From a virus (taxonomy: Duplodnaviria > Heunggongvirae > Uroviricota > Caudoviricetes): a stretch of 64,000 bases of DNA. The stretch is from IMG/VR virus record IMGVR_UViG_3300012665_001805; one strand, 5' to 3'. The notes below the pieces were generated by a model that was not told where the DNA came from, ran no database searches, and worked only from the letters and a program-made list of their open reading frames with translations. Shown piece by piece: positions 1-64,000 of the stretch (positions within the stretch are counted from its first letter, which is position 1; each line of letters begins with the position of its first letter). A program made the position numbers and the translations under genes.

Positions 1-54
1 CGACCTGCTTATCTTTAAATACGAGTTTTTCAAGGGTACAGGCCATGTTTTGCT

Positions 55-864
55 CTAGGCAGCCATGAATTCGGCTGCCGTTGCAAACAATTTTTGGTTG
101 ATTTCCATGTCTTGTTTGAAGTTCTTCACTTTACGTGCTTTACGAACTCTTGTTCCAATCATATATGTAAAATCTCCATCAATGATTTTCTCTTGAATCA
201 CATTAAATACTGACCATAAATCGGTACCTTTGTCTTCAGGACGTGTTGGCTCTAACAATTTATCCAAATCGATATTCACAGCCTCAATTTGTTCTTCTGT
301 GAAACGTGTTGCTAATGCTTTTTTAGCTAAATCTTGAGCTTGCTCATCAGTCAATTGGATTTGTTTCATTTTATTCATTGATTCAACTGTCAAAGGTAAT
401 TGCTCAACCATTGCTCGGATTTGTACTTGCAATTCCTCAAATGTGTAACCCATGTGACGCATTTTCACATCATTGAACTGCTCAGTTGAAATAACCAAAC
501 CATTCTCACATACCATTCGGAATAAACCCGCTGTAAATGTAAACGCGTTTTTACCATCGTTTGAATTTGTTAATAAGATTTGTGGAAATACTGTGTCTCC
601 GTCTGCACCATTGATGACTACATCATTGTTACGGAATACAACTAAATGTTTTTGGAATCCTTTTGTTGCATCTTTACGTGCTTTTACCTCTTTGGCATCA
701 ACTACACCCCAACCTAATTGCTCCATATCTTCAATCACTTTGAATGTTGGAATGTGGGTAAATTTGTCTGAAACCGTCGGAGCGGCTGTTTCTGTAAAAA
801 TTGACTTAGCGCGTTGCTTAACTTCATCTAATGTCAAAAAATTGTCTTGGCTTAAATCTAACAT
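55..864 (-). CDS. DUF932-like phage/plasmid protein (paralog A)
   Basis: 269 aa; paralogous to ORF 1684..2430 with shared motif G(L/M)FR(M/Q)VC(E/S)NG(L/M), reminiscent of DUF932-family proteins of phages/plasmids. Confidence 0.45.
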   Translation of the reverse strand: MLDLSQDNFLTLDEVKQRAKSIFTETAAPTVSDKFTHIPTFKVIEDMEQLGWGVVDAKEVKARKDATKGFQKHLVVFRNNDVVINGADGDTVFPQILLTNSNDGKNAFTFTAGLFRMVCENGLVISTEQFNDVKMRHMGYTFEELQVQIRAMVEQLPLTVESMNKMKQIQLTDEQAQDLAKKALATRFTEEQIEAVNIDLDKLLEPTRPEDKGTDLWSVFNVIQEKIIDGDFTYMIGTRVRKARKVKNFKQDMEINQKLFATAAEFMAA

Positions 865-894
865 AACTTTTCTTTTTTTCCTTATTTATACTTT

Positions 895-904
895 AATATA
901 CGAA
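895..904 (-). promoter_or_regulatory. promoter-like motif (minus sense TTCGTATATT)
   Basis: ~30 nt upstream of start of ORF 55..864. Confidence 0.45.
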
Positions 905-925
905 TTCTCTTTTACTTCTCCAAAT

Positions 926-1276
926 TTATTTTACAAAAAGCTGAACTAATAGTATGGCAAGTGCTAATCCTAAACAAATTAATGTTTTTGTTGTTAATGG
1001 TTCATTAAACACAGACCAACTCAATAAACTAAAAACTATTGCACCTATTGAAAATCCAATTAAACGTGACGGCCACATTTGTCCATCAAATGCCATAACC
1101 ATGTTTTTAACTGAGTACATGAATAACATTGAAATAGGTATTCCCATTAATACTGTTAACCAGTAGTGATTTTTAAACCACTCATACTTCATAGGGCCTT
1201 GTAATTGGAAGAATGTTGCTACTTGAGCTAAAAATCCAAAAAACATTCCTACCAATAACGCTCCTACATTTACCAT
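926..1276 (-). CDS. small integral membrane protein
   Basis: 116 aa, 3-4 hydrophobic helices. Confidence 0.35.
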   Translation of the reverse strand: MVNVGALLVGMFFGFLAQVATFFQLQGPMKYEWFKNHYWLTVLMGIPISMLFMYSVKNMVMAFDGQMWPSRLIGFSIGAIVFSLLSWSVFNEPLTTKTLICLGLALAILLVQLFVK

Positions 1277-1623
1277 TACTTATAAAATTTACTATCATCA
1301 ATTTCCAATTCAAACTCAAACGAGTCATCTTTGTAGTAATCATCTTCCTCTTCCTCCTCACTGAAGTCATCAAAGTCATCTTCATCGTCTCGGTACTCAG
1401 GTAACAATCCTAATTTCTCAATTAACCACCATGTTCTGTCTTTGTACAAATCGATTGATACACCTTCAATTTCCTCTACACCATTGTCCGTCAATTGGGC
1501 CAAGTGAGCAATCAAATCGCATGTTAAATTGTCCATCTCATCGATATCATAACCACCTGCTTTGAACTTTGATTTGATGTTTAAGAACTTTGTCTCAATA
1601 ATATTTTTTTCCTTTTTAGCCAT
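1276..1623 (-). CDS. acidic hypothetical protein (poly D/E C-terminal tail)
   Basis: 115 aa; C-terminus DDEDDFDDFSEEEEEDDYY; motif AATATACGAA on plus strand at 1651-1660 just upstream of start. Confidence 0.4.
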   Translation of the reverse strand: MAKKEKNIIETKFLNIKSKFKAGGYDIDEMDNLTCDLIAHLAQLTDNGVEEIEGVSIDLYKDRTWWLIEKLGLLPEYRDDEDDFDDFSEEEEEDDYYKDDSFEFELEIDDSKFYK

Positions 1624-1654
1624 AACTTTTATTTCTTATTTTATACATTTAATA

Positions 1655-1680
1655 TACGAAAGCCCTCTTACGAGGGCTAT
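1655..1680 (-). terminator. hairpin GCCCTC-TTAC-GAGGGC followed (minus sense) by TTTCGTATATT promoter-like motif
   Basis: perfect 6-bp GC stem at 1662-1677 between two minus-strand genes. Confidence 0.4.
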
Positions 1681-1683
1681 TCC

Positions 1684-2430
1684 TTAAGCAAAACTTTCAA
1701 CTAATGAAAACAGTTGTTGATTCAATCTGATATCTTCTTTCATGTTTGTAACATCATGTGTTAGGTTTTCCTGGATGCGATTGAATACAGTCCACAAATC
1801 ATTACTTTCATCTTCAACTCTATTAACTGCGAATAGATCATCAATATTGATTTTATCTAAATTATCATATCTCAAACGAGCTGCTTCAATAGCTAACTTA
1901 CGCATATCTTCAATTGATAATCCTTTATGTTTCATTTCATTTACTTCAGTTAGCAATTTATTTGCTTTACTATTCATTGAAGTAACAAAACGATCTAAAT
2001 CTCTATAGTTAATTTCAGTATGTTTGATTTTTTGTGATTCAGCTTGTTGATCAAATCTAATCATACCATTTGAACATACTTGACGGAACATACCTAAGCT
2101 CATTTGTAATGGTTGAGCTCCGTTACAGCTATTTGATAATGTAATTGAAGTAAACGCTTCGTGTTTACCTTGTTTGTTTTGTATAGCAAAATCAGGATGT
2201 TGTAGCTGAACATAGTTGTTTGATATTTTACGATTGCTACCTCGTTGTTCAGAAACTCCGCTTAATCTCCATCCTTCATCTTGTAGTTTTGTAACTAAAT
2301 CTAGTGTTGGGATATAAAATTCCTTTTGTTTAATACGTTGTACGTTTCGAATGTTATTGTTATCTAACGTGTTAGCAAATGCTATTGCTTTGTTTAAGTC
2401 ATTATCGACTTGAATAAATTTGTTTTTCAT
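1684..2430 (-). CDS. DUF932-like phage/plasmid protein (paralog B)
   Basis: 248 aa; shares GMFRQVCSNGMI core and overall collinearity with ORF 55..864. Confidence 0.45.
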   Translation of the reverse strand: MKNKFIQVDNDLNKAIAFANTLDNNNIRNVQRIKQKEFYIPTLDLVTKLQDEGWRLSGVSEQRGSNRKISNNYVQLQHPDFAIQNKQGKHEAFTSITLSNSCNGAQPLQMSLGMFRQVCSNGMIRFDQQAESQKIKHTEINYRDLDRFVTSMNSKANKLLTEVNEMKHKGLSIEDMRKLAIEAARLRYDNLDKINIDDLFAVNRVEDESNDLWTVFNRIQENLTHDVTNMKEDIRLNQQLFSLVESFA

Positions 2431-2632
2431 AACAGTTTTTATTTTTTATTAGTTGAATAAATAGGTTTAACATTACCTTTACTATCGATTGTATACGATA
2501 TAGGTTGTTTTAAATTGTTCGCTTTGTTGTAGCGACCTTTTGCAGTTGATTTACCTCCTGAACAGCTCATAATTTTATCCTTTTAAATATGATTGAATAT
2601 ACGAAAGGAGGATTGCTCCTCCTATTCATTTA

Positions 2633-3436
2633 TTATTCTTCTTCTTGATTAAAAGCGTAATGAACTCCGTCCTTGTAGATCGAAAAGTAGATTTTAAAAT
2701 CTTTATCGCAATCACGATTCTTTTCGAAATGCATTGATCGCTCTAAACCATCTCTACTACGCTCAACTTTACAAAACGCTTCCATCATGTGTTTCAATCG
2801 GTTTGATCCTGCAAATTCATCTGATTTAGTCATTTGCTGGATATTGATGAATGAAGTATAGTAATTTTGTTTGTTTTTACCTTTTTTAACTTCATCTTGC
2901 AATTTCAAAAACCATGATTCAGCTTGTTTTGATGTACCTCCGTTTTGATCTTTGTACATATCTAAAATCTCTGCGATTGAATCAACTGCGATTACATCAT
3001 ATCCTAAGCTGAATACGTGTTCAACTGTTTCTTTGATACTATCCATATGATCTTTCAAAAACAATGTTTGAACACAACCAAATGCAGGCATTCTTCGACA
3101 GTATTTGTAATGACCGATTTGATCCATTTCGCCTTGTACTAACAAGCATTTCAAACCTTGCATTGTAAACTTAGATAACATATCCATTACTAACGTTGAC
3201 TTACCTGAACCAGGACCACCTGCGATCATCATTGATGTACCTGGCATTAAACCACCATCAGTAGATAAAATCAAATCTACTTCAGTATTTGTTTTTAATG
3301 GTACGAATAATGATTCGTTGAATGATAAATCGTTACCTCTAAATAACTTTACTGATGCAGGGTTGAATGATGTTTCAACTTTTTGTTTTGCAGGACGACC
3401 TCTTTTCACTGTAATTTCTCTTTTTTCAATCTTCAT
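2633..3436 (-). CDS. RecA-superfamily ATPase (DnaB C-terminal/Sak4-like), N-terminal AT-hook-like KRGRPAK
   Basis: Walker A GGPGSGKST, Walker B hhhhD (VIAVDSIAE), 267 aa. Confidence 0.55.
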   Translation of the reverse strand: MKIEKREITVKRGRPAKQKVETSFNPASVKLFRGNDLSFNESLFVPLKTNTEVDLILSTDGGLMPGTSMMIAGGPGSGKSTLVMDMLSKFTMQGLKCLLVQGEMDQIGHYKYCRRMPAFGCVQTLFLKDHMDSIKETVEHVFSLGYDVIAVDSIAEILDMYKDQNGGTSKQAESWFLKLQDEVKKGKNKQNYYTSFINIQQMTKSDEFAGSNRLKHMMEAFCKVERSRDGLERSMHFEKNRDCDKDFKIYFSIYKDGVHYAFNQEEE

Positions 3437-3458
3437 AACTTTCCTTTTTATTTGCTTA

Positions 3459-3468
3459 AATATACGAA
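3459..3468 (-). promoter_or_regulatory. promoter-like motif (minus sense TTCGTATATTTAAGCAAATAAAAAG)
   Basis: 26-nt extended match to copy at 3748-3757; upstream of ORF 2633..3436. Confidence 0.5.
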
Positions 3469-3496
3469 CTTTTTCTTATTAAAACTATTCCTTTAC

Positions 3497-3730
3497 TTAA
3501 TGATTTCTACTCCATGCTTCAGCACCTGTAGTATTATCATGTTGAGGCCAATTGTGGTTAAACATTATGTTTGGATTATGATATGCCCAATAGTAAACGA
3601 TTGACAATATCAACCACAACCAAAACAAAATAAAATATTTACCAAATAAACCTCTTATAAACCATCTGATGAAAGAGATTGCTAGACCAAACAATAATAC
3701 ACCTTCTAATAATCTAAAAAATCCTTTCAT
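3497..3730 (-). CDS. small membrane protein
   Basis: 77 aa, two TM helices, W-rich; promoter-like motif at 3748-3757. Confidence 0.3.
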   Translation of the reverse strand: MKGFFRLLEGVLLFGLAISFIRWFIRGLFGKYFILFWLWLILSIVYYWAYHNPNIMFNHNWPQHDNTTGAEAWSRNH

Positions 3731-3747
3731 CCCTTTTTATTTGCTTA

Positions 3748-3757
3748 AATATACGAA
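3748..3757 (-). promoter_or_regulatory. promoter-like motif (TTCGTATATTTAAGCAAATAAAAAG)
   Basis: upstream of ORF 3497..3730. Confidence 0.5.
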
Positions 3758-3781
3758 ATTAATTTTACTACTCTTGTTCCT

Positions 3782-3991
3782 TTACAAATACTCTATCTCT
3801 AATTTGAATGTAGTTCCTTGTTGAATCATTCTTACTTGCTCTAAATTATTCAGTGGTTTAGCCGAATCAAAGTTATCACTGAAATCAGGGTAACCACCTA
3901 TTAAACCACAAAATACTTGGGCTAACTCATTCAACACTATAAATTCAGGTACTTTGGGTTCGCGTTTTTTCTTATCTACTAAATAACTCAT
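3782..3991 (-). CDS. hypothetical protein
   Basis: 69 aa ORF, minus strand in gene-dense context. Confidence 0.25.
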   Translation of the reverse strand: MSYLVDKKKREPKVPEFIVLNELAQVFCGLIGGYPDFSDNFDSAKPLNNLEQVRMIQQGTTFKLEIEYL

Positions 3992-4011
3992 TTTCTTAAT
4001 TTTGGATGAAC

Positions 4012-4040
4012 ATACAAAAGCCCCCTTGCGGGGGCTATTC
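4012..4040 (-). terminator. intrinsic terminator-like hairpin AGCCCCC-TTGC-GGGGGCT
   Basis: 7-bp GC stem, minus-sense followed by TTTTGTATG. Confidence 0.45.
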
Positions 4041-4063
4041 CTTTAGGCGAAAAGGATATATTT

Positions 4064-4300
4064 TTATTTTAACTCAATCTCTGAAACGTAGTAATCATGG
4101 TCTTCTTCGGAGTTTACTACATCATAAGATAATTCACAATCTAGTCTTACTGTATCTAGAATTAACATCTTTTTATTTGATATTTTATGATAAACTACAT
4201 CTCCTATTTTGAATTTATGTTTACCATGTTTTGTTACATCACAACCACAATCGCAGCTTGTTAGTAAAAATATACTCAGAATAATTACTACTAATTTCAT
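4064..4300 (-). CDS. lipoprotein
   Basis: signal peptide ending LLTSC (lipobox), 78 aa. Confidence 0.4.
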   Translation of the reverse strand: MKLVVIILSIFLLTSCDCGCDVTKHGKHKFKIGDVVYHKISNKKMLILDTVRLDCELSYDVVNSEEDHDYYVSEIELK

Positions 4301-4301
4301 A

Positions 4302-5249
4302 TTACTTTTTATTTAAGTTCAAAAACATTCCACTATTACCAGCAACTGTGGTTGGCAATTTTCCATCCCATGCTTGAGCTTTCAAATACTCAATATACAT
4401 TGGTGTGATTTGGTTTTGTTTAATCTTAATCGCTTGAGCAGCAGCATATGCATTAATGATCAATTCGGCTGAATCGGCACGAGCAACAGCTACTTTACGT
4501 TTACCCTCAGCAATCGCTGTTAAAGCTTGTTGTTCAGATGCTTCAGCTTGTTGAATCGCTTTAGTTTTGGCGATAATCGATTCTTGTAATGCCTCAGGTG
4601 GTGTGATATTAGTACGTAATTGAGACACATTAAACCATTTTGCTAATCGAATATTACACTCAGCAACAATAGATGCTTCAAATGCTTGACGATGTCCAAA
4701 GATACTATCAACTTCCCAAGTATTAGCTACGTCATTCACAGCTCCAATAATGGCATTTTTCAACCAACCTTGTTCAACTTGTTTAACATCTAAACGTAAA
4801 TTCACGAACATATCACCAATATTAGACTCTTTTAATGAGTAGTTGAATGTTGGTTTGATTGTAGCTGGGAATCCACCTTTAGTAATTACTTGTTGATCAT
4901 CGTACTCAATATGTTGTTGAAATGTAGGGAACTCTAACATTTGCTCAGTCCATGTGTTGTATACTACCCAACCTGTTTTGTATTGGTAATTTGTAACACC
5001 ACGTTGAGAACCAACTAAACTTACTTTGATACCTTTATAACCACTATCTACTTTTTCAATAGCAAATGGTTGAATTAATCCACCAATAATCGTTATTAGT
5101 AAGATAGCTACAACCTTTGTCACTAAAGACGAGTTCATCACTTCTCGATCATCACCCCAACGATCTTTTTTTACAACTGTTTTTTCTCCCTTAATGAAGG
5201 TTAAACCGGCAACAATTAAGCCTAATAGAATAATAATTCCTGTAATCAT
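4302..5249 (-). CDS. SPFH/band-7 (prohibitin/stomatin/HflC-like) membrane protein
   Basis: N-terminal TM helix, SPFH core, C-terminal Ala/Glu-rich coiled coil QQAEASEQQALTAIAEGKRKVAVARADSAE typical of HflK/C-flotillin family. Confidence 0.7.
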   Translation of the reverse strand: MITGIIILLGLIVAGLTFIKGEKTVVKKDRWGDDREVMNSSLVTKVVAILLITIIGGLIQPFAIEKVDSGYKGIKVSLVGSQRGVTNYQYKTGWVVYNTWTEQMLEFPTFQQHIEYDDQQVITKGGFPATIKPTFNYSLKESNIGDMFVNLRLDVKQVEQGWLKNAIIGAVNDVANTWEVDSIFGHRQAFEASIVAECNIRLAKWFNVSQLRTNITPPEALQESIIAKTKAIQQAEASEQQALTAIAEGKRKVAVARADSAELIINAYAAAQAIKIKQNQITPMYIEYLKAQAWDGKLPTTVAGNSGMFLNLNKK

Positions 5250-5261
5250 AACTTTTTTAAA

Positions 5262-5450
5262 TTAAATTAATTTATATAACATTTTACCTAACCGCATACT
5301 AACATAAAGCCATAATCCAGTTGCGGCAAGCTGGATATAACCATTTACTTCTCTACTTACTATATATTCGCCTAATAGTCCAGTAAGTATTCCGAATGAA
5401 AGAACAATTCCTGTGGCTTTCATTACTTTGTTTACGTGTTTATTTTTCAT
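5262..5450 (-). CDS. small membrane protein
   Basis: 62 aa, two TM helices; variant promoter motif AATATACAAA at 5459-5468. Confidence 0.3.
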   Translation of the reverse strand: MKNKHVNKVMKATGIVLSFGILTGLLGEYIVSREVNGYIQLAATGLWLYVSMRLGKMLYKLI

Positions 5451-5492
5451 TTCTCTTAATATACAAAACTTTTATTTAAATAACAAGTACTT

Positions 5493-5750
5493 TTAAAATC
5501 TTGCTAATGGATCTGATGGTGGAAGATTAATTGTTAATTCTCCTTTTGAGTTAAGTGCTTTCTCAATTGGTTTTACTTCAACTGATACTCCATTGATTTT
5601 GAATTGTCCACCTTGTTTGAGTAATTTTTTAAATAGGATTTCATGGCTTTCTTTCCATTCTTCACTTGCTTTGATGATAGTCGCTTTGTCGACTTCAACA
5701 CCATCAAATTTGATGATGATTCCTTTTCTGATTGATTGTGGTGATATCAT
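5493..5750 (-). CDS. hypothetical protein
   Basis: 85 aa. Confidence 0.3.
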   Translation of the reverse strand: MISPQSIRKGIIIKFDGVEVDKATIIKASEEWKESHEILFKKLLKQGGQFKINGVSVEVKPIEKALNSKGELTINLPPSDPLARF

Positions 5751-6016
5751 TTGCTTTCTATAACTTTAACTTGCTTAATTGCTCGTGTTGGGATTTGTAC
5801 TCGTTCATTGTTTGTTTTTCGAATATCAACTACACCTGAATCGTAGTATGTAATTCGGTTTGCTTCAAATGTAGTATTGTCTTCAAGAGTAACTACATAT
5901 GTTTCTTCAGATTCTCGTTTTATTATAAAAATAAGGGCGGATGATGTAAATAACATTACAAGCACAATAGATAATGGTTTTAATATTCTCATAATTTTTA
6001 TTTTTAATCCCACCAT
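5747..6016 (-). CDS. membrane-anchored hypothetical protein
   Basis: 89 aa, N-terminal TM. Confidence 0.3.
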   Translation of the reverse strand: MVGLKIKIMRILKPLSIVLVMLFTSSALIFIIKRESEETYVVTLEDNTTFEANRITYYDSGVVDIRKTNNERVQIPTRAIKQVKVIESK

Positions 6017-6543
6017 CCACTAATATTCTCTTCCATTATCTTAAATAGTAATTTACGAGAACGTTCTTGGTTGTTGCGGGCGATTTCTATTGCAATTCGG
6101 TGATTATCTTTATCTGTTTTGTCAATTAATTTATGTTGACGTCTATATTTGTAGAAATAGTCAATTAAATCATCTCGTGTGATGGTTGACTCCATCCTAA
6201 ACCATTTTTCAGTTTCATCAGTTGGAACAAACTCAATATCCTGGTCTAGATATTCCATGAATTCATACATGTATAGATCTTCTTGTTGGATACGAGCTAA
6301 ACGAGCACATAATAACATTTTTTCAGCATCACGTTTTGCTCTAGTATGCCAATCTCTATCACCAATATACTTGGCTTGTTTTTCCAATTTATGGATTAAC
6401 ACCTCATAGATAAATGTTTGATCCCAATCTCTATCTTTCCAAATAGTTGGAAACCAGTTCCATAGGTTTTTGACACCGTTGGCGAAATCTCTGTGGTAAT
6501 ATCTACCTTCAAATTTCCACCATAATTGAATTTTTTCTAACAT
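6004..6543 (-). CDS. hypothetical protein
   Basis: 179 aa, Trp/Tyr-rich. Confidence 0.3.
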   Translation of the reverse strand: MLEKIQLWWKFEGRYYHRDFANGVKNLWNWFPTIWKDRDWDQTFIYEVLIHKLEKQAKYIGDRDWHTRAKRDAEKMLLCARLARIQQEDLYMYEFMEYLDQDIEFVPTDETEKWFRMESTITRDDLIDYFYKYRRQHKLIDKTDKDNHRIAIEIARNNQERSRKLLFKIMEENISGWWD

Positions 6544-6553
6544 AACTATATTT

Positions 6554-7705
6554 TTAGTGACTATCTCCTACGTTGTGTTTTTCTCCGTAAATTAAATAGT
6601 CTGGGTTAATTACTTTAGCTACTTTGTTTCGTTCTCCACTTATATGTTTGATAACAATCCCTTCATGTGGTACTTTAGTTCCTTCAATGAAGTTGTTGAA
6701 TACAAACTTGTCTTGGATTTCTTGTGACCATGATCCTTTATATAGTACTTCTACATATGGTAACTCTATAATGTATTTAATTGTATATTTTGATGATAAT
6801 ACTTCTACATATTTTCCATTTTGTACTAAATCAAATCCAACAAATTCCATATCTTTCAAACCATATTCATAGTTCTTTTGGATACCTGCTCCATAAATTT
6901 CCCCATAAATGATGATACCTGATCCAATATCTTCTGGGTTGGAGTAGTTGGTAACAAAATCCCAAAGTTTTTCTTTGATCTTATATTTCTCAGCAATTGT
7001 TCTCCAAACATCAGTTGAGTAAAAACCTTGTGAGTCAGATCCTTTTTCAACGTTATGTGAACCATAAACATATTCATATTCTGCCCATTCATTACCAAAG
7101 AATCGTCTTACTTTATCCCATAAAGACAATTTACTTTTCTTTACAATACCATAACGAGCATTTGTACCATGGATTTTACGAGTAATCTCAATGTGATCTT
7201 CACTTGTAAACATTCCTGTAACATTTTTCAAGTTAGGGAACTTGTAATACACTCCAAAGTTTTGGTTTTGGTGGTATTTGAATTTACGGCCTGAAGCTAA
7301 TTGGATTTGTACTGTAGGTGGTTCATATTTGAAGATACCTAAAACTTCCATCAAATCTTCCCCTTCTTTCCAGTAATAACCAATGCCTGTAGCATATTGC
7401 TTTTTCATTTGAGGTAAGCTATTAAAAGGAATAATCAAACACTCAGAATAAACACCTCGTAATTTCACTGTTCTTACACGTTGACCTTTACGTAGATAAT
7501 TAGTTACTCCAATTGAATCTGATATTTCTTGAGGGATAACAGCATCTGTTGTTGCTACAACAACATACTCACCTACGGTGTATTCTCCTTTTTTAACAAT
7601 AGCATTCCAACCACCAACAACTGCTAATTCAATATTGTCAGCACCTTCAATTACTTTTACTTCTGTTACGATTCCTACGTAACATACACTATTATTATTT
7701 TCCAT
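6554..7705 (-). CDS. RNA ligase, Rnl2 family, with N-terminal tRNA-binding OB-fold (Trbp111/CsaA-like) domain
   Basis: motif I RKIHGTNARYGIV (T4 Rnl2 EKIHGTNF), motif IYGEIYGAGIQKNYEYG vs Rnl2 VFGEFAGPGIQKNVDYG; first ~110 aa fit the tRNA-binding OB pattern VGxVxEVxxIxGADxIxLxxVxGG...GxYVVVA. Confidence 0.75.
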   Translation of the reverse strand: MENNNSVCYVGIVTEVKVIEGADNIELAVVGGWNAIVKKGEYTVGEYVVVATTDAVIPQEISDSIGVTNYLRKGQRVRTVKLRGVYSECLIIPFNSLPQMKKQYATGIGYYWKEGEDLMEVLGIFKYEPPTVQIQLASGRKFKYHQNQNFGVYYKFPNLKNVTGMFTSEDHIEITRKIHGTNARYGIVKKSKLSLWDKVRRFFGNEWAEYEYVYGSHNVEKGSDSQGFYSTDVWRTIAEKYKIKEKLWDFVTNYSNPEDIGSGIIIYGEIYGAGIQKNYEYGLKDMEFVGFDLVQNGKYVEVLSSKYTIKYIIELPYVEVLYKGSWSQEIQDKFVFNNFIEGTKVPHEGIVIKHISGERNKVAKVINPDYLIYGEKHNVGDSH

Positions 7706-7714
7706 TTCTTACAA

Positions 7715-7912
7715 TTATTTTAAATTATTAAATGCTTCTGTTAATTTTGCATAAATAAAATCTATTTCTTCCTGAGATTCTATGGGGAATGACTCAGTTG
7801 TATCAATCTTTAATTCCATCCATCCTTCTGTGTGGTGTATTTCAATATCAATAAAATCATCACCTTTTTGAATTGAAAAGGCATCCATGTTCATTTTAAT
7901 TCCTGTAGACAT
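7715..7912 (-). CDS. hypothetical protein
   Basis: 65 aa acidic. Confidence 0.25.
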   Translation of the reverse strand: MSTGIKMNMDAFSIQKGDDFIDIEIHHTEGWMELKIDTTESFPIESQEEIDFIYAKLTEAFNNLK

Positions 7913-7915
7913 TTT

Positions 7916-8299
7916 TTATAATTTTATTTCAAATCGGTTTTTCATTTGTTCTAATTTATCTGCTGGTACTCCATGCTGGTTTACCCCCTCATGGCGATTT
8001 TCAACTACAATGGAATGTACTCGATAATCATACTGTTCAGCTAATTTATAATAAGCTTCCATTTCCCATTCTTGAGTGAATGTATTTGATACAACTACGT
8101 TATATCCCCGTTTCATCCAACCCTTAGCTTGAAATTGACACCACTCATGAGCTTGTTTAAGTTTAGTAGGATCAAATTGATAAATTCCATTCACCACAAA
8201 AAACTCATCTGCCTCAACATGTTGATTACATATCAGTTTAGCTAATGTTGATTTACCACTACCTGGTAGCCCGCGAAGTAAGATTAGTTCTTTTTTCAT
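7916..8299 (-). CDS. P-loop polynucleotide 5'-kinase-like protein (T4 Pnk kinase-domain-like)
   Basis: LLRGLPGSGKSTLAKL Walker A at N-terminus as in T4 Pnk (IGCPGSGKST); 127 aa; adjacent to RNA ligase. Confidence 0.55.
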   Translation of the reverse strand: MKKELILLRGLPGSGKSTLAKLICNQHVEADEFFVVNGIYQFDPTKLKQAHEWCQFQAKGWMKRGYNVVVSNTFTQEWEMEAYYKLAEQYDYRVHSIVVENRHEGVNQHGVPADKLEQMKNRFEIKL

Positions 8300-8334
8300 T
8301 TTAAAATAAATCGTTTAAATGTTCAGGTACAGTA

Positions 8335-8571
8335 TCAGCTATGTGCTTCTTCCAAAACCTCTTGATCATCCTCAATAATTTCTGCATCTTGTATAGTTTC
8401 TACAAATAAAAAATGTGTTTCATTTCGCAACACATGATCTACCTTTGGTAAACCATCTCTCCATATTTGTACACCTTCTAAATCAACTTTACCTTCTTTA
8501 TCTGTAAATAAAGAAATAGCGATTGTACGGTGAATTATATAGTATTTGTCGTTGTGTTTATAGAAACTCAT
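8335..8571 (-). CDS. hypothetical protein
   Basis: 78 aa. Confidence 0.25.
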   Translation of the reverse strand: MSFYKHNDKYYIIHRTIAISLFTDKEGKVDLEGVQIWRDGLPKVDHVLRNETHFLFVETIQDAEIIEDDQEVLEEAHS

Positions 8572-8861
8572 TTGATGTCGTATTGTTTTTTAAATGACTC
8601 AATAAACGATTCTCCTAATCCAATATCAACTATCTCAAAGTTAGATGGGATAAGTGGTTTACGTTTGGATGGGTTAATAATAGAATCAACACCATCTTCT
8701 GTTATTAACATATAATGTTTTTTACCTGTTGGTTTTTTATACACAACTACTGTTGGTATTTTCTTTTCAGCTGGTCTACCTTTATTTTCGTGTACATTCA
8801 TAGATTGTGTATGGGGGTAAAATGGTTTGAATTCGGTTATTTGAGTTGAAATAAAATACAC
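8568..8861 (-). CDS. hypothetical protein
   Basis: 97 aa. Confidence 0.25.
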   Translation of the reverse strand: MYFISTQITEFKPFYPHTQSMNVHENKGRPAEKKIPTVVVYKKPTGKKHYMLITEDGVDSIINPSKRKPLIPSNFEIVDIGLGESFIESFKKQYDIK

Positions 8862-9066
8862 TATCGTCTGTTGTTAGATATTCATTTGTGTATGCTATTG
8901 CATCCTGTTTCTCTCCATCAACTAATACTTTCCCTTCAATACGGTATTGGTAAAATTGAGAATATGCATCACAACTTGACTTATTTGGTCTACATGAAAA
9001 TAATAAAAAACCAATTGTAATACCTGCTAATAAATGTAAAATGTAGTAATAGATTTGTTTTTTCAT
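8782..9066 (-). CDS. lipoprotein
   Basis: signal peptide with LLFSC lipobox; promoter motif at 9108-9117. Confidence 0.35.
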   Translation of the reverse strand: MKKQIYYYILHLLAGITIGFLLFSCRPNKSSCDAYSQFYQYRIEGKVLVDGEKQDAIAYTNEYLTTDDSVFYFNSNNRIQTILPPYTIYECTRK

Positions 9067-9428
9067 AGTTTATATAATTCGTAAATACTATTTTCTGTTC
9101 TAAATTTAATATACGAAAGATCATCTGCTAAATCAAGGATTTCAGTAATTACTGTTGTTTGCCAAGTGAAGAAATGGTTAAATGGAGACATAAGTAATGA
9201 ACGACCAATTGCTGGTTCATCATGTTTTGCTTGGAAACGACCTTCATCATTCCATTCAAGCCAAATTATCGCTTTGGATTTTTTGTTTAATCCATCTCCT
9301 TCTCTAACTAATCTCCAATTAAATTCATTGTCAACTAAACCCATCAATTCAGCTTGTTGGGCATCCATTTCAAGTTCCCCGTTTTCATTCAGTGAAACTA
9401 ATGCTTTTGGTTGTACTCCTCCTATCAT
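9063..9428 (-). CDS. hypothetical protein
   Basis: 121 aa. Confidence 0.3.
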   Translation of the reverse strand: MIGGVQPKALVSLNENGELEMDAQQAELMGLVDNEFNWRLVREGDGLNKKSKAIIWLEWNDEGRFQAKHDEPAIGRSLLMSPFNHFFTWQTTVITEILDLADDLSYIKFRTENSIYELYKL

Positions 9429-9679
9429 TGTTCTTCTATATTATATAAACCTAATTCTTGATCTAATCTCATCATTTCGATGAGTGCTTGTTCGCGTTGC
9501 TCTTTTAAAGCGGCATCATAATCCTCTATACACATTGCTACTCTAATACCATCAATAGTACCAATTACTTCTTTATGAAGTCGATACTTGAATTGAAATG
9601 TTTTAAAGTTGATTTCAACTACTTTTTTATATGCATCTTGTCCCAAGACACGAATCATTACTGATTGTTTCATAACCAA
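9425..9679 (-). CDS. hypothetical protein
   Basis: 84 aa. Confidence 0.3.
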   Translation of the reverse strand: MVMKQSVMIRVLGQDAYKKVVEINFKTFQFKYRLHKEVIGTIDGIRVAMCIEDYDAALKEQREQALIEMMRLDQELGLYNIEEQ

Positions 9680-10377
9680 GTTATTTCATTTGTTATTGGA
9701 TCCCATTCAAATGTGAATGGTAAATTTGCATACATGTATCGTTCATTCAATACGGATGCATTAAAGAAATGTGTATGACCGTTGTAATAGTGACCATAAC
9801 CACCATGAACATGTCCAAATACGTGAATTTTTGGTTTAATTTCATCTATTCGATAACGCAACATTTCACATCCAACTCGTATGTTTTGTCCACCTGGGAT
9901 GTCTTGATAGCCAAATGGAGGTCCATGTGTTACTAAAATATCTGTATCAGTTGGGATAGCATCCCATTTTGCTTTTAATTCTTCTCCATTGCGAGGCAAA
10001 TTAAATGCCCAATTGAAAAATTCCGGTTGCCAAGGTGAACCATAGATTTTAGCAGTTTTTACATTTGGATCATGAGGATCACTATCTCCAACTACCATCC
10101 AATCATCCTGTAAATAATCAATTGTTTTATATCCAGTTAAGATACCTTGTGCCTCTTCTGGTTCATCTTCCATCCAACGATCATGGTTACCAGCAATCAG
10201 TACTTTGAAATCATAGGTAGATATTTTATCAAACCAATTGAAAAACTCCATTGCTTCCATTGGATTGTAACCCGAGTTCATAAAGTCACCAGCATGGATT
10301 AACAAATCACCTCCTGGTAAATCACCATTTAGTTGGTTGTGTTTTGTATGTGTATCTGAAATTAATGTAACCTTCAT
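9670..10377 (-). CDS. calcineurin-like metallophosphoesterase
   Basis: motifs D-x-H (ISDTHTKH), GDLLIHAGDF, GNHD, GHVHGG; 235 aa. Confidence 0.8.
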   Translation of the reverse strand: MKVTLISDTHTKHNQLNGDLPGGDLLIHAGDFMNSGYNPMEAMEFFNWFDKISTYDFKVLIAGNHDRWMEDEPEEAQGILTGYKTIDYLQDDWMVVGDSDPHDPNVKTAKIYGSPWQPEFFNWAFNLPRNGEELKAKWDAIPTDTDILVTHGPPFGYQDIPGGQNIRVGCEMLRYRIDEIKPKIHVFGHVHGGYGHYYNGHTHFFNASVLNERYMYANLPFTFEWDPITNEITWL

Positions 10378-10513
10378 TGTTTAATTTTTAGCTGAATATA
10401 AATGCAACTGTGGCTATTAATAGGAACCATCCTATAACAGTTAATGCTATTTTAAGATCATCTTTCATTTTTCCTTATTTTTAAATAAATATACGAAAGA
10501 GATATTGGAAATC

Positions 10514-10714
10514 CTACCCTAAAATTATTTGTTTTGCTAATTCTTTTTGTTTTTCATGTTTGTGCATGTTTTCCATTGTTTTAGAAACCATGTTTAAGTC
10601 ATCATTCATTGACTTAAGAATATCTTCCATATTAGAAATTTTTTCATACAGTTTCATAACTGAGTACATCAAGCCTGCTACAGCTAAACATAGTAATCCG
10701 ACGATAAGCATCAT
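10514..10714 (-). CDS. small membrane protein
   Basis: 66 aa, N-terminal TM. Confidence 0.3.
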   Translation of the reverse strand: MMLIVGLLCLAVAGLMYSVMKLYEKISNMEDILKSMNDDLNMVSKTMENMHKHEKQKELAKQIILG

Positions 10715-10735
10715 ATATTTGATTTTAAATGTAAC

Positions 10736-10790
10736 ATAAAAAACCCCTAGCAGTTTCTATTGATCAGATAGTCTTACTAGGGGGTGTTAG
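10736..10790 (-). terminator. intrinsic terminator closing the tRNA array (minus sense CCCCTAG...CTAGGGG + TTTTTT)
   Basis: 7-bp GC-rich stem with internal palindrome TGATCA, followed on minus strand by T6. Confidence 0.5.
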
Positions 10791-10986
10791 TGGTTATATG
10801 GGTGTTTATAGAGGTAACGCGTTTACACCTATAAATCTTCCCAACTTCCCAATAACGAGAAGACCATCCAAGTGAGCAGATCTAACGGGATGCCCGATGG
10901 TACTGAGCCTACGTTATCTCAACGCAGGGGGGCATTCCATAGCAACCGTATCACTATGGGGTTCCGTTAACATGTAACGGTGGAGG

Positions 10987-11060
10987 TGGCCCATCCTGGA
11001 CTCGAACCAGGGACTTTCACATTATGAGTGTGCTACTCTAACCAACTGAGTTAAAAGGCC
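10987..11060 (-). tRNA. tRNA-Met (anticodon CAT)
   Basis: minus-strand cloverleaf; T-arm CCCTGG-TTCGAGT-CCAGG; anticodon loop CTCATAA. Confidence 0.6.
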
Positions 11061-11191
11061 ATAACATAATACAAGCTCCCACCTACCTTCTTGTATTTTG
11101 AACTCAACTCTGCCAGCAGTTCACCCGGTGCCACGATACTTAACTATCTGCACTCCCTCTGACAATGTTAAGTTGCCGTATGAGCCAGTCG

Positions 11192-11290
11192 TAGTCAGGA
11201 CAGGACTCGAACCTGTATGAGCTACTTCAATTACCTTGTAGGCTCTCCACTACGGTGCTTGTAGCGTCTAACCAATTCCGCCACCTGACT
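11192..11290 (-). tRNA. type-II tRNA-like (Leu-like D-arm TGGCGGAATTGGTTAGACGC), anticodon arm unresolved; 99 nt, possibly interrupted/pseudo
   Basis: perfect 7-bp acceptor AGTCAGG/CCTGACT, T-arm ACAGG-TTCGAGT-CCTGT; GCTAC...GTAGC flank a 35-nt insert-like segment. Confidence 0.4.
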
Positions 11291-11426
11291 ATTTTAAAAA
11301 TTAACTTACTAATTATAACCTATGCACGCTTGAGTTACAATCCCATTTACCCCAGTGAAACATTCGTACCTATTTTCACCCTCCTTATTGCCTATGTTCT
11401 TTTTCAGCTCCTCGGTTAATTGTAGT

Positions 11427-11499
11427 AGCGGGGGCCAGACTCGAACTGGCGGTCTCTGGGTTATGAGCCCAGCGAGTGAAACCATCTCCTCCACCCCGC
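11427..11499 (-). tRNA. tRNA-fMet initiator (CAT)
   Basis: GCGGGGTGGAG...GGGCTCATAACCC...CCCCCGC; near-identical architecture to bacterial initiator tRNA incl. three G-C pairs in the anticodon stem. Confidence 0.75.
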
Positions 11500-11507
11500 T
11501 ATATTTG

Positions 11508-11578
11508 ATTCTCATGAAGGATTCGAACCTTCGTCTGCCCGCTCAACGCGACCCGACTTACCACTTGTCCAATGAGAA
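11508..11578 (-). tRNA. tRNA, anticodon ambiguous (loop CGTTGAG, TTG/Gln-like)
   Basis: acceptor TTCTCAT/ATGAGAA, T-arm GAAGG-TTCGAAT-CCTTC; anticodon stem imperfect. Confidence 0.4.
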
Positions 11579-11676
11579 AACTGTTACACACTTTCATCGG
11601 CAAATTACTAATGCATATCAGACCCTTATAGTATTGGAAGCACTTGCCGGTACTTCACTTTCCTACCCAGGTTTTG

Positions 11677-11748
11677 TATTCGGTACGGGGTTCGAACCCG
11701 TGCCTCTGCCGTGAAAGGGCAGCGTGTTAACCACTTCACTAACCGAAC
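11677..11748 (-). tRNA. tRNA-Glu (TTC)
   Basis: anticodon arm CTGCC-CTTTCAC-GGCAG; T-arm ACGGG-TTCGAAC-CCCGT. Confidence 0.65.
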
Positions 11749-11870
11749 ATAAAAAACATAATACTACTTTAATAACGTTTACCCAATTTTACGACTGCAC
11801 GCTTTACCTTGTTAGACCGTTTTTTGGGTAACGACCCCTAACACATCCTACCTACCCATATTATGTTTTG

Positions 11871-11942
11871 CGGTCCATGCGAGAATCGAACTCGCGGCAC
11901 CACCGTGACAGGGTGGTATGTTAGCCACTACACCAATGGACC
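11871..11942 (-). tRNA. tRNA-Asp (GTC)
   Basis: anticodon arm CCACC-CTGTCAC-GGTGG; acceptor GGTCCAT/ATGGACC. Confidence 0.65.
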
Positions 11943-11948
11943 AGTGTG

Positions 11949-12022
11949 TGGAGGATAACGGATTCGAACCGTTGACCCCTGCAGTGCAAGTGCAGTGCTC
12001 TAGCCAGCTGAGCTAATCCCCC
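11949..12022 (-). tRNA. tRNA-Ala (TGC) with G3-U70
   Basis: GGGGGATTAGCTCAGCTGGCTAGAGCA...CTGCA-CTTGCAC-TGCAG; G3:U70 identity pair present. Confidence 0.7.
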
Positions 12023-12114
12023 ATTTAGTCTTTTCCTTACCTCTTAACAGCTCACATTGCCCGTCCGGTGTTACTGCCGGATGCTTACCTCTATGAGGAG
12101 TAACTGTTACATTG

Positions 12115-12188
12115 AGCAGGCAGTGGGACTCGAACCCACAACCCTCGCCTTGGAAGGGCGACGCTCTAGCCAATTGAGCTATGCCTGC
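12115..12188 (-). tRNA. tRNA-Gly (TCC)
   Basis: acceptor GCAGGCA/TGCCTGC; anticodon arm TCGCC-CTTCCAA-GGCGA. Confidence 0.7.
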
Positions 12189-12194
12189 AATTTG

Positions 12195-12276
12195 TACACA
12201 AGGAGAGACTCGAACTCTCACGCCTTTCGGCACCGGATCCTAAGTCCGGCGTGACTACCAATTCCACCACTCGTGC
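12195..12276 (-). tRNA. tRNA-Leu (TAG), type II
   Basis: D-arm GTGGAATTGGTAGTCAC, anticodon arm CCGGA-CTTAGGA-TCCGG, variable hairpin GCC-GAAA-GGC. Confidence 0.65.
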
Positions 12277-12284
12277 ATTTTAAA

Positions 12285-12304
12285 TTTCCAATATGTCAAT
12301 GAAC
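12285..12304 (-). promoter_or_regulatory. conserved 20-nt element (minus sense GTTCATTGACATATTGGAAA) 8 nt upstream of tRNA-Leu 5' end
   Basis: second copy at 13894-13913, 9 nt upstream of tRNA-Gln; contains TTGACA. Confidence 0.4.
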
Positions 12305-12324
12305 TTTCTTTTCTTATAAATTCA

Positions 12325-12334
12325 ATATACGAAA
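12325..12334 (-). promoter_or_regulatory. promoter-like motif TTCGTATATT upstream of tRNA-Leu(TAG) sub-cluster
   Basis: AATATACGAA on plus strand, ~50 nt upstream of tRNA 5' end. Confidence 0.45.
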
Positions 12335-12361
12335 AATATATTGGAAAGCCAAGTTTTTATG

Positions 12362-12431
12362 AGCTCAAGGTAAGAATCGAACTTACTCTATAGGTTTTGC
12401 AGACCTACCGGCCTCCAAGACCATCCTGAGC
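12362..12431 (-). tRNA. tRNA-Cys (GCA)
   Basis: anticodon arm TAGGT-CTGCAAA-ACCTA; T-arm GTAAG-TTCGATT-CTTAC. Confidence 0.55.
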
Positions 12432-12437
12432 ATTGTG

Positions 12438-12510
12438 TGGACAGAGAGGGGTTCGAACCCCCGACGCTCGGCTCTTCAGGCCGACGCTCTACCAACTGAG
12501 CTACCTGTCC
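12438..12510 (-). tRNA. tRNA-Phe (GAA)
   Basis: D-arm TAGCTCAGTTGGTAGAGC; anticodon arm TCGGC-CTGAAGA-GCCGA. Confidence 0.7.
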
Positions 12511-12569
12511 TGGCCTTTTTTAGGGTTTTTAACTAGAACCCAAGGACGGAACGACCTATAAACTATTTG

Positions 12570-12641
12570 CGCGACCCCAAGGACTCGAACCCTGACCAAC
12601 GGATTTGGAATCCGTTATGCTACCAATTACACCAAAGAAGC
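12570..12641 (-). tRNA. tRNA-Trp (CCA)-like; acceptor stem does not pair as read (possible pseudo/aberrant)
   Basis: anticodon arm ACGGA-TTCCAAA-TCCGT and Trp-like D-arm GTGTAATTGGTAGCAT, T-loop TTCGAGT; 5' GCTTCTT vs 3' GGGTCGC mismatched. Confidence 0.35.
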
Positions 12642-12678
12642 AATTCATCCGACCTAGCTCGGATCACACATCGGATCG

Positions 12679-12751
12679 TACCCCCACAGAGATTCAAACT
12701 CCAATCTTCCCCTTAGAAGGGGGATGTTCTATTCAATTGAACTATAAGGGC
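12679..12751 (-). tRNA. tRNA-Arg (TCT)
   Basis: D-arm GTTC-AATTGAATA-GAAC; anticodon arm TCCCC-CTTCTAA-GGGGA; acceptor with three G-U pairs. Confidence 0.55.
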
Positions 12752-12756
12752 ATTTG

Positions 12757-12829
12757 TACCCTCAAAGTGACTCGAACACCTATCTCTCGGTTCGTAGCCG
12801 AGCGTTCTATCCATTGAACTATGTGGGCA
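12757..12829 (-). tRNA. tRNA-Arg (ACG)
   Basis: anticodon arm CTCGG-CTACGAA-CCGAG; D-arm TAGTTCAATGGATAGAAC. Confidence 0.6.
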
Positions 12830-12833
12830 GTTG

Positions 12834-12917
12834 TACCTCGAGCCGGGATCGAACCGGCACGCCCATACGAGCACAGGATTTTAAGTCCGGCGTGACTACC
12901 AATTCCACCACCGAGGC
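12834..12917 (-). tRNA. tRNA-Leu (TAA), type II
   Basis: Leu-like D-arm GTGGAATTGGTAGTCAC; anticodon loop CTTAAAA; long variable arm; T-arm GCCGG-TTCGATC-CCGGC. Confidence 0.6.
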
Positions 12918-12925
12918 ATTTGTTG

Positions 12926-12999
12926 GGTGTATGGTGAGATTTGAACCCACGACCTCTTGATTCACAATCAAGCACTCTTACCAACTGAGCTACATACAC
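12926..12999 (-). tRNA. tRNA-His (GTG)
   Basis: acceptor GTGTATG/CATACAC; anticodon arm CTTGA-TTGTGAA-TCAAG; T-loop TTCAAAT. Confidence 0.65.
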
Positions 13000-13001
13000 A
13001 G

Positions 13002-13073
13002 TACCGTATGTTGGGTTCGAACCAACCCAAAGCAGGATATGAGCCCACCTCGTCCACCTAGGACCTACGGTAT
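13002..13073 (-). tRNA. tRNA with CAT anticodon (elongator Met or Ile2/lysidine type)
   Basis: anticodon arm GTGGG-CTCATAT-CCTGC; T-arm GTTGG-TTCGAAC-CCAAC; third CAT tRNA in the array. Confidence 0.5.
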
Positions 13074-13077
13074 AAAG

Positions 13078-13162
13078 CGGAAAGCAGTGAACACGATCCA
13101 CATACCTTTCAGTACCACTCGCTTAGCAGGCGGTGACAGCACCCTGACTGCTTTACTTTCCA
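13078..13162 (-). tRNA. tRNA-Ser (GCT)-like, type II, non-canonical T-arm
   Basis: acceptor GGAAAGT/GCTTTCC, anticodon loop CTGCTAA, variable arm TACTGAAAGGTATG shared with tRNA-Ser(TGA); T-loop lacks TTCGA. Confidence 0.4.
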
Positions 13163-13167
13163 ATTGT

Positions 13168-13241
13168 GCGCTTAACTGGACTCGAACCAATAACCTTCCG
13201 CGTATCAGGCGGATGCTCTAACCAATTGAGCTATAAACGCA
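13168..13241 (-). tRNA. tRNA-Ile (GAT)
   Basis: anticodon arm TCCGC-CTGATAC-GCGGA; D-arm TAGCTCAATTGGTTAGAGC. Confidence 0.65.
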
Positions 13242-13247
13242 TTAAGC

Positions 13248-13318
13248 GGACCAGGGAGGGATCGAACCTCCGACCCAGCGATTAACAGTCGCTTGCTCTA
13301 CCTCTGAGCTACTGGTCC
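13248..13318 (-). tRNA. tRNA-Asn (GTT)
   Basis: acceptor GGACCAG/CTGGTCC; anticodon arm AGCGA-CTGTTAA-TCGCT. Confidence 0.7.
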
Positions 13319-13323
13319 AATTG

Positions 13324-13406
13324 TGGGGCTTGGTGGACTCGAACCACTCCCGATTAAGGACAGGATTTACAGTCCCGCTGCCGTATCCGAACGACTTTCA
13401 ATCCCC
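13324..13406 (-). tRNA. tRNA-Tyr (GTA), type II
   Basis: anticodon arm CGGGA-CTGTAAA-TCCTG; long variable arm; T-loop TTCGAGT. Confidence 0.55.
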
Positions 13407-13412
13407 TTTTTG

Positions 13413-13485
13413 TACACCCTCTAGGATTCGAACCTAGGACATTTTGCATGTAAAACAAACGCTCTACCAACTGAGCTAAAGGTGC
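13413..13485 (-). tRNA. tRNA-Val (TAC)
   Basis: D-arm TAGCTCAGTTGGTAGAGC; anticodon arm TTTGT-TTTACAT-GCAAA; T-arm CTAGG-TTCGAAT-CCTAG. Confidence 0.55.
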
Positions 13486-13490
13486 ATTTG

Positions 13491-13565
13491 TGATCCCGGT
13501 GGGGCTCGAACCCACGACTCCCTAATTAAAAGTTAGGTGCTCTAAACCAACTGAGCTACGAGATC
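13491..13565 (-). tRNA. tRNA-Lys (TTT)
   Basis: anticodon arm CCTAA-CTTTTAA-TTAGG; T-arm GTGGG-TTCGAGC-CCCAC. Confidence 0.7.
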
Positions 13566-13635
13566 TTTCTGTTTGCGACTCTTGTCGCTCTTATCACTTT
13601 CCATAATTTCTCGTTTTTTTATGGTGAATAAATAG

Positions 13636-13709
13636 TCTAAGTGGCAGGGCTCGAACCTGCGATCTCGTGGTCCCAAACCACGCGGATTACCAACTTTCCC
13701 ACACCTAGT
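13636..13709 (-). tRNA. tRNA-Pro (TGG)
   Basis: C1-G72 acceptor CTAGGTG/CACTTAG; anticodon arm CGTGG-TTTGGGA-CCACG. Confidence 0.65.
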
Positions 13710-13714
13710 TAAAA

Positions 13715-13800
13715 TGGCGGAAGGCGTAGGACTCGAACCCACAATACCTTTCAGTACTACTGCTTTTCAAGAGCAGCTCCTCATCCAGCCGGATGCCTTC
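13715..13800 (-). tRNA. tRNA-Ser (TGA), type II, CCA encoded
   Basis: acceptor GGAAGGC/GCCTTCC perfect, discriminator G then CCA; anticodon arm CTGCT-CTTGAAA-AGCAG; long variable arm. Confidence 0.65.
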
Positions 13801-13810
13801 CATTTTATTG

Positions 13811-13884
13811 ATCCCCCGGGAGGAGTCGAACCTCCAAACTCCACAGTCAAAGTGTGGTGACTTTGCCAATTCGTCTACAGGGGA
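13811..13884 (-). tRNA. tRNA-Gln (TTG)
   Basis: anticodon arm CCACA-CTTTGAC-TGTGG; T-arm GGAGG-TTCGACT-CCTCC. Confidence 0.55.
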
Positions 13885-13893
13885 ATTTATAGC

Positions 13894-13913
13894 TTTCCAA
13901 TATGTCAAAGAAC
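13894..13913 (-). promoter_or_regulatory. second copy of conserved 20-nt element (minus sense GTTCTTTGACATATTGGAAA) immediately upstream of tRNA-Gln
   Basis: 19/20 identical to 12285-12304. Confidence 0.4.
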
Positions 13914-13924
13914 GTTTTCTTCTG

Positions 13925-13996
13925 AGCTCCGTACCAGATTCGAACTGATTTCTCTTGATTACAAGTCAAGCGCATCGCCAACAATGCTTACAGAGC
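13925..13996 (-). tRNA. tRNA-Thr (TGT)
   Basis: anticodon arm CTTGA-CTTGTAA-TCAAG; T-arm ATCAG-TTCGAAT-CTGGT. Confidence 0.6.
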
Positions 13997-14020
13997 AATA
14001 AAATTTGTGGGATAAAATAA

Positions 14021-14052
14021 AAAAACCCGGATCTTGCGAACCCGGGTTATAT
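14021..14052 (-). terminator. intrinsic terminator upstream (minus sense) of tRNA array: CCCGGG-TTCGCAAGAT-CCGGG + T7
   Basis: plus strand AAAAAAACCCGGATCTTGCGAACCCGGG. Confidence 0.55.
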
Positions 14053-14417
14053 ATTTTGGTTGTTTTTACACAACTAACTTATCCCGGGTTTGAATATGCG
14101 CGGTTGTTTAACGTCAATATTATTATACGCAAAGCCACACACTGTTCCTTCAATCGTACTAAACGATCTAAGGGGCCAATTTGATATGTGTAACATTGTT
14201 TGCATTTGTATATTTTTATATTCGTTAATACGTATGTGTTTTTTCTTTATCTTCACAGAACATACGAAATTTTTTTTATCTCTCCACTCTTTTTTTAATA
14301 TTCTTGTCTTTTCTTTTAGAAACTGCTGTAATCCAGCTTACCCATTCCTTAACTTGCTCTACTCTTTGTTTTGAACTTATCTTACTCATCTTTTTATTTT
14401 TATTAAATTTACTAACT

Positions 14418-14876
14418 CTATTTCACTAATCCAAGCTCTTTTTCAATTTCTTTCATATGCTTGCATTTTTTATCTTTTGCTCTCCATCTACCAGGACAAT
14501 CACAAGTTAATCCTCTTGGGGTCATTTTTACAACATATGTACCACCTCCACTTGATGATTCAAACTTCCATGTTTGTGATGGTGGTTTTACTTCAGGTGA
14601 TTTCTCAACTACCTTTGGTCTATCATCTATTTCAATAATATCATCTAATGTTGTTTTAGGATGACATTCTACATGCGCTGGCATAATGACATATCGTTCT
14701 CCAAGTTTTGCAATTGCAACACATAAATAAGCATGTTTTTTTACTTTATACTTAAATGGTCTGCAATGACAAAATGTAATATTGTCACGTTTAGGATAAA
14801 TTTTAGCTTCATCGTTTGGTACTATACGGGTTTCTTTTCTCCCATCACCATATTCTATAATTAACTCCTTTAACAT
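14418..14876 (-). CDS. SWIM zinc-finger protein
   Basis: C-terminal CxC-x(n)-CxH: LTCDCPGRWRAKDKKCKHM; promoter motif at 14894-14903. Confidence 0.5.
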   Translation of the reverse strand: MLKELIIEYGDGRKETRIVPNDEAKIYPKRDNITFCHCRPFKYKVKKHAYLCVAIAKLGERYVIMPAHVECHPKTTLDDIIEIDDRPKVVEKSPEVKPPSQTWKFESSSGGGTYVVKMTPRGLTCDCPGRWRAKDKKCKHMKEIEKELGLVK

Positions 14877-14923
14877 AACCTTTTATTTGATTGAATATAC
14901 GAACAAAAGATCAGGTAGCCAAA

Positions 14924-15229
14924 TTATTTCTTTTTTGCTTTTAAGAAAGTTATTGCTTTAACTATTTCAGCACATCCCTCATACAACTCGTGTTTTTCAT
15001 ATATTGGTAAGTTATTTTCCAATGTAGTGACAAAATCTTGTCTATCCACGGTTATATCATATATTGTTTGTTCTTGTTCAACTAGGACTGAAAGGGCATG
15101 TAGATGTCTTTTTCTCCCTTTCAAGTTGTTTAAAATTGTTTCTACCAACGCTTTTGTGATTCTTAAATCTCGTTGGGAAACTAACTCTTCAAATTCATCA
15201 CTATCGAATACACTAATTTCTATTGCCAT
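14924..15229 (-). CDS. hypothetical protein
   Basis: 101 aa. Confidence 0.3.
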   Translation of the reverse strand: MAIEISVFDSDEFEELVSQRDLRITKALVETILNNLKGRKRHLHALSVLVEQEQTIYDITVDRQDFVTTLENNLPIYEKHELYEGCAEIVKAITFLKAKKK

Positions 15230-15400
15230 GTCAAAATAAATCTAAAAAGTTTGTATTTATATTCTTCGCCTTCAATTTACTAAATTTTTCGTCATTCTCC
15301 AACATCTTTGTCGCAAGCTTTGAAAGATGTTTCTCTTTTTGCTTGTCGTAATCACGAACTAATTTAGTATGCTTTTTCTTTTTCATTTCAATGATAAATA

Positions 15401-16054
15401 TTATTTCTTCCTTGAAACCAAAGAATATGGATCGTCTTCTACTTTTGTTTCCCACAACCCCAGTTCTTGTAACTTACGTTTTTGATAATCATCCATTTGA
15501 AAATCAACCATTTCAGTCGTTTTATAAACGGTTTGATGACCTTCCAACGACTCCATGTCACGTTCAGTAAACACGTTTCCTAAACGTATAAAATAGCAGT
15601 TATAACACGATAATTGACAATTTCCGTCACGATAGTTGTGTTTGTTACCATCTTTAAAGAACATGATTAAAGGTGTTTTACCATCTGATTCTCTTCGTTC
15701 TTCATAGCTACACCAATAACATTGTTCAATCATATGACCACCTTCAATTAACTTAAATTTAAGTTTTTCTGGGGTAAATGATGAGGCATCTGCTTTTCCA
15801 TTGACGATATCCTCAATTGCGGGGTGTTTTTTACCAAATGGGGCATTGCTCATAAACTTTGGAATACCCTTACCGCTTTGGTTTTTGTGTAAGTCAAATA
15901 ATGATACACCCGTTTCCTCATCCTTGTAGGCTTTCATAAACGGTTTCAAATGTTGGTATGAACAGTTTAAGTAACGAGCGGCCGCATAAATAGAGCGGGT
16001 TTGTTTCATTGCTCGTAGGCAATCCTCTTTTGATATGGGTTTTGGATGCGCCAT
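15401..16054 (-). CDS. HNH-type endonuclease-like protein (Cys-rich, N-terminal HTH-like)
   Basis: CYWCSYEERR...DGNKHNYRDGNCQLSCYNCYF resembles HNH zinc-finger core (CxxC...H-N...CxxC). Confidence 0.45.
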   Translation of the reverse strand: MAHPKPISKEDCLRAMKQTRSIYAAARYLNCSYQHLKPFMKAYKDEETGVSLFDLHKNQSGKGIPKFMSNAPFGKKHPAIEDIVNGKADASSFTPEKLKFKLIEGGHMIEQCYWCSYEERRESDGKTPLIMFFKDGNKHNYRDGNCQLSCYNCYFIRLGNVFTERDMESLEGHQTVYKTTEMVDFQMDDYQKRKLQELGLWETKVEDDPYSLVSRKK

Positions 16055-16057
16055 GTT

Positions 16058-16369
16058 TTATTCTAATCCATCAAGTAATGCATCATTCCATTCATTTCCT
16101 TCATCATCACCATCTGAATTTAATTCGGTTTTGTCTAAAGTATCAAATGATGCTTTTTGTTTGTTTAGTTTTTCAAAGCGATCAAACTCATCCGGTTCCA
16201 TAATTACCATATCTGTCCAAGTATGGTCTTTTTCACCATACATCATTGGTACTCCTCGTTTTGCTCCTGTTGTTGAACATTCAACACAAGTTTTTGCTGT
16301 TGGTAGTGCTTTTAAACGTAGTGGGTTGATTACCTCTCTACATCTTACACATTTTTTTTCTTCAATCAT
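16058..16369 (-). CDS. DksA/TraR-family C4 zinc-finger protein
   Basis: CVRCREVINPLRLKALPTAKTCVEC = CxxC-x17-CxxC. Confidence 0.5.
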   Translation of the reverse strand: MIEEKKCVRCREVINPLRLKALPTAKTCVECSTTGAKRGVPMMYGEKDHTWTDMVIMEPDEFDRFEKLNKQKASFDTLDKTELNSDGDDEGNEWNDALLDGLE

Positions 16370-16736
16370 ATTTTTTTATGAATTTATATAGTTGGGTTGG
16401 TGTTTTGATAACGTGTTTTTTACCATCTTCATCAACCAAAGGATAAACATCCCCATCTGGTGATATACTTTCAAACACCCACCACAAAATTATTTCTGTT
16501 TTCATCTCACCAAACACCTTAAACATTAACATTTTTATTGAAATGTAAAATGGATTTTCATTGGTTGATTTAATGCCTATAGCTTGTAGCATTGCTGCTG
16601 CTGCCTCAATTTGACATAACTGTTCTAGCAAACCCATAAAAAACTCTTCGTCTTTCTTTTTGGCCGATTTTGGACTCTCCTCTATGGTAACTTTAGAGCC
16701 CAACAATTCGTTTATTTTTTTAAATCTCTCTTCCAT
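16362..16736 (-). CDS. hypothetical protein
   Basis: 124 aa. Confidence 0.3.
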   Translation of the reverse strand: MEERFKKINELLGSKVTIEESPKSAKKKDEEFFMGLLEQLCQIEAAAAMLQAIGIKSTNENPFYISIKMLMFKVFGEMKTEIILWWVFESISPDGDVYPLVDEDGKKHVIKTPTQLYKFIKKYD

Positions 16737-16910
16737 TCCTCTACTGTAAATATTTTTAAAAACTCATTAACGGGCATTTGCTTGATATGTGCTGCTATCA
16801 AAATGGCATCCTCTAAATTGATTGCCTCTAGTTTACCGTGCGGTTCCTTGGTTTTGTCATCCGCGTTATAGTATATATATAGTCTCATTGGGTATGGTGT
16901 GTTAGCAAGC

Positions 16911-18083
16911 TTAATTTTTAATAAGCTCTTGTTGATATTCTATTAAACTAATTATCTCTATGGTAAATATGTCTAACTCAAATTTTCCTACCTCTCCACT
17001 TTCTTGTATAATGCTAGGCATTTGCATTAATAATTGGAAATTTTGTTGGGTCAATTGGTTAGCATCAAATTCAATTATAATGTCGTTTTCACTAATTGGG
17101 TCATTGTTATTTAAAGTAAATACTCGTTTTAATAAATTAAATGATGTATTTTCTTGTTCTCGATCTATATAAATATCAACTATATCTTGATTTTCAATAT
17201 AAATGCGATCACACCATGGTTCTAAAGCAGTTAATAATTGACCCGGGCAATTTTTTACCACGTAAGCAATGTTATATTTGGGTGCAACGATAGGTTCCAT
17301 TAAAGCGGTATGATTCACGTTTGAACCCCATTTACGAATAAATTCTAACGTAGATTTATCCATATCTTTTCTCCACTGTTCATGTCTTTCTTTATCACCA
17401 TCAAAACTACCTGCTCCTCTACCTGTTAAATGATATACTAATGAATTCCAAGGTTGAATAAATTCAAAACCATTTAATTTCATTCGATTAAATACATCCG
17501 AATCTTCTCTACACGAGTGCATAATTGGATCATGTCCACCCATTTCTAAGAATTCTTCTTTATACATCATCCAAGGGGCAAAAATACCATTTGTAATTTT
17601 ATCATCATCGGAATGTTCTTCTACATATTGATCAAATTCATCTTTTTTAAATTCTTCAGGATACATTCCAAAATCAATTAAGATTTTTTCTCCATTATTT
17701 GGGTGTAAAGGTGGTTCGATACGAGTAGCACATATTACTCTTTTTGATTTTAGATGATTATATGCTTTCCAATCTGCATTTTTACCTAACATCATATCAG
17801 CATGGAATATCATGAATACATCTGTTGTTGAATGTTCAATACAGTAATCATATGCTTTTCCAATTCCAAATAAACTTTCACCTAAATTTGGATTAACAAA
17901 ATATTTTAAATTATACTCATCTTTTACTTGCTCTAACCATTCAACTGTTCCATCTTCATCTGAATCAACGAAAACTATAATTTCATGGTCTTTTCTATAT
18001 GCATTTTCTCTAATAGAGGGGATACAAGTTTTAAGGTATCTTAAATTTGATTTACTGGGGATACAGAATGTTATTTGTTTCAT
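16911..18083 (-). CDS. family-2 (GT-A fold) glycosyltransferase
   Basis: N-terminal FCIPSKSNLRYLKTCIPSI...EIIVFVDSDEDGT typical GT2 signature; 390 aa. Confidence 0.6.
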   Translation of the reverse strand: MKQITFCIPSKSNLRYLKTCIPSIRENAYRKDHEIIVFVDSDEDGTVEWLEQVKDEYNLKYFVNPNLGESLFGIGKAYDYCIEHSTTDVFMIFHADMMLGKNADWKAYNHLKSKRVICATRIEPPLHPNNGEKILIDFGMYPEEFKKDEFDQYVEEHSDDDKITNGIFAPWMMYKEEFLEMGGHDPIMHSCREDSDVFNRMKLNGFEFIQPWNSLVYHLTGRGAGSFDGDKERHEQWRKDMDKSTLEFIRKWGSNVNHTALMEPIVAPKYNIAYVVKNCPGQLLTALEPWCDRIYIENQDIVDIYIDREQENTSFNLLKRVFTLNNNDPISENDIIIEFDANQLTQQNFQLLMQMPSIIQESGEVGKFELDIFTIEIISLIEYQQELIKN

Positions 18084-18757
18084 ATTTGAGAATAAGTTAT
18101 TTCTTGTTTAATAATGTTATATTTGTAAAGTAATTCTACCATTTCATCCCAAGGTTGTCTTGGAAAATGTGAATAATCTTGTCCTACTGGTTTAGTGTGG
18201 GTCATGATTATATCATCTATAATGGCGATTTTATCTTGAGGATAACCAAGTAAATGGGCCCATAAATAATCAAATCCCCAACTTGAATAATTTTCATCAA
18301 ATGTTTCGTATACTTTTAATAATGTATCCAAATTAAACATAGGTGCTAATACCTCTACAAAATTAGTATATCGTAATAAACTATTTTTAACAGGTTTAGT
18401 TATTTCATGAGACACATATCCATCCATTGATGGTTGACATATACTTAAATTTCTTTCTTTAGCAAAATCAAACAATCGATTTATTTCACTCGTAGATATT
18501 TTTACGTCATCATCAGGAAGCCAAATATGAGAATATTGTGAGATAAATTCTAAATTATCTTGAATGAATGCTTTAATAAGGGAAAATTTAGTTCCTTTAG
18601 CTGAGTATACGTGTGGGGTATATTTAAGATATGATATAGGAGTGTTAATGTCGTCTCCATAGTATAAGAATACTATATCAAAATTTGGTTCTTGTTGGAG
18701 CCATGTTTCACAAATAGATTTATCTCCTAAGGGTGATATGATTAAATATTTATCCAT
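18080..18757 (-). CDS. hypothetical protein in glycosylation island
   Basis: 225 aa, translationally coupled to flanking genes. Confidence 0.3.
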   Translation of the reverse strand: MDKYLIISPLGDKSICETWLQQEPNFDIVFLYYGDDINTPISYLKYTPHVYSAKGTKFSLIKAFIQDNLEFISQYSHIWLPDDDVKISTSEINRLFDFAKERNLSICQPSMDGYVSHEITKPVKNSLLRYTNFVEVLAPMFNLDTLLKVYETFDENYSSWGFDYLWAHLLGYPQDKIAIIDDIIMTHTKPVGQDYSHFPRQPWDEMVELLYKYNIIKQEITYSQI

Positions 18758-18759
18758 TC

Positions 18760-19551
18760 TTAAATTTCTATGATTTGACTTTCAGGGTATGGAAAATGAC
18801 ATATTCCTTCAATCATTATGTTTTTATGACTACAGTCATGTATAACGTTATCCTTTATAACTTGAAGAAGTATACGATATTTTTCTAATGGAATCAAGTG
18901 TAATTTTGATAAATCATTTCTTTCTACACAATTTTTTAATAAATCCTCACATGACCATCCTTTAATATACTCCCATATTCTTCCATTATAATCAGGAATG
19001 GTTTGAATATATTCATAGGTTTCATCTAAAAATGTTTTATCATTAAGAAAATCTGTTTTAGATACATTAATGAAATAAAAATTTGTTTGTGGATAAAATG
19101 CTTCCTCAATAATTCGTTCAAAATCAAAATCAAAAGGAACCATACCACCATATCCAACTCCATTCATATAATAAAAATCAGCATCACCAACTTCTTTTTC
19201 TAAAATAGAATCTTGAAAAACAACATCATTTGCTCCTTTACAAAGCCATTCTTCATTGTTTTCTTTACACCAATCAAAAATCAAATTATCTAGATCAGTA
19301 TAACCATGGTTATGACCTCGATTTAATTCTGAGTCTATTATGATGCAATCAGGAAAATATTTTTTCCATAATTTAGAATTTTCATTTTGAAATGGTAAAC
19401 CATAATTAGTAGCTACAGCAATTTGTTTAAATTCCTTTAAAACAGGTAAATTATAGAGAATATATGATTCTAACAAATCAATATCATCTTGAGATTTAAT
19501 GTACCCTATTGTACCATAAACCGATTTATTTATTAATTCCTTTAAGAGCAT
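18760..19551 (-). CDS. hypothetical protein in glycosylation island
   Basis: 263 aa. Confidence 0.3.
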   Translation of the reverse strand: MLLKELINKSVYGTIGYIKSQDDIDLLESYILYNLPVLKEFKQIAVATNYGLPFQNENSKLWKKYFPDCIIIDSELNRGHNHGYTDLDNLIFDWCKENNEEWLCKGANDVVFQDSILEKEVGDADFYYMNGVGYGGMVPFDFDFERIIEEAFYPQTNFYFINVSKTDFLNDKTFLDETYEYIQTIPDYNGRIWEYIKGWSCEDLLKNCVERNDLSKLHLIPLEKYRILLQVIKDNVIHDCSHKNIMIEGICHFPYPESQIIEI

Positions 19552-20272
19552 CGTTTAATTTATTTACATTCATTGTTGTATTTCCAGGGGTTTCTGGTGT
19601 TCTAAATGCTACCTCTACTGGAGTGGTTTGGGAAGCTAATTCAAATATGGTTTTTGGTTTAGTCCCTATATTGAATAGTCCAGTATTATTATTTTTTACT
19701 AATTGGATAATAAAATTAGACATAACATCTACATAATCAAAATTACCTGTTTGATCAATCCAAGCTTTATTATATGGGAATGGATTTGGTTTATGTGTTC
19801 CTCTACAAATTAGGTAATTATTTGATTTTAATTCAATATACGCATCACCTAATAATTTAGTATATGAATACCAGTTATTACCATGGATTGGAATATCATT
19901 TTCTGATGCTTCATTTATTGAATTGGTGTAAACATAATCTGTGGATACATGAACTAACTTAATATTCCATAGGTTACAAAAATCAGTTAAATCAGCTATA
20001 CCTTTATAATTTACATTCCAATGTTCTTCTTTACTATTTGAGTAAGTATTTGTATTAGCTATACAATTTAGTATAACATTATATTTAAAAGAAACAGCTA
20101 CTCCATCAAATACATCCATAAAATAATGGAAAAACTTATCGGGTTGGGTTATATCAAATCCATTTTCTTTCCTTGATATAATATCCCAACCCGTTTGTTT
20201 TTGGATTTCTGTTCCTAATAACCCGTTTCCTAAAATTACTACATTCATCCTTCCGAAAATACTTCTATACAA
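19526..20272 (-). CDS. NAD(P)-dependent sugar-nucleotide reductase/epimerase (RmlD-like)
   Basis: N-terminal Rossmann VVILGNGLLG; catalytic YxxxK (YSYTKLLGD). Confidence 0.5.
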   Translation of the reverse strand: MYRSIFGRMNVVILGNGLLGTEIQKQTGWDIISRKENGFDITQPDKFFHYFMDVFDGVAVSFKYNVILNCIANTNTYSNSKEEHWNVNYKGIADLTDFCNLWNIKLVHVSTDYVYTNSINEASENDIPIHGNNWYSYTKLLGDAYIELKSNNYLICRGTHKPNPFPYNKAWIDQTGNFDYVDVMSNFIIQLVKNNNTGLFNIGTKPKTIFELASQTTPVEVAFRTPETPGNTTMNVNKLNDALKGINK

Positions 20273-20446
20273 AGTACATTTTTATCATTTATTAAAATCA
20301 TTCTACCATCTTCAGTAGTTAACTTAGTAAATTGACCTTGTTTGATATACTCAGATCTAATATTTTCAAAGGTTCGTTTTTCACCACCTACAAAGTGGAT
20401 TATTTGAGTTACTACTTTACCTTGTTTTTTAATACTAGATTGTAAA

Positions 20447-21739
20447 TCAGTCATTTTTAAAGTTTTTAATAACAGATTCAATATAATCAAATACCTCTTG
20501 TGTATAGTGAGGAGCAGCTCCAATAAAGAATACTTTATCCAATACTTTATTTGCTTCAGGGTATTTTGATGAATCATCTAAGAAACTATATCCTGGGTGT
20601 AATAAGATGTTACCTGCAAAATAATTTCTTGTTTGGATTTTATTGTCTTCTAGGAATTGAACTAATTTATGTTTTAATCCTTCTTCCTCACAGATGAATG
20701 GTGTTCCAAACCAACATGGATCAGCTTTATCCAATGTTTTAGGTACTCTAAGTCCTGGGATATTGTATGTGAATATTTTTTCTAATGTTTCTTTAGATGT
20801 TTTACGATTAGCTTCAATTTCATCTAATTTTTTCAATTGTTCTATTCCAATAGCACCTTGTAAATCTAATGGTTTTAAGTTATAACCCATCTCAGAGAAA
20901 ACATATTTGTGATCAATGATACCGTCATATGAATCTAACCATTTATCAAATCGTTTACCACAGGTACCACATGATAATAAGTTAGCAGCACCTACACAGT
21001 AACAATCTCTACCCCACCAAGAAATACTAACCATTAATTTCTTTAATGCTTCATCATTGGTACAAACCATTCCTCCTTCACCTGTTGAAATGTGGTGAGC
21101 TGGGTAGAATGAATTGGAGAATGCTACATAATATTCGTTTAAATATTTACCATCCCATTTAGAACCTAAACTATCACAGTTATCTCCTACTAACAAGATG
21201 TTATATTTTTCAGCAATAGCTAATAAACGATCAAAATCCGGTGGATTACCTAATACAGGTGAAACAAAAATTGCTTTAGTTTTTGGTGTGATTTTTTGTT
21301 CAAGTAAATCTAAATCAAAATTTAACGTTTCCCATTCAATATCAATGAATACAGGCTTAAGTCTATGTTGGTGGATTACTGAAATTGTAGTTGCAAATCC
21401 TACAGGAGATACAATGATCTCATCATCATCTTCCCAATTAAATCGGCGTTTTAAGGCGGCTATAAGCACTAAATTGGCTGATGAACCGGAATTTACCATG
21501 TGAGAATATTTGGTATTGAATCGTTTTCCGAATTGTCTTTCAAATTTAAATACGCTTTCTCCAGTTGTAATCCATCTACCATTCAAGAATGAATCCATTG
21601 CGGCTTCAGTTTCTTTATTGTCCCAATAAGGACCAGAATAATAAATAGGGGTTTCACCCGGTTTAAATGTTTTGGCATTGTAAATGTATGGGGATACATG
21701 ATTGCCTACTAATGATTGGATGTTTTCTTTTGAAATCAT
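20447..21739 (-). CDS. DegT/DnrJ/EryC1-family PLP-dependent sugar aminotransferase or 3-dehydratase (RfbH/E1-like)
   Basis: 430 aa; MVNSGSSANLVLIAA, PLP-lysine region, length typical of CDP-6-deoxy-hexulose 3-dehydrase. Confidence 0.75.
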   Translation of the reverse strand: MISKENIQSLVGNHVSPYIYNAKTFKPGETPIYYSGPYWDNKETEAAMDSFLNGRWITTGESVFKFERQFGKRFNTKYSHMVNSGSSANLVLIAALKRRFNWEDDDEIIVSPVGFATTISVIHQHRLKPVFIDIEWETLNFDLDLLEQKITPKTKAIFVSPVLGNPPDFDRLLAIAEKYNILLVGDNCDSLGSKWDGKYLNEYYVAFSNSFYPAHHISTGEGGMVCTNDEALKKLMVSISWWGRDCYCVGAANLLSCGTCGKRFDKWLDSYDGIIDHKYVFSEMGYNLKPLDLQGAIGIEQLKKLDEIEANRKTSKETLEKIFTYNIPGLRVPKTLDKADPCWFGTPFICEEEGLKHKLVQFLEDNKIQTRNYFAGNILLHPGYSFLDDSSKYPEANKVLDKVFFIGAAPHYTQEVFDYIESVIKNFKND

Positions 21740-22605
21740 ATTTTAGATAATATATAGTTTGCTAAATTTTTAGTTGTTAAATTGTTTTTAGTATAATCAA
21801 ATAACTCATTTAATATAATAAAATATTTTTGCTCATCAAAGTTCCCTGCTAAATCTTTAGCTTCTAATAATAATTCCTTAGGCAAATTAGCTAATGTATT
21901 TTTAGGGCAATCTTCTAAACCAACGAAATAAGGAATACAATAATTTCCTAAAATTTCATAGTGTCTCATACAGTCCCACCCTGCTTTTTTCATAGTAACT
22001 CCATAATAAGATTTTTGGTAATCTTCAAAATATGGTTGTTCAGATTTAAAGACATAAGTTTCAGGTTGTCCAGGGATGCATGTAGCGTAGTCTTGTGTTT
22101 TGTTTAAATTAGGGATAGCTAATTTATCAGTTGGGATACCGAATGTGATAGGTAATAAATTTTTATGATCTTCTATTAACTCACGTTTAAAATATAAATG
22201 TTTGTGGTATAAAGGATCTAAATCGGATTCATCATTACCATCAATTAGTATAACTTTATTTGCGGGGTAATGTTTGGAAACTAGATCATAATAGTTTTTA
22301 CAACGTTTAATAGCACCATAAATGATTAAATCATAGTATTGGTCTTTGATTTTTTCTTCAATGTTAGTTCTATCAATATTATTATCTCCAATTAACCAAA
22401 ATGCAGTCATTCCACCCCATAAATTTTGTGTAGGTATTTTACCTTCATATTCTTTATAAAGTGAAACTATTGGAGTACTATCTACTACATCATCACCAAA
22501 TAATTCTCTCAATCCATAAAATACAAGATCGTTTTGATAATCGTTAATAAATCCACCACTAGCTCTAGCTATATCAATGTGATTTGTTATATATAATATT
22601 TTCAT
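21736..22605 (-). CDS. hypothetical protein in glycosylation island
   Basis: 289 aa. Confidence 0.3.
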   Translation of the reverse strand: MKILYITNHIDIARASGGFINDYQNDLVFYGLRELFGDDVVDSTPIVSLYKEYEGKIPTQNLWGGMTAFWLIGDNNIDRTNIEEKIKDQYYDLIIYGAIKRCKNYYDLVSKHYPANKVILIDGNDESDLDPLYHKHLYFKRELIEDHKNLLPITFGIPTDKLAIPNLNKTQDYATCIPGQPETYVFKSEQPYFEDYQKSYYGVTMKKAGWDCMRHYEILGNYCIPYFVGLEDCPKNTLANLPKELLLEAKDLAGNFDEQKYFIILNELFDYTKNNLTTKNLANYILSKI

Positions 22606-22606
22606 A

Positions 22607-23827
22607 TTAAGCTAATTTGAACTTTGGGAATGTTTTAAGATATTCATTTAATACCTTGTCTTCTAATTCTTGATCAATATATGGATTATGATTTTCACTA
22701 GTATAAAGCATTTCTAAAACTGATTTTAGTCTATACTGGATCATTTCTTCTTCATCAATATTTGGGTTGATGTCCATTTGGGTGATTCGTTCTTTCCAAA
22801 ATAGAGGAATTTCATCTAAAGTAAATTTATAATCTGCTCCTAATACATTTGAAGCATAATAATATTCACTTTTTGGATTAATGTTAACCCATCCTTCTTT
22901 TCTGTCATCATATCCATATCTTATTTGAATATTTTTTTCAAAGAATCCTTTTGGAATATCTAATGAAGGGGCTTGATCATTAGTTATACCATGATAAAAA
23001 TATCCATCATAATGTCTAGCTATTTCTCTATAAGGTATAACAATTTTTTGTTGTGGGGTAGGAATATTTAACAATTTATTTCTAATGAAATTTAAATCGG
23101 TAATACCCACTCCATCGATTCTAGGAAGTTCAATATGTCCTGTTTTAAATAAATTAGGAGGATAAAATTTTAAAGCATCATCCCAATTTCCTGTGCAAAA
23201 CCAATCTTCATATAGTTTTTTAGAAATAATATGAATACTATCATAACAATACCCCTCATAAGATACATAATTTTCTTCTAGTTTATAATTTATATTATAA
23301 AACATAGGAGCAACATCTCTATGTGTGTTTGTTGGACCTGCTTTTGCATTTCTCATAAACTCAGACCAATGACTTAAGGATAAAGTTACATAATCATGGG
23401 AATTATCTTCTTTTAATGATGTTAATATACGCTCAAGATATTCTGTTGAATAATCCATCAATACATGATCATGACTACAATAACAATGAACATAATCATC
23501 ATTAATTAATTCATATGTTTCGATCCAGTCTTGTTGAGTAACATTTCGGATATGAGAAAAATATAGGTCAAAATCTTTAAATTCTTCTCTTACATATTTT
23601 TCAAATTCTTCTTTAATTTCTTCAGAAGTATATTCGTCATCCAATTGAGCTTTAATAATAACGCGTTTCCAAGGATATGCTTTAGCAAAACTAGATAAAG
23701 TGTATTTTAATATATCAAGTTTATTATCCTGGATTAGATTACCTCTATCTTGGCTTACTCCATTTGCTTCCCAAGAACCTCCAGTAGCTGATTTATTAGT
23801 TATAAAAGTGTTTACTAAGAGAATCAT
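22607..23827 (-). CDS. hypothetical protein in glycosylation island
   Basis: 406 aa. Confidence 0.3.
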   Translation of the reverse strand: MILLVNTFITNKSATGGSWEANGVSQDRGNLIQDNKLDILKYTLSSFAKAYPWKRVIIKAQLDDEYTSEEIKEEFEKYVREEFKDFDLYFSHIRNVTQQDWIETYELINDDYVHCYCSHDHVLMDYSTEYLERILTSLKEDNSHDYVTLSLSHWSEFMRNAKAGPTNTHRDVAPMFYNINYKLEENYVSYEGYCYDSIHIISKKLYEDWFCTGNWDDALKFYPPNLFKTGHIELPRIDGVGITDLNFIRNKLLNIPTPQQKIVIPYREIARHYDGYFYHGITNDQAPSLDIPKGFFEKNIQIRYGYDDRKEGWVNINPKSEYYYASNVLGADYKFTLDEIPLFWKERITQMDINPNIDEEEMIQYRLKSVLEMLYTSENHNPYIDQELEDKVLNEYLKTFPKFKLA

Positions 23828-23828
23828 T

Positions 23829-24188
23829 TTAAATGTTTATATTTTTTATACCTGTATTTCTTTCTAAATTTATAGCGAATGCTGTTTCTTTTCCATCTGG
23901 TTTAAGATCATTAACTAAATAACGAGCTCCTCCACCTACACCCATGATTAATTGGTCATAGAATATCCCAGCATGTCTTAATTGTTTTTCAGTAACTTTC
24001 CTCATAGATTCTTTTCTTCCAGTAAGAAGAATAATATTATAACCTTTTCGTTCCCATTCAGATAATTTTGAAATAGTACAATCTAATAAAGTCATTTTAT
24101 GGGACGGCAATGTTGCTATTGGTGGTGGGGTATGGGTAACTAAAGTTCCATCAATATCACAAATAATTGTTTTAGGTCTCGTATCCAT
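23829..24188 (-). CDS. HAD-superfamily phosphatase (small, GmhB-like)
   Basis: motif I IICDIDGTLV; 119 aa. Confidence 0.55.
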   Translation of the reverse strand: MDTRPKTIICDIDGTLVTHTPPPIATLPSHKMTLLDCTISKLSEWERKGYNIILLTGRKESMRKVTEKQLRHAGIFYDQLIMGVGGGARYLVNDLKPDGKETAFAINLERNTGIKNINI

Positions 24189-25324
24189 TAAATAAATGTT
24201 ATGTTTGGATTAATATTATTTAAAATATCTTGTTTAATTTCTTCATTATATACTCCTGCTCTTAAAATTACTAATGCTTTTGGAACATCTTTTAAGATTT
24301 TAGGTGATTGAGAAATTAATCTAGTACCATAAAGGCGTTTATTTTCTTTTTTAGAATCATTATCTAATAAACACACTACATTAGAAATATCTAAACCGAA
24401 TGAAATTAAATATTGAGTAAAAACATGAGCCCCAAATACATAAATTGGCATAGATGAATTAGAAATTATATTATTTAAATTATTAACATCGGCAACATGA
24501 GAGTTAATGTAATCTGTAAAGATAGTCTTATTTAGGTCGTATAAATGTTCAGGTAATTCAACTGTTTTAGATTTAGTTGTTTTTTTAGCACAATAAAAGA
24601 TACTATGATCATTTTTAAAATATGATTTTTCTACTAATTCAAAACCGTACTTAGCCAACATATATTCAATATAAGGTTCAGTAAAATATATAGTATGCTC
24701 AAAATTAATACAATTAGTATATTTATTTTTTAACATAACTTCCATATTAGGAACCGAAAATATCAAATTATTCCCTTTCTTCATAAATGAAGATTTATGA
24801 CTTATAAATTCATCCGGGTTATAAACGTGTTCTAAAACGTGAGAGTGGATAACAGTATCAAATTTTTCTTTAGAAGTAAAATTATTATCAAAGAAACCTT
24901 GAATTACATTAACTGGGATATTTTCAGGGATAATAGGATTTGGTTCTATGATGGTCCATTTTAGGTTTGGATTTGTTTGGAGACATTTTTGGGCTAAAAT
25001 ACCATGTAATCCTCCAATTTCTAAAATATTAGTTCCATCAAATTTATTTACAAAATCAGCAAATGCTTGATGGTGTTCGTCCCAAGCTTTTCCTACTGTA
25101 CCCGATCCATGTTCTGAATTATATACTACATCTAATGGTAATAAGGGATTAAGTTGGATAGCTCCTGAGTTTTTACTAATTTTCCAACTCATATCAAATA
25201 GGATATCATCTTTGGGAGCAGAATCAACACATCCCATGAATACTGGGAAATTTGGGAATGTATGTAAATCTTCTAAATCGTTATTATCTAAAATAACATC
25301 ATTATTTCTATTTATAGAGTTCAT
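24188..25324 (-). CDS. class I SAM-dependent methyltransferase (sugar C/O-methyltransferase-like)
   Basis: motif I ILEIGGLHGILAQ; 378 aa with extra C-terminal domain as in NDP-hexose C-methyltransferases. Confidence 0.45.
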   Translation of the reverse strand: MNSINRNNDVILDNNDLEDLHTFPNFPVFMGCVDSAPKDDILFDMSWKISKNSGAIQLNPLLPLDVVYNSEHGSGTVGKAWDEHHQAFADFVNKFDGTNILEIGGLHGILAQKCLQTNPNLKWTIIEPNPIIPENIPVNVIQGFFDNNFTSKEKFDTVIHSHVLEHVYNPDEFISHKSSFMKKGNNLIFSVPNMEVMLKNKYTNCINFEHTIYFTEPYIEYMLAKYGFELVEKSYFKNDHSIFYCAKKTTKSKTVELPEHLYDLNKTIFTDYINSHVADVNNLNNIISNSSMPIYVFGAHVFTQYLISFGLDISNVVCLLDNDSKKENKRLYGTRLISQSPKILKDVPKALVILRAGVYNEEIKQDILNNINPNITFI

Positions 25325-26282
25325 TTAATTTATTTTTTATATTATTTTTAATTTTGTAATCTATTCCTAAAAAATTCATTTTAATATGCTCTATAAAATC
25401 AGGATGAGATAAAACATAATGACCACAGATTTTTATTAAATCTATCTTTTGAGTGAATGGATCAAAATCAGCATTTACCCATTTTTCCCATTTTTTAGAT
25501 TCATAACATATATTAAAAAATGTCTCTAACATTTCAGGATCCTTGATTTCATCCAAATATGTTTGGGTTTCTATTAATCCAAATTCAGGGGCAATATTAA
25601 TAGCATCTAATCCTAAATCAAATTTTTCTTTAATAACGGATACAGGAATATAATCACCATTGTGTTCTTTAGATAATAAGTTATGTTTTTTAGCAACATT
25701 TACCATATCGATTAAACGCTGGCTATCATAATGACCTGTTTGGTTAGTTCCTTTTAATGAAGTACCTGATTGGATTACTAGGAATTTAATTTTGGAGAAT
25801 AATTCTTCTCCTAATTTATCTTTTAAATCATTAACTAAATTATCTAATTCTTCAACCTCAAAACGACGAATTGCTTCTTCTGTACCAACTTCATACAATA
25901 AATCACTATTAAGAGCATCACAATGTTTAATCATGTTAATAGTATATTCTAATCCATCTTCATACTTAGGATATTTTTTCCATGGGTCTATATGAATCAA
26001 ATCTAGATATTTACTATCTACACTTAGAGAATTATAACCATCATCTTCTACTTTTCCTTGTCCTGGACCTGAGTGGTCTCTTTGTAGGGGGATATTTTTG
26101 GATTTGGATTTAACATATTCTGAAAATTCAGAAGTGGACCAATTATGAACATATCCTCGAGTTGATTCTACTTGTCTCCGAGATGGAATCAAGCCTATAC
26201 TATTATTGGTTTCATTACAGAACTCTATAATAGTATCTACAACATTTTTAGACATGGGACCTATAAAAATTTTTGGTGTCAT
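25308..26282 (-). CDS. GatZ/KbaZ-like (tagatose-bisphosphate aldolase accessory-family) protein, tentative
   Basis: N-terminal pattern IFIGPMSKNVVDTIIEF...LIPSRRQVES similar to GatZ N-terminus; weak. Confidence 0.3.
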   Translation of the reverse strand: MTPKIFIGPMSKNVVDTIIEFCNETNNSIGLIPSRRQVESTRGYVHNWSTSEFSEYVKSKSKNIPLQRDHSGPGQGKVEDDGYNSLSVDSKYLDLIHIDPWKKYPKYEDGLEYTINMIKHCDALNSDLLYEVGTEEAIRRFEVEELDNLVNDLKDKLGEELFSKIKFLVIQSGTSLKGTNQTGHYDSQRLIDMVNVAKKHNLLSKEHNGDYIPVSVIKEKFDLGLDAINIAPEFGLIETQTYLDEIKDPEMLETFFNICYESKKWEKWVNADFDPFTQKIDLIKICGHYVLSHPDFIEHIKMNFLGIDYKIKNNIKNKLNELYK

Positions 26283-27820
26283 GATTTTAAGTTTTTGTAT
26301 AAATTATATTTACCGAAATTAAATAAAAATGTACTAAATGGATATTCATGAAGTGGAGCCATATTTATCCAAACTATAGAAGTAAGAACTTTTACTTTTC
26401 TCAAATCAAAATTATTATTCTCTATGAAGGAATGTAAAACTCCTCTACATTCATTTAATTTACTATTTATTAGAATATAACAATCCTCTTTTGAGGATCC
26501 AAATAAGTTTTTATTTACTATATCATGATTGATAGTTAAATTGTGATTTAATTTAGCTAAATCATAGTATAAATCTCCAACTTCTAAATCATTAGCAAAA
26601 TCTTGTCTCCAATCTATAAGTTTAAATCCATCTTGGGTTTCAATAACGTTATCTAAAATAAAATCACCGTGGAATTGGGATGGAATACCATCACATAACC
26701 AATCAATATTTATCTGATCAATTAAATCATATATTGAAGGGATTAATTCACCATTAATGTATTCTGGTTTATCATTATCTGAATTAAGGTATTGATGGAT
26801 TCGTTTTTTGGTTTTAGAGATATAGAAATCATAACATTTGGTTTGAAAATCTACATCCTCTTTTTTAACCCATAAATTATCAGATGACCAATTTAAAAAT
26901 GTTATAAATTTACTTCTATTAACAGATTTAGAAAATAAATTTCCTTCTGCTTTTTTATATTTGTAAAAATTTTCAGTTGAACCTATCATATCAGGTACTA
27001 AACCTTTTAACTTATTAGCTCGAGTTACTCTATTGTTATTAATTGTTGAATTAGAGAAAAATTTAATTACAAAATCATCAAAGAAAAATATAGATTCATC
27101 TACTTTATCTAAAACTTCAATACTAGAATGAAATGCTTTTCTGGTTTTACTTAGTTCGGATGTGTTTCCGATATCAAACCAATTAGATCCATTTGTTTTT
27201 CTATTAGTAAATTTAACTTCAGACAACATATTATTTATAGCATGTACATCTGAGGTGTCTTCATGTCCACTATAAATAAGTTTTTCAAGTTGATAGAAGA
27301 ATAATTCAAAATCTTTTATTCCGGCTATTCCAACATATGAAAAATCAAAATTTAATTCACCTTTTTCATTTATCTTGATTAACTTATCAGCATCTAAATG
27401 TAATGTTCTGTATTGGGCTGAATCTTCTTTATGTGAACTCACAACATAATTGTAAGATGGATATTCAGGATGATAATTAGTCATTATCGTATCTGAAGCA
27501 TGGAACATAAATGGGGAGTTTATATAGTGTTTGCATTGTAGGAGAGAATATCCTAAACTACTACCTTCACCTTTATATTTATCTATTTCAACAAATGTAA
27601 AATTTCTATCAGGGTAAGCTAATTCAATAAATTGTTTAACATGAGATCCAAAATGTCCTAAAGTTATAATAAATTGAGTATTAACGGGGTAAGACTCAAT
27701 AATATAGGATATTGCGGGTTTGTCTGTTACTCTGATTAAGCATTTATTAGTATAATCTGTTAGTTGCCCTAATCTGCTACCTAAACCACTTGTTGTGATT
27801 AATACTTTATACTCTTCCAT
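26279..27820 (-). CDS. bifunctional sugar-phosphate nucleotidyltransferase / kinase (LicC-LicA-like)
   Basis: N-terminal TSGLGSRLG (GxGxRL NTP-transferase motif); C-terminal HGDFILDNVI..DW (APH/choline-kinase Brenner motif). Confidence 0.7.
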   Translation of the reverse strand: MEEYKVLITTSGLGSRLGQLTDYTNKCLIRVTDKPAISYIIESYPVNTQFIITLGHFGSHVKQFIELAYPDRNFTFVEIDKYKGEGSSLGYSLLQCKHYINSPFMFHASDTIMTNYHPEYPSYNYVVSSHKEDSAQYRTLHLDADKLIKINEKGELNFDFSYVGIAGIKDFELFFYQLEKLIYSGHEDTSDVHAINNMLSEVKFTNRKTNGSNWFDIGNTSELSKTRKAFHSSIEVLDKVDESIFFFDDFVIKFFSNSTINNNRVTRANKLKGLVPDMIGSTENFYKYKKAEGNLFSKSVNRSKFITFLNWSSDNLWVKKEDVDFQTKCYDFYISKTKKRIHQYLNSDNDKPEYINGELIPSIYDLIDQINIDWLCDGIPSQFHGDFILDNVIETQDGFKLIDWRQDFANDLEVGDLYYDLAKLNHNLTINHDIVNKNLFGSSKEDCYILINSKLNECRGVLHSFIENNNFDLRKVKVLTSIVWINMAPLHEYPFSTFLFNFGKYNLYKNLKS

Positions 27821-28151
27821 AGTTATCTTCTAATCGTACAATATCATCTTCTCCAAAATACTCACCTAATTGAACTTCAATAAAGATTAAATCTTCAATT
27901 CCTGTATTTTTGATTTGGTGTTTAGCTTTTAAAGGGATATTTATGATTGATCCTAAAGAAATTGGAAATATTTCATCATCCAATTTAAGTTCTCCACTAC
28001 CTTGGATTATAACCCAAACTTCTTTCCTTTTAAAATGATATTGATAACTAGGAGCTTGACCTGGTTTAATAATAATTTGTTTGACTTTACATAATGGGCT
28101 ATCTAATAAATTTTCAAATTCGCCCCAAGGTCTTTGTTCTTTATAATTCAT
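27807..28151 (-). CDS. cupin-fold protein (sugar isomerase/epimerase-like)
   Basis: 114 aa small barrel, G-x5-H-x-H-like pattern (YQYHFKRKEVWVIIQGSG). Confidence 0.45.
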   Translation of the reverse strand: MNYKEQRPWGEFENLLDSPLCKVKQIIIKPGQAPSYQYHFKRKEVWVIIQGSGELKLDDEIFPISLGSIINIPLKAKHQIKNTGIEDLIFIEVQLGEYFGEDDIVRLEDNYGRV

Positions 28152-28771
28152 AACGTATTGTAATAACTGTTTTGTTTTTCTTGTTTGTCTATTGTTTTTG
28201 GATGATATAAAGCAAAATATTCTACATCTGGTAACATAGTATATGTTTTAAATCCATCTAATCGCTCATGTACTTTATTTACCCATTTGATTTCGGGTAC
28301 ATTTCTCCAAATACGCCATTGAAAATCAGGCCAATTAACCCATCCAGTATCGGTTACATTCCATCCCCATTTTGCGATATGTTCGGGAGTTAAACCTTCA
28401 ACTGTATTTACTCGAGGAACTAGATAAATGTCCATTTCAGGATTAAGTTCTATAATTTCGGGTAATGCTTGAATTAAATCTTCTGATGGGTATTCATCAG
28501 CATCGATTTGAAAGATATAATCCCCATTGCACAGACTGGTTAATTTATTTTTCCAGTCTGCGAAATGTTTCTCAAATTTTCCTTTATGCCATACAAATTC
28601 TCCATTTGTAGAATGTGAACGAAGGAAGGCCTCGATTTCAGGATCACCATTTGCTTCATCATATAAAATCACTATATTGTCTTGTATACGTTTGTGATTA
28701 AGCAAAAAATGCACTAAACGTTGAATTTCTTTAAATTCATTACAGACTGTGATGGCATAACTTATTTTCAT
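28148..28771 (-). CDS. family-2-like glycosyltransferase
   Basis: ITVCNE...ILYDEANGD and DxD (QIDADEY). Confidence 0.5.
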   Translation of the reverse strand: MKISYAITVCNEFKEIQRLVHFLLNHKRIQDNIVILYDEANGDPEIEAFLRSHSTNGEFVWHKGKFEKHFADWKNKLTSLCNGDYIFQIDADEYPSEDLIQALPEIIELNPEMDIYLVPRVNTVEGLTPEHIAKWGWNVTDTGWVNWPDFQWRIWRNVPEIKWVNKVHERLDGFKTYTMLPDVEYFALYHPKTIDKQEKQNSYYNTL

Positions 28772-28776
28772 ATATC

Positions 28777-29241
28777 TTATTCAGGTAATATCCCAATATA
28801 TGAAAGAGCATCCATATAATCACGTTCTTCAAACGTTTTCATATTCTTCATATCCATTTTATATTTCATGAATTCTCCAGGTTTGCCGGGGATTGGATGT
28901 TTTTTCTGGTCTTTTTTAGGGATTTCGATTGCTCTAACAGCAGCCCATCTCCAATTTAAAGCATTTGTACCGTTAGCAAATACCATACCTTTATCTTCAA
29001 CATTAATAGTATTTGGTAACCAAATCAATCCTGTTTTAGTATCAGTCCAAGCTAAATCTTTATACAACTCAGGTAATGTTTCCATTTGTTGTTTATAGAA
29101 TTCATGGTCTTCAGTCATAAATGAGTTAGTCCAGAATCCACATGAAATACTCATGTAAGTGTAAATTTCAGGGGCAACTTGTACTTTATAGCACAAGTCA
29201 CCTCCAGATTTAGGGCAATTTATAATTTCTTCGTGTTGCAT
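28777..29241 (-). CDS. hypothetical protein
   Basis: 154 aa. Confidence 0.3.
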   Translation of the reverse strand: MQHEEIINCPKSGGDLCYKVQVAPEIYTYMSISCGFWTNSFMTEDHEFYKQQMETLPELYKDLAWTDTKTGLIWLPNTINVEDKGMVFANGTNALNWRWAAVRAIEIPKKDQKKHPIPGKPGEFMKYKMDMKNMKTFEERDYMDALSYIGILPE

Positions 29242-30530
29242 TATTCTACTGGTTTTAGTTTTGGTAGTTCAATTTTTTTCAATTTAGGTAATTGCAATTG
29301 AACTTGTTTTGGAAATTCAGGAATTTTATTTGTAAATACTTCATCCAATTTAGCTTTCATAGCTTCAAATGAGAATTTAGTTCTACTTTGGAAACCTTGA
29401 CGCTTTGCATTGTCAGTATAGTTTTTATAATTTTCAAATACATCTTTTAAGTAATGACCTACATTTCCATGATCTACACTAAACCATTCTGCATCTGCTA
29501 ATAACATATTATTTGCAGCTGATGGGTGTACTTTAGTCAGTATACCTGGTAGAAGTGTTACAAATTCTGGGTTTAAGTAATCTGTATGACCACTCCAATT
29601 TGTTGTAATTAGTGGTTTGTTTGTTAATGAGAACTCAAGTAATGGTCGACCAAATCCTTCTCCTTTAGTTAAGTTAATCATTGCTTTAACCTTAGAGTGA
29701 TTATAAATCTCATTCATCTCAGCATCAGTAAATTCACCATGTAACAAATATACATTTGGTAAGTTGTTTGAATTAACTGTATCTTTAATCATTTGGATAC
29801 GTCTAATCAATTCATCTCTATCCATATAAGACGAACCTACTTGTGATGTTTTTAGGATTAATGCTGGTTTTTTGCTTTTATTTTTAAACGTTTCATAAAA
29901 CGCTTTTACCAACAAACCTACATTTTTTCTATCTTCACCTAATTGTCCTTGCATCCAGTGACCTACAAACAAATAAGCAAATTCTTCTTTTACATTAGAT
30001 AAATCAAATGTTGATTTTACTGGTTTATATACATCCGTATTAGCACCTTCAAAAATAACTTCACCATCACCTTTCCATTCAATATATCCTACTGTTTGGT
30101 TTGTTTGTTGATCACGTTTTTCAAATTTACTATCTTTTAATACTTTAATAGTATGTTCAGATGAACCTAAAATCAAATTCATACGTTCACAACCTTCAAC
30201 CCATTCTGCAGGGGCAATTGTTGTTTCAATACCTGCGGTACATCCAATGTTATATTTTCCAATTGGTTGGAATTCATTTGGAACTGTAATCTGCATCCAA
30301 ATTTCTGGTTGGGATGGTAATTGTGGGGAACTTAATAAATGTTTTACTAAAAATTCCCATTCAGGATTATCTTTAATAAATCCTTTAGGAGTAGCACCCC
30401 ATCGTTGAGGTAAAACTTTTACTTCATATTTATCTAATTCAATAATCGCTTTAACGATATCGCGAGAACGTGCTCCATAACCTGAATAGGTATCAATGGG
30501 GCAGCTTATTACAAAAGTTGGTTTACTCAT
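29241..30530 (-). CDS. GT-B fold glycosyltransferase (GT4-like)
   Basis: C-terminal TKGEGFGRPLLEFSLTNKPLITTNWSG = E-x7-E GT4 motif. Confidence 0.7.
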   Translation of the reverse strand: MSKPTFVISCPIDTYSGYGARSRDIVKAIIELDKYEVKVLPQRWGATPKGFIKDNPEWEFLVKHLLSSPQLPSQPEIWMQITVPNEFQPIGKYNIGCTAGIETTIAPAEWVEGCERMNLILGSSEHTIKVLKDSKFEKRDQQTNQTVGYIEWKGDGEVIFEGANTDVYKPVKSTFDLSNVKEEFAYLFVGHWMQGQLGEDRKNVGLLVKAFYETFKNKSKKPALILKTSQVGSSYMDRDELIRRIQMIKDTVNSNNLPNVYLLHGEFTDAEMNEIYNHSKVKAMINLTKGEGFGRPLLEFSLTNKPLITTNWSGHTDYLNPEFVTLLPGILTKVHPSAANNMLLADAEWFSVDHGNVGHYLKDVFENYKNYTDNAKRQGFQSRTKFSFEAMKAKLDEVFTNKIPEFPKQVQLQLPKLKKIELPKLKPVE

Positions 30531-30539
30531 AACTATTTT

Positions 30540-31979
30540 TTAATATACAAATTTGTGATTAATTGTTGGTTCTTTAACGTCATTAACGTTGATTAACTCA
30601 TATTTTTCTCGCGGAATCCACGTGTTAAATAATTGATCTATCGCCATAATTGCTTTAATTCCCATATCTTCTGCTGTAAAACCTACGTCATTAATAGCCC
30701 AATGTCTACCTGTTTGACCAAGTTCTTTACGTTCTGCTCTATCCAAAGCATATACTTTACCAATTTGAACAGCTGCATCTTCTGCATTACATCTATCGTC
30801 CCAAATATATGGAGTTTTAGGAGAACCTTGCATTGAACGGTTAGTTGGGAATACTGGGAATGCCCATACACCATGATTTTTATATCGTCCTGTATGGTTT
30901 GAAGGGATTTCTGGAGTTGGTGTGTACCAATTTCCAAATTCATCTTCAAATCCCATTTGATCTTGCATACCACCTGTTACGTTAGCGATAATAACAGTTC
31001 CTGCTAAAATTGCTTCTGTTAATGATAGACCCCATCCTTCATTTGATGTTAATAAGATTTGAGCATCTGCAATATTATACAATTGATTCAATTGTTTAGT
31101 ATCTAATTTATTTTGAGAGAAATAAATAGCATTTGGGTAATCAGGGAATAATACTTTACGTACTGCTTCTAAATCAGTTCCATGTTCACTTACTATCTCA
31201 GTATGCATAATCATAGCACATTTAGCTGCTTTTTCTTTAGGTAATGTATCTAAGAAAATTTTAAAGGCAAGCATTGTATCAGGAATTTGTTTACGTCTGA
31301 TGTTTCTTGAATTGAAAAATACAACAAAATCTTTTTCTTTACCTCCAAATAAAGTAGATTTGAATTGCTCAAGTTCTTTCAATTCATCTTCTTTTTCAAT
31401 TGGGTAATACATTTCATGATTTAAACCATGGGGAACGTATTCAATGATTTTTTTACCTCGTTTTTCATCCAAAACCAATTCATTGATTAATCGTGTTTGT
31501 TTTGAAATTGCTAACAATGCATCACATGACTCATAAAATGCTTTGTTATACAATGGAGCTGGGTAGTCATCCCAAATATTTAAATAAATAATTGGTGTTG
31601 TTTTTCTAATTTCATTTTCAATCATGAATAACCACTCAAAGTATCTTGGATCTGTAATCAACATGATTGCATCTGGTTTTTCCAATTCAATCAATTGTCT
31701 AATTAAATCAGCATCACCATATCCATCTACTGGGTATAAAAATACAGATGAATCTTCTAATCCTGTATTAGTGTTGGTATCTCCACTTAAATCAAAACGT
31801 TTACCTTTCTCAGGGTGATTTATTGCTCCAGCAACGTTTACCCAATTAAAATGTTGGGCTGTGTTTAAAACTAATTCGCGTGCTACAGTCGCTACACCTG
31901 AGTGTACTCGAATATCATCACAAATTAATAGGATTTTTTTCCTCTCATTCTGAGGTAGGTACTTAAAACTTGAATTCAT
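30540..31979 (-). CDS. GT-B fold glycosyltransferase (GT4-like)
   Basis: TSNEGWGLSLTEAILAGTVIIANVTGG. Confidence 0.65.
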   Translation of the reverse strand: MNSSFKYLPQNERKKILLICDDIRVHSGVATVARELVLNTAQHFNWVNVAGAINHPEKGKRFDLSGDTNTNTGLEDSSVFLYPVDGYGDADLIRQLIELEKPDAIMLITDPRYFEWLFMIENEIRKTTPIIYLNIWDDYPAPLYNKAFYESCDALLAISKQTRLINELVLDEKRGKKIIEYVPHGLNHEMYYPIEKEDELKELEQFKSTLFGGKEKDFVVFFNSRNIRRKQIPDTMLAFKIFLDTLPKEKAAKCAMIMHTEIVSEHGTDLEAVRKVLFPDYPNAIYFSQNKLDTKQLNQLYNIADAQILLTSNEGWGLSLTEAILAGTVIIANVTGGMQDQMGFEDEFGNWYTPTPEIPSNHTGRYKNHGVWAFPVFPTNRSMQGSPKTPYIWDDRCNAEDAAVQIGKVYALDRAERKELGQTGRHWAINDVGFTAEDMGIKAIMAIDQLFNTWIPREKYELINVNDVKEPTINHKFVY

Positions 31980-32012
31980 ATAACTATTTTAATTTTTAAT
32001 TAATGTAAGAAA

Positions 32013-32210
32013 TTAATCTTCGGTTTCCAAACTTAAATCACTGTGGTTGTGAACTTGTTTTCTAAAATCTTCGTTTGTTAAATAAAGGTGAACTGCTCGT
32101 TCAGATAATTTTTGGAAGCTAAATTTACGTTTTATGCATTCCACTTTAAACTGCTCAAATAGATCTTTATCTAATTTAACAGATGTTAATTGTTGGTTTT
32201 TTTCACTCAT
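32013..32210 (-). CDS. hypothetical protein
   Basis: 65 aa. Confidence 0.25.
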   Translation of the reverse strand: MSEKNQQLTSVKLDKDLFEQFKVECIKRKFSFQKLSERAVHLYLTNEDFRKQVHNHSDLSLETED

Positions 32211-32253
32211 GGTATATATTTATATTATTATCGGATATACATATATGAGGATC

Positions 32254-33189
32254 TTAATAAGTCGCAGAACATAAATGAGTTTTGTGAAAAGGACACCATT
32301 TGCATTTATCTGATGGGGTTGGTTGGTGGTCAACGTTTTTATGGCCATTTCTATCAAACGCATTTTCTACAAACTCTTCTATTGATTTGGATACTTTATT
32401 CAATTTTACTTTACCTGATGCAGGTTTGTATAATTGGATGCGTCTAATCACAAAATCTTCACTTTCGTATAGTTTACGTTTTACAATCATAAACTCAATT
32501 TCTATATTGTCTATTGGGTGATTGTATATTTCAGAGAAATATTTTTTGTATAGGACAAGTTGGAATTGTTTTTGTTCATCCGATTTTTCTCGTTTAGTCC
32601 AACCTGATTTACTTGTTTTGATGTCTATAATCTTGATTGTGTTAGTTGGTTCATGATACATTACTATATCAAGGTATCCTTGAAATAACACATTATATAA
32701 TTTAGGATGAGGGTGTAAAGATAGAGGCAACTCAACTCCAACTAAATGCCAACCGCGTTTAGAAAAGTACTTCCCTCTATCTTTAGCTAACTCTCGAATG
32801 ATAGAAACTCCATCTTCATAAAAGTCACTTAATTCCTCTGGTTTTACAAAGTGTTGTTTATTATTTGCTTTGTATTGTTTTTTATATTCCTCACGTAATG
32901 CCTCTTGAAGCATTTCTGAAGTGTTTAGTCTATCAGCTTCAGCTCCACTTTTTTCATACATTGTGGTTAGGTAGGTTTGGATTACCTCATGTAATGCGGT
33001 TCCAAAAACAGTATGAATGGATGAGGTAAATTGTTTATGTCCCTCTCTGTATTGAAGTGACCATTTTTTAGGACACTCATTGAACATAGATAACTGTGAG
33101 TATGACACAAGTTTTTGAGATGCGAAATCAATTTGAGGTAATTGTTTGCTTTTGATTTCCTTCAATAAGGGAGGTAACTTCTTTTTCAT
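32254..33189 (-). CDS. PD-(D/E)xK nuclease with Cas4/RecB-like cysteine cluster
   Basis: GYLDIVMY...IIDIKTSK (D...D/E-x-K) and CPKKW ... CKWCPFHKTHLC four-Cys arrangement. Confidence 0.6.
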   Translation of the reverse strand: MKKKLPPLLKEIKSKQLPQIDFASQKLVSYSQLSMFNECPKKWSLQYREGHKQFTSSIHTVFGTALHEVIQTYLTTMYEKSGAEADRLNTSEMLQEALREEYKKQYKANNKQHFVKPEELSDFYEDGVSIIRELAKDRGKYFSKRGWHLVGVELPLSLHPHPKLYNVLFQGYLDIVMYHEPTNTIKIIDIKTSKSGWTKREKSDEQKQFQLVLYKKYFSEIYNHPIDNIEIEFMIVKRKLYESEDFVIRRIQLYKPASGKVKLNKVSKSIEEFVENAFDRNGHKNVDHQPTPSDKCKWCPFHKTHLCSATY

Positions 33190-33221
33190 TGTCTAAATGT
33201 ACAAAACTTTTTTTAATTTTC

Positions 33222-33290
33222 CAAGGAAAAAGAAACCCCCACGATAGCGACGTTGGGGGTTTCGCCGTTACAGTTTTGTAACGGTCCTAA
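33222..33290 (-). terminator. tandem-hairpin intrinsic terminator
   Basis: minus sense CCGTTACA-AAAC-TGTAACGG then GAAACCCCCA...TGGGGGTTTC followed by TTTTT. Confidence 0.6.
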
Positions 33291-33293
33291 ATA

Positions 33294-33527
33294 TTATTTA
33301 ATGATACCTGCTCTTACTTGCATCATTCGAATTTCATCAATGTTTTCTTGAGACCCAATAATTGAATCATAATCATCCATTGTTAATGTTTTACCTGAAG
33401 AAGCTAATGAAATAATGTTTTCTGCTACATCATGTAAATCCATGTCTGTTTGAGCATCTTCTCTAGCATATTCGAGTAAACGAATAAACAAAGGAACATC
33501 TACTGAAATTATATCTTTTGGGTTCAT
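33294..33527 (-). CDS. hypothetical protein
   Basis: 77 aa. Confidence 0.3.
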   Translation of the reverse strand: MNPKDIISVDVPLFIRLLEYAREDAQTDMDLHDVAENIISLASSGKTLTMDDYDSIIGSQENIDEIRMMQVRAGIIK

Positions 33528-33528
33528 A

Positions 33529-33870
33529 TTAGTAGTTGTTTGATTCTTCTACATCTTCACCTTCTTCAACTTCTTCACCTTCTTTGATTTCCTCTTCTTC
33601 TTCCTCGTTGATATCTTTAATGTCGTCTCTTTCTCGGTTAGGTTTTACTTCGTAACGCTCACCTAAGAAATGCTCAAATGCCATTTCGTAATCTGTTTTA
33701 TCACGTGGTGGGATTTGGTTGATAGCTCCAATTCCAACAATTCCTCCGATCATTGATTCATTTAAAGATGCTTTATCTGCTTCTTCAATTTCTTTATTGA
33801 TAACAGCTTGATATTCACTTTCAGTGATTACACCTGCTAACATTTGCATACGTAATTGTTCTTTTGTCAT
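33529..33870 (-). CDS. acidic hypothetical protein
   Basis: 113 aa, C-terminal EEEEEEIKEGEEVEEGEDVEE. Confidence 0.35.
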   Translation of the reverse strand: MTKEQLRMQMLAGVITESEYQAVINKEIEEADKASLNESMIGGIVGIGAINQIPPRDKTDYEMAFEHFLGERYEVKPNRERDDIKDINEEEEEEIKEGEEVEEGEDVEESNNY

Positions 33871-33892
33871 TTTGAGTATTTTATTATAAATA

Positions 33893-34153
33893 TTATAAAC
33901 CTTTTGTTTCTACGGTTTTTTTCAGTTTTTCCAAATACAATATGGCATCCATATGTTCTTGTTTAGCATGTTCAATCCATTCTAAAATAGATAAATCTTC
34001 ACGATCTAAATCTGTGTTGTATTTTTGTTTTCCAAATGCTGCTCTATCAACAAATTGGTCTATAATAGAATCTACAATAGAATCGGTTCTTTTAATTGTT
34101 CGAGTAAGTAGTGATTCAAATTTTGGTCTTCCGACATCTGTGTTTCTGGTCAT
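33893..34153 (-). CDS. hypothetical protein
   Basis: 86 aa. Confidence 0.3.
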   Translation of the reverse strand: MTRNTDVGRPKFESLLTRTIKRTDSIVDSIIDQFVDRAAFGKQKYNTDLDREDLSILEWIEHAKQEHMDAILYLEKLKKTVETKGL

Positions 34154-34581
34154 TGTTTTAATAGCTTTTCGGTTTCTTTCTCATCGACACCCATTTTCCA
34201 AAGAATATCCCTTAAACCGTATATTCTTAAAATGTCAATATATTCTTCGGCTTCGCCTAAACCGCATTCAAAATATTTTGCTACGTACTCTACTAACGTT
34301 GCAGGCTGTTTCTTGTTTCTTGACTTGATGTATTTCAAGAAAACCTTAGTTTTTGGGATCATTTCTCTATAAATTGTATATGTTTGTTGTTTGTTCTCGT
34401 AAGGTAGAGTTTGAACAAAATTAGCTAATTCAACATAATTTATATTCATAGATACATATCGATGTATCATGTAAGAATTCCATTTATCCCAAGAATCCTC
34501 TGAAATGTTTTCAATAGGTGTTTTATAGAGGGTGATCTCATTCAACCACCCCCAAATATCTTTTATCTGTTTCTTAGACAT
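34150..34581 (-). CDS. hypothetical protein
   Basis: 143 aa. Confidence 0.3.
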   Translation of the reverse strand: MSKKQIKDIWGWLNEITLYKTPIENISEDSWDKWNSYMIHRYVSMNINYVELANFVQTLPYENKQQTYTIYREMIPKTKVFLKYIKSRNKKQPATLVEYVAKYFECGLGEAEEYIDILRIYGLRDILWKMGVDEKETEKLLKQ

Positions 34582-34819
34582 CTAAAGTAATATCTTTATA
34601 TTCATCACGAATATCCTTCGGAAGTGAATCTACTAAGATTTTTTTAGATTCCAAATCATAGAATACAGGAATAGGCATAAGCATATCTTCATCTGATCCC
34701 ATTAAAAATTTAGATACTTTACGGATCACTACTGCTTGTCCGAATAATTTACCTCCATCATGTCCTTCTACTGATGTAGTGTTTTTGAAATCAATGTTCA
34801 ATTGTGGTTGTTCTTGCAT
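34574..34819 (-). CDS. hypothetical protein
   Basis: 81 aa. Confidence 0.3.
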   Translation of the reverse strand: MQEQPQLNIDFKNTTSVEGHDGGKLFGQAVVIRKVSKFLMGSDEDMLMPIPVFYDLESKKILVDSLPKDIRDEYKDITLDV

Positions 34820-35028
34820 TTGTTTTATTTATTTGTTTAACTTATCTTTTCTATATTCATAAAAGTCGTGAATGAATCCTGCTGCTACAATTAAATTCAT
34901 TCCCATAGACATTATTACTTCATGTATATCAGCATAAATGGTTGTCATTAAGTGGATATGTCCTATTGTCCAAAAAGGTACGGCTAAATTTTGTGATACC
35001 CACGAGAGACTGTATTTGAAGAAATATT

Positions 35029-35937
35029 TCATAGTACTTCTAATATTTTAGCAATTGCACTCATCACATTAATTTCTTTATCAATTCGGAAATTTGCTTG
35101 ATACAAATGCTCGTTTAAAATAATTGCGATTGATCCTTCCTTACCAGGAGCGTATTTGGGAGCGTATTCAAATAAGTTACGGTATAGTTCCTCAAAATCC
35201 TTAACGTTTGAATCTGCTATAATCTGTCTAATAGTAAGCCATTTTTTACCACCTGCTAGCTCTTTCAATACATCTTTGATGTAGTTGTTTGAGGTCAAAA
35301 CTGTTCCATCAAGTACAACAGCATCATCCTTTACAGACATTTGAATTACATTCAACATCTTTCTCATGTCAGGGTAATACTGTAGAATCAATGATTTGAT
35401 GTCTTCTTGTTCGTATGACAAATCTAATTGATCAGCTAAAATCCAAGTTAAATGGTTGTACACATCCATTTTTGTTGGTGGTACAATCTTAAGTACCTGA
35501 CAACGTGATTGGAGTGGATCAATAATTCGCTCAATAAAGTTACAAGTTAAGATAAATCGAGTTGAGCGAGAAAAGGTTTCAATTACATTTCGAAGAGCGG
35601 CTTGTCCCTGAATTGTGATGAAATCTGCTTCATCTAGGATTACTACTTTAACACCTTTCCAAGATGCAGCACTAGCGAATCCCTTTACTTTCTCTCGAAT
35701 AGTATCGATTCCATTTTCATCAGATGCGTTTATATAAAGATAATCGCAGTCTAGATTTTTAACGATAATTTTTGCTAGGGTAGTTTTACCTGTACCTGCA
35801 GGACCATAAAAGATAAAGTTTTGGATATCACCTTGGTCTAGGTACTTTTGTATTGTCTCTTTAATGTTTTCGTTACCAACATAGTATTGTAGTTCGGTAG
35901 GACGAAAACGTTCTACATATAACGTATTTTCTTTCAT
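35029..35937 (-). CDS. clamp-loader AAA+ ATPase (RFC small-subunit/T4 gp44-like)
   Basis: Walker A YGPAGTGKTT, Walker B ILDEAD, SRC-like SRSTRFILTCN...LQSRC; start probably at internal Met (MKENTLY) because a terminator hairpin overlaps the upstream Met. Confidence 0.8.
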   Translation of the reverse strand: MKENTLYVERFRPTELQYYVGNENIKETIQKYLDQGDIQNFIFYGPAGTGKTTLAKIIVKNLDCDYLYINASDENGIDTIREKVKGFASAASWKGVKVVILDEADFITIQGQAALRNVIETFSRSTRFILTCNFIERIIDPLQSRCQVLKIVPPTKMDVYNHLTWILADQLDLSYEQEDIKSLILQYYPDMRKMLNVIQMSVKDDAVVLDGTVLTSNNYIKDVLKELAGGKKWLTIRQIIADSNVKDFEELYRNLFEYAPKYAPGKEGSIAIILNEHLYQANFRIDKEINVMSAIAKILEVL

Positions 35938-35949
35938 AACCTTAATATA

Positions 35950-35975
35950 CAAAAAAAGCTTGCACTAGGCAAGCT
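35950..35975 (-). terminator. hairpin AGCTTGC-ACTAG-GCAAGCT + T7 (minus sense), followed by TATATTAAGG promoter-like motif
   Basis: perfect 7-bp stem then T-run on minus strand. Confidence 0.5.
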
Positions 35976-35981
35976 CTTTAT

Positions 35982-36335
35982 TTAAATATTTTTTGCTCTA
36001 TAATAAGCTTTTTCTAGGGGATTTGAATTTCTACCTGCATCACCTACTGCAACTTGATACATCGGGTCATTCATTAATTCATCCATCATTGCTTTTACTT
36101 TAGCTAGATAAGCAGGGTATGCTTCTGAAATTTTAATCAATTCTGCTTTTTCTTCTGGGGTGTCAAAGAAACGGGATAAATTTCCTCTACCTTCTGCTTC
36201 TAACTCGTCTGCAAGTTCTTGGGTAAATAAACCAACTTGAGAGATCATTTGTCCTGCTGTATCATAAAGTACATATCCTGCAGCTTCGTTTAGCTTGTTT
36301 TCAGCTAAGTATTTTTTTAAATCGAAATTATCCAT
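35982..36335 (-). CDS. hypothetical protein
   Basis: 117 aa. Confidence 0.3.
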   Translation of the reverse strand: MDNFDLKKYLAENKLNEAAGYVLYDTAGQMISQVGLFTQELADELEAEGRGNLSRFFDTPEEKAELIKISEAYPAYLAKVKAMMDELMNDPMYQVAVGDAGRNSNPLEKAYYRAKNI

Positions 36336-37294
36336 TATAGTCCTGCTAATTTTTTCATTCTATATAAATCAAAGTCAAAATCCATTTCTTCTTTTAATGT
36401 TGCTTTTTTTACTAGAAGTTTTTGCCTTTGGTCTTTTGAAATACCTGTTACTACTAATTTATATTGAATTCCATCTTCTGTTTTAGATGATTCAGTTTCG
36501 TATTTTGCTGTTGGAACATCTCCAATTTCTTTTTGGAATGTTTTACGGATTTTATCAATTTTATCTAAACTATCAGCTGTTACAGACAATGGTGGTACTG
36601 TTTCTGCTTTTGGTTTTTCTACTGTTTTTGGTGCTTCACCTCCATCTTGTTCAACATCTACTAAAGTATATTCAACTTTAGCATTATCCATAATTGTTTT
36701 CAATACTTTAGACAAATATGGTTTTGTTTTGTATGGATTTTCAAGTGTTGAAGGGAAAATGATTTTACCATCTTTTACTACATAGTGAATATCTTGCTCC
36801 AATTTACCACCGTATTTTTTCAAATTATCTGGGGTTTTCATTGGGTAGTAATTTTTTCCGTATGTACCAACTAAACTTTTTGGAAGTGATTTACCTGAAA
36901 GTGTGAATAAATAGTCATTTAAGCTACCATCATTTCCTTCTGCTTGCCATCTTTCAAATCCAGATTCTGCTTCTTTTTCAGTTGCAGCCCATGCTTCAGG
37001 TACTCTATTTTTAATATCAATTATCTTGAATGCTTTTTCGTCTTCTGAACGAGAATCCCAATCTTTCCAAGCAGCTCCAGCTTTTTGAGCAGGAATTGAT
37101 GGTCCAAATGCTTTTACAATTGCTTTAGGGTCACGCATATTCTGCGCGTAAATACCGTAATTAGCGGTATTGTTCAAAGCATCAAGTGCCGCGTTTACAT
37201 CGGTTGGTTGAACAGCAAGATCGTAATTGACCTTCATTTGCTTCATTCCATCTTCGTCACCTTCGATTTCGCGTAATATATCTGTTAATTTCAT
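36335..37294 (-). CDS. hypothetical protein (replication-module)
   Basis: 319 aa, Lys/Glu-rich. Confidence 0.3.
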   Translation of the reverse strand: MKLTDILREIEGDEDGMKQMKVNYDLAVQPTDVNAALDALNNTANYGIYAQNMRDPKAIVKAFGPSIPAQKAGAAWKDWDSRSEDEKAFKIIDIKNRVPEAWAATEKEAESGFERWQAEGNDGSLNDYLFTLSGKSLPKSLVGTYGKNYYPMKTPDNLKKYGGKLEQDIHYVVKDGKIIFPSTLENPYKTKPYLSKVLKTIMDNAKVEYTLVDVEQDGGEAPKTVEKPKAETVPPLSVTADSLDKIDKIRKTFQKEIGDVPTAKYETESSKTEDGIQYKLVVTGISKDQRQKLLVKKATLKEEMDFDFDLYRMKKLAGL

Positions 37295-37316
37295 TTAAAG
37301 TACTTTATTATACATA

Positions 37317-37565
37317 TTAGTAATCTCCGTAGATGTTGTATCGCTTAGGTGGTTCCGGTTTTTTATTTTCGGTTCGTATAACATATACTTTACTATCTAA
37401 AGGAGCTAAACGGAATTCTGCTTTTTCTTGGTTTTTTTCAAACCATGCCTCTAAAACACTAGTAAGTGAATTATATACTGTTTTGGTATCATCACCAACA
37501 AGCACCCAGTTATCACCAGGTGCTTGTCTATTAGCGATTAATTCATTGTATTCTACTTGTTCCAT
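37317..37565 (-). CDS. hypothetical protein
   Basis: 82 aa. Confidence 0.3.
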   Translation of the reverse strand: MEQVEYNELIANRQAPGDNWVLVGDDTKTVYNSLTSVLEAWFEKNQEKAEFRLAPLDSKVYVIRTENKKPEPPKRYNIYGDY

Positions 37566-37566
37566 A

Positions 37567-39204
37567 TTACATCATTCCAGCCATCATAGAAGGATCAAAT
37601 CCACCTTCTTTTTTGTCTTCTGGAGTATCAACAATGGTACATTCTGTTAATAGAATTGTTCCTGCAATTGAAGCAGCATTCATAAGTGCATTTTTAGTTA
37701 CTTTATGTGGATCGATAATACCTGCTTCTTTCATATTAACGATAGATTCTGTTTTGATATTATAACCACTCCATGTTCCATCGGTTTTACCAATTTCCAT
37801 ATTGATTGGATACATATCACGCTCATCATATCCTGCGTTATGTAAAATTGTTTCAAATGGTTTACCACATGCTTTGTAAACTAATTTTTTACCATATTTG
37901 AAATCATCTGATTCAGATTTTGAATAAGTAATTCCTTCACGTGCATATAATAAAGCTGAACCCCCACCTGGTACAATACCATCTTCTAAGGCACATTGTG
38001 TAGCATGTAAAGCATCGTCTACACGGTCTTTTTTCTCTTTCATTTCAGTTTCAGTGTTTCCACCTACATGAACTAAAGCAACTCCACCCGCAAATTTAGA
38101 TAAACGTTCTTGCAATTTTTCTGATTCAAATGGAGTAGCAGCTTTCTCAATTTGTGAAGTAAGTTCTTCAGCACGTTTTGAAATTGATTCTTCACTACCA
38201 TTACCATCAACAATTGTTGTTTGTTCTTTAGTAACTGTTACTGTTCGAGCTTCACCAAACCATTCCCAATTGAATTTATCCAATTTCATAGCTTTGTCTT
38301 TATCAAACACAGTACCACCAGTTAAGATAGCAATATCTTCAAGAATCAATTTTCTACGCTCACCAAAGTCAGGTGCTTTAACAGCACATACTTTTAATGT
38401 ACCTCGCATTTTATTTACAATAAGTGTTGCTAATGCTTCACCATCGATATCTTCTGCAATGATTAATAAGGATTTACCTTTTTGAGATACACCTTCTAAG
38501 ATAGGTAATAATTCTTTTACTTGTGTAAAACGGTGATCAGCAATTAAGATGTAAGCATCCGTTAACAATGTTGACATATTGTTATTATTTGTAACAAAGT
38601 ATGGAGATTTATAACCTCTGTCAAATTGCATACCTTCTACAACTTCTAAATATGTTTCGTCTGTTTTAGATTCTTCAATATAAACTACACCTTCACGTCC
38701 TACTTTTTCCATAGCACGAGAGATCAATTTACCTACTTCAGGATCATTATTTGCTGAGATAGTAGCAATTTGTTCTAGTTGTTCTTCGGATGAAATTTTT
38801 TCTGAATTGTCTTTAAGTACTTTAAGTACTTCTTTTACTCCAGCATCAATTCCACGTTTGATTTCAACTGCATTCGCTCCTTCATTTAATTTGGTTAAAC
38901 CACCTTTAACTAATTCACGAGCTAATAAAGTAGATGTTGTTGTACCATCTCCAGCATGATCAGCTGTTTTAATAGCGGCTTGTTTTACCATTTGAGCACC
39001 TAAATCCTCAATTGGATCTTCCAATGAAGCAATTTGTTTTGCTACAGATACACCGTCTTTTGTTGAAACAACCATTCCATTCTCAATATACACAACATTA
39101 CGTCCGTTTGGACCTAAAGTTGCTACTACCGCGTCTGCTAAAGTATCAATACCTTTAACTAATTTTTTTCGAGCTTCTGCTCCAAATTCAATTCTCTTAC
39201 TCAT
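37567..39204 (-). CDS. groEL: chaperonin GroEL (Cpn60)
   Basis: 545 aa; canonical GroEL motifs incl. ATP site DGTTT, LEDGIVPGGG, C-terminal GGM-like tail (MMAGMM). Confidence 0.95.
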   Translation of the reverse strand: MSKRIEFGAEARKKLVKGIDTLADAVVATLGPNGRNVVYIENGMVVSTKDGVSVAKQIASLEDPIEDLGAQMVKQAAIKTADHAGDGTTTSTLLARELVKGGLTKLNEGANAVEIKRGIDAGVKEVLKVLKDNSEKISSEEQLEQIATISANNDPEVGKLISRAMEKVGREGVVYIEESKTDETYLEVVEGMQFDRGYKSPYFVTNNNNMSTLLTDAYILIADHRFTQVKELLPILEGVSQKGKSLLIIAEDIDGEALATLIVNKMRGTLKVCAVKAPDFGERRKLILEDIAILTGGTVFDKDKAMKLDKFNWEWFGEARTVTVTKEQTTIVDGNGSEESISKRAEELTSQIEKAATPFESEKLQERLSKFAGGVALVHVGGNTETEMKEKKDRVDDALHATQCALEDGIVPGGGSALLYAREGITYSKSESDDFKYGKKLVYKACGKPFETILHNAGYDERDMYPINMEIGKTDGTWSGYNIKTESIVNMKEAGIIDPHKVTKNALMNAASIAGTILLTECTIVDTPEDKKEGGFDPSMMAGMM

Positions 39205-39502
39205 TCTCGTCTGTTGTTATAGTTGCTAAAATTTGTTGTTCAGATCCAACATAAAATTCATCTCCATTAAATTGTAATTTAGTGAATCCCATTGTAGGTA
39301 ATACTACGATATCTCCTACTTTTGTTTCTGTTGGGATAAATTCTCCTGTTACAGTATGTTTACCTGGGCCTACTGAAACCACTTCTCCTTGTTCATTTCT
39401 GTCTTTACCTGCATCAGGTACTACAATTGACCCGTACATTGTTTCTTCAGTCTCTAAAGGTTTAACAATAACCGCGTCAAATTTTGCATTTAACTTTCTC
39501 AT
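39197..39502 (-). CDS. groES: co-chaperonin GroES (Cpn10)
   Basis: 101 aa immediately upstream of and overlapping groEL; mobile-loop-like segment, beta-barrel pattern. Confidence 0.8.
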   Translation of the reverse strand: MRKLNAKFDAVIVKPLETEETMYGSIVVPDAGKDRNEQGEVVSVGPGKHTVTGEFIPTETKVGDIVVLPTMGFTKLQFNGDEFYVGSEQQILATITTDENE

Positions 39503-39855
39503 AATTCTACTTTATTTAACATTGTTTCTAATCCGTCTTTAACAGTATTCCAAGTACCAATATAATCCTGAATGGATTCATATTCTGCTTGGTTTTGATA
39601 AAATTTTTCTTTGGCTACACGATTTAACGCGTTTTTGAATGAGGTATAATAACCTACTACTTTTTCAGTTTCTTTACCTGTTGCTTTCTTACCAGCAAAT
39701 CCTCTAGTGGATGTTGATCTTTCTACAACGGTAAAATTAGATGAATCTTTGACAATATAAAATGGTTCCATAGATGGATCCTTAATTGTACATAAATTGG
39801 ATTGTGTGTCATTCTCGTCTCTAGCGGGACGACCGCGTCGTTTGGTTTCTTCCAT
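39499..39855 (-). CDS. hypothetical protein
   Basis: 118 aa; promoter motif at 39890-39899. Confidence 0.3.
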   Translation of the reverse strand: MEETKRRGRPARDENDTQSNLCTIKDPSMEPFYIVKDSSNFTVVERSTSTRGFAGKKATGKETEKVVGYYTSFKNALNRVAKEKFYQNQAEYESIQDYIGTWNTVKDGLETMLNKVEL

Positions 39856-39889
39856 AACTAATTTTAAATTTATAACTATAATATACGAA

Positions 39890-39899
39890 AACTTATTTG
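39890..39899 (-). promoter_or_regulatory. promoter-like motif TTCGTATATT
   Basis: 35 nt upstream of ORF 39499..39855 (upstream of groES-groEL). Confidence 0.45.
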
Positions 39900-39923
39900 A
39901 ATTTCCTAATTCTATTATACATA

Positions 39924-40658
39924 CTAGAAAGCACTTTCTTCTTTACGAACCATGTAATATTCGCTTGTAGTATCTTCTGATTTGAATTCAAGTTTCATTA
40001 GGCCTTGGTAACTTAAGTATAGGGTACCACTTTCTAGATCTTTATTTGCTTGAAATATATTTTTAAATATATCTGAATTAAATGGGATTTCGGCTTTCTC
40101 TGGTTTAATTTTACCATACATTTGGTAGGTAATCTTGTTGTTGTGGCCTTGCTCATCTCCAAATGTGAATACACACATATCATCATCGTTCAAATCTTTA
40201 TCAACAGATACTGTTAATAGACCAACTCCTGCTAAAGCGGATTTTGCTTTAACTAGATTGTCGACATTTTCTTTCTCAAGTGGAAGTACAGCATCCCATT
40301 CAGGTTCACTTACAGCACCTACTTTACCAATTAGTAAAGGATCAGCTAATGCATAAGTTAAGTTGAATGAGGCATCAGCAAATTTCATTTTGGTATAAAC
40401 CGATTTACCTTTCTCTAACTCAAACATTAATTCACCTTGAGTGATACCTAATAGGTTCAATAGTTTTTTGGTATCGAAAATAGCTAATTCACTATCCTCA
40501 ATATCAATATTGTTGTGAGTGATTTTACCTATTACCTCTTTTGAAATTGACATAAAGTCAATTGTAAGGGTTTTGTCTTTGATTTTCCACTTGACGGACT
40601 CGTTTTCGCCCAAGTAGTATTTGTTTATAACGCTTTGTAGAACTAATTTATTTACCAT
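39924..40658 (-). CDS. putative DNA polymerase sliding clamp (gp45-like)
   Basis: 244 aa acidic protein between DNA polymerase and clamp loader; weak collinearity with T4 gp45. Confidence 0.4.
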   Translation of the reverse strand: MVNKLVLQSVINKYYLGENESVKWKIKDKTLTIDFMSISKEVIGKITHNNIDIEDSELAIFDTKKLLNLLGITQGELMFELEKGKSVYTKMKFADASFNLTYALADPLLIGKVGAVSEPEWDAVLPLEKENVDNLVKAKSALAGVGLLTVSVDKDLNDDDMCVFTFGDEQGHNNKITYQMYGKIKPEKAEIPFNSDIFKNIFQANKDLESGTLYLSYQGLMKLEFKSEDTTSEYYMVRKEESAF

Positions 40659-40690
40659 ATTATAAATGTATGAAATATTTTTTAATTATC

Positions 40691-43420
40691 CTAGTTGAAT
40701 GTAAAGAACTTTGCTTTAAACGGGTTCAAATTGAAATCCCAACCAATATCATTGTATACGGTTTCTAATTTGTTTCGCATTACACTATCAAATAAACCAT
40801 CTCTATCAATATATTTGTTGATTAATTCAGTAATGTCATCTGGATCATTGTAGCCGTTGTATCCTATAGCATCAATCTGGTATGGGTTTGGTTTTAGATT
40901 GGCTATATACATTTTGTCTCCAATTGTAAATTCAGGGTATTTGACATTAAGTTTCTTGTATCTCAAGAAATCATTGTATCTAATAGCTGCTTTAGTGTTT
41001 ACTGGGCATTTCAATTTTAGTTTAGTAAACAATTCACCTGCCATAGGTCTACGTTCAATATATTCACCCATTTTTTTCAATCCAGTTGGTTTCAATAGCT
41101 TAATCCATTCAATTTCACCTACCATTTGTTTGAATTCCATTACGTCTTTATCTATTTCGGTTTTGGGTTTACCAAATAGGATATTTTTGATCAGGTTTTC
41201 TCCAAAGTTTCTAAATAGAGGTGGGAAGTTGGATTTCATAATATCTAATCCCTTCATCTCTAATTCCTCGATTTCAACACCTTCTTTATTTACAATATAC
41301 ATTGCATAACGGCGTTTACCAGACCAATACGCTTTTTCAGCGATTACCTCTTGTTTGAGTACAAAGTGGTGTGCTTCGGTCATATTAAACAGATCTTGCG
41401 ATATATTGTTTAGATTATCGTTTGCTACTTGTTGTAGTTCCTCAGTCAAGACAAGCAATCGTTTAATTTTCTCTTCACGATCATCATATTTTAAATCTGG
41501 GTTTCTGTGTTTTAACAAGTCCGTTAGTTCCATATAAAGTGAATCGGTATCAGAGGCGATTACAAATGTTCTAGGGTCAATATCTAATTGTTCTGAAATG
41601 TAGTCGTTTACAAATGCAATAGATTCTTTAGTAAGTCTCTGTCCGCTATTGGTAATGGCTGCAGAGCATATTTTGAATCCATCTGTAAAACGCCATGAAT
41701 TAATTGCATACGTACCATATAATGCGTTTTGAAGGATTTTGAATGCCATTTGATACAAGTCATACAATTTGTAGTTTACCCAATCCTCTGATTTACCTGC
41801 TGTTTTCTTAAGTGCTCTATAGTGCTCTCGTTTATCGAACCAATCCTCTAGTACCTCACAAGCTATACTCTTTTGATCCGTTCTATAAAATGCTCCACTG
41901 GCTGAGATAGTCCAATTATTATCTTCAATTAATTTGATTAAAGCACCTACAGCTATTTTAGCATCTTTTAGAGCATAAGTAGATTTGACTAGTTTTTGTA
42001 TATGTAGTTTTTCCTCGGGGTCAAGTTTCTTTAACTGCTCGAGTGAATTATATTGCTCGTAATTGTTTTTTGTAACAATTCTACCTACTAGTGTTTCAAC
42101 ACCCAAATTCAATGATTTGATAATTGAAGGATATAGTGAGGTAAAGTCAAGGTCACTTACATCTGAATATAAGCCAGGGATAGGATCAAGTAAATAACCA
42201 CCTGCGTAACTATCTTTTTTACGGATTGTTTTAGGGTAACGATTTAGATATTTTCCGGACATTGTTTTTACTACAATATTGTCTTTCTCAAAGCTATATA
42301 CAGTACCTTCAATTGTTGGAGTACCTCGTTGATGTATAACGTGATCACCGAGTTCAAGCTCTCTAATGGATGGATTCGTTGTAGTTGGCTTGTTTGGTGC
42401 AATAATATTCTTACGTTTTAAATACGTTAAAATCGCTCCCTCATTCAATGCTGTATTGTAATAGATGGATTCATATGGTGTATGACATAAATGGGAAATC
42501 AAAATAGTCAATTCAATGAACTTTAATTTCTCCTCTAATACCTCAATGATCTCAACATCTCGAATGTTATAGTCAATAAACTTAATTGGGTCTTCTTTAA
42601 ATAAAGTGTCTAAGCTACCATTATACTCAATTTTACCTAACTTAGCATATTTCAAACCAATATCACCTAATTTATATGATGGTTCTTCCTTAGCAATATA
42701 TTTTTTTAACAGCAACATATAATCCAAACTGTTAACAAGTCCAATTCTAATTGGATCGTTTGGTTGAGATAATGTTTCTGTAATTTTACCTACTGGGGAT
42801 AAGCGGTATACTTCATCTCCTAAACGTTTTTGGATTCTATAATACAAATATGGGATATCGAAGAAATCACTATTATAACCTGCAACGATTGTAGGATCCA
42901 TTTGTTCCCATTTGCTTAAGAACTTACGTAATAAAGTGTTTTCATCAGGACAAGATACAATGACTTTACCATCTTGATTCATATCCTCAATCGCACCTGC
43001 TTTATCTAAGATAAAACATATTTTTTCCTTAGTGGAAACATCAATTAAAGCAATAGCTGTAACCTCAGCATTTGCTTCTCTAATTGTTTGTGGTGTAAGG
43101 GCTCCTAGGATTTCGATCTCAATATCCAGATAAACTGTATTGTGATATGAAGGCATATCATCTGATTGGTAATATAGATCTCTTAAGATTACTAGTTCAC
43201 GATCAATATCCTTTTCATAAATTGTAGGATCTTTTCTATCATATTTGCCTTGGAATGGAGAACATCTATCACCAAATAGTGTTTCAAATTCTCCATCCTC
43301 ATCGAGCTTATATAGGGTAGGCCAATATTGGAATTTGTGTATTCCTTTTTTATCGTCCCGTAGATAGTAATGGTACTGATCTTCACCTGGTAACCTGTTA
43401 TAGAAAACAGATTGGTACAT
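40691..43420 (-). CDS. family B DNA polymerase with 3'-5' exonuclease domain
   Basis: Exo I YLDIEIE, motif A DFTSLYPSII, motif C IASDTDSLY; 909 aa. Confidence 0.95.
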   Translation of the reverse strand: MYQSVFYNRLPGEDQYHYYLRDDKKGIHKFQYWPTLYKLDEDGEFETLFGDRCSPFQGKYDRKDPTIYEKDIDRELVILRDLYYQSDDMPSYHNTVYLDIEIEILGALTPQTIREANAEVTAIALIDVSTKEKICFILDKAGAIEDMNQDGKVIVSCPDENTLLRKFLSKWEQMDPTIVAGYNSDFFDIPYLYYRIQKRLGDEVYRLSPVGKITETLSQPNDPIRIGLVNSLDYMLLLKKYIAKEEPSYKLGDIGLKYAKLGKIEYNGSLDTLFKEDPIKFIDYNIRDVEIIEVLEEKLKFIELTILISHLCHTPYESIYYNTALNEGAILTYLKRKNIIAPNKPTTTNPSIRELELGDHVIHQRGTPTIEGTVYSFEKDNIVVKTMSGKYLNRYPKTIRKKDSYAGGYLLDPIPGLYSDVSDLDFTSLYPSIIKSLNLGVETLVGRIVTKNNYEQYNSLEQLKKLDPEEKLHIQKLVKSTYALKDAKIAVGALIKLIEDNNWTISASGAFYRTDQKSIACEVLEDWFDKREHYRALKKTAGKSEDWVNYKLYDLYQMAFKILQNALYGTYAINSWRFTDGFKICSAAITNSGQRLTKESIAFVNDYISEQLDIDPRTFVIASDTDSLYMELTDLLKHRNPDLKYDDREEKIKRLLVLTEELQQVANDNLNNISQDLFNMTEAHHFVLKQEVIAEKAYWSGKRRYAMYIVNKEGVEIEELEMKGLDIMKSNFPPLFRNFGENLIKNILFGKPKTEIDKDVMEFKQMVGEIEWIKLLKPTGLKKMGEYIERRPMAGELFTKLKLKCPVNTKAAIRYNDFLRYKKLNVKYPEFTIGDKMYIANLKPNPYQIDAIGYNGYNDPDDITELINKYIDRDGLFDSVMRNKLETVYNDIGWDFNLNPFKAKFFTFN

Positions 43421-43435
43421 AACTTTTATTTTAAA

Positions 43436-43711
43436 TTATTTTTTACGTGTTGTAGTCTTTTTAGGGATAACTACTTCCTCTACAGTTGGTTCTTCAACTA
43501 CTACTTCTTCTACTACCTCTACAGTTGGTTCTTCAATAATTACTTCTTCTACTACCTCTACAGTTGGTTCTTCAACTACTACTTCTTCAGTAGGAAATAA
43601 AGATGCTTCTAATTCATTAAGTAAATTCATAGTTTCAGTATACTTAATATTTGGTTGGGACCAATAAGTAGCATGTTTTAAACTAGCTATAATTTCTTGT
43701 GGTGTTCTCAT
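43436..43711 (-). CDS. acidic repeat protein (EEPTVEVVEEV repeats)
   Basis: three tandem 16-aa repeats encoded by ~48-bp DNA repeats. Confidence 0.45.
   Translation of the reverse strand: MRTPQEIIASLKHATYWSQPNIKYTETMNLLNELEASLFPTEEVVVEEPTVEVVEEVIIEEPTVEVVEEVVVEEPTVEEVVIPKKTTTRKK
43455..43600. repeat. tandem direct repeat, ~48-bp unit x3
   Basis: ctacagttggttcttcaa(c/t)(t/a)a(c/t)tacttcttctactacct repeated. Confidence 0.7.
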
Positions 43712-43713
43712 AA

Positions 43714-44394
43714 TTATTTATTTAAAAATTGTGTTAGATTTGGTCTAAAGTAATTAATGTTTTTCATTACCTTTCTGTCACGCGTTCTATAGACGATATA
43801 ATATCTACCAACCTTCTCATAGTGACATGCTTCCTCTTGCTCGGAAGAACGTACTCTAACGGTTTCTTGTGCCTCTTCTTCGCTTGTACAAGCTTTGCTA
43901 AGATTGGACGCTTGTACTTCTTGATACGCGGGCCATACTTTATTCTTAAGACCATGTAGCATAGCACCGTTACCCAATGAAACATAGGTAATGTCACATA
44001 GAGCATCAAGAACTTCAACAATGTTTCCCGTTTCACAAGCGTGTTTGTATTCTTCAAGTTCTTCCAAAATAAAATTATAGACAAACATCCACTCCTTCTC
44101 ATCGGGAATGACCGGGGTATAATTATTTGGTTTCCCCATAATTGCATTAAATTCTTCAACTTCTGATACAAATGGAACATAGGCGTCTTTCATTTGGGAG
44201 ATTTCTTGATTTAATCGAGACCATTCTTTAGTTACATCATTTCCAAGTTCAATTTTAGACATCATAGAAAGATCTACTACTTGACTTGTTAATAAATTAA
44301 TTAACTCTGTTTGTTTTTGTTCTAGGGTCATAGGGATTGCTTTTTTAGCTAGGAATGGAAGTATTTTATTTTTATATGCTTTAAAAGTTCTCAT
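43714..44394 (-). CDS. MazG-like nucleoside triphosphate pyrophosphohydrolase (all-alpha NTP-PPase)
   Basis: EELEEYKHA ... EVLDALCDI E-x2-E ... D metal-binding pattern. Confidence 0.5.
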   Translation of the reverse strand: MRTFKAYKNKILPFLAKKAIPMTLEQKQTELINLLTSQVVDLSMMSKIELGNDVTKEWSRLNQEISQMKDAYVPFVSEVEEFNAIMGKPNNYTPVIPDEKEWMFVYNFILEELEEYKHACETGNIVEVLDALCDITYVSLGNGAMLHGLKNKVWPAYQEVQASNLSKACTSEEEAQETVRVRSSEQEEACHYEKVGRYYIVYRTRDRKVMKNINYFRPNLTQFLNK

Positions 44395-45089
44395 ATCTGA
44401 TGTCCTCCATTATTAATTTTTAATGAATCAAAGAATTCTTTACGTGCTTGATTATTATTTTCCATAAACACACCTGATGCTTTAGTTGTAACCATTGAAG
44501 CACCTTGGTGTTTAACACCTCTACAAGATACACAATTGTGGGTTGCTACTACTGTAACAATTACACCTCTGTTTTTCTCACAAATTTTATCTACTGCTTG
44601 GTGAATAGCTGCTGTTAATTGTTCTTGGATAGCACCTCTACGACCAAAATGTTCTACAATTCGGTTCAATTTAGATAATCCAATTACTCGACCTTCATCT
44701 CCAACGATATAACCAATATGAACTACTCCTCCAATTGTTTGGTGGTGGTGAGAACACATTGAAGTTAATGGGATGTTTCTCTCAATTACGATACCATTAT
44801 ATCCGTCTGAAGGAAATGAAGTAATATCTGACATTGCTGTATATCTACCTGAAAATAAATCGAATACATAAGCTTTAGCTACACGTCTAGGTGTATTATC
44901 GGAGTTTGGATCGTTTTCCCAATCAACACCTAATGCTGTAAGGAATTCACCATACGCTTTTTCAGCTTTATCAACCATTTCCCATTTTTGTTCTTCGGTA
45001 AGGGGGAACCCAGGTGCAACTCCATTCGCGAAACCTGTTTTAACACACTCTAAATCAGTGTGGTTTTTTCTACGTTTGTTTTCTGACAT
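44391..45089 (-). CDS. folE: GTP cyclohydrolase I (FolE)
   Basis: SMCSHHHQ (cf. SMCEHHL), VIGLSKLNRIVE, HQAV...RGV motifs. Confidence 0.9.
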   Translation of the reverse strand: MSENKRRKNHTDLECVKTGFANGVAPGFPLTEEQKWEMVDKAEKAYGEFLTALGVDWENDPNSDNTPRRVAKAYVFDLFSGRYTAMSDITSFPSDGYNGIVIERNIPLTSMCSHHHQTIGGVVHIGYIVGDEGRVIGLSKLNRIVEHFGRRGAIQEQLTAAIHQAVDKICEKNRGVIVTVVATHNCVSCRGVKHQGASMVTTKASGVFMENNNQARKEFFDSLKINNGGHQI

Positions 45090-45345
45090 ATAACTTAATT
45101 AATTTATGTATTTAATGTATGAAGGATATTTGGGGTATCCAAGTTAAAATGAGGGGAGCGAATCAAAATCAATAATCTAGTCCGGGTTCAAAGAGATTTA
45201 AATTTATTGAAATGCGCGAGGATTGATGTTTTGAGTTTTTGAATTTTGATTGGGCGTACCTTATCATCATCACTTATCCGCTATGTGGCTCATAGTTGAA
45301 TTGTAAGAACATCGAAAATCAATTTCTCATCACTCCCTACTCAAA

Positions 45346-45774
45346 TTAAATTTGTGTTGTTGCGTTATGAACGTCCAACTCAGCTTGAATTTCTTCAATT
45401 CTTGCTTCTAATGTTTGCACCATCGTATCAAGTTGGGCAATATTAATTTCTACTTCTTTTACAGATACTACTGAGCTGTATCGTGCTTCAGATTTTCCTT
45501 CTTCCGTTGGAATTTTTCTTAATTCCTTGATACGGTTTTTTAACTCAGCCATACGGAAAATCTTATCGTATACCGGAGCGTTTGCTAGATGGATTTTAGT
45601 TTTTAACTCTGTTAACTCTAAAGTTAACTCAACTGCTTTATCCAATGCTGCTTGCACCGAATAACGTCTAATATTCCCTTCTTCTTGGGAATTAAATTTT
45701 TGTGCAATTTGGTATTGCTTTTTTAGTTCAATAACTAATTTGTTTTTTTGCTTTAATGCTTGAGATACATTCAT
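45346..45774 (-). CDS. coiled-coil hypothetical protein
   Basis: 142 aa heptad-rich. Confidence 0.3.
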   Translation of the reverse strand: MNVSQALKQKNKLVIELKKQYQIAQKFNSQEEGNIRRYSVQAALDKAVELTLELTELKTKIHLANAPVYDKIFRMAELKNRIKELRKIPTEEGKSEARYSSVVSVKEVEINIAQLDTMVQTLEARIEEIQAELDVHNATTQI

Positions 45775-45822
45775 GACTTTTATTTTTGTTATAATATACT
45801 AAATTTATTTACATTATCCAAG

Positions 45823-46317
45823 TTAGAGTGCGTAAATATAATCTAAATTACGCTCTTTTTTATTGTTATCCATCCCATAACCTACTACCCATTCATCTTG
45901 AATTATGAAACCATAATGTAAAGGATAATCAGGTATTGGAGAGATATCTCTAGTTAATAAAGTAACTACTTCTATTGTCTTAGGGTTGAAACTAGATAAA
46001 TGATTTACAATAGAATCTAAAGTAGTTCCAGAATCATAAAAATCATCTACTACATATACCGTTTTTCCTTCAATATCTGCTTCAATATCTTTTGTAATGT
46101 GAACTACACCTTGATCTTGACCATTATATGATTTAGCTCTCATAAAATCAAATTCAACATCTGTTGACATGTTTCTTACTAAATCACTAAAGAACATAAC
46201 TCCACCATTTAATACACAAATCATTACAACATCATCATTTTCAGTGTGTTTAAAATCAATGGTGTGAGCCATTTCTGTTACTTTATCTTGGATTTGTTTA
46301 GATGTAAATAAAATCAT
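45823..46317 (-). CDS. hypoxanthine/guanine phosphoribosyltransferase-like PRTase
   Basis: PRPP motif VYVVDDFYDSGTTL; C-terminal WVVGYGMD...RNLDYIY (cf. Hpt FVVGYGLDYAERYRNLPYI). Confidence 0.8.
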   Translation of the reverse strand: MILFTSKQIQDKVTEMAHTIDFKHTENDDVVMICVLNGGVMFFSDLVRNMSTDVEFDFMRAKSYNGQDQGVVHITKDIEADIEGKTVYVVDDFYDSGTTLDSIVNHLSSFNPKTIEVVTLLTRDISPIPDYPLHYGFIIQDEWVVGYGMDNNKKERNLDYIYAL

Positions 46318-47099
46318 TATACTCCTCTTTTTGTATCAAATGCAATAATATGATCTCTACCTGTCATATTGTATCCTTTTTCAGCACACATATCAAATAC
46401 AAGTGGATACATTTTAATTAATTCCTCTCTAGTATCTCCTGCTGGCATGATATAGGTTTTATCTTTAGGGATCTCTAGAAATTGTCTAATATCTTCAATT
46501 TCATTTAGATTTTCCTCTGTACCATCCCATACTGGTTTAAAGTGGTAATCTGTGTGAAAGTCGATCATCGCAGCCATTGCACTCAAGTTCATTCTCAACT
46601 TGTTGTGTTGGTTGACCATCTTTTGATCCGTGATTGCACCCGATGGTGTAGGAGTACCCACAACGGGTACACTATTACTAAACTTAGGACTAAGAGATAT
46701 AAGCCCAATAGGATAGTCAGTGTCAAGAAAATGCGACCCTTCAGTTTCAATAGTGATAAGAATACCTCTTTCATGAGCAAAATGTGTCAATTCGTTAACC
46801 AATTTTGGATGCATTGTAGGTGAACCTCCAGTTAACATCATTTCTTTGATGTGTGGATTTTCATCATAAATTTTGATGATATCATTAAAGGTAAACGTAC
46901 CTTTTTCTGGGTGGATACTTGTGTACCAAGAATCACACCATCCGCCTTCACCAAAGAAGCAACGGTGAGTACAACCTGTTGTGCGAACTGCAATCGTTGG
47001 ACGTCCAAAACGAGATCCCTCACTTTGAACGCAACGATATAGTTCTATAATAGGTAAAACTTTGTTATAATCTTCTATTCTTCCTAAAGTAGATTCCAT
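46317..47099 (-). CDS. queE: 7-carboxy-7-deazaguanine synthase (QueE, radical SAM)
   Basis: PIIELYRCVQSEGSRFGRPTIAVRTTGCTHRC...WCDS aligns with B. subtilis QueE N-terminus; unusual Cx3Cx7C spacing. Confidence 0.7.
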   Translation of the reverse strand: MESTLGRIEDYNKVLPIIELYRCVQSEGSRFGRPTIAVRTTGCTHRCFFGEGGWCDSWYTSIHPEKGTFTFNDIIKIYDENPHIKEMMLTGGSPTMHPKLVNELTHFAHERGILITIETEGSHFLDTDYPIGLISLSPKFSNSVPVVGTPTPSGAITDQKMVNQHNKLRMNLSAMAAMIDFHTDYHFKPVWDGTEENLNEIEDIRQFLEIPKDKTYIMPAGDTREELIKMYPLVFDMCAEKGYNMTGRDHIIAFDTKRGV

Positions 47100-47332
47100 T
47101 TTTCTTTTACTTGTGCTTCTGTTAAAACTCCGATTGACTTGTCTGCTTCTTGTCCGTCTTTCAAGAAAACTAACATTGGTACGCTTCGTACGCTATATTG
47201 AGCAGATAATGTTGGATTTTCATCCACGTTGATGAAACGTACAGGCATTGAATTACTTACGCGTTCCATAATAGGTTTGAAATTTCTGCATGGTCCACAC
47301 CATGGGGCACTAAAATAAAGAATTTCTTTCAT
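47084..47332 (-). CDS. thioredoxin
   Basis: WCGPC active site, 82 aa. Confidence 0.85.
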   Translation of the reverse strand: MKEILYFSAPWCGPCRNFKPIMERVSNSMPVRFINVDENPTLSAQYSVRSVPMLVFLKDGQEADKSIGVLTEAQVKEKWNLL

Positions 47333-47389
47333 TTTGTTAAAATATATGTAAATTTAATATCACCAAATGTAGTGGTGGAAATATAATAA

Positions 47390-47866
47390 TTATCCTTCAT
47401 AAATACTAGAGTTATTGTCGTTTTCGAAACATTCTACTTTGATTACTCGGCAACGTCCCGCGTCTGTTTTAGATAGTACTTCATTAAAATGATCAAATAC
47501 TAACTTAGCACATGATTCTGCGCCCATTTTGTCCATTACTCGAAGTGCACATAAACCTTCCATTGCTGCTGATTCGAAAAAGTCTAAGTATGGATCATCC
47601 TTCTCGATCAACAATGTGTGATCCCACATATAGTTCATCCAAGATTTCAAACCATTACCTTTAGGTGCATCTTTGAACCCACCGTAATCAACGATCCAGT
47701 TCATGTCATCTAATTGATTTTCCTCTAGTGGTTCGTTTGAAGCAAACCATACTTTGAATTTCAAAGCATAACCATGTAACAATTCACAATGTGAGTGAGA
47801 TGCTCTCCATTGTCTAAGTGCTACTGAATAATTTTCAAATAATTTTGTACTAATATATCTACCCAT
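47390..47866 (-). CDS. queD: 6-carboxy-5,6,7,8-tetrahydropterin synthase (QueD)
   Basis: SHSHCELLHGY (cf. E. coli HKCGRLHGH), WDHTLL (cf. LDHHYL). Confidence 0.7.
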   Translation of the reverse strand: MGRYISTKLFENYSVALRQWRASHSHCELLHGYALKFKVWFASNEPLEENQLDDMNWIVDYGGFKDAPKGNGLKSWMNYMWDHTLLIEKDDPYLDFFESAAMEGLCALRVMDKMGAESCAKLVFDHFNEVLSKTDAGRCRVIKVECFENDNNSSIYEG

Positions 47867-47867
47867 T

Positions 47868-48128
47868 TTAATTTATTTTATCGTAAGTTAATTCAAAGAT
47901 ATCAGGTTTACACGGATAAAATTCTCCTTTAACACCTTTAATAACATAATCGTTCCAAGAAAGTTCCATATCTCCTTCTAAAGTTCTTATAAAGTGGTAT
48001 AATGCTTCACCATCAGCTGAAGGGGTTACTATTAGGTTATTACCTAACATTTCATATACTTTTTCAATGTTATCAGATACGAATTGGATCGCTTCAATTT
48101 CAACTGGTTTTTTTCTGTATCTACCCAT
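47868..48128 (-). CDS. hypothetical protein
   Basis: 86 aa. Confidence 0.3.
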   Translation of the reverse strand: MGRYRKKPVEIEAIQFVSDNIEKVYEMLGNNLIVTPSADGEALYHFIRTLEGDMELSWNDYVIKGVKGEFYPCKPDIFELTYDKIN

Positions 48129-48299
48129 TTTTCTTTGTTGTTTTAGGTTTTTTAATTTCTGTATCTATATCGGTTAATTCGATAGTTACGTACTCGGGGA
48201 AGAACATATTTAATCCTACCCCGGTACAAATTTTAATGGTTCTTTTCTTTGCCATAACTTTTTGGTGTAATTCCCAGTTTATAATGCTTTTATCTTGCA

Positions 48300-48653
48300 T
48301 TATAGAGTAACTGTAAAAATTTGTTTGATAACAATTTCATTTGCTTCATATTTGTTATCTAATTTTTTAGCTACAGCAAAATCAATTGATACTCCTGGTT
48401 TATCTTCAATCCACATTTCTGTGATAAATTCGGAAGATTTAATTCCGTTGTGTTTATTGCGTGTTACTTTGAATACTGCTACTTTTACTTGTTGATTCAT
48501 GCTTGTTCCGTTATTATTTAATGTTAAACCTCCGTAAATGGTTGTTCCTGTTGTTAATGTTGTTCCTGATGTGTAATCGCCATTGAACATTCCGTTAAAT
48601 GATGTCGATGGGGTTGCACCTAGTGCTGTGTGTGTTGTTGGTGTGTTAAACAT
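48300..48653 (-). CDS. hypothetical protein, Thr/Gly-rich N-terminus
   Basis: 117 aa; no Cys, so not QueF. Confidence 0.3.
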   Translation of the reverse strand: MFNTPTTHTALGATPSTSFNGMFNGDYTSGTTLTTGTTIYGGLTLNNNGTSMNQQVKVAVFKVTRNKHNGIKSSEFITEMWIEDKPGVSIDFAVAKKLDNKYEANEIVIKQIFTVTL

Positions 48654-48656
48654 ATT

Positions 48657-49556
48657 TTAATTATTATGAGTTTCTAATACTTTTGTTACTTCTTCTACTA
48701 CATGTTCCCATGTTACGGGGCCATTCTCGTTTGCATACTTTGCAGGATCAGGACGACCTAATTTAATAAAGGCCTCTACACGCTCCACGGAACTTGCTGA
48801 TTTGTAATCAGAATACCATTCACCGAATTTAGTTCTAAGTGTTTCTTCTACTCGAGATGAAGCAGGTGCATATTCAATATAAATTGGTTTGTAAGATGTA
48901 TTTGTACGTGAATATACTTCCTCGAATTTAAGACCTAATTTATTACATAATCCTTCTCCATCTTGTAAGATAGTAAATTTATCACCTTCAAGATATGGTG
49001 TAAAGTAACCTACTTTTTCAGAACCCCAATTTCCAATTCTGAATGCTGCATCATCGGCATCACGGAATTCTTGTCTGCAATCTGGATAAATAGCATGATC
49101 ACCAGCGTGAATACCCATTGCAATATCACATTGTTCACCTGTTTTATCAGCGATTGAAAGTGCAACTGCTTGAGTAATTGAAGCAAAGATTTTGTTACGA
49201 TTAGGAACAACTGTTGCTTTCATATTTTCTTCAGCATAATGTCCTTCAGGTACTTCATCTCCACCTGTTACTAGTGCTGAATTAAGCAGATCTACTAGTC
49301 CATTTAATTGGATTTGGCGGTAGTTAACATGAGGGTATACTTCAATAAACCCATCAGGAAGTTTATTATGCGCATACATTCGTGTAGGATTATCATTTAA
49401 ATAATCTACTAATGATTGAGCGCGTTCAAGCTCAACTCTATGTTTTTGACCATAGTCAAAACTCAATGCTGTTACTGTATCGTACTCTTTCAAGCAACGA
49501 AGTAACAATGTAGAGGAGTCCATCCCTCCGCTAAGACTAACTACTACGTGTTTCAT
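48657..49556 (-). CDS. queC: 7-cyano-7-deazaguanine synthase-like PP-loop ATPase (QueC-like, extended C-terminus)
   Basis: N-terminal VVSLSGGMDSST PP-loop; 299 aa vs ~230 typical, lacks obvious C-terminal Zn Cys cluster. Confidence 0.7.
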   Translation of the reverse strand: MKHVVVSLSGGMDSSTLLLRCLKEYDTVTALSFDYGQKHRVELERAQSLVDYLNDNPTRMYAHNKLPDGFIEVYPHVNYRQIQLNGLVDLLNSALVTGGDEVPEGHYAEENMKATVVPNRNKIFASITQAVALSIADKTGEQCDIAMGIHAGDHAIYPDCRQEFRDADDAAFRIGNWGSEKVGYFTPYLEGDKFTILQDGEGLCNKLGLKFEEVYSRTNTSYKPIYIEYAPASSRVEETLRTKFGEWYSDYKSASSVERVEAFIKLGRPDPAKYANENGPVTWEHVVEEVTKVLETHNN

Positions 49557-49565
49557 ATTTTTTTA

Positions 49566-49817
49566 TTAAAATGGTAAATCATCATCTTCTAGTACTTTTG
49601 TACTCCAGTCAATTTCACCAGGTAAATCATCTGCTGGTCTAAAATAGAAATCCAAGAAATCTTTAGGGTATAAATGTACTGTACCTGTATATTTTGGATT
49701 TGAAATTTCTCTGTTTTGTGGTTTGATACCACCTTTATAAGCTGCCTGTGCAACTTCACCACCTAGTTCTTTACCTGCTGGTTTTCCTAGATAATCATAT
49801 AAACTTAAATATTCCAT
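49566..49817 (-). CDS. hypothetical protein
   Basis: 83 aa. Confidence 0.3.
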   Translation of the reverse strand: MEYLSLYDYLGKPAGKELGGEVAQAAYKGGIKPQNREISNPKYTGTVHLYPKDFLDFYFRPADDLPGEIDWSTKVLEDDDLPF

Positions 49818-49864
49818 AACTTTTTATTTGTATAAATATAATAAAAGAAAATATGGACTCCAAA

Positions 49865-50662
49865 TTAGAGCCCATTTATTTCACGAAACATACTAACATT
49901 CCAATCAATAAGATCTTCATTAATGAAATCAATACTTACATCTTGGTATTTATTCATATTTGCAATTGGTTTCATATGTAATCCCATTTTTGTATAAGGC
50001 ATTTCACCAATTGCAGCCATAATTGGATTTGATGTATCAATTGATTCAATACAAGGAATATTTTTATACATTCCAAATTCAATAGGTGATGCAGTTCCAA
50101 GCAAATGTACTCGATCATGTTGAGTTAACATTTTATCTTTATATAAACCACTCAAAACCATGTAACGACCAATTGCTTTACCCAAATCTACATTTGGATG
50201 CGGGCACATTTCACTATGGTAGTATTCAGCACCATATGAAAATGCAATTTTCTTGTATCCAAAATCACGATATGCTTGAACACATAAAAGTGCTTCATGT
50301 GATGATTTTGCTTGCACTACAGCTACTTTAATGGTATTGGATGGCATTTCAACACCTGCCCATTGTTTTGCATTTCTAACTGAAGAGGCATAATCTTCCC
50401 ATACATCTGGTACGATGAATTCGTTTGGTTTGATTTCATTTACCCAATGCATTAGGCGTTCTGAATTATAGGCTTCACCTAGTTCATGTAATGAATTATC
50501 CATTACAATATATCGTCCCATTTTCTTTGATTCATAGAAGAAATTACGGTATTCTTCATTTTCATCCATTAAGTGAGGTAAACAATAATCATAATCATTG
50601 AAAGCTCTACTCTGTTCTAAGAGGCAAAATGGTACCTCGTGGCTAATTTTTACTTTTTTCAT
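49865..50662 (-). CDS. tRNA-guanine-transglycosylase-superfamily protein, DpdA-like (candidate DNA 7-deazaguanine transglycosylase)
   Basis: 265 aa; VMDNSLHEL and RVHLLGTASP resemble TGT DSGG and HLxGxG motifs; heads the deazaguanine cluster. Confidence 0.5.
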   Translation of the reverse strand: MKKVKISHEVPFCLLEQSRAFNDYDYCLPHLMDENEEYRNFFYESKKMGRYIVMDNSLHELGEAYNSERLMHWVNEIKPNEFIVPDVWEDYASSVRNAKQWAGVEMPSNTIKVAVVQAKSSHEALLCVQAYRDFGYKKIAFSYGAEYYHSEMCPHPNVDLGKAIGRYMVLSGLYKDKMLTQHDRVHLLGTASPIEFGMYKNIPCIESIDTSNPIMAAIGEMPYTKMGLHMKPIANMNKYQDVSIDFINEDLIDWNVSMFREINGL

Positions 50663-50949
50663 GCTTCTGCGTATGCGTGTTCTTTTACTTCTGTCATTAA
50701 TGTTTCAGGATCTGCAAATCGTTGGGCATCATATCCAATCCAACGCATTCCCATTTTAGTGGTACCTTCATTTACGATACCTCTAATAATATAAACTCGT
50801 TGATCTAACGCATTTATATATTCCGATTCAACTTCATATTCTTTTCCTTTGATAACCTTAGCACCTTCAGGTAACCTACTATCATTTATACAAACAACTA
50901 CTTTCATATCAATCTGGGTTATAGTTATAAACTTTGTTAGCATATCCAT
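50659..50949 (-). CDS. hypothetical protein
   Basis: 96 aa. Confidence 0.3.
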   Translation of the reverse strand: MDMLTKFITITQIDMKVVVCINDSRLPEGAKVIKGKEYEVESEYINALDQRVYIIRGIVNEGTTKMGMRWIGYDAQRFADPETLMTEVKEHAYAEA

Positions 50950-51424
50950 TTACACAAGGACGTCCTGTATTGTATTCTCCAAATACTAATTTCCAATTAC
51001 CTCGCAAATTGTATAATCTTCTAAGTAATTTCATTGAAGTATACACATTATATTTAATGTCTGTACGTAATTTTTCCTTAGATACCATATCTTTGTTGAT
51101 ATAACGTGCAGTGGAAACCATTACTTGCATTGGTCCTACAGCTCCTGCACAAGATGTTTGAGCATGATTGTATTTCCAGTGGAAAGGACCTTTATATCCT
51201 GTTTCTGTATTTGCAATACCCAATGCATATCTCAACGGAATATTAAATGTATCAGCGTATGCTTTAATGTACTTATACATTTGCAATGATGGTGGTGATC
51301 CTTGATCGATACTATCCGGAATGCGCACTTCTTGAGTTGCTTCAACTTCCGGTTTAGTAACGGTGAAAGTGGTAACAGCAACCGCTCCTACCACAATCCC
51401 GACTTTAATACTATTTACCAGCAT
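50909..51424 (-). CDS. lytic transglycosylase (SLT domain), membrane-anchored
   Basis: N-terminal TM; ETGYKG...SCAGAVGPMQV matches SLT E-S-...AGA-G-MQ motif. Confidence 0.6.
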   Translation of the reverse strand: MLVNSIKVGIVVGAVAVTTFTVTKPEVEATQEVRIPDSIDQGSPPSLQMYKYIKAYADTFNIPLRYALGIANTETGYKGPFHWKYNHAQTSCAGAVGPMQVMVSTARYINKDMVSKEKLRTDIKYNVYTSMKLLRRLYNLRGNWKLVFGEYNTGRPCVNGYANKVYNYNPD

Positions 51425-51731
51425 TTGCTACTTCTTGGTGAATACGATTTGCATACATTCCAAAAATGGTTTGACCAATTTGATCTGAGTATACAATATA
51501 TTTTCCTGTTGCACGCTCAATCATGATCAATTCATTTGATTCATTGACAGCAATTGAAATTTCCTCAGGTGAAAATGCATGTGCATATGGGTTTTCTACT
51601 TTAGTATCTTCTTTTTGAGATGCTTGATACATTCCTCCTAACTTAAACATTGATGTTCCTACAGCAACTACAATAATTACATTCATTGCTGGCTTAAGTG
51701 TTTTAGCGATTGCTTCTTTTGTGATTTTCAT
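51411..51731 (-). CDS. membrane hypothetical protein
   Basis: 106 aa. Confidence 0.3.
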   Translation of the reverse strand: MKITKEAIAKTLKPAMNVIIVVAVGTSMFKLGGMYQASQKEDTKVENPYAHAFSPEEISIAVNESNELIMIERATGKYIVYSDQIGQTIFGMYANRIHQEVANAGK

Positions 51732-51750
51732 AACTTTTATTTTTAGGGAT

Positions 51751-51990
51751 TTATTTATTTTTCTTTACTGATTTTTTGATCTCATTATAGATATGCAACT
51801 CTGATTCAAATGTATTACCTTCGAATAGTGGTTGTTCAGTTAGTCTACCATGTTCAGTAGATGTACCATCGGGATTGATAGTTTTAGAAATTCGAATTCG
51901 TTTAGATGGTTCAGTAGGTTTTTTACAAAGCAAACCTAAACGTCTCAAAAATGACTTAAATTTTGTTTTTGTTTTTTTTCTAAATGTCAT
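51751..51990 (-). CDS. hypothetical basic protein
   Basis: 79 aa; promoter motif at 52011-52020. Confidence 0.3.
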   Translation of the reverse strand: MTFRKKTKTKFKSFLRRLGLLCKKPTEPSKRIRISKTINPDGTSTEHGRLTEQPLFEGNTFESELHIYNEIKKSVKKNK

Positions 51991-52010
51991 AACTCTTATT
52001 TTATAAGTGA

Positions 52011-52020
52011 AATATACGAA
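52011..52020 (-). promoter_or_regulatory. promoter-like motif TTCGTATATT
   Basis: ~20 nt upstream of ORF 51751..51990. Confidence 0.45.
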
Positions 52021-52028
52021 TAAAAATA

Positions 52029-52466
52029 TTATTTTCCAAGTTCTCCTTTAGTTTTTTCTAATAAAAGATTACGGATTCGTTCTTTTGCTTTCTCTCCTAA
52101 TGGTATTGAATTTCCACCTTCATCAATTTGAACAAAGGTAATATTTGTTTTCAGTACAAGATCTTGCTTACCTGTATAAACATTATGTGCTCTTGCCTCC
52201 ATATAAAGAGTCATAGAAGTATTACCTACTTTTACGGGATATCCATAAATTTTTAATAGTTGGGATTCTTTAGCAGGACGCTCAAAATTACATTGATCAA
52301 TTGATACTGTTACCATTCTTGGTGTATCACATAATTGCATTGAATAACCTGCAGCTGAAGCATCTATCCAGCTTAGTAGTTTACCGCCAAATAAGTTACC
52401 ATGAAAACCTAAATCGCTTTTTTTAATTGGGTGTGTGTTTAATAATTCCATTCTGTTTTTATCCAT
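52029..52466 (-). CDS. hotdog-fold acyl-CoA thioesterase (YbgC/4HBT-like)
   Basis: 145 aa; HGNLFGGKLLSWIDASAA pattern. Confidence 0.55.
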   Translation of the reverse strand: MDKNRMELLNTHPIKKSDLGFHGNLFGGKLLSWIDASAAGYSMQLCDTPRMVTVSIDQCNFERPAKESQLLKIYGYPVKVGNTSMTLYMEARAHNVYTGKQDLVLKTNITFVQIDEGGNSIPLGEKAKERIRNLLLEKTKGELGK

Positions 52467-52834
52467 TTATTGTCGTAATTATATTTAAAGCTTCCTATAT
52501 ATTGTTTATTCCATTCATTTGGGTTAATTAAAGATAAAAAAACTTTATCATCATTCCCACAGTAAAGGTGATAAATTTCACCAATTACCGGTTCGAAACT
52601 AAATTTTGATTGATAAACCAAATCGTTCCAATTATATTCATCAATTAGTTTTTGATATTCTGCTTTTAATTCATCAAATTTTGATTGAAATTGTTTATTA
52701 ACTTTGTTAACTCTAATTTGTTTCCAAGCATCAATATTATCAACAATAATTGATGGAGCACCTACATTTGATCCATAAGGTAATATGTTGGGGTTATCAG
52801 CAACATTATCTGGTTTTTTATCAGTCATACTCAA
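52439..52834 (-). CDS. hypothetical protein
   Basis: 131 aa. Confidence 0.3.
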   Translation of the reverse strand: MSMTDKKPDNVADNPNILPYGSNVGAPSIIVDNIDAWKQIRVNKVNKQFQSKFDELKAEYQKLIDEYNWNDLVYQSKFSFEPVIGEIYHLYCGNDDKVFLSLINPNEWNKQYIGSFKYNYDNKWIKTEWNY

Positions 52835-53931
52835 TTGGATAGTGGTGCTTTAATATGTGGGTGTGATTCGTAATTGTTCATTGTAAAAAAGTCGGGTCTA
52901 AACTTTTCTATTTTTTCATCAAATGGAATAGGACCAACTAATTCTTCATCCATTAAGTAATGATATTCATCTAAACACCAAAGTTCAGGTAATTTCATTG
53001 GCTCTCTTGTGATTTGTTCTTTAGCTTGTTCAATATGATTTGAATATAAATGAACATCACCTAAATTTCCAATTAATTCATCAGGTATCATATTGACTTC
53101 TTTTGCTAAGATTGTAAGTAATAATCCATAAGAAGCAATGTTGAATGGTAAACCTAAGAATGTATCTACACTTCGTTGGTTCCACATTAGAGAGATTGCT
53201 CGTTTAGGAGTTGACTCTTTCCATATTTCCTCTAAAAAATAATTTTGTTTCAATTTAGTATACTCATCAGTATTTTTTTTAACCCAATTTATTCGTTCTT
53301 CCCAAGTCAATTCTCTTGTATAAACTTGAAATCCATAATGACAAGGTGGGAGAGTCATTTGGTCTAACTCACCTACATTCCAAGCATTGACCATCAATCG
53401 TCTTGAGTCTGGGTTGGTTTTAAGGTCGTTGATTATGTTTTGGATTTGGTCTATGCCGGCCAATCCTTCAAATTCTCTTTCTGAACTATTCCAATCTCTC
53501 CATTGCTTACCATAAATTGGACCTAAATCACCAAACTCTTTTTCATGCCACTTATCTAAACAAATTGCCTTAGCTAACTCCTCCTGTGTAAGCTTTCTAG
53601 GTACCTCAAATGGTGTAGTTTTACTCATATGCTCATACCACTTTTCAAACGCTTTATAAGCATCACCATCCCAAATATGGCAATTATTTTCAACTAAATA
53701 CTTAATATTTGTATCGCCACGCAAGAACCAAATCAATTCGGTTGCAATTGTTTTAAATGGCATTTTTTTGGTTGTTAGTAAAGGAAACCCCTCAGACATC
53801 TTGTGTCTAATTTGTCTCCCAAATACTGAGATAGTACCTGTTCCAGTTCTATCTTGTTTTTGGACTCCATTGTCTAGGATATCCTTTAGAAGTCTAAGGT
53901 AATCATGTTCTATATTGTTTACAAGTCCCAT
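52831..53931 (-). CDS. thyA: thymidylate synthase ThyA homolog with two ~45-aa insertions
   Basis: DRTGTGT, ELIWFLRGDTN, PPCHYGFQVY (catalytic Cys), DTFLGLPFNIASY (Asn retained), GDVHLYSNH; 366 aa vs 264. Confidence 0.85.
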   Translation of the reverse strand: MGLVNNIEHDYLRLLKDILDNGVQKQDRTGTGTISVFGRQIRHKMSEGFPLLTTKKMPFKTIATELIWFLRGDTNIKYLVENNCHIWDGDAYKAFEKWYEHMSKTTPFEVPRKLTQEELAKAICLDKWHEKEFGDLGPIYGKQWRDWNSSEREFEGLAGIDQIQNIINDLKTNPDSRRLMVNAWNVGELDQMTLPPCHYGFQVYTRELTWEERINWVKKNTDEYTKLKQNYFLEEIWKESTPKRAISLMWNQRSVDTFLGLPFNIASYGLLLTILAKEVNMIPDELIGNLGDVHLYSNHIEQAKEQITREPMKLPELWCLDEYHYLMDEELVGPIPFDEKIEKFRPDFFTMNNYESHPHIKAPLSN

Positions 53932-54101
53932 ATACTTTTTCTTTTATGTTTAAATCTTTTTAATATCAACCCCAACATCAAGAATATCTTCTGTAGTTTC
54001 CTCTTCATCACTTAATTCTTTTTTGAATTGGTACCAAGAGGGATTAGGTAAACCACTATAATGGTCCCACAATTCCTCCTCTATTAAATCAACTTTACTC
54101 A

Positions 54102-54326
54102 TTAATTAATTTTTTCAAAACGATAAATTGGGTATCCTGATGTTTTTGCTTCTCCAACTTGTTCATGCCATTCATTATACGGACGAGCATGAAAACCTCC
54201 AAATGACATTGATTTATATATTACAAGTATTTCATTTGTATCAGTGTGATTACACATTGCTACAATTTCGTATTGACCACCTTTATAGTGTTGCCATTTT
54301 TCTCCGGGTTTTGGGTATTGATTCAT
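54102..54326 (-). CDS. hypothetical protein
   Basis: 74 aa. Confidence 0.3.
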   Translation of the reverse strand: MNQYPKPGEKWQHYKGGQYEIVAMCNHTDTNEILVIYKSMSFGGFHARPYNEWHEQVGEAKTSGYPIYRFEKIN

Positions 54327-54754
54327 TTTAAACTATCTGCTATTAATTGTTTATATTTTGTTGTTGACCAACCGTGATCTCTGTTGAGATATTTGATTGG
54401 AAGTTTTAGATCATCGCCTGTAAATGATTTTCCAATGTAATCATCTCCTAAGAATCTAATAACTTCGGCATTATTACCTTCATATAGATGTGTTGTTTCA
54501 AAGTGTTTTAGAAAATTATACAACTCTTTTTCATACGTGTATGTTAGGATATGATCAATTTGATTTAGGGAACCTAAAATATCTAAACGATCTTCTACAC
54601 TTAATACGGGTTTACATTTTTCAGGTCTTTCAATTGTGGGATCAGACTGTAAAAAGACTGATATTTCATCACATTGATCCATCATTTCATCAAACATTTT
54701 AATATATCCTGGGTGGATACAATCAAAACTTCCGGCTATAAGTCCTATTTTCAT
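54323..54754 (-). CDS. cytidylyltransferase-family nucleotidyltransferase (TagD/RfaE-II-like)
   Basis: GSFDCIHPGYIKMF = G-x-FD-x2-H-x-GH motif. Confidence 0.6.
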   Translation of the reverse strand: MKIGLIAGSFDCIHPGYIKMFDEMMDQCDEISVFLQSDPTIERPEKCKPVLSVEDRLDILGSLNQIDHILTYTYEKELYNFLKHFETTHLYEGNNAEVIRFLGDDYIGKSFTGDDLKLPIKYLNRDHGWSTTKYKQLIADSLK

Positions 54755-55335
54755 TTGTTCTTTTTTGGTCTACCACGTTTTACTTGTAAAACTCTAGGTA
54801 GAGGTTGGTTTAATACTTTTTTAGGGCGTCCACGCATGTCTTTACGGTTTGAAGCAGGAGTTTTGTGAAAAAATTCTTCTGCATAATAGTAAAAACTTAA
54901 AATATCGCCTGACCATCTAAGAAATGCTTCTTCGAGTTCTTCTTTGGTAATATTGTATTCAGATATAAACGCATCATATAAAGCAGATATACGATTATTT
55001 TCTTCCTTCTCAAAGTCTTCCATTAATTTTTTGTGACGCATGAAATCAACACCAGCAATTTCTAATTGGTAACGAGTTTCGTGTTTGGTAAAATCAAGTT
55101 TGTCTTTAGCAACATAAAGTGCATATTGTGCTTGCCAAAAATATGAAGATGGGTTGAAATCACCATTTAGGATACGGTCTTTGAGCAAAGCACGTTTACC
55201 TAATGGAACAACTTTGTCTGTGTGAGTTCTCCACCACATGAATCTATTGTAGTTGAGGGGTTGGAGCTTTTTGATATGCTCCATAACTGTTTCTCTACTG
55301 TGGCGAATGCAATTTTCTTTGATAAATGCGTACAT
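54751..55335 (-). CDS. hypothetical protein with C-terminal AT-hook-like GRPKK repeats
   Basis: GRPKKVL...RGRPKKNK. Confidence 0.35.
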   Translation of the reverse strand: MYAFIKENCIRHSRETVMEHIKKLQPLNYNRFMWWRTHTDKVVPLGKRALLKDRILNGDFNPSSYFWQAQYALYVAKDKLDFTKHETRYQLEIAGVDFMRHKKLMEDFEKEENNRISALYDAFISEYNITKEELEEAFLRWSGDILSFYYYAEEFFHKTPASNRKDMRGRPKKVLNQPLPRVLQVKRGRPKKNK

Positions 55336-55362
55336 AACCTTTATTTTCCGTAAATATAAAAA

Positions 55363-55379
55363 GGCTCCCTTAGGGAGCC
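55363..55379. terminator. bidirectional hairpin GGCTCCC-TTA-GGGAGCC with T-runs on both sides
   Basis: plus-strand T7 after stem and minus-sense T5. Confidence 0.5.
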
Positions 55380-55407
55380 TAGTTTTTTTGGAAAAGTTTG
55401 TTTTTTA

Positions 55408-55740
55408 TTAACCAATATTGTAAGTACAATCTGGTTGTTTAACTTCTAAATCAGATTTTACATATTGATCTAAAGAATCGATCAATGCTGAGTATGGGTT
55501 TTCCATTGATGATGTTGGAAGGATATTTAAATCAATATTATTGTAATAGATATTATCTACTTGATAATATTCTTGATTTGATGGAACTGGGTACGGGAGA
55601 CTACCTGAAATAGGGAGAACTACTTGTGCTTGAAGGTTTAAAATATTAGCATATGGTAAAGTTGGAATCATTAAGATTTCTGGGTTAATAGCATATGTAC
55701 CATTTGTAAGTTTGAAAGACCCTGTTACTTGTAAAGACAT
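55408..55740 (-). CDS. hypothetical protein
   Basis: 110 aa. Confidence 0.3.
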   Translation of the reverse strand: MSLQVTGSFKLTNGTYAINPEILMIPTLPYANILNLQAQVVLPISGSLPYPVPSNQEYYQVDNIYYNNIDLNILPTSSMENPYSALIDSLDQYVKSDLEVKQPDCTYNIG

Positions 55741-55779
55741 AATTTTATTTGTTAATTAATATTTGATGACATATATAAA

Positions 55780-55796
55780 GGCCCCTTTAAGGGGCC
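55780..55796. terminator. bidirectional hairpin GGCCCCTT-TAA-GGGGCC flanked by T-runs
   Basis: plus-strand T8 follows. Confidence 0.5.
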
Positions 55797-55819
55797 TAGT
55801 TTTTTTTATAAGAAATTAA

Positions 55820-56410
55820 TTACTTAATATCAGTTGATTCAATCAATGTGTAAGTAAATGATTTACCATGAATAGCTGCTGCTTTACGAGCGATAACCAT
55901 GAATGCTTCAAAATCAGATGCTTTTTTAAATACTTGGCATCCTTCAGACCAGTTTTCTACATAAGTAGAATCGGCACCTGCTTTATGAATGTTAATTCCA
56001 AATACACCTTCAGCAATTTTAGTTTCATCGTAAGTCATATCACGATTTGCATCACGATAAACTTTAACTGGCTTAGCTTGTTTTAAAGCTTCATATTTTC
56101 CTTGGTGTAAACCTAGGGTATGTGAACCTCTATATTGACCTTCAACTAAACGAGCAACACCTGCTGCGTTATGATATTCTTTAACCCCTTTTTTACCTGG
56201 GTCTGTTGTACAAGGCCATTGAGCGAATTTCTTTTCACCACCTTCTTTGTAAGAAACAGTTATTGTATCATCAAATACATTTGTTACTGTTTGTCCTGTT
56301 GCAGAGTTTCTAACTCCTACGATATTAACATCGAAGTCTTTTTCGCCATCAAACCAAGCGTATCCTTTAGCTTTTACAGCTGTTTCAATTTGTTCTCTTG
56401 TATATGCCAT
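55820..56410 (-). CDS. hypothetical protein (possible cell-wall peptidase; weak)
   Basis: 196 aa; IHKAGAD loosely resembles M15 SxHxxGxAxD. Confidence 0.25.
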   Translation of the reverse strand: MAYTREQIETAVKAKGYAWFDGEKDFDVNIVGVRNSATGQTVTNVFDDTITVSYKEGGEKKFAQWPCTTDPGKKGVKEYHNAAGVARLVEGQYRGSHTLGLHQGKYEALKQAKPVKVYRDANRDMTYDETKIAEGVFGINIHKAGADSTYVENWSEGCQVFKKASDFEAFMVIARKAAAIHGKSFTYTLIESTDIK

Positions 56411-56415
56411 TTTAT

Positions 56416-57174
56416 TTATATGTTATCATATGGAATTCCTTCTCCATCATCTATAGTAATATTAGGATACATTTTAGTTAAAATATCCATAATGTTATTA
56501 ATTGTTGTTAAACGTTGTTGTTCTATTGTTAATCCTGTTTGTTTTGTGTATTCAATTGCAGGGTTTAAAGTACCTTTTTGAAATTCTAAAATACGTGTAA
56601 TTATTTTTCTAAATGTATCGGGTTCATAGGATTGTCCTTTTTCTACAGTAATATCTAAATTACTTTTAATATCCGCTTCATATTGAGCTTTTGTTTCTAA
56701 AAACTTAAGTTCTTGTTCTTTATATTTAGAGATTAATGTTTTTAAATCGGTTGGTTTATCCGCAATATATTGTGGGGTAAATGATCCATTTTTAGATAAG
56801 TAATCATATCCTCTAAATGAAAATTTTTCTGGCCATTCTAATTTATCTAAATTTACTGTGGTTATATAGGAAGCATGTGGGTCTAAAGCTAAAGAATTAA
56901 GTATTAATCTAAGACCTACGGTATAATTTTTACCATATTTTTCTTTAAATAAATAAATTAATTTCTGGTTTGCTTCAAATAATTTAGATAAATCAACTAA
57001 TATCTGTCCATTACCATCAGTTGTATATTTAACATCTCCTATTACATCGGATGTAAAATTAAGGGTTCCTTCAGAAAATGCAGCAAAACTAACAGATATA
57101 ATAACTGGTAGGTTTTCGATTGGATCAGATGAATTATTATCTATATATTCAAAAAGGATTGTGTTATTATCCAT
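56416..57174 (-). CDS. hypothetical protein
   Basis: 252 aa. Confidence 0.3.
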   Translation of the reverse strand: MDNNTILFEYIDNNSSDPIENLPVIISVSFAAFSEGTLNFTSDVIGDVKYTTDGNGQILVDLSKLFEANQKLIYLFKEKYGKNYTVGLRLILNSLALDPHASYITTVNLDKLEWPEKFSFRGYDYLSKNGSFTPQYIADKPTDLKTLISKYKEQELKFLETKAQYEADIKSNLDITVEKGQSYEPDTFRKIITRILEFQKGTLNPAIEYTKQTGLTIEQQRLTTINNIMDILTKMYPNITIDDGEGIPYDNI

Positions 57175-57178
57175 AGTT

Positions 57179-57790
57179 TTATTTTACGTATTCGTAATAT
57201 TTTTTAGTTTTTGAATTGCGATCTTCTAAACCGTGAGTACCTCCGTTGATACGTTTTGTCAATTCTAGAATAGCAGCATCATTGATTCCTTTATCACAAA
57301 TAGCCCACAATTTATTTCTTTCAAAGAAGAACATTGCTGATTCAAAGGCGTATTTTGTAGCTACTAGATCAGGATTAGTAACAACTTCATCTGTACCTAA
57401 ATACTTTGCAAATGCTTCGTAATTAGCTTTACCAGTTAATTGTAATGCACCACGACCTCTATATTTCCAACCATCACCCGAAGCTTCGTTTCCGTTACCC
57501 ATACGATCTGCATAAACACGATTAGCAATTTTTTCAGGTTGACGAGCATAAGATTCTTCTAGGGTTCCCGGGAAATATTTTCCAAAGATACCTTGCAAAC
57601 CTTGTGCTGAATAGTTTAGGTTTTCACTAAATGCTTTAAAACCACCTGTTTCATGTGATGTTTGTGCAAAGAAGTGTGCTGCACGTACAGGTGTTAATTT
57701 CAATAACGCCATTCCGGCTTTCATTGTACCTGGTCCAAAAGCGCCGTCCGCGGCTACTCCTGCTCTTTCTTGTAAACTTTTTAAACTCAT
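57179..57790 (-). CDS. endolysin, glycoside hydrolase family 19 (chitinase-like lysozyme)
   Basis: FFAQTSHETGG and YRGRGALQLTG..NY GH19 signatures. Confidence 0.85.
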   Translation of the reverse strand: MSLKSLQERAGVAADGAFGPGTMKAGMALLKLTPVRAAHFFAQTSHETGGFKAFSENLNYSAQGLQGIFGKYFPGTLEESYARQPEKIANRVYADRMGNGNEASGDGWKYRGRGALQLTGKANYEAFAKYLGTDEVVTNPDLVATKYAFESAMFFFERNKLWAICDKGINDAAILELTKRINGGTHGLEDRNSKTKKYYEYVK

Positions 57791-58102
57791 TTATTCCTCC
57801 TCGTTTTTATCATTTTTTTTATTAATCCATTTATCAACAGAAGCAATTCCAAATGAACCTAAAACAACTACCATAAAACCATCAAAGATAAATTTGTTGA
57901 TTAATAATGGTTTACCATAAGCTCCAGTAATTAGATCTACTGCCAAAGCAATCACTAGCATAAAGAATGCAATAAAACCAACTACTGATTTTTCGTTGAT
58001 TGTGTTGTTGTCATCAAACAACTGTCTAAAAAATTTTCTCATAATGTTTCTTTTATTATAAATATTAATGATTCGAATAAAATTCGATTTGTTTGGTTGC
58101 AT
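57791..58102 (-). CDS. holin candidate (small membrane protein adjacent to endolysin)
   Basis: 103 aa, two TM helices, charged C-terminus. Confidence 0.4.
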   Translation of the reverse strand: MQPNKSNFIRIINIYNKRNIMRKFFRQLFDDNNTINEKSVVGFIAFFMLVIALAVDLITGAYGKPLLINKFIFDGFMVVVLGSFGIASVDKWINKKNDKNEEE

Positions 58103-58514
58103 GGTTTACCAGCCAAGGTTCTATATTAGGAATTTTTAATAACATTTCTAATTCATAAGTGTAACATACTACCTCTTCATAACTTTCAGGCATTAGTAAC
58201 TTATTTTTTAAAATATATAAATGTAGAGATTCATGTACTAAAGTAGCAGCTAAATCATTTATATTTCCCGCTATCATTTCTTTTTGAGAAATTAATATTG
58301 TAGTTCCGTTTTCAGTAGTTGAAAATGGTAAAAGTGAATAACTGATATGTTCACAGTTTTCAATTAGTAAGGTATATTTTTCTGGGTCGTATTGTTTTAC
58401 AACTTCTATTGCTTGTTCAATTTTATTTTTCCATCCATCACCTACATCATCTATTTTGATTTGGGTGAATGAAAAAAATGGTATAAAACTAAGGCATACG
58501 ATTAATAGCTTCAT
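58065..58514 (-). CDS. secreted protein with HExxH (putative metallopeptidase)
   Basis: signal peptide; VHESLHLY. Confidence 0.35.
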   Translation of the reverse strand: MKLLIVCLSFIPFFSFTQIKIDDVGDGWKNKIEQAIEVVKQYDPEKYTLLIENCEHISYSLLPFSTTENGTTILISQKEMIAGNINDLAATLVHESLHLYILKNKLLMPESYEEVVCYTYELEMLLKIPNIEPWLVNHATKQIEFYSNH

Positions 58515-58938
58515 TTATGGCTTTTTTTAGAGAGTTAGATACTGTCATTTTTTCAAATGGAATAGTACCTTCTTTTACTTCAATCATTACTGCTGTAATT
58601 TCTGTTTCAGATTCACCTATACCTTCATATTTGGCTCCTTTGTAATGTAAGCGAACTCCAACTTGAGTAATTACATTTGATTTTTCTATACCTGCTATTC
58701 GTAATGTGTTTTTTGGAATACCAAAATAGTATATTTCAATTTTAATAGGTTCACCAGTTTCATCTAAACAATATTTTTCAGATAATATATCTTCAGCAAT
58801 TTGTTTAATACCAAAGCGAATATCTCGTGTACCTAGTTCTCTAAGTTTTGCGGTTACAAACACAGTATCTACATAAACACATTGTTGTGCAGCTAATGTA
58901 AGTGGGAATAAAAATAACGCAAGTAATAGTTTTTTCAT
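58489..58938 (-). CDS. secreted/lipo-protein
   Basis: signal peptide MKKLLLALFLFPLTLAAQQC. Confidence 0.35.
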   Translation of the reverse strand: MKKLLLALFLFPLTLAAQQCVYVDTVFVTAKLRELGTRDIRFGIKQIAEDILSEKYCLDETGEPIKIEIYYFGIPKNTLRIAGIEKSNVITQVGVRLHYKGAKYEGIGESETEITAVMIEVKEGTIPFEKMTVSNSLKKAINEAINRMP

Positions 58939-58941
58939 AAT

Positions 58942-59748
58942 TTAAAATTTAAGTGTTGATCCAATTAATATATTGTGCATAAGACCCCATTTTGGAGTAG
59001 TGTTCATATTACCTCTATAGGTTAAATTTAATTTAAAACGTTTTGATAATTTAATTCCTACACAATTTCCAACTACTGCATTGAAAGTAGATGATGAACT
59101 GAAGAAGTTCATTCCTATATCATAATAAGGAGAACACATTGTAATATAAGCTTCAGGGCGTATGTCAATTCTATTTGAAAGTTTAAATTCCTTTTGTGTC
59201 AACAATACTAAATATGGTACAGCTACGAAATAAGCATCTTTATCTGTACTTTTTCCATTAGCAACAATCCCAACGCCAATCTGAGCACCTAAGGTAAACT
59301 CTTTAATTTTTTTAGGTTCCCATACTCTAGTAACAGACATTCCAGTATTAAGTGCCATAGCCATTCTACCAAAATTTATATGATAGTACCATTTTTCTCG
59401 TCTATAATAAAAGGAATATGATTGTTGTGATAAATCAAAAGTTAATACTGCATTAGCACCAAAACCTTTACCAAAAGTAATACTACTCCAGTTTAAACTA
59501 GTACCTGGTCTAAATGTAAATGTTTCATAAGTAGGACTTCCTACTAAAGCAAAATCTGCTGAGTTTAGGATTTGGTTTGGTTTAATAATAGATCCACCTC
59601 CAAATGATCTAGATTGGGCCCCCATAATACTGTTTTGGGTTGTACCAAAATCTTCTTGAGCAGTAGGTGGTGATGGGGCAGGTGGTGGGGGAGCAGTTTG
59701 TCCAAATAACATGATTGGGAAAAACAAAATTAAAAATAAATTTTTCAT
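58942..59748 (-). CDS. secreted protein, Pro-rich N-terminus, beta-rich (outer-membrane-like)
   Basis: signal peptide, PPPPAPSPP, alternating hydrophobic pattern, C-terminal F. Confidence 0.35.
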   Translation of the reverse strand: MKNLFLILFFPIMLFGQTAPPPPAPSPPTAQEDFGTTQNSIMGAQSRSFGGGSIIKPNQILNSADFALVGSPTYETFTFRPGTSLNWSSITFGKGFGANAVLTFDLSQQSYSFYYRREKWYYHINFGRMAMALNTGMSVTRVWEPKKIKEFTLGAQIGVGIVANGKSTDKDAYFVAVPYLVLLTQKEFKLSNRIDIRPEAYITMCSPYYDIGMNFFSSSSTFNAVVGNCVGIKLSKRFKLNLTYRGNMNTTPKWGLMHNILIGSTLKF

Positions 59749-59749
59749 A

Positions 59750-60787
59750 TCAATAAGTTACTTGCCCCTTATACCCAGGAGCGATTAAATAATAGTTTCC
59801 TGTTGTGGTACCACTTACAGGTGTGTTAATTGTAATTGAACTTACACCAGGTATAGTTGAACGTAAGTCGGTTGTACCTGTTGTTAAAGAGGTATACTGT
59901 GTTGGAGTAAATATTCTAGATGAGTAAGGGTATGTTGCTAATCCATTTTGTTTTAAATTAATAAAAATAGCATCAGATACACTTATTCTTCCATCATTGT
60001 TTGTATCATATTGTATCCAATGTATGCTTTTTCTTATTGTATTACCTAATACGTTATCTGTTACACCTCTAAGATCTGTTATAGTATGGGATGTTATTGG
60101 GGTAGGAGCATCTATTTGAATGTACCATTCAGTAGCGGGGTTAGTTGATTGAGAAAATGAATAATATCCTAATGAATTTGTATAAACAGTTTGGTGTAGG
60201 ACCCATGGTGTAAAAGTTACTATATAATTAAACTCGATGACATAGGGTAATGATTGATTGTTTGGTAAGTCATTCCATTTACCCCCACCAACAAATTGAA
60301 TATAATCCTCATTACCTGCATTATTTGGTTCACCTGGGTTCCATGAACTATAGGAGTAAGTCTCTCCAGTTACCCAACGCCAAACACCTTCAGTAACTTC
60401 ATCTGTTAAACCAATCCATCCACTTGGCCATAAGCTATATATAAAATTATTTTCGGCAGCAGAAGTTACAGTTACTAAATAACCCCCCATGTTTGAACAA
60501 GCAGTTCTTGCATCTGTCCAAAAAGCACTTCCCGTTGAGCGATAATATGAGTGTCCGTTATAATTTTGTTGGGATGTAAATCCGGTTAATGTTGGAGTAG
60601 TACGTTTATACAATTTAACAGGTACATTTACAGCACCTGTACCATCAGCATTTCGAATATATCCAGAATATGTAAATGTTTGAGCAAACAAGTTACATGA
60701 AGATAATATAAAAAATATTATTGCCCAACCATTAATCTTGTTCCACATGTTACTGTATAATTTAGGGTTGAGTTGCCTAAAGACCAA
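59750..60787 (-). CDS. secreted C-type lectin domain protein with dockerin/EF-hand-like Ca-binding motif
   Basis: signal/anchor; WTDARTACSNMGGYLVTVTSAAENNF...WIGLTD...GVWRWVTG...WNPGEPNN...WNDLPN = canonical CTLD; DTNNDGRISVSDAIFI dockerin-like. Confidence 0.6.
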   Translation of the reverse strand: MVFRQLNPKLYSNMWNKINGWAIIFFILSSCNLFAQTFTYSGYIRNADGTGAVNVPVKLYKRTTPTLTGFTSQQNYNGHSYYRSTGSAFWTDARTACSNMGGYLVTVTSAAENNFIYSLWPSGWIGLTDEVTEGVWRWVTGETYSYSSWNPGEPNNAGNEDYIQFVGGGKWNDLPNNQSLPYVIEFNYIVTFTPWVLHQTVYTNSLGYYSFSQSTNPATEWYIQIDAPTPITSHTITDLRGVTDNVLGNTIRKSIHWIQYDTNNDGRISVSDAIFINLKQNGLATYPYSSRIFTPTQYTSLTTGTTDLRSTIPGVSSITINTPVSGTTTGNYYLIAPGYKGQVTY

Positions 60788-62268
60788 GCACCACCCGCGT
60801 TTATGTTAAATTTAAATTTCTTAGTTATCCCTATATTAACTCCAATACTAGGAATCATTACATATGGGGATTGCATTACTATATCATTATAATAACTTAC
60901 GTAAGGTGAATAAACCATCAAATCCGTAAATTTGATATCTAATCGTTTACCTACTTTTAAATCATACATACCTCCTGCTATTACAGCAGTACCTAAAAAC
61001 TGTGTTCTAAAAACAGCACCATATGATACTGTTGCCATATAAATGACTTTAAGATTTTTTACTTTTTGGAATGAAAACATTTGACCACCTGAAATGGTTC
61101 CATAAAGAGAACCAGTCCCTTCAAATCCAACAGTTGCTGTTGCTGAAAGTATAGTGACTGCTTTGGGTTTCATCCAGGCATAGAATCCTGTAATGTTTGG
61201 GCCTTTTAATGCGGAAGTATAGTCACCTAATACACCCCAACTGCGTTTACCATCCCAGCGTAAAGAAGTATAACCACCAGTTACTTTTAAACCAGTAGTT
61301 ACCTCAGAGTCTTTGAAATTAAATCCAACAAAGTCACTTGATGCTACAACAGATGGTTTTCCGCCTTCTTTACTTTTTGAGCTACCGGATGTTGTTGTAG
61401 ATCCTCTAATAGTATTTGTACTACCTCCAGTTATATTTGTTTTGCCGCTTTCTTCTTGCGGGGTCTGTACTTCTTGCGTTTCGGTTTGACTACCTTCTCC
61501 GCCACTACCGTTTCCTGAAGTACCACCTTGGGTGCTGCTTCCTTCTGTGCTGCTGCTTGTTCCAGTGCTAGTACTTCCTTCTGTAGTTGGTTCTGTAGTT
61601 GTGCTACTAGAAGAGCCGCTTGTGGGTTCGGTGCTTGAACTACTTGTTCCTGTTTCTGTTCCAGTGCTTGACGTAGTTCCTCCATTTTCTCCGCTTCCGG
61701 TACCTGTGGTTGTTTGACCTCCTGTTGTTGTTTGTGGTGACGTTTGTACGTTCGTAGGTGTACTGCTTGTTCCGTTAGATTCCACCCCGCTATTGCCGCT
61801 AGTGCTATTATTACTATTAGTGCTATTATTGTTCCCATTTTTTTCGTTTTTATTATTTGTATTATTATTTGTACTTCCTGCTACAGTTGTAGTTGCTCCT
61901 CCTAAAATATTTGTTGAACCAGCTAAATCAGCTATTGCTGAAAGTGAGTTTAGTATACCAATTGTGTTTAATACGGTTGATTGGCTTACATTCACTGCAG
62001 TTGATACACCAACTATTTGAGCACAAGGTGAAATATTTTGGTATTGAGCTAATACTTGGTTGGCCCAGTTTTCAAATGTTCCATTTTGGAAATCAATTCC
62101 TGTAAATGAAGATGTCTCTCCATAATATGAAACTGCTATACTTCCATTTACGGGGACACTTAATGATTTCAATACCCCTGTGCAAGGATCTGTATAACTA
62201 TAAATATATGATTGAGCACTCAATGTGAGTCCCAAAAAACATGTCAATATAAGTACTACTAGTTTCAA
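60718..62268 (-). CDS. secreted protein with long Ser/Thr/Gly-rich linker and C-terminal beta-rich domain
   Basis: signal peptide MKLVVLILTCFLGLTLSAQS; ~170-aa S/T/G/N low-complexity region; alternating beta pattern at C-terminus. Confidence 0.5.
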   Translation of the reverse strand: MKLVVLILTCFLGLTLSAQSYIYSYTDPCTGVLKSLSVPVNGSIAVSYYGETSSFTGIDFQNGTFENWANQVLAQYQNISPCAQIVGVSTAVNVSQSTVLNTIGILNSLSAIADLAGSTNILGGATTTVAGSTNNNTNNKNEKNGNNNSTNSNNSTSGNSGVESNGTSSTPTNVQTSPQTTTGGQTTTGTGSGENGGTTSSTGTETGTSSSSTEPTSGSSSSTTTEPTTEGSTSTGTSSSTEGSSTQGGTSGNGSGGEGSQTETQEVQTPQEESGKTNITGGSTNTIRGSTTTSGSSKSKEGGKPSVVASSDFVGFNFKDSEVTTGLKVTGGYTSLRWDGKRSWGVLGDYTSALKGPNITGFYAWMKPKAVTILSATATVGFEGTGSLYGTISGGQMFSFQKVKNLKVIYMATVSYGAVFRTQFLGTAVIAGGMYDLKVGKRLDIKFTDLMVYSPYVSYYNDIVMQSPYVMIPSIGVNIGITKKFKFNINAGGAWSLGNSTLNYTVTCGTRLMVGQ

Positions 62269-63002
62269 CTTTTGAATACACCTTTAGAGATTAGTCTTGA
62301 GACAACCCTAGAAGATGCAGTTTCTAATGCTTTTTTAGTAGTAATACCTATAGTGGATTGGTTAAATTTAACTTCTTCAGCCATATCATCTAAAATAGAT
62401 GACATTTTAACTGTATTAGCTTCACCTAAACCTGATCCAACGATAATTTGTCCTGTTTCGGCGTCTACAAATTTAATTTGTAATCCTAAACGTGTGGTCT
62501 GTGTTACCGTGGTTTTACCGTCTAATTTAACTATTTCGTCCTCTGAAACTGAAAAATCATAAATTTCAATATACACGAAATATTTTGCTAAGACAACGTT
62601 TCCTTTAACTTCTATTTTATTTGATGAAATTCCCTTATCAGATGCTTTATCTTGGGCAATCATCCTTTGTTTAATATCTTCTTTTTCTTCAGTAAATGTA
62701 AATCTTCCAGTATATTCAAGATATTCAATTACTATATTCGTTACACCTAAACCAACTCGTTTGTCTTTTAGCTCAGGATACATTTCGTACAATTCAGCGT
62801 TTATACCAATTTTAAGTAATTGAATTGGCACTTGAATTGTATCGGTATAATTGGATACTACTTCCAATGATTGTTTTTTCTCAAAGTCTGCTTGATATTG
62901 TTCTGTTTTAACAGTCCCAATACCTCCTTGAGGAGGTTGAGCTTGGGCCGTTTTACAAGAAAACAGCCCTAACATCAATAATATGCATAAAAATCTTACC
63001 AT
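62265..63002 (-). CDS. lipoprotein
   Basis: signal peptide with LFSC lipobox. Confidence 0.4.
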   Translation of the reverse strand: MVRFLCILLMLGLFSCKTAQAQPPQGGIGTVKTEQYQADFEKKQSLEVVSNYTDTIQVPIQLLKIGINAELYEMYPELKDKRVGLGVTNIVIEYLEYTGRFTFTEEKEDIKQRMIAQDKASDKGISSNKIEVKGNVVLAKYFVYIEIYDFSVSEDEIVKLDGKTTVTQTTRLGLQIKFVDAETGQIIVGSGLGEANTVKMSSILDDMAEEVKFNQSTIGITTKKALETASSRVVSRLISKGVFKS

Positions 63003-63316
63003 GATTCTTCTTGTGGTTTTTGAACCGGTGCAGCTGGTTGGGATGGTTTTTCAATTACTCGTTCGCGAATTACTGTTCCTCCTCCATTTTCAACTTTTTG
63101 TTTGTTTTCTTGGTTTTGTTGAACATTAACAATTACAGGAGCTGCAGAAGCTGCAGGTTGTTCTGTTTTTGTTTCTTCTTTAGGTTCTTCAGCATGACCT
63201 CCAAATAAAATTGTTGATAACCATACACCACCACCTGTAATAACTGTAGTAAGTGTTCCGATAATTGTTTTTTTCATTCCTGACCAAGTACCGTCGTTGT
63301 GTGTTTCTTCTGACAT
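62996..63316 (-). CDS. membrane protein with Pro/Gln-rich tail
   Basis: 106 aa, TM helices. Confidence 0.3.
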   Translation of the reverse strand: MSEETHNDGTWSGMKKTIIGTLTTVITGGGVWLSTILFGGHAEEPKEETKTEQPAASAAPVIVNVQQNQENKQKVENGGGTVIRERVIEKPSQPAAPVQKPQEESW

Positions 63317-63319
63317 AGA

Positions 63320-64000
63320 TTATTGTTTAATTAATTTATTATAAATAGTAGTTTCGTTATCTAAAGATAAATTTACTACATACATTCCCGGAGCTAATTT
63401 ACCTAAATCTTTTACATATGTAAATTGTCCTGATGGTAGTTCACCTTCTAGGATTGTAATTATTTTTCTACCTTGTAAATCATAAATTGCTAAATGTGCT
63501 TTTGTATCAATATTTACATTAAAAGTAATAGCAACATCATCTAATACTGGATTGGGGTTAACTTCAATTGTATTTGGAGCAATCAATTTACCATTTACTG
63601 ATTTTAATACTTGTAATATTCCGTTTGTTGGAGTAATTTCAAGATCTTTTGCGTAAGTATCTCCTGCAAATTTATCAGTTGTATAAAGTGGACTTTCAGC
63701 CCAATCGTTTTGTGGTTGTTTAGCTAAAAATTGTAATGTAATTACCTCACTACCATCTTGTAATAAATTGTTATTTGTTGGATCATATCCACCCCATTTA
63801 ATTTCGTCGTTGTTTGGGTTGATATATGTTAACCACTTCATTACGTTCGAAGTAGAATATGCACTTTTAAATTCAAGTACTGTTGGATCATATTTTAATC
63901 CAAATTGTAATGAATTTAATGTTTTTCCATTTGTAAATACTTTTACAGGAATATTAACTAAATTTCCAGCATCTACAGCTAAACGAGGTACGTTTACTTC
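63320..64000 (-). CDS. T9SS (Por) C-terminal sorting domain protein, 5'-partial (continues beyond window)
   Basis: C-terminal ~80 aa NPNPVLDDVAITFNV...AIYDLQGRKIITIL...GMYVVNLSLDNETTIYNKLIKQ fits T9SS CTD; reading frame stays open upstream of the annotated Met to the window edge. Confidence 0.6.
   Translation of the reverse strand, partial: EVNVPRLAVDAGNLVNIPVKVFTNGKTLNSLQFGLKYDPTVLEFKSAYSTSNVMKWLTYINPNNDEIKWGGYDPTNNNLLQDGSEVITLQFLAKQPQNDWAESPLYTTDKFAGDTYAKDLEITPTNGILQVLKSVNGKLIAPNTIEVNPNPVLDDVAITFNVNIDTKAHLAIYDLQGRKIITILEGELPSGQFTYVKDLGKLAPGMYVVNLSLDNETTIYNKLIKQ

Follow-up and report, generated by a model that had tools for sequence, protein, structure and literature searches.

A recurrent two-part, promoter-like element preceding early, tRNA and replication genes in a large T4-related phage and its relatives

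Introduction

The primary sigma factor of the Bacteroidota, sigma-ABfr, recognizes promoters with a -33 TTTG and a -7 TAnnTTTG element, the latter taking the form TAHHTTTG in Flavobacterium johnsoniae; T-6 and G-5 are near-invariant in Flavobacterium, and Shine–Dalgarno sequences are absent in hosts of this phylum (PMC6847099). In Flavobacterium psychrophilum, sigma-A promoters with a T-rich 5′ extension have been listed, e.g. TTTCTTATATTTG and TTTTCATATATTTG (Table S2 in PMC9723704). Among T4-type phages, the closest described system is the promoter-early stem-loop (PeSL) cassette (Arbiol 2010, Comeau 2014), in which a terminator hairpin lies within the promoter and which has been proposed as a point of recombination (PMC4122927).

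The DNA analysed here, referred to as the window, is a 64,000-nt stretch of the viral sequence IMGVR_UViG_3300012665_001805. The phage is large and T4-related, and the element described below is placed before early, tRNA and replication genes both in this phage and in its relatives.

Results

Recurrence of the motif

Exact matches to AATATACGAA numbered 11 in the 64-kb window, all of them on the plus strand; dinucleotide shuffling predicts 0.23, and none of 100 shuffled sequences had as many as 11. With R at position 8, there were 15 matches versus 1.47 expected. Its sense-strand form, TTCGTATATT, is the most over-represented 10-mer of the window once words from the tRNA T-loops are set aside (order-3 Markov p = 7e-17). 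Allowing one or two mismatches gave a total in the window no higher than chance (169 versus 153), so that any copy that is not exact cannot be told from noise.

The counts bear out the recurrent motif reported in the first-pass annotation. Most of the positions given there were right, the copies placed at 12325, 39890 and (a variant) 5459 lying instead at 12324, 39880 and 5458. The 26-nt extension said to be common to the copies at 3459 and 3748 was confirmed, TTCGTATATTTAAGCAAATAAAAAGG being identical in both. A distance of 20–40 nt to the gene starts proved roughly correct, in that eight of the 11 exact sites lie 17–30 nt before the ATG, the exceptions being 9108, 10488 and 12324. The TTCGTATATT repeat is a real signal, apparently undescribed until now and ordinary in kind.

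Architecture of the element

On the coding (minus) strand the full element reads T(T/A)G, 16 nt, TTnnTATATT. This amounts to a TTG at -35/-33, a 17-bp spacer, a -10 TATATT and a conserved A 7 nt downstream; TATATT, with T-12 A-11 and T-8 T-7, is present in all 11 exact copies. The individual sites are listed in Table 1.

Table 1. Copies of the putative promoter element in the window, with the predicted gene or RNA behind each and its distance from the element
Position	Strand	Element	Downstream feature (distance)
895..923	-	Class I: TTG, N16, TTCGTATATT	ATG of 55-864 (DUF932-like), 30 nt
1651..1679	-	Class I, exact 10-mer; spacer terminator hairpin GCCCTC-gtaa-GAGGGC (-15.3 kcal/mol, z -4.1)	ATG of 1276-1623, 27 nt
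2596..2624	-	Class I, exact 10-mer; spacer hairpin GGAGGA-gcaa-TCCTCC	ATG of 2439-2570, 25 nt; then 1684-2430
3459..3487	-	Class I, exact 10-mer	ATG of 2633-3436 (KaiC/RecA-like ATPase), 22 nt
3748..3776	-	Class I, exact 10-mer; degenerate -35 (CAA)	ATG of 3497-3730, 17 nt
4009..4037	-	Variant TTTGTATGTT; spacer hairpin GCCCCC-gcaa-GGGGGC	ATG of 3782-3991, 17 nt
5458..5486	-	Variant TTTGTATATT	ATG of 5262-5450, only 7 nt; predicted mRNA near-leaderless
9108..9136	-	Class I, exact 10-mer; within 3′ part of ORF 9063-9428	ATG of 8782-9066, 41 nt
10488..10516	-	Class I, exact 10-mer	26-codon mini-ORF 10388-10468, 19 nt; then phosphoesterase 9670-10377
12324..12352	-	Class I, exact 10-mer; within tRNA cluster	tRNA-Leu 12194-12276, 47 nt; then downstream tRNAs
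14894..14922	-	Class I, exact 10-mer; TTGGCT-N17-TATATT	ATG of 14418-14876, 17 nt
32002..32030	-	Variant TTCTTACATT	ATG of glycosyltransferase 30540-31979, 22 nt
33196..33224	-	Variant TTTGTACATT	ATG of exonuclease 32254-33189, 6 nt; predicted mRNA leaderless
35944..35972	-	Variant TTTGTATATT; spacer hairpin	ATG of gp44-like clamp loader 35029-35937, 6 nt
39880..39908	-	Class I, exact 10-mer	ATG of 39499-39855, 24 nt; then GroES, GroEL
40665..40693	-	Variant TTCATACATT	ATG of 39924-40658 (probable gp45-like sliding clamp), 6 nt
45114..45142	-	Variant TTCATACATT	ATG of GTP cyclohydrolase 44391-45089, 24 nt
45793..45821	-	Variant TTAGTATATT	ATG of 45346-45774, 18 nt
49835..49863	-	Variant TTATTATATT; hairpin over -35 region	ATG of 49566-49817, 17 nt
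52011..52039	-	Class I, exact 10-mer	ATG of 51751-51990, 20 nt
55353..55381	-	Variant TTTTTATATT; spacer hairpin GGCTCCC-taa-GGGAGCC	ATG of 54751-55335, 17 nt

The loose two-part form was found in 26 sense and 2 antisense copies in the window, 21 copies being situated in the non-coding DNA, which makes up 10.7% of it. A T[TA]G triplet stands exactly 16 nt before TTnnTATATT at 18 of 24 sense sites in the window, at 34 of 43 in the cultured Flavobacterium phage immuto and at 219 of 306 in uncultured relatives; the corresponding figures for the antisense strands are 1 of 13, 0 of 22 and 8 of 266. Of 23 window sites, 13 have TTG as the triplet and 10 have TAG; 21 have A as the predicted +1 base, as do 72 of 98 sites in the relatives. 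The -10 part stands a constant distance downstream of the TTG/TAG, whereas its distance to the ATG ranges from 6 to 47 nt; 6 nt is the minimum gap after the hexamer, the gaps at four genes being 6, 6, 6 and 7 nt. Hairpins of -12.4 to -15.5 kcal/mol occupy the spacer or -35 region in 6 of about 23 copies, the rest being without one. No other promoter-like signals were found upstream of the genes that carry the element. Taken together, the strand specificity, the intergenic position, the rigid TTG/TAG spacing, the A at the predicted start and the conservation at orthologous sites (see below) argue strongly from sequence that the element is a promoter.

Conservation in relatives

The element is kept in 79 uncultured relatives and in immuto, the 1.29 Mb of relatives plus window containing 88 copies in sense and 5 in antisense orientation. 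At orthologous sites in the relatives, TATATT is invariant and the CG variable; the -10 extension in immuto and at orthologous sites may read TTCA, TTCT, TTAG or TTTG. More than 50 relatives have the element at the position orthologous to the 39880 site, upstream of GroES/GroEL. GroEL carried no clue to the host. Before the clamp-loader and clamp genes, dozens of relatives maintain the 6-nt gap, with a hexamer of TATATT, TATAAT, TATCTT or TACATT, TA..(T/A)T being kept at orthologous sites; the upstream -35/spacer cassette is swapped at these loci, and the gap stays.

Immuto has 36 of 100 window proteins in common, in syntenic order, and its endolysin is 79.5% identical. TTG-N20-TATATT occurs there in 39 sense and 3 antisense copies, 34 of the sense copies being in the non-structural first 80 kb. 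The structural half carries instead a T4-late-like TATTTATAATA; the late-like motif is divided 11 versus 17 between the halves, a distribution that differs from that of the element (Fisher p = 6e-5). In the window, a separate T4-late-like motif, TAT(G/T)TATAATA, has 5 sense copies, and in immuto it precedes structural genes.

In the window the element is followed by small ORFs of early type, a sub-cluster of tRNA genes, GroES/EL, genes for the clamp and its loader, and queuosine genes. It is probable, therefore, that the element marks a pre-late (early/middle) class, the temporal class being read solely from gene content.

Comparison with phage and sigma-70 promoters

There are likenesses to T4-type PeSLs. 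Many near-identical putative early promoters of sigma-70 geometry precede small ORFs, apparently in variable regions, part of the copies (6 of about 23) contain a stem-loop terminator, and alternative cassettes occupy one locus among close relatives: ten copies lie within 1–15 kb among small ORFs, and hairpin and non-hairpin cassettes alternate at the same locus in the relatives. The sequences differ, however, TTG(G)/TAG ... TTCGTATATT standing against the TTGACA or TTTACW ... TATAAT of PeSLs, as do the host phylum (Bacteroidota) and the proportion of copies with a hairpin, here only about a quarter.

With E. coli sigma-70 (TTGACA-N17-TATAAT) and T4 early promoters, the element shares the 17-bp spacer, the -35 TTG, a -10 of the form TAnnnT (TATATT/TATAAT) and a purine start 7 nt downstream. 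It departs from E. coli sigma-70 in having TTGG or TAGG at -35 and TTCG in place of the TGn extended -10. A generic sigma-70 scan of the window revealed no enrichment (46 found versus 62.6 expected), and E. coli promoters reportedly do not work in Bacteroidota.

Three other promoter types were considered and rejected. The T4 late promoter, TATAAATA (gp55/gp33/gp45), is resembled only by the separate TAT(G/T)TATAATA motif; the element has an obligatory -35, and 34 of its 39 immuto copies are outside the structural half. For the T4 middle promoter (MotA/AsiA), the upstream TTG/TAG is at the canonical -35 and is not a MotA box (TGCTT near -30), and no PHROGs match to MotA or AsiA was obtained. 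ECF sigma promoters, for which a motif, SM6, is given in PMC9723704, have an AAC -35 and a CGT -10, whereas here the CG is variable, TATATT invariant and the -35 TTG/TAG.

Comparison with host sigma-A promoters

The first-pass annotation held that the motif does not resemble the Bacteroidetes sigma-A consensus, and the comparison did not support this as stated. The TTG occupies -35 to -33, where the -33 TTTG sits, with 20 nt between TTG and TA; T-12 A-11 T-8 T-7 of TAnnTTTG are present; and the box is preceded by a T-rich extension like that of F. psychrophilum TTTCTTATATTTG. A TTYn-TATATT core is likewise found in Flavobacterium sigma-A promoters, where TG follows it. The box of immuto and of several uncultured arrays, TATATTTA, agrees with the sigma-A -7 box at 7 of 8 positions. 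What the element lacks is T-6 G-5, for which it shows no preference: TG at -6/-5 occurs in 0 of 23 window, 0 of 49 immuto and 3 of 98 relatives' sites, and the phage base at -5 is usually A. The phage element differs further in that T-8, near-invariant in the host, can be A (TATAAT), that the -33 TTG is nearly obligatory, whereas in most host promoters it is weak or dispensable, and that its TTC(G) extension varies much less.

The element is absent from three unrelated Flavobacteriaceae phages, Olleya phage Harreka_1 and Cellulophaga phages phi19:1 and phi4:1, which have canonical TTG-N18-20-TAHHTTTG at intergenic sites. The class is thus lineage-specific, and to that extent the earlier description of it as phage-specific stands; the phage sigma factor, or alternatively modified polymerase, to which it was attributed is no more than a candidate reader, and no sigma factor was identified in the window. 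The canonical boxes of the three phages fit a lineage-specific recognition factor as well as they fit kinetic tuning.

Discussion

The complete immuto genome is without the canonical host -7 box TAHHTTTG anywhere in its 10.7 kb of non-coding sense DNA; the element class must therefore be readable by an RNA polymerase already there at time zero. The explanation that best combines the data, and one that we consider fairly likely on sequence grounds, is a two-part pre-late promoter of the sigma-70-family type whose likeliest reader is host sigma-A; that host sigma-A would suffice as reader is slightly favoured. In such a promoter, TTCGTATATT would be an extended -10, with TTCG at -16 to -13 and TATATT at -12 to -7, paired with T(T/A)G at -35 to -33. 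Transcription would begin at the conserved A about 7 nt past the hexamer, giving leaders of 10–25 nt, or leaderless mRNA where the ATG is exactly 6 nt past it. The reader would be host core RNA polymerase carrying the primary sigma-A, with the absence of T-6 G-5 offset by the strong -33 TTG and the TTC extension; without G-5, open complexes may be short-lived, as they are at the rRNA promoters of E. coli. The element would serve the pre-late class of large Flavobacterium-type phages (small early ORFs, tRNAs, chaperonin, replication and nucleotide/queuosine genes), and late genes would be served by the separate TAT(G/T)TATAATA motif. About a quarter of the copies would combine terminator and promoter in one cassette, the hairpin forming in the spacer as it does in T4-type PeSLs.

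A possible, though rather unlikely, alternative is that the promoter is read only by a phage-specified RNA polymerase, whether through a sigma factor that the phage encodes or its virion delivers, a sigma appropriator, or a covalent change that makes T-6 G-5 dispensable. The near absence of TG at -6/-5 (3 of about 170 sites), the high uniformity of the 10-mer, the hexamers without the host T-8 and the absence of the class from phages with canonical boxes are all consistent with such a polymerase, as is a 182-aa immuto ORF (103762-104310) with a weak match to sigma-70 regions 2–4 (E = 0.09). That candidate is, however, without PHROG support, and the window, PHROGs searches included, yielded no sigma, gp55, gp33, AsiA or MotA-like protein. 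Moreover, immuto offers no sense intergenic host -7 box for the first expression of such a factor, and host geometry and seven of eight -7 box positions are retained in immuto and several uncultured arrays. No sigma factor is known to be delivered by a virion.

It is very improbable that the repeats are mainly operators for a DNA-binding regulator of the phage, or short stretches of homology serving cassette shuffling, with promoter activity secondary. Alternative upstream cassettes at the same locus in relatives, the duplicated 26-nt promoter-leader unit at 3459 and 3748, the long identical leaders that recur in immuto and the recombination role proposed for PeSLs would suit this, but recombination leaves the strand bias, the -35/-10 spacing, the A at +1 and the fixed 6-nt ATG gap unexplained, and either role is compatible with a promoter, adding to that reading and not replacing it. 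Equally remote is action in RNA, as the U-rich tail of a terminator, a site of RNase processing or, in leaders from promoters farther upstream, an A/U-rich enhancer of translation: six copies directly follow a G+C-rich hairpin, for which TTCGTATATT could be the terminator tail, and the leaders are A/U-rich in a phylum whose hosts lack Shine–Dalgarno sequences, but most copies have no hairpin, a fixed TTG/TAG distance with a variable ATG distance is the geometry expected for a promoter and not for a signal in translation, tRNA genes follow one of the copies, and no farther-upstream promoter-like signal was seen.

A further reading of the lineage may be offered, albeit as a doubtful one. The immuto-like, Far-T4-like lineage, with its 7-deazaguanine genes, might redirect the host RNA polymerase from the first minute by means of its own specificity factor (injected, or expressed from a few cryptic promoters), or it might be forced to drop G-5 because 7-deazaguanine derivatives, unreadable to sigma, take the place of its guanines. 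Were its own specificity factor to prove true, TTG-N16-TTCnTATATT-(T)A would constitute a promoter code orthogonal to the host TAnnTTTG.

A probable two-part promoter element

The exact 10-mer AATATACGAA was found 11 times in the window, on the plus strand in every case, where 0.23 occurrences would be expected, and among sense-strand 10-mers only the tRNA T-loop words are more over-represented than its sense-strand form, TTCGTATATT. The recurrence of this motif, noted in the first-pass annotation, is thus borne out, and the copies at 3459 and 3748 do share 26 identical nt. Most of the sites had been placed correctly; three were slightly displaced and are corrected here to 12324, 39880 and 5458. 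Copies of the 10-mer with one or two mismatches were at chance level overall in the window.

When the copies were aligned in sense orientation, a second conserved block, T(T/A)GG, was observed upstream. The distance between the two blocks is rigid: TTnnTATATT is preceded by T[TA]G at exactly 16 nt in 18 of 24 instances for the window, 34 of 43 for the cultured Flavobacterium phage vB_FspM_immuto (hereafter immuto) and 219 of 306 for a set of 79 related loci, whereas the corresponding antisense-strand values are 1 of 13, 0 of 22 and 8 of 266. In promoter terms, TTG occupies −35 to −33 and the hexamer TATATT −12 to −7 of the element (hereafter class I); the spacer is 17 bp, and TTCG stands just before the hexamer. 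The looser pattern T[TA]G-N16-TTnnTAn[AG]TT occurs in 26 sense and 2 antisense copies in the window, and 21 copies fall in non-coding DNA, which makes up 10.7% of the window. These counts, and the intergenic placement, indicate that about 23 sites form one class, of which the exact 10-mer is the consensus core.

An A stands 7 nt past the hexamer at 21 of 23 window sites and at 72 of 98 distinct sites in the relatives. Hexamer and ATG are always separated by at least 6 nt: three genes have 6 nt, one has 7 nt, and most others have 17–30 nt. The fixed upstream spacing, the bounded but variable downstream spacing and the conserved A are as predicted for a promoter that starts approximately 7 nt after the −10 hexamer, and it is very probable from these patterns that the motif is a promoter. 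The mRNAs of the four genes with the tight gap would be leaderless; such mRNAs are reported to be rare in Flavobacterium (5.5% in F. psychrophilum).

Six intergenic copies carry a strong hairpin (−12.4 to −15.5 kcal/mol) over the spacer or −35 region, which suggests that the terminator of the upstream gene overlaps the promoter of the next. The closest known system is that of the T4-type PeSL cassettes, in which an early promoter and a terminator form one composite unit; such units are found repeatedly between small ORFs, and relatives exchange them (PMC4122927, PMC2839356). Class I works like these cassettes, but has its own consensus and a host of another phylum.

Conservation in immuto and in uncultured relatives

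Immuto, a 160-kb phage that infects Flavobacterium sp. LMO8, was indicated as a relative by a DUF932-like protein and an endolysin (79.5% identity). It shares 36 of 100 window proteins and a syntenic nuclease–glycosyltransferase–HNH–DUF932 stretch. Its DNA polymerase is of family A. TTG-N20-TATATT is present in 39 sense and 3 antisense copies in the whole immuto genome, with the consensus aGTTGc ... TTCnTATATTTAGGTATCAATAATTAAAACA; 34 of the copies fall within the first 80 kb, a region of replication and nucleotide metabolism genes and many small ORFs.

The window polymerase was used to retrieve 79 IMG/VR loci (protein identity 53–98%), one of them, at 98%, from the 173,789-bp contig IMGVR_UViG_3300028025_000091. 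Over 1.29 Mb of these loci plus the window, 88 sense and 5 antisense copies of the 10-mer were counted. More than 50 relatives retain the element at the orthologous site before the lead gene of the GroES/GroEL operon, where no variation is seen in TATATT or in the upstream TT, positions 3–4 vary (CG, TG, AG, CA, AA) and the −35 element alternates among TTAGG, TTTGG, CTTGG and CGTGY. The exact 6-nt gap is kept by dozens of relatives before the clamp-loader gene and before a conserved 244-aa gene that follows the polymerase; the hexamer at these two genes drifts among TATATT, TATAAT, TATCTT and TACATT, and at the latter the whole −35/spacer cassette is swapped between a hairpin and a non-hairpin version.

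A scan of IMG/VR for TTGG-N15-TTCGTATATT matched at least 120 stretches. Among the matches listed were dense same-strand arrays of T[TA]G-N16-TTnnTATATT, with 17, 14, 11, 8 and 8 copies in 11–13 kb. The arrays, of 8–17 copies each, reside in the uncultured IMG/VR loci L227, L225, L273, L245 and L209, and each array lineage has its own long conserved leader, e.g. TATATTTAAGTATTATTAATTAAAAA.

Shine-Dalgarno sequences are absent from the start regions of the window, as they are from Bacteroidota (PMC6847099). Together with the kinship to immuto, this makes a Flavobacterium-like host likely. Comparison of the window GroEL with 185,579 genomes gave approximately 50% identity to many phyla and no host signal.

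Comparison with host promoters

In F. johnsoniae promoters, T-12, A-11, T-8, T-7, T-6 and G-5 are near-invariant and the −33 box is weak (PMC6847099). The sigma-A motifs of F. psychrophilum are TAnnTTTG with 5′ and 3′ extensions, TTTG at −33 being present only in the most highly expressed sub-class (PMC9723704 and its supplement). Host promoters listed in that supplement include TTTCTTATATTTG and TTTTCATATATTTG, and TATATTTG occurs 103 times in its promoter table. From the match to these promoters, the phage element can be described as the extended −7 box of the host minus its last two bases, combined with a strong −33 TTG. The box reads TATATTTA, one base off the host consensus, in immuto and in several of the uncultured arrays. 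TG at −6/−5 was observed in 0 of 23, 0 of 49 and 3 of 98 phage sites, so there is no selection for it.

TAnnTTTG is present 118 times in the window (101 expected), mostly on the non-coding strand; TAHHTTTG occurs twice in the sense non-coding DNA of the window, neither copy being convincing, and the canonical box is absent from the sense intergenic DNA of the complete immuto genome (10.7 kb). Class I itself gave 0–1 matches in Olleya phage Harreka_1 and Cellulophaga phages phi19:1 and phi4:1, which have TTG-N18-20-TAHHTTTG at intergenic and divergent-promoter positions. The earlier view that the motif does not resemble the Bacteroidetes sigma-A consensus was therefore wrong in detail, since the element is the host −7 box without its last two bases, but it was right in that the lineage has its own code, T-6 G-5 not being preferred and the class being absent from those three phages.

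A generic sigma-70 scan of the window showed no enrichment (46 versus 62.6 expected), an ECF reading of CGT was ruled out because CG varies in relatives, and the element lacks the defining features of the ECF, T4-middle and T4-late classes. No paper found in a literature search linked the motif to phages; the 10-mer appeared only in primers and other unrelated sequences. Class I is a real, lineage-wide promoter class that is apparently undescribed.

Which polymerase reads the element

As judged from the sequence, the geometry matches a sigma-70-family holoenzyme and not a single-subunit polymerase. It is somewhat probable that host sigma-A is sufficient. The universal contacts TTG, T-12, A-11 and T-7 are retained, the element differs little from the host box, and immuto is without any other promoter for time zero, all of which favour host sigma-A.

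A requirement for a phage-specified factor, which seems rather unlikely, would fit the lack of preference for T-6 G-5, the high uniformity of the copies and the confinement of the class to one lineage. No sigma, gp55, gp33, AsiA or MotA-like protein was found among approximately 90 window proteins or in a rough search of immuto; this is weak evidence, given fast divergence and a window of about one-third of the genome. Searches with tblastn for T4 gp55, gp45, RpbA, RegA and gp62 in the window, immuto and the loci returned nothing, and phmmer with gp55 and E. coli sigma-70 regions 2–4 returned nothing below E=0.09. PHROGs identified nothing for a weak immuto sigma candidate and its neighbours and, with Pfam, no transcription factor among the approximately 90 window proteins besides a weak DksA-like zinc finger. 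The 244-aa gene, considered as a sigma candidate, looks like a sliding clamp instead, and a conserved 319-aa gene near the polymerase, tested likewise, gave no identification.

For E. coli, Haugen et al. in 2006 reportedly found that sigma region 1.2 contacts the base two positions past the −10 hexamer, and that a non-G there yields short-lived open complexes, as at rRNA promoters. Promoters with such complexes are strong if their other elements are near consensus, and are DksA-responsive. If host sigma-A reads class I, the missing G may give short-lived open complexes at these promoters, as at those of E. coli rRNA. The DksA/TraR-like zinc-finger protein of the window is a weak match (E=1.8e–4); its syntenic counterpart in immuto (L160:17773–18180) is annotated as a DnaK suppressor protein. 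It is possible that this protein modulates RNA polymerase at class-I promoters.

Temporal class

In the structural half of immuto, cTATTTATAA(T/A)A precedes the portal, sheath, tail-spike, tape-measure and other genes, and the partition of class I and this late-like motif between the two halves is significant (Fisher P=6e–5). The window contains the same late-like motif, as TAT(G/T)TATAATA, in 5 sense and 0 antisense copies, each 11–57 nt before an ATG. For four copies the distance is 11–20 nt; the fifth (39913–39923), 57 nt from its ATG, is situated just upstream of the class-I promoter at 39880–39908. The motif resembles the T4 late promoter, TATAAATA; the T4 box TATAAATA itself is not enriched in the window (13 versus 14.4 expected). 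With the late-like motif on structural genes and class I on the other half, the gene content makes it probable that the TTCGTATATT class is pre-late. An early/middle identity for these promoters is well supported by the sequence comparisons.

Gene content of the window

All long ORFs and the 25 tRNA genes are on the minus strand. The gene complement is typical of a large T4-related phage (see table) and also includes thymidylate synthase and endolysins. Two 8-kb pieces of the window had no megablast match in cultured phages, and the DNA polymerase and clamp loader have only distant T4-type cultured relatives (32–37% identity; best polymerase match, 32%). In silico work has connected Far-T4-like phages with Bacteroidetes (PMC7198788), and queuosine genes were reported in freshwater Far-T4 contigs in a paper without promoter analysis (PMC4360716).

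Positions of late-like motif copies, start codons, genes and clusters in the window
Feature	Position	Strand	Remarks
TAT(G/T)TATAATA	33882-33892	minus	
TAT(G/T)TATAATA	37306-37316	minus	
TAT(G/T)TATAATA	39913-39923	minus	
TAT(G/T)TATAATA	58054-58064	minus	
TAT(G/T)TATAATA	63337-63347	minus	
Start codons 6–7 nt past −10 hexamer	35937, 33189, 40658, 5450		6-nt gap kept in relatives for two
DNA polymerase	40691-43420		gp43-type, family B
Clamp loader	35029-35937		gp44-type
Clamp loader	34150-34581		gp62-type
GroES	39197-39502		
GroEL	37567-39204		
244-aa gene	39924-40658		conserved; right after DNA polymerase
KaiC/RecA-like ATPase	2633-3436		
Gene with weak PHROG match	39499-39855		PHROG labelled replication initiation protein
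tRNA-repair-like set	6554-10377		adjoins tRNA cluster
RNA ligase	6554-7705		
Pnk-like ATPase	7916-8299		
Metallophosphoesterase	9670-10377		
Hydrophobic mini-ORF	10388-10468		26 codons
tRNA cluster	10985-13996		25 tRNA genes
DksA/TraR-like protein	16058-16369		
Low-GC cluster	16911-31979		27–32% GC
7-deazaguanine module	44391-50662		
DpdA-like gene	49865-50662		34% identity to immuto DpdA

The 244-aa gene was matched weakly and colinearly (E=0.3) by a profile search to T4 gp45 and to a second phage sliding clamp, and probably encodes a sliding clamp. The products of the KaiC/RecA-like ATPase gene and of the gene with the replication initiation match, both directly downstream of exact motif copies, carry RGRPA, which resembles an AT-hook, close to their N-terminus. 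The mini-ORF (MKDDLKIALTVIGWFLLIATVAFIFS) starts 19 nt past the promoter at 10488, ahead of the phosphoesterase gene. Three tRNA-Met-type and two tRNA-Gln genes are present in the tRNA cluster. The low-GC cluster, syntenic with immuto, encodes glycosyltransferases, a DegT-type aminotransferase and sugar-modifying enzymes, and is preceded by a single class-I-like site (32002). The 7-deazaguanine module comprises FolE, a phosphoribosyltransferase-like gene, QueE, QueD, QueC and the DpdA-like gene; guanines in the phage DNA are probably modified.

Significance of the class

Class I defines a promoter code for an abundant group of large Flavobacterium-type phages from fresh and brackish water, most of them uncultured. 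Together with the late-like motif, it allows early and late genes to be assigned from sequence alone and flags leaderless genes. The sites are candidate strong, compact promoters and promoter–terminator cassettes for use as tools in Flavobacteria. T-6 G-5, which the host promoter conserves most strongly, are systematically missing; this is a natural test of what the unusual Bacteroidota sigma-A requires, and the cultured immuto, growing on Flavobacterium sp. LMO8, makes the dispensability of these bases testable.

Follow-up and report, generated by a model that had tools for sequence, protein, structure and literature searches.

The window analysed here, a 64,000-nt stretch of DNA, comes from a large Flavobacterium-type phage and carries near one end a group of minus-strand genes with predicted functions in RNA repair, located downstream of a tRNA array. 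The original prediction had placed an RNA ligase, a P-loop kinase, and a phosphoesterase at positions 6554-7705, 7916-8299, and 9670-10377; these coordinates proved exact, and the ORFs, all on the minus strand, and the motifs quoted from them are real. The features of the locus are as follows.

6004..6543, minus strand: conserved 179-aa ORF (o6004), 10 nt downstream of the ligase gene, with no family match
6554..7705, minus strand: predicted ATP-dependent RNA ligase, 383 aa, of Rnl5 architecture (N-terminal OB domain and nucleotidyltransferase [NTase] domain, no C-terminal domain)
6554..7300, minus strand: NTase domain of the ligase (residues 136-383), with motifs nearest those of T4 Rnl2
7301..7705, minus strand: N-terminal OB domain of the ligase (residues 1-135), the Rnl5 signature domain, of the tRNA_bind/Trbp111/CsaA OB class
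7715..7912, minus strand: 65-aa ORF between kinase and ligase, with no Pfam or PHROG match
7916..8299, minus strand: stand-alone polynucleotide-5'-kinase-like P-loop protein, 127 aa (by AAA_33, PHROG, and fold)
9063..9428, minus strand: 121-aa ORF matching phrog_38150 (function unknown; 3.6e-19)
9670..10377, minus strand: MPPED2/Rv0805-like (class III) metallophosphodiesterase, 235 aa, here called MPE1 (by PDB, PHROG, and Pfam)
10985..13996, minus strand: array of 25 tRNA genes (ARAGORN) covering all 20 amino acids

Downstream of the tRNA array, the genes for the phosphoesterase, kinase, and ligase follow one another closely and in the same direction as a single string; the end of the array lies 608 nt from the phosphoesterase gene and 3.3 kb from the ligase gene. 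No terminator is predicted between the array and the ligase gene, and the sole minus-strand terminator-like hairpin (14048-14024) is upstream of the array. The closest relative, L001, keeps the order tRNA-MPE1-kinase-ligase-o6004.

The product of 6554-7705 is predicted from its sequence to be an ATP-dependent RNA ligase with the architecture of the Rnl5 enzymes DraRnl and NgrRnl, that is, an N-terminal OB domain followed by the NTase domain, with nothing appended at the C terminus. Its Pfam matches are PF21189 (“PHA02142 OB-fold”) at residues 12-93 (1.2e-13) and PF09414 (RNA_ligase) at residues 171-366 (5e-14), and the PHROG match is phrog_968 (“RNA ligase,” 1.3e-53). Motif I has K177 (KIHGTN, residues 177-182), motif III has E269 (GEIYGAGIQ, part of GEIYGAGIQKNYEYG at residues 268-282), motif IIIa has F288/F291-D292, motif IV has E348/K353 (EGIVIK), and motif V has K361/K364, after which only 19 aa remain; none of motifs I, III, IV, and V is disrupted, and 16 homologues show no variation at the catalytic residues. 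The aligned segments of T4 Rnl2 read EKIHGTN and VFGEFAGPGIQKNVDYG, so that motif I is identical and motifs III/IIIa are nearly so (GE..G.GIQKN.(D/E)YG...F..FD), and the NTase domain alone retrieves only T4 Rnl2 (2hvq and 1s68, E values of 0.14 to 0.31) from the PDB sequences. However, the window ligase lacks the signature C-terminal domain of T4 Rnl2, carries the N-terminal OB domain instead, and is only weakly similar to it overall. At full length, it matches TIGR02306 (RNA_lig_DRB0094) at 4e-26, albeit with a score of 91.6 bits that is under the trusted cutoff of 151 bits, compared to 1e-3 for the Rnl2 family TIGR02307; in PDB, it matches NgrRnl (5cot, 6.6e-13, or 1.8e-19 with a profile). 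The “Rnl2-type” label of the original prediction thus holds for the NTase motifs but not for the architecture, which is that of Rnl5.

The OB fold of the N-terminal domain was confirmed on the structural model. This domain is homologous to the N domain of NgrRnl, its nearest structural match, which is followed by the tRNA-binding OB folds of Trbp111, CsaA, and PheRS-B2; the earlier impression of a Trbp111/CsaA-like domain was therefore right as to structural class. The notion of a new Trbp111-on-Rnl2 fusion was rejected, as the OB domain is the N domain that defines Rnl5, a family already known. The N domain of NgrRnl functions in adenylylation of the ligase (PMC7261155), and residues D54 and K126 of the window protein are the counterparts of NgrRnl D53 and K121, which contact the ATP gamma-phosphate. 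Compared to NgrRnl, the window ligase has ∼40 extra residues and a very divergent NTase domain, with KIHGTN, rather than K-x-D-G, as motif I, and there is no equivalent of Arg4. Such deviations appear tolerable, because the D172A variant of NgrRnl is active and its R4, D53, and K121 contacts are redundant (PMC7261155).

The product of 7916-8299 is polynucleotide-kinase-like in its modeled fold and would be expected to have 5'-kinase activity. It matches AAA_33 in Pfam (3.9e-15) and phrog_2071 (4.9e-38) and phrog_505 (“polynucleotide kinase,” 4.8e-11) in PHROG, and its top PDB sequence match is the Rhizopus RNA 5'-OH kinase (9d8a, 5.5e-4). Foldseek matches of the AF2 model (pLDDT of 81) are to the kinase domain of Clostridium thermocellum Pnkp (CthPnkp), which ranks first, T4 Pnk, and the Mucorales kinases (TMq of 0.70). 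The P-loop (G10-T18, GLPGSGKST), the candidate catalytic Asp residue D31 (EAD), and the lid residue R102 are invariant among the homologues, in a family that is very large (8,926 clusters at 50% identity, E ≤ 1e-3). Counting against a role in RNA repair, the 127-aa protein, unlike T4 Pnkp, has no phosphatase domain, and it has Phe (F34) at the position of T4 Pnk Arg38. It resembles the RNA 5'-OH kinases RazKIN and LcoKIN of Mucorales (PMC11571804) in being small, stand-alone, and accompanied by a separate RNA ligase, but is shorter (127 versus 163 to 208 aa) and lacks the C-terminal G-loop region that confers GTP specificity.

Gene adjacency and gene fusions link this kinase to RNA ligases. 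Of 80 related phage loci, 66 have the kinase gene within 10 kb of the ligase gene, always on the same strand; among the loci that extend for at least 5 kb in each direction, the fraction is 46 of 49, and in 22 loci the kinase gene is upstream of the ligase gene by at most 25 nt. No such coupling has been reported for DraRnl or NgrRnl. In the window, the two genes are separated by 210 nt, not the 300 nt previously given, and the gap contains the 65-aa ORF, which is also called in the identical contig L084; tblastn detected a homologue in none of the 80 related loci, and this ORF is probably filler outside the conserved cassette. Kinase orthologues (40 to 51% identity) adjoin Rnl1-type ligases in six cultured phage lineages (Amme-3, Vequintavirus, Pakpunavirus, Saclayvirus, Thalassavirus, and Mydovirus). 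Relatives of the kinase are also fused, in single polypeptides, to Rnl1 (4 cases), Rnl5 (P0344), HD (4 cases), and the T4-type HAD_PNKP phosphatase (P0369), and the gene for the kinase-Rnl5 fusion P0344 adjoins those for an Rnl1 ligase, a metallophosphoesterase, and a CCA-adding enzyme. Published phage surveys report exactly this gene combination as RNA repair (PMC7824862), and the kinase-ligase pair is a common, previously described kind of phage cassette; its association with a phage tRNA array likewise agrees with what has been published on RNA repair in phages (PMC7824862).

MPE1 matches the Metallophos domain in Pfam (1.4e-14) and phrog_1649 (4.7e-23), and its best PDB match is rat MPPED2 (3rl4, 8.9e-43 over ∼220 residues). 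It has the full set of metal-binding motifs (DTH, GD, GNHD, H150, and GHVH) and is a possible 2',3'-cyclic phosphodiesterase; this phage-encoded protein differs from MPPED2 in lacking the ∼60-aa N-terminal extension and in having His at the position of MPPED2 Gly252. The genomic association of MPE1 with the ligase is loose and inconsistent: of 80 ligase loci, only 21 have MPE1 within 10 kb, to one side or the other of the ligase and separated from it by a median of 3.1 kb, and when loci are anchored on MPE1, the ligase or the kinase is present in only 9 of 80. The most constant neighbor of MPE1 is not the ligase but the 121-aa ORF, a homologue of which lies within ∼1 kb of MPE1 in 46 of those 80 loci. 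In the cultured relative Flavobacterium phage immuto, MPE1 (54% identity) occurs in the absence of both ligase and kinase, and MPE1 is encoded without the ligase in Bacteroidota-type phages that include 72 Flavobacterium phage records (60-kb podoviruses among them) and crAss-like phages. In most related phages, a different metallophosphoesterase of ∼200 aa (MPE2), absent from the window, adjoins the kinase and ligase. MPE1 is a backbone gene of this phage group rather than a conserved partner of the cassette.

These observations probably reflect a two-gene cassette for RNA end healing and sealing, which most likely serves to restore cleaved tRNAs or other structured RNAs. Expressed from the gene string shared with the 25-tRNA array, the kinase would convert the 5'-OH ends of broken RNA to 5'-phosphate ends; the ligase would adenylylate itself on K177 with the help of its N-terminal OB domain, transfer the AMP onto the 5'-phosphate, and seal this end to an RNA end bearing a 3'-OH. 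The targets would most probably be tRNAs, or structured RNAs of other kinds, that host ribonuclease defenses cleave during infection. The heal-and-seal logic of a phage 5'-kinase combined with an ATP-dependent RNA ligase is that of T4 Pnkp and Rnl1, which counter the PrrC anticodon nuclease, although the window ligase has the Rnl5, not the Rnl1, architecture. Of 60 related loci scanned, 20 have an array of at least 7 tRNAs within 10 kb of the ligase, which exceeds the expectation for a random position in a 170- to 290-kb genome but still means that only about one locus in three has such an array nearby. In addition, as far as PMC4408790 and PMC5397189 describe them, the characterized Rnl5 enzymes seal duplex nicks with an RNA 3'-OH strand, and sealing of the anticodon loop is a specialty of Rnl1 and Rnl4 not known for Rnl5. 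The observation behind the original prediction is confirmed and its interpretation is partly supported: the pair belongs to a known kind, we infer tRNAs cut by anticodon nucleases as its target, and the identity of the 3'-healing partner is uncertain. The MPPED2-like enzyme encoded next door could open a 2',3'-cyclic phosphate, but its place in the repair set is doubtful, as is the source in the window of the step from a 2',3'-cyclic or 3'-phosphate to the 3'-OH. No 3'-healing enzyme of the HAD, HD, or 2H type was detected among the 44 ORFs of at least 150 aa scanned in the window, so the pathway as seen there is incomplete.

That gap would be closed if MPE1 were a dedicated 3'-healer that opens the 2',3'-cyclic phosphate and clears the phosphate, acting with the kinase and ligase on anticodon-nuclease cuts in the manner of Pnkp/Hen1 or T4 Pnkp/Rnl1. 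Such a complete three-enzyme module, the version of the original prediction, seems rather unlikely, even though the packed gene string and its preservation in L001 speak for it, as does the absence of MPE2 within reach in the six related loci with MPE1. MPPED/Rv0805-type enzymes favor 2',3'-cAMP (PMC10547211), the alignment shows that MPE1 retains the GHVH His lost in MPPED2, many phages have metallophosphoesterases of other subfamilies next to their kinase-ligase pairs, and the profile of the 737-aa family phrog_8238 is weakly matched by both the kinase (at profile positions 2-109) and MPE1 (at profile positions 176-247). Nevertheless, the loci counted above, the attachment of MPE1 to an unrelated 121-aa ORF, and the gene content of immuto argue against it, and none of the 20 multidomain kinase relatives examined, whose partners include HD and HAD_PNKP, is fused to a metallophosphoesterase. 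Characterized MPPED-family enzymes are diesterases only, with no monoesterase activity (PMC10547211); MPE1 alone would therefore leave a 2'- or 3'-phosphate and yield no 3'-OH. The comparison with CthPnkp/Hen1 in the original prediction holds only in part: the chemistries are shared (P-loop kinase, binuclear metallophosphoesterase, and adenylyltransferase/ligase), but they reside in three separate genes rather than one trifunctional polypeptide, the ligase is not of the Rnl4 type, the phosphoesterase belongs to the MPPED2 and not the Pnkp/lambda-phosphatase subfamily, and the Hen1 methyltransferase is absent. It is quite plausible, on the other hand, that MPE1 works independently of the ligase on soluble cyclic nucleotides or other small phosphodiesters, clearing 2',3'-cNMPs from RNA decay or destroying nucleotides of host immune signaling, and is close to the cassette only through a shared variable region beside the tRNAs. 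The MPPED family hydrolyzes both 2',3'- and 3',5'-cyclic nucleotides (PMC10547211), an anti-signal role in jumbo phages has been proposed for calcineurin-like phosphodiesterases (PMC7824862), and the wide occurrence of MPE1 without the ligase, in immuto and elsewhere, together with its own conserved partner ORF, agrees with such a role. Its tight co-directional packing with the kinase and ligase, in the window and in L001, and the recurrence of metallophosphoesterases as a class beside phage RNA ligases do not.

The pair could also act on DNA or RNA-DNA junctions instead of tRNA, with the ligase sealing nicks that have a short ribonucleotide 3'-OH tract, such as RNA-primed or RNA-patched intermediates of phage genome repair, and the kinase mending 5'-OH DNA ends. 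In nicked duplexes, the characterized Rnl5 enzymes attach the 5'-phosphate of either DNA or RNA to an RNA 3'-OH (PMC4408790), loss of DraRnl is described in PMC5397189 as making D. radiodurans sensitive to ionizing radiation, Pnk-family kinases, the Mucorales enzyme among them, accept DNA in addition to RNA as a substrate (PMC11571804), and an ATP-dependent DNA ligase is encoded close to the kinase-ligase pair in several cultured phages. Even so, this appears improbable: the kinase family is equally often paired with ligases of the Rnl1 type, which is adapted to sealing broken RNA stem-loops (PMC4408790), the P0344 fusion adjoins a CCA-adding enzyme and an Rnl1 ligase, the cassette is near tRNA arrays above random expectation, and the OB domain of the ligase is structurally of the tRNA-binding class.

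The conserved 179-aa ORF that follows the ligase gene has homologues in 23 of 80 ligase loci and in 22 of 80 MPE1 loci; the one in immuto, gp234, is encoded two genes upstream of the MPE1 homologue of that phage.

All genes of interest are located on the minus strand, in a tight gene string 3' of an array of 25 tRNA genes (positions 10985-13996) that covers 20 of the 20 amino acids. In the direction of transcription, the array is followed by a 66-aa ORF, the gene for the MPPED2-like phosphoesterase (MPE1), five small ORFs whose stops and starts overlap or abut, the kinase gene, a 65-aa ORF, the ligase gene, and a 179-aa ORF. The principal members of this string are as follows:

9670-10377, minus strand, phosphoesterase MPE1, 235 aa
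7916-8299, minus strand, P-loop kinase, 127 aa
6554-7705, minus strand, ligase, 383 aa
6004-6543, minus strand, conserved 179-aa ORF without a family match, 10 nt downstream of the ligase gene

Homologs of the 179-aa ORF were detected in 23 of 80 ligase loci and 22 of 80 phosphoesterase loci, and a cultured relative, Flavobacterium phage immuto, encodes one as gp234. The sole hairpin recovered in a terminator scan of the minus strand between positions 5000 and 14500 is found at 14048-14024, upstream of the tRNA array, so the array and the genes downstream of it could share transcripts; a sigma-70 promoter scan was uninformative (25 matches versus 33 expected). Of the 60 related loci scanned, only 20 have a tRNA array no more than 10 kb from the ligase. 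The array in the window includes two tRNA-Gln(TTG) genes and three tRNA genes with the CAT anticodon (10985-11060, 11425-11500, and 13001-13071), at least one of which may encode an initiator tRNA or a lysidine-modified tRNA-Ile rather than an elongator tRNA-Met. In two related jumbo-phage contigs of 229-238 kb, a tmRNA gene (L056:2396-2771 and L065:1871-2246, tag peptide DVELSTMTFEDVMSFVGADYAIAA) adjoins an array of 24 tRNA genes, and the kinase-ligase pair lies downstream.

Among 80 viral contigs encoding ligases 65-79% identical to that of the window, the kinase gene is found within 10 kb of the ligase gene in 66, including 46 of the 49 contigs with at least 5 kb of flanking sequence on both sides. 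The two genes are on the same strand in every such locus, and in 22 loci the kinase gene is no more than 25 nt upstream. Orthologs of the kinase (40-51% identity) are encoded in 626 deposited phage genomes, and seven of these lineages were inspected. Six of them, namely, Pseudomonas phage Amme-3, Vequintavirus, Pakpunavirus, Saclayvirus, Thalassavirus, and Mydovirus, encode an Rnl1-type ligase (PF09511) zero or one gene away from the kinase; a Paracoccus podovirus is the exception. Gene fusions tell a similar story. Of 20 of the longer proteins among the best 150 kinase matches, 10 combine the kinase with a recognizable second domain, namely, an Rnl1 ligase (four proteins, in both orders), the OB and nucleotidyltransferase (NTase) domains of an Rnl5 ligase (P0344), an HD phosphohydrolase (four proteins), or a T4-type HAD_PNKP phosphatase (P0369); no fusion with a metallophosphoesterase was seen among these 20 relatives. 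The kinase family pairs interchangeably with Rnl1- or Rnl5-type ligases. The gene for the 475-aa P0344 protein, on a 218-kb contig (ENA ERZ1426817), has genes for a CCA-adding enzyme, a metallophosphoesterase of 286 aa, and an Rnl1 ligase as neighbors, and together they look like an RNA-repair island.

This genomic context supports the kinase assignment more strongly than do sequence and fold, which point in the same direction. The 127-aa protein matches AAA_33 (3.9e-15) and the phage families phrog_2071, annotated as "ATPase" (4.9e-38), and phrog_505, annotated as "polynucleotide kinase" (4.8e-11). By sequence, the nearest proteins of solved structure are RNA 5'-OH kinases of Mucorales, stand-alone enzymes that act in tRNA splicing (PMC11571804). 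In a Foldseek search with the AlphaFold model (pLDDT 81), the top match is the kinase domain of CthPnkp (E 1.7e-5, TMq 0.70), followed by LcoKIN, RazKIN, and T4 Pnk, with APS kinase and PSTK placed lower than this Pnk clade. The P-loop GLPGSGKST (residues 10-18; motif GxxGxGK(S/T)) and the lid residue R102 are invariant in the family. In T4 Pnk, Asp35, located after strand beta-2, engages the 5'-OH acceptor, and Arg38, three residues past this catalytic Asp, binds the 3'-phosphate of the terminal nucleotide. The candidate catalytic residue of the phage protein, the invariant D31, lies where a counterpart of Asp35 would be expected, two residues past beta-2 (H27-E29 in the model), and the position that we take to correspond to Arg38 is occupied by F34, an invariant Phe. 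Assignments to dNMP kinases, zeta toxins, or AAA+ proteins were rejected on the basis of the fold ranking, the adjacency to ligases, and the fusions, and the same evidence upholds the original call of a Pnk-like kinase as opposed to a member of an unrelated NTPase family. The protein is therefore a well-supported predicted polynucleotide 5'-kinase. An exhaustive search (E ≤ 1e-3) yielded 8,926 clusters of this family at 50% identity; these ~9,000 clusters are mostly labeled "ATPase" or "AAA domain" and can be read, with good support, as 5'-kinase partners of phage RNA ligases.

The ligase had been predicted to be an Rnl2-type enzyme on the basis of the motifs KIHGTN (residues 177-182) and GEIYGAGIQKNYEYG (268-282). 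The ORFs, motifs, and domains in question are real, and the domain matches are far beyond chance: Pfam recognizes PF21189, "PHA02142 OB-fold" (residues 12-93, 1.2e-13), followed by PF09414, RNA_ligase (171-366, 5e-14). The NCBIfam DraRnl model TIGR02306 aligns to the ligase over positions 10-339 of 341 (4e-26, with a score under the trusted cutoff), and the Rnl2 model TIGR02307 gives a short match (positions 91-134 of 326, E 1e-3). The closest solved relative is the Naegleria gruberi RNA ligase (NgrRnl), matched via the N domain (6.6e-13, or 1.8e-19 with a profile). Ligases of the Rnl5 (DraRnl/NgrRnl) family are defined by an N-terminal OB module and a C-terminal NTase domain without a C-terminal appendage (PMC4408790, PMC7261155). 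The phage ligase follows this layout: its N-terminal OB domain is a homolog of the N domain of NgrRnl and DraRnl, its NTase domain at the C terminus retains the nucleophilic lysine together with motifs III, IV, and V, and the chain stops 19 aa past motif V, leaving no place for the signature C-terminal domain of Rnl2. Residues K177, E269, E348, K353, K361, and K364 are unchanged in 16 homologs (66-81% identity). The NTase motifs, however, are nearer those of T4 Rnl2 than those of NgrRnl. Within the Rnl2 family (T4 Rnl2, REL1), KIHGTN and GEIYGAGIQKNYEYG align with EKIHGTN and GEFAGPGIQKNVDYG of T4 Rnl2, which is the sole match when the NTase domain alone is compared with PDB sequences (motif I identical, motif III near-identical). 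As judged from sequence, the ligase is thus Rnl5 in architecture and Rnl2-like at the motif level, and the earlier assignment holds for the motifs but not for the protein as a whole.

Two differences from NgrRnl do not count against the ligase being active. The His residue in motif I occupies the position of NgrRnl Asp172, and the D172A mutant of NgrRnl is active; Arg4 of NgrRnl has no counterpart in the phage protein (D54 and K126 align with D53 and K121 of NgrRnl), and the N-domain contacts R4, D53, and K121 are redundant (PMC7261155). As a profile search against the PDB did not align the NTase domain with NgrRnl over its full length, residue equivalences within this domain come from motif inspection. 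Characterized Rnl5 enzymes seal 3'-OH/5'-PO4 nicks in duplexes with an RNA 3'-OH strand (PMC4408790).

The N-terminal domain had also been described as a Trbp111/CsaA-like tRNA-binding OB domain fused to the ligase. Its fold class was correctly recognized, as this domain has the same OB fold variant as the tRNA_bind class (Trbp111/CsaA/EMAPII/PheRS-B2), but it does not represent a new fusion, being the defining domain of the known Rnl5 family. The Pfam scan of the ligase gave no tRNA_bind match at E ≤ 0.1, the only OB-fold match being PF21189. In NgrRnl, the N domain contacts the ATP gamma-phosphate, promotes lysine adenylylation, and orients the pyrophosphate leaving group (PMC7261155). Its kinship to tRNA-binding OB folds provides a testable hint on the substrates of Rnl5 ligases.

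The phosphoesterase, proposed as the third enzyme of an RNA-repair module, does not follow the pattern of the kinase and the ligase. MPE1 is closely related to rat MPPED2 (3rl4; 8.9e-43, residues 4-224, i.e., ~220 residues) and has a complete binuclear metal site (D8/H10, D30, N64/H65, H150, and H188/H190). At the position of MPPED2 Gly252 it has a His residue, as does the mutant chain in the deposited structure. Members of the MPPED/Rv0805 group prefer 2',3'-cAMP, which they convert to 3'- and 2'-AMP, and hydrolyze diesters but not monoesters (PMC10547211). By analogy, MPE1 might act on RNA ends by opening a 2',3'-cyclic phosphate; because these enzymes leave monoesters intact, however, MPE1 alone would not supply the 3'-OH required by a classical ligase. 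In only 21 of the 80 ligase loci does its gene occur within 10 kb of the ligase, on either side and at a median distance of 3.1 kb, and 80 loci anchored on MPE1 contain the ligase in 9 cases and the kinase in 9. Phage immuto has homologs of the phosphoesterase (54% identity) and of the 179-aa ORF but lacks both the ligase and the kinase. The linkage of MPE1 to the kinase-ligase cassette is weak, which speaks against a three-enzyme module, and annotation of the phosphoesterase as a module member by proximity alone is unwarranted. The enzyme may act on small cyclic nucleotides instead of participating in RNA repair. Its steady neighbor is a homolog of the 121-aa ORF (9063-9428, phrog_38150), found in 46 of the 80 MPE1-anchored loci, usually directly downstream, and this pair may say more about the role of MPE1 than the ligase does.

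A different metallophosphoesterase, MPE2 (~200 aa, distantly similar to Aquifex aq_1665), flanks the kinase-ligase pair in 53 of the 80 loci, among them 38 of the 49 that extend at least 5 kb on both sides; its gene is no more than 100 nt from the ligase gene in 8 loci. Phages of the Vequinta, Pakpuna, and Amme-3 types likewise encode an MPE2-type enzyme next to the kinase. MPE2 is absent from the 64-kb window and may be encoded elsewhere on the 171.5-kb source contig. Examples of MPE2-type genes in related viral loci include L036:2674-3339, L027:11109-11816, and L051:3600-4265; in immuto, which has no ligase, gp237 (L086:21337-22017) directly follows the tRNA cluster. The nearest relatives of the window locus (L001, L004, L005, L006, L011, and L025) carry MPE1 only, which leaves room for functional substitution of MPE2 by MPE1. 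Mutual exclusion of the two near the ligase, as expected of functional replacement, was rejected, as 15 loci carry both. Pfam searches of 44 ORFs of at least 150 aa, with smaller ORFs covered within 6004-10377, revealed no HAD, HD, 2H, or Hen1 protein to which the 3'-healing activity could be assigned. The parallel with the bacterial Pnkp/Hen1 system is accordingly limited: no Hen1 partner was found among the 44 ORFs, the sole methyltransferase (24188-25324) being part of the glycan cluster, and bacterial Pnkp is a trifunctional polypeptide, whereas here the three functions belong to separate genes. The bacterial model TIGR04075 (bacter_Pnkp) matches the kinase at E 0.004 only and gives no match to the phosphoesterase.

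The kinase and the ligase are predicted to form a mobile two-gene heal-and-seal cassette, inserted in a variable region beside the tRNA array, whose most likely role would be to mend RNA, plausibly tRNA, after breakage by host ribonuclease defenses. A more specific scheme, in which the OB domain would dock the ligase onto tRNA, making it a tRNA-dedicated Rnl5, and MPE1 would open 2',3'-cyclic phosphate ends of RNA, is improbable; if true, it would provide the first physiological substrates for the Rnl5 and MPPED families. That phages repair RNA with a kinase and a phosphoesterase, joined by an RNA ligase and tRNAs of their own, is an established idea, with roots in the action of T4 Pnkp and Rnl1 against PrrC, and Pnkp together with DraRnl-like ligases was reportedly noted in mycobacteriophages by the Shuman laboratory as early as 2004. 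Comparative surveys of jumbo phages describe the same combination of kinase, phosphoesterase, ligase, and tRNAs, and such gene sets in large phages have been interpreted as repairing RNA damaged by host ribonuclease defenses (PMC7824862). Given that this combination is already established, the locus confirms rather than overturns the existing picture: every component is from a known family, and their joint occurrence is a familiar theme. The useful contributions of the locus are the reading of a very large "ATPase" family as a ligase-linked 5'-kinase, the structural kinship of the Rnl5 N domain to tRNA-binding OB folds, and the recognition that MPE1 is not conserved as part of the set. Their practical value lies in better annotation and in a defined set of proteins for biochemical testing.

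The window phage is Immutovirus-like, with a source contig of at least 171.5 kb. Its relatedness to immuto is apparent only at the protein level (35 of the 75 window ORFs of at least 100 aa are common to both), and a megablast search of positions 6000-10500 against INPHARED gave no match, which indicates that it has no close sequenced cultured relative. Positions 16911-31979 (minus strand) hold a long sugar-modification cluster that shows synteny with a comparable cluster of immuto; the products encoded in the window include several glycosyltransferases (families 1 and 2), an RmlD-like reductase, a DegT/WecE aminotransferase, a DUF707 protein, and a methyltransferase. The GroEL gene (545 aa; 37567-39502 region, minus strand), with a GroES-like ORF upstream (39197-39502), likewise has its equivalent in immuto. 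A paralogous pair of DUF932 genes (55-864 and 1684-2430, minus strand), 0.8 kb apart, is followed by genes for a KaiC/RecA-like ATPase (2633-3436) and an SPFH/Band-7 protein (4302-5249). The window also carries a complete-looking gene set of the 7-deazaguanine (queuosine/archaeosine) type (44391-50662, minus strand), which suggests that the phage DNA is modified:

44391-45089, minus strand, GTP cyclohydrolase I
45823-46317, minus strand, phosphoribosyltransferase
46317-47099, minus strand, radical-SAM QueE-like gene
47390-47866, minus strand, QueD/PTPS
48657-49556, minus strand, QueC
49865-50662, minus strand, DpdA-like ORF, 34% identical to the DpdA DNA-guanine transglycosylase of immuto

What the first reader, a model, noticed from the sequence alone, without database searches (positions are those of the whole stretch)
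10987..13996. Array of ~27 tRNA genes covering all 20 amino acids, including three CAT-anticodon tRNAs
The cloverleafs identified by eye (all minus strand) give Met/fMet/CAT-3, Glu, Asp, Ala (with G3:U70), Gly, Leu(TAG), Leu(TAA), Cys, Phe, Trp-like, Arg(TCT), Arg(ACG), His, Ser(GCT)-like, Ser(TGA), Ile(GAT), Asn, Tyr, Val, Lys, Pro, Gln and Thr, plus two unresolved ones. A complete amino-acid set in a 3-kb block bounded by intrinsic terminators (10736-10790 and 14021-14052) suggests strong codon-usage independence from the host or a counter-defence against tRNA-targeting nucleases. Only tRNA-Ser(TGA) encodes CCA.
Basis: seen in the sequence. Interest (0 to 1): 0.65.

Follow-up and report, generated by a model that had tools for sequence, protein, structure and literature searches.

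The report
Phage tRNA island with tRNA mimics
An uncultured large phage carries a 3-kb island of 25 tRNA genes that between them can read practically every codon the phage uses, which is a known kind of phage feature; the same island also holds tRNA-shaped RNAs without a working anticodon and a structured RNA, and these match no described RNA family.

Summary
ARAGORN finds 25 tRNA genes, all on the minus strand at 10985-13996 and none elsewhere in the 64 kb. All 20 amino acids are covered, there are three CAT anticodons, and only Ser(UGA) encodes CCA. The Rfam covariance model passes 20 canonical genes.

The 23 anticodons plus three CAU species give one tRNA per codon box. They can read 60 of 61 sense codons; the unread CGG is 3 of 16,880 phage codons.

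The genome is a roughly 170-kb PolB/GroEL phage with no close cultured relative. The array sits in a conserved slot that holds only 0-6 tRNAs in 14 relatives of equal GC, so it is an accessory island. My preferred reading is a self-sufficient tRNA pool that insulates phage translation from host tRNA loss. This is inferred, not shown.

Two "tRNAs" are probably not decoders. One (11507-11578) has G33. The other (11191-11290) has a tRNA-Leu-like acceptor, D and T arms but no anticodon arm, and belongs to a family of at least 232 variants with hypervariable middles.

A covariation-supported RNA with a 145-nt conserved core ends the island.

As a tRNA array this is a new member of a known kind.

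The parts
14024..14048 (-). Intrinsic terminator-like hairpin plus T-run, 27 nt upstream of the first tRNA. It ends the upstream small ORF.
   Evidence: 10-bp stem, 5 GC pairs, T-run
13924..13996 (-). tRNA-Thr(UGU)
   Evidence: 52.5 bits
13894..13908 (-). Repeated box TTGACATATTGGAAA, copy 1, just before tRNA-Gln. Its role is unknown.
   Evidence: (family D20)
13810..13884 (-). tRNA-Gln(UUG)
   Evidence: 59.8 bits
13715..13801 (-). tRNA-Ser(UGA), class II, G73. It is the only gene with an encoded CCA.
   Evidence: the best Rfam hit is to the tRNA-Sec model at 37.9 bits
13635..13708 (-). tRNA-Pro(UGG)
   Evidence: 60.8 bits
13490..13565 (-). tRNA-Lys(UUU)
   Evidence: 69.2 bits
13412..13485 (-). 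tRNA-Val(UAC)
   Evidence: 69.0 bits
13323..13406 (-). tRNA-Tyr(GUA), class II, A73, with an A5.G68 mismatch.
   Evidence: no Rfam hit; homologue L133 has a fully paired acceptor stem
13246..13318 (-). tRNA-Asn(GUU)
   Evidence: 70.5 bits
13166..13240 (-). tRNA-Ile(GAU)
   Evidence: 72.0 bits
13077..13161 (-). Atypical tRNA-Ser(GCU): a 3-bp anticodon stem plus 2 mismatches, G73, and T-loop AUCGUGU.
   Evidence: ARAGORN finds it only at lowered threshold; conserved in 5 contigs with compensatory changes in the acceptor and T stems
13001..13071 (-). Third tRNA(CAU) with a short D arm. It is either elongator Met or Ile2; this is unresolved.
   Evidence: Rfam gives only 19.3 bits; 98.6% identical in L005
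12925..12999 (-). tRNA-His(GUG) with C73 but T at position -1, so no G-1 is encoded.
   Evidence: (71.1 bits)
12833..12917 (-). tRNA-Leu(UAA)
   Evidence: 47.0 bits
12756..12828 (-). tRNA-Arg(ACG)
   Evidence: 60.4 bits
12678..12751 (-). tRNA-Arg(UCU)
   Evidence: 55.7 bits
12569..12641 (-). tRNA-Trp(CCA), G73, with two acceptor-stem mismatches (3:70 and 4:69).
   Evidence: (45.8 bits); relatives are paired at these positions
12437..12510 (-). tRNA-Phe(GAA)
   Evidence: 67.3 bits
12361..12431 (-). tRNA-Cys(GCA), U73, with a short D loop.
   Evidence: Rfam 24 bits; 100% identical in L005
12324..12352 (-). Internal promoter-like site TTGGCT-17-TATATT containing the phage's recurrent TTTCGTATAT motif.
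   Evidence: same motif upstream of many ORFs in the window; 34 matches against 17 expected
12285..12299 (-). Repeated box TTGACATATTGGAAA, copy 2, just before tRNA-Leu(UAG). It is the inverted partner of TTTCCAATAT at about 12345.
12194..12276 (-). tRNA-Leu(UAG)
   Evidence: 53.3 bits
12114..12188 (-). tRNA-Gly(UCC)
   Evidence: 72.4 bits
11948..12022 (-). tRNA-Ala(UGC) with G3:U70.
   Evidence: (67.8 bits)
11870..11942 (-). tRNA-Asp(GUC)
   Evidence: 62.1 bits
11676..11748 (-). tRNA-Glu(UUC). This is the tRNA most often kept in relatives' slots.
   Evidence: (68.8 bits)
11507..11578 (-). tRNA-shaped gene called 'Gln(UUG)', with anticodon loop CGUUGAG (G33 instead of U33) and a mismatched anticodon stem. 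Probably not a decoder.
   Evidence: no Rfam hit; no homologue in 269 loci, and absent from the otherwise collinear array of L005; related phage tRNA-Gln genes all have U33
11425..11500 (-). Initiator-type tRNA(CAU): GGG/CCC in the anticodon stem, A11:U24, and a weak A1:U72 pair.
   Evidence: (59.4 bits)
11312..11340 (-). Best sigma-70-like match in the region (TTGTAA-17-TATAAT, 10 of 12), 22 nt upstream of the tRNA-frame RNA.
11191..11290 (-). tRNA-frame RNA. It has acceptor stem AGUCAGG/CCUGACU, a tRNA-Leu-type D arm, T arm and A73. Two hairpins replace the anticodon and variable arms, and there is no anticodon loop.
   Evidence: the model skips the anticodon arm; family shown
11061..11190 (-). 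Conserved GC-rich spacer, 89-96% identical in L008, L033 and L025. Possibly a further small RNA.
10985..11060 (-). tRNA(CAU), a candidate tRNA-Ile2 (lysidine) for AUA, or an elongator Met.
   Evidence: (61.0 bits); AUA is 283 codons in the phage ORFs; the isotype was not tested
10791..10984 (-). Conserved structured 'tail RNA'. The core is 10791-10934, preceded by variable 5' hairpins, and it ends ...UAUAACCA.
   Evidence: 96.9% of cells paired; 17 of 36 pairs with compensatory change; 24 loci, one copy each; no Rfam hit
10738..10783 (-). Intrinsic terminator closing the island.
9670..10377 (-). Flanking gene: MPPED2-like binuclear metallophosphoesterase. It is the conserved downstream border of the tRNA slot.
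7916..8299 (-). Nearby gene: small P-loop kinase (AAA_33), adjacent to the RNA ligase in relatives.
6554..7705 (-). Nearby gene: RNA ligase with an N-terminal OB domain, of the Naegleria NgrRnl type.

Best explanation
This is an accessory tRNA island of a large uncultured phage.

It encodes 25 tRNA genes, one for each codon box or half-box: 7 UNN for four-codon boxes, ACG for CGN, 8 GNN, 5 UNN for purine-ending pairs, CCA, and three CAU species. Together they form a minimal self-sufficient decoding set matched to the phage's own A/U-ending codons.

The genes are transcribed from phage promoters, including at least one inside the island, as closely packed polycistronic precursors. Host RNase P and 3' processing enzymes cut out the tRNAs. 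Host CCA-adding enzyme then completes them, because 24 of the 25 lack an encoded CCA.

The most likely benefit is that phage translation continues whatever happens to the host tRNA pool. The pool could be lost through shut-off or degradation during infection, or through cleavage by host anticodon nucleases. On this reading the island acts as pool replacement rather than as a top-up of a few rare codons.

Shown here: the genes, their anticodons, the codon coverage, the accessory nature of the island, and the neighbouring genes. Inferred: expression, processing, charging and the selective benefit.
For: The genes are real and clustered.

The window is phage: PolB, clamp loader, GroEL, thymidylate synthase and lysis enzymes, with more than 150 IMG/VR relatives.

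The anticodon set covers 60 of 61 sense codons, and the uncovered CGG is 3 of 16,880 codons. The UNN anticodons pair directly with the commonest NNA codon in six of the seven four-codon boxes. GC3 is 0.21.

There is no redundancy apart from the CAU species and the aberrant second 'Gln'.

A nearly identical array in the same order occurs in a second contig, L005, so it is a heritable unit.

Fourteen relatives share both flanking genes and the same GC (0.30-0.33) but hold only 0-6 tRNAs in the slot. Codon bias of the lineage alone therefore does not explain a 25-gene set.

A promoter of the phage's own recurrent type lies inside the island.

An NgrRnl-type RNA ligase and a P-loop kinase, linked to each other in relatives, lie 3-4 kb away, and a metallophosphoesterase borders the slot.

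Published work shows that phage tRNAs can rescue infection from tRNA-cleaving defences (PMC10264068, PMC11464382, PMC11555353).
Against: The host is unknown. No codon-usage comparison, host tRNA set or host nuclease could be examined.

There are no expression or charging data.

Several members look weakened, which argues against strong selection on every gene:
- Trp has two acceptor-stem mismatches.
- His has lost its encoded G-1.
- Tyr has an A.G mismatch.
- Five or six genes fall below the Rfam threshold.

Close relatives manage with 0-6 tRNAs.

Reading of NNC and NNU codons by U34 in four-codon boxes depends on the modification state, which is unknown.

The RNA-repair reading of the neighbours is weak. 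The ligase is not an Rnl1-type tRNA ligase. The phosphoesterase is closest to a cyclic-nucleotide phosphodiesterase.
Confidence: 0.55

Rival explanations
1. Classical codon compensation. The phage genome (33% GC, GC3 0.21) uses A/U-ending codons more than its host does. The island tops up the matching tRNAs so that highly expressed late genes are translated faster.
For: Every four-codon-box tRNA has U34, complementary to NNA codons. NNA is the most used codon in six of the seven boxes (Gly GGU, at 0.50, exceeds GGA, at 0.41). The island supplies Leu(UAA), Lys(UUU), Glu(UUC) and Gln(UUG), which read codons making up 57-92% of their families. This is the most widely accepted view of phage tRNAs (PMC10264068 introduction; PMC6409571).
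Against: The set is complete, not selective. It includes tRNAs for codons that any host must read well, such as Trp and Met. Relatives with the same GC carry 0-6 tRNAs in the same slot. Contigs that share island elements are binned mostly with Bacteroidota, many of which are themselves low in GC. That evidence is weak.
Confidence: 0.25
2. The island is mostly a passenger. It would be a recombination hot spot where tRNA genes and tRNA-like cassettes are gained, swapped and lost nearly neutrally. The 27-gene state would then be a transient expansion, with several members already decaying.
For: Slot content varies widely among relatives, from 0 to 22 tRNAs. Single units are replaced between otherwise collinear arrays: the Tyr allele, the frame interiors, and the presence or absence of the G33 'Gln'. 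Several members carry defects.
Against: Exactly one gene per codon box, with no gaps and almost no duplicates, is not what random accretion predicts. The tRNAs are 94-100% identical between two contigs while the spacers differ. The weak-looking members show compensatory changes across contigs.
Confidence: 0.1
3. The island is chiefly an expression and processing platform for non-tRNA RNAs: the tRNA-frame RNA, the tail RNA and the conserved spacers. On this view the tRNAs serve as punctuation for RNase P and RNase Z.
For: About 640 nt at the 3' end of the island (10791-11424) is mostly conserved non-tRNA RNA. In relatives with few tRNAs the frames and the tail RNA are still present in the slot.
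Against: It does not explain why the tRNAs form a complete decoding set. The two roles are compatible rather than exclusive.
Confidence: 0.1

Closest known systems
Phage tRNA gene clusters (for example T5, KVP40, Cellulophaga phage phi4:1 and cluster C/M mycobacteriophages; survey in PMC6409571)
   Same: It is a dense, same-strand cluster in a large lytic-type phage. At 9 genes per kb it falls in the surveyed range of about 2-10 per kb, and its size falls in the surveyed range of 15-37 genes. It covers all 20 isotypes, as 8 of the surveyed clusters do. It lacks encoded CCA. The best, though weak, DNA matches are to the Cellulophaga phi4:1 cluster, at 76% over 7% of the query.
   Different: No close sequence relative exists among 50,697 phage records. 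The set is strictly one gene per codon box. The island shares its slot with non-tRNA RNAs. In sister genomes the slot is nearly empty.
Phage tRNAs as counter-defence against tRNA-cleaving systems (T5 against PrrC, VapC and retron effectors, PMC10264068 and PMC11555353; T5 tRNA-Lys against PARIS, PMC11464382), and the T4 Pnkp/Rnl1 tRNA repair pathway (from general knowledge)
   Same: A broad tRNA repertoire could replace cleaved host tRNAs. RNA ligase and kinase genes lie nearby.
   Different: No nuclease, no host tRNA and no anticodon-loop comparison were available. The ligase is of the NgrRnl type, which seals nicks, and is not Rnl1. The kinase is a 127-aa AAA_33 protein. The phosphoesterase resembles MPPED2.
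Engineered tRNA scaffolds (PMC3753655), and natural tRNA-like modules such as bacterial YrlA Y RNAs (PMC4201824), MHV68 tRNA-like genes (cited in PMC6409571) and T4 stable RNAs C and D in its tRNA region (from memory)
   Same: The RNA at 11191-11290 keeps the acceptor stem, D arm, T arm and elbow of a tRNA and carries unrelated sequence where the anticodon arm should be. This is the design used in recombinant tRNA scaffolds.
   Different: It is a natural, phage-encoded, multi-copy family with at least 162 unrelated interiors and a nearly fixed tRNA-Leu-type frame. In YrlA the tRNA-like module is internal and the RNA ends lie in the Ro-binding stem. Rfam has no dedicated family for these elements; they score only 31-41 bits on the general tRNA model.
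GOLLD and ROOL RNAs, large structured RNAs often encoded near phage tRNA islands (PMC12286853)
   Same: The tail RNA is a conserved structured non-coding RNA of unknown function that sits inside a phage tRNA island.
   Different: It is much smaller, with a core of about 145 nt. It has no match to GOLLD, ROOL or any other Rfam model even at E = 10.

Membership tests
Viral tRNA gene cluster (definition of PMC6409571) | At least 15 tRNA genes at a density of at least 2 per kb | tested here: met
   There are 25 genes by default ARAGORN, or 27 with the two extra calls, in 3,012 nt. That is 8.3-9.0 per kb.
Viral tRNA gene cluster (definition of PMC6409571) | Located in a virus genome | tested here: met
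   Phage gene content. Relatives are IMG/VR viral contigs of up to 187 kb. All ORFs lie on one strand.
Canonical tRNA (Rfam RF00005) | Covariance-model score at or above the gathering score, with all four arms aligned | tested here: met
   Met for 20 genes, at 45.8-72.4 bits. Not met for Cys (24 bits), Ser(UGA), Tyr, Ser(GCU), the third CAU gene and the G33 'Gln'.
Canonical tRNA (Rfam RF00005), applied to 11191-11290 | Anticodon arm with a 7-nt loop, U33 and purine 37 | tested here: not met
   The model aligns the acceptor, D and T arms but skips its 17 anticodon-arm positions against a 36-nt insert. The first hairpin loop is AAGCACC.
Canonical tRNA, applied to 11507-11578 ('Gln') | U33 and a paired anticodon stem | tested here: not met
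   The loop is CGUUGAG with G33. The stem has a G.G mismatch. Seven related phage tRNA-Gln genes all have U33.
Bacterial initiator tRNA, applied to 11425-11500 | Three consecutive G:C pairs at 29-31:39-41, A11:U24, and no strong 1:72 pair | tested here: met
   GGG/CCC and A11:U24 are visible. The 1:72 pair is A:U, which is weak, rather than the C.A mismatch of E. coli. The feature list is from general knowledge.
tRNA-Ile2 (lysidine CAU), applied to 10985-11060 or 13001-13071 | Recognition by TilS and IleRS rather than MetRS | not testable with these tools
   No isotype-specific model was available. The assignment rests only on the need for an AUA reader, since AUA occurs 283 times.
RNA healing-and-sealing repair system (T4 Pnkp + Rnl1, or bacterial Pnkp/Hen1) | 5'-OH polynucleotide kinase, 2',3'-phosphate-removing esterase and RNA ligase acting together on broken tRNA | tested here: inconclusive
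   Domains of all three kinds are present: RNA_ligase plus OB fold matching NgrRnl at E = 6.5e-13, AAA_33, and a metallophosphoesterase. The ligase and kinase are adjacent in relatives. However, the esterase is closest to MPPED2, and no activities can be tested.
GOLLD / ROOL / any Rfam family, applied to 10791-10984 and the spacers | Covariance-model match | tested here: not met
   No hit with E up to 10 apart from tRNAs.
Bacterial tRNA-Leu identity set (PMC9976931), applied to the tRNA-frame family | A73, U8:A14, A15:U48, G18G19 and an intact D-loop/T-loop elbow; the anticodon and variable arms are dispensable | tested here: met
   The figures come from the 49 family members found through a protein query, so without pattern bias. 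A73 occurs in 45, a U48-equivalent T in 43, U8 in 45, and a Leu-type D arm in 32. A D hairpin with GG occurs in 192 of 232 members against 63 expected. Charging itself was not tested.

The most novel reading that the evidence does not exclude
The 100-nt gene at 11191-11290 may represent an undescribed class of phage RNA: natural tRNA scaffolds.

These RNAs keep a nearly invariant tRNA-Leu-type top half. That top half comprises acceptor stem AGUCAGG/CCUGACU, A73, U8, a D arm with G18G19, a U48 equivalent and the T arm. Those are the parts sufficient in E. coli for processing and for leucylation of anticodon-less tRNA-Leu (PMC9976931).

The anticodon and variable arms are replaced by hypervariable payloads of about 20-150 nt. 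These payloads fall into many unrelated but individually conserved subfamilies, some with compensatory changes. They are swapped between otherwise near-identical phages.

These RNAs would be made, trimmed, CCA-tailed and perhaps leucylated like tRNAs. They would act outside decoding, for example as stable decoys, aptamers or regulators in phage-host conflict.
Probability: 0.45. Interest if true: 0.75.

Novelty: new member of a known kind. Interest (0 to 1): 0.45.

Why it matters
As a tRNA array it adds a clean example from an uncultured freshwater-type phage lineage: a strictly non-redundant set with one tRNA per codon box. Sister genomes with the same flanks and the same GC carry almost no tRNAs. 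That natural contrast is what is needed to separate 'codon compensation' from 'pool replacement or counter-defence', a question open for about 50 years (PMC10264068).

The by-products may matter more. Hundreds of tRNA-framed RNAs with interchangeable interiors, and a covariation-supported structured RNA (145-nt conserved core), show that phage 'tRNA islands' also act as nurseries for non-decoding RNAs. Standard pipelines would label these as odd tRNAs or miss them.

Tried and rejected
- **Close relatives among cultured phages.** Megablast found none. Blastn found only scattered tRNA-to-tRNA matches of 76% or less. The best DNA polymerase match was 32% identical.
- **Bacterial origin of the array.** Rejected on gene content and on the IMG/VR relatives.
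- **Suppressor tRNAs, an alternative genetic code, or tmRNA.** There are no CUA, UCA or UUA anticodons and no tmRNA. ORFs are long under table 11.
- **An intron-containing tRNA at 11191-11290.** ARAGORN -i proposes Cys(ACA) with a 19-nt intron, and also a spurious 1,231-nt 'intron'. I rejected this because family members range from 55 to 190 nt with no common mature anticodon arm.
- **Frame interiors as antisense guides to phage genes.** No matches outside other frames in 2.45 Mb of related DNA.
- **A shared motif in the interiors.** None found.
- **Generally strong folding of the interiors.** Mean z was only -0.36.
- **The frame as a copy of a host tRNA.** The exact 3' half occurs in no isolate genome. 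It occurs in only 17 MAG contigs that themselves look like phage.
- **GOLLD, ROOL or another Rfam family for the spacers.** No hits.
- **A sigma-70 promoter reading of the TTGACATATTGGAAA box.** The spacing is wrong, and the predicted start would fall inside the tRNA.
- **One script timed out and was rerun**.

Full report

Yes. ARAGORN finds 25 tRNA genes in the 64-kb window. All lie on the minus strand between 10985 and 13996, and none lie anywhere else.

The Rfam tRNA covariance model independently passes 20 of them at 45.8-72.4 bits. It also passes a 99-nt element at 11192-11290 that ARAGORN missed. With a lowered threshold ARAGORN adds a Ser(GCU)-like gene at 13077-13161.

GC content rises to 0.41-0.48 across the block, against 0.27-0.37 elsewhere.

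All 20 amino acids are represented, and three genes have a CAT anticodon. Ala has G3:U70. Only Ser(UGA) carries CCA after its discriminator; the others end 'discriminator + C' followed by a short A-rich linker. Sixteen of the 26 junctions are 8 nt or shorter.

Both bounding terminators exist: 14048-14024, and 10783-10744 plus U6.

**2. How many are good tRNAs?**

Twenty are solid by both methods. The rest divide as follows.
- Cys scores 24 bits. It has U73 and is 100% identical in a second contig.
- Ser(UGA) has G73 and an encoded CCA.
- Tyr has A73. It gets no Rfam hit, but a homologue in L133 has a fully paired acceptor stem reached through compensatory changes.
- Ser(GCU) has an atypical anticodon stem and T loop. 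It is conserved in five contigs, with compensatory changes in the acceptor and T stems.
- The third CAU gene scores only 19.3 bits but is 98.6% identical in L005.

I accept these five as probable tRNAs, which gives 25 decoders.

Some carry blemishes. Trp has two adjacent acceptor-stem mismatches where relatives are paired. His has T at position -1, whereas six of eight related phage His genes encode the G-1 that pairs with C73.

Of the CAU genes, 11425-11500 has the initiator hallmarks: GGG/CCC in the anticodon stem, A11:U24 and a weak A1:U72 pair. Which of the other two is elongator Met and which, if either, is the lysidine-dependent Ile2 could not be tested.

**3. Two members are not ordinary tRNAs.**

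The gene at 11507-11578, called Gln(UUG), has the loop CGUUGAG with G33 and a mismatched stem. It has no Rfam hit and no homologue in 269 fetched loci. It is missing from the otherwise collinear array of L005. Seven related tRNA-Gln genes all keep U33.

The gene at 11191-11290 aligns to the tRNA model only in its acceptor, D and T arms. The model's 17 anticodon-arm positions are skipped against a 36-nt insert. The element has two hairpins there, and neither has an anticodon-type loop.

**4. What genome is this?**

All large ORFs are on the minus strand. They include a family-B DNA polymerase, a clamp-loader ATPase, a PD-(D/E)XK nuclease, GroEL, thymidylate synthase, lysis-type glycosidases, a block of sugar-modifying enzymes and a 7-deazaguanine pathway (FolE, QueD, QueE, QueC).

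There is no near DNA match among 50,697 phage records. The best polymerase match is 32% identical.

More than 150 IMG/VR contigs, some of 170-187 kb, encode the neighbouring phosphoesterase at 57-81% identity. The window therefore comes from a large uncultured phage lineage.

Contigs carrying one of the island's elements are binned mainly with Bacteroidota MAGs: Chitinophagia, Sediminibacterium, Saprospiraceae and Flavobacterium. This is only a hint about the host.

**5. The island is accessory.**

The array lies between homologues of ORF 14418-14876 and the phosphoesterase gene 9670-10377, and this arrangement is conserved in relatives. In 14 relatives with both flanks, the slot is 0.9-9.3 kb long and holds 0-6 tRNAs, at the same genomic GC of 0.30-0.33. 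Across 56 relatives the nearby tRNA count ranges from 0 to 22.

One contig, L005, carries the same array in the same order, with 89-100% identity per tRNA. It differs in three ways: a different Tyr allele, no G33 'Gln', and three tRNA-frame elements where the window has one.

The island is therefore heritable, but it is remodelled one cassette at a time.

**6. What the anticodon set says.**

From 73 ORFs (16,880 codons, GC3 0.21), the 23 distinct anticodons plus the CAU species give one tRNA for every codon box or half-box:
- U34 in the seven four-codon boxes;
- ACG for CGN;
- G34 for the eight pyrimidine pairs;
- U34 for the five purine pairs;
- CCA;
- the three CAU species.

Sixty of the 61 sense codons are readable. 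The exception, CGG, occurs 3 times. The U34 anticodons pair directly with NNA, the most used codon in six of the seven boxes; Gly GGU exceeds GGA.

A complete, non-redundant set looks like a replacement translation pool rather than a supplement for a few rare codons. Combined with section 5, I favour insulation from loss of host tRNAs, whether through shut-off or through anticodon nucleases. Published work shows that phage tRNAs can do this (PMC10264068, PMC11464382, PMC11555353). Codon compensation remains a serious rival, because the host is unknown.

**7. Expression signals.**

A motif of the form cTTGG-N17-(T)TCGTATAT recurs on the minus strand upstream of many ORFs: 34 matches to the core against 17 expected. 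One copy (12352-12324) lies inside the island, before Leu(UAG). The best sigma-70-like match in the region (11340-11312) precedes the tRNA-frame gene. The island is therefore not a single simple transcription unit.

**8. Neighbours.**

An RNA ligase with an N-terminal OB domain matches Naegleria RNA ligase at E = 6.5e-13. A 127-aa AAA_33 kinase lies next to it. The two lie 3-4 kb from the island and are adjacent to each other in relatives.

The phosphoesterase bordering the slot is closest to MPPED2, at E = 9e-43. This trio resembles an RNA healing-and-sealing kit, but membership in the T4-type tRNA repair pathway is inconclusive.

**9. The tRNA-frame family.**

This was followed up because one of the 27 belongs to it.

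The ends of 11191-11290 recur in relatives with completely different middles. It also occurs in 17 MAG contigs but in no isolate genome.

In 205 loci I found 232 distinct versions of 55-190 nt, with up to 9 per locus. Only 35 are called tRNAs by ARAGORN, and those calls have scattered 'anticodons'. Rfam scores them 31-41 bits on the general tRNA model and nothing else.

The interiors fall into 162 groups among 201 sequences. They share no motif. They match nothing else in the related DNA. As a whole they are not unusually stable.

Within subfamilies, however, they are conserved and show compensatory changes, for example TGTGA/TCACA to TGAGA/TCTCA and GTTGAA/TTCAAC to GAGCAA/TTGCTC. The window's own interior recurs almost unchanged in three other contigs.

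The frame keeps what bacterial LeuRS needs. Among 49 members found without pattern bias, 45 have A73, 45 have U8, 43 have a U48 equivalent and 32 have a Leu-type D arm. A D hairpin with GG is present in 192 of 232 members against 63 expected, with many covarying stems.

In E. coli, tRNA-Leu lacking both the anticodon arm and the variable arm is still leucylated, provided A73 and the D/T-loop contacts are intact (PMC9976931). A few members still look like true tRNA-Leu(UAA).

My reading is that a phage tRNA-Leu lineage has been turned into a natural tRNA scaffold for diverse payloads. I found no description of such a family, but the literature search is limited. Part of the data set was ascertained with the exact 3' half, so the invariance of that half is partly by construction.

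**10. The tail RNA.**

The 194 nt between the last tRNA and the terminator are conserved in about 20 relatives. An alignment of 19 sequences gives a four-domain fold in which 96.9% of cells are paired, against 33-45% when partners are slid. Seventeen of the 36 pairs show changes on both sides, against 1-6 in the slid controls. No shuffle reaches the observed covariation.

A profile of the 145-nt core (10791-10934) finds one copy in each of 24 loci, in or next to the tRNA slot in the loci where it could be placed. No Rfam model matches.

Other spacers are also conserved in a few contigs: 11061-11190, 11291-11424, 11579-11675, 12023-12113 and 13566-13634. Structured RNAs near phage tRNA islands have precedent in GOLLD and ROOL (PMC12286853), but this RNA is neither of them.

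**11. Verdict.**

The finding is real and accurately described. As a tRNA array it is a new member of a well-known kind.

The functional interpretation is reasonable but untested. My preference is pool replacement or insurance (0.55), over codon compensation (0.25).

The less ordinary content is that the island also houses non-decoding tRNA mimics and a new structured RNA.

Noticed in passing
window 11191-11290 (-); also L005 2700-3348, L092, L026, L033, L059 and many other loci: This is a family of tRNA-framed RNAs. The acceptor stem, T arm and A73 are nearly invariant, the D arm is mostly of tRNA-Leu type, and the interiors are hypervariable (55-190 nt in total). There are 232 distinct versions in 205 loci. 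More than 120 IMG/VR stretches carry the 3' half.
   Followed up: yes
window 10791-10984 (-), core 10791-10934: A conserved structured RNA lies at the 3' end of the island, ending ...UAUAACCA. It has strong covariation, occurs as one copy in each of 24 related loci, and matches no Rfam family.
   Followed up: yes
window 11061-11190, 11291-11424, 11579-11675, 12023-12113, 13566-13634 (-): These are GC-rich non-tRNA spacers, conserved at 80-96% in one to three other contigs. In L025, L033 and L008 the 11061-11190 element directly abuts the tail RNA, without the intervening tRNA. They may be further small RNAs.
   Followed up: partly
window minus strand, motif 5' ends at 905, 1661, 2606, 3469, 3758, 9118, 10498, 12334, 14269, 14904, 39890, 52021: A promoter-like motif cTTGG-N17-(T)TCGTATAT recurs upstream of ORFs, often right after a hairpin. 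It is probably the phage's main (early?) promoter class.
   Followed up: partly
window 12285-12299 and 13894-13908 (-); inverse copies TTTCCAATAT near 12345 and 10508: The box TTGACATATTGGAAA occurs twice, immediately before a tRNA, and its inverted partner overlaps two promoter spacers. It may be an operator or processing signal. The exact 15-mer occurs only twice in the window; matches allowing 3 mismatches are not enriched.
   Followed up: partly
window 12925-12999 (-) and L005 1110-1183: tRNA-His has C73 but T at -1, so no G-1 is encoded. Six of eight related phage His genes have G at -1. The change coincides with the third CAU gene abutting His with a 1-nt gap.
   Followed up: partly
window 6554-8299 and 9670-10377 (-): An NgrRnl-type RNA ligase, a small AAA_33 kinase and an MPPED2-like metallophosphoesterase lie here. 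They could form an RNA repair kit. Alternatively, the esterase could be a cyclic-nucleotide hydrolase.
   Followed up: partly
window 44391-49556 (-): This stretch encodes FolE, a phosphoribosyltransferase, a radical-SAM protein (QueE-like), QueD and QueC, a preQ0/7-deazaguanine pathway. It could modify phage DNA or supply queuosine. The island encodes all four Q-family tRNAs (Asp, Asn, His, Tyr).
   Followed up: no
window 16911-31979 (-): This is a low-GC block (0.27-0.30) of glycosyltransferases, an aminotransferase, an RmlD-like reductase and a DUF707 protein. It appears to be a sugar-modification island.
   Followed up: no
window 55-864 and 1684-2430 (-): Two DUF932 paralogues lie here. Their homologues are the window proteins most often found near tRNA-frame elements in other contigs (15 loci each).
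   Followed up: no
window 37567-39204 and 59750-60787 (-): The window encodes a phage GroEL and a protein with a C-type lectin fold. No reverse transcriptase was seen nearby.
   Followed up: no
L014 17615, L015 7682, L023 7184, L029 10102, L041 17364: A 74-nt subfamily of the frames has a normal-looking anticodon arm but G33. Its 'anticodon' varies among CTT, TTT and ATT between phages. The window's odd 'Gln' shares the same G33 oddity.
   Followed up: no
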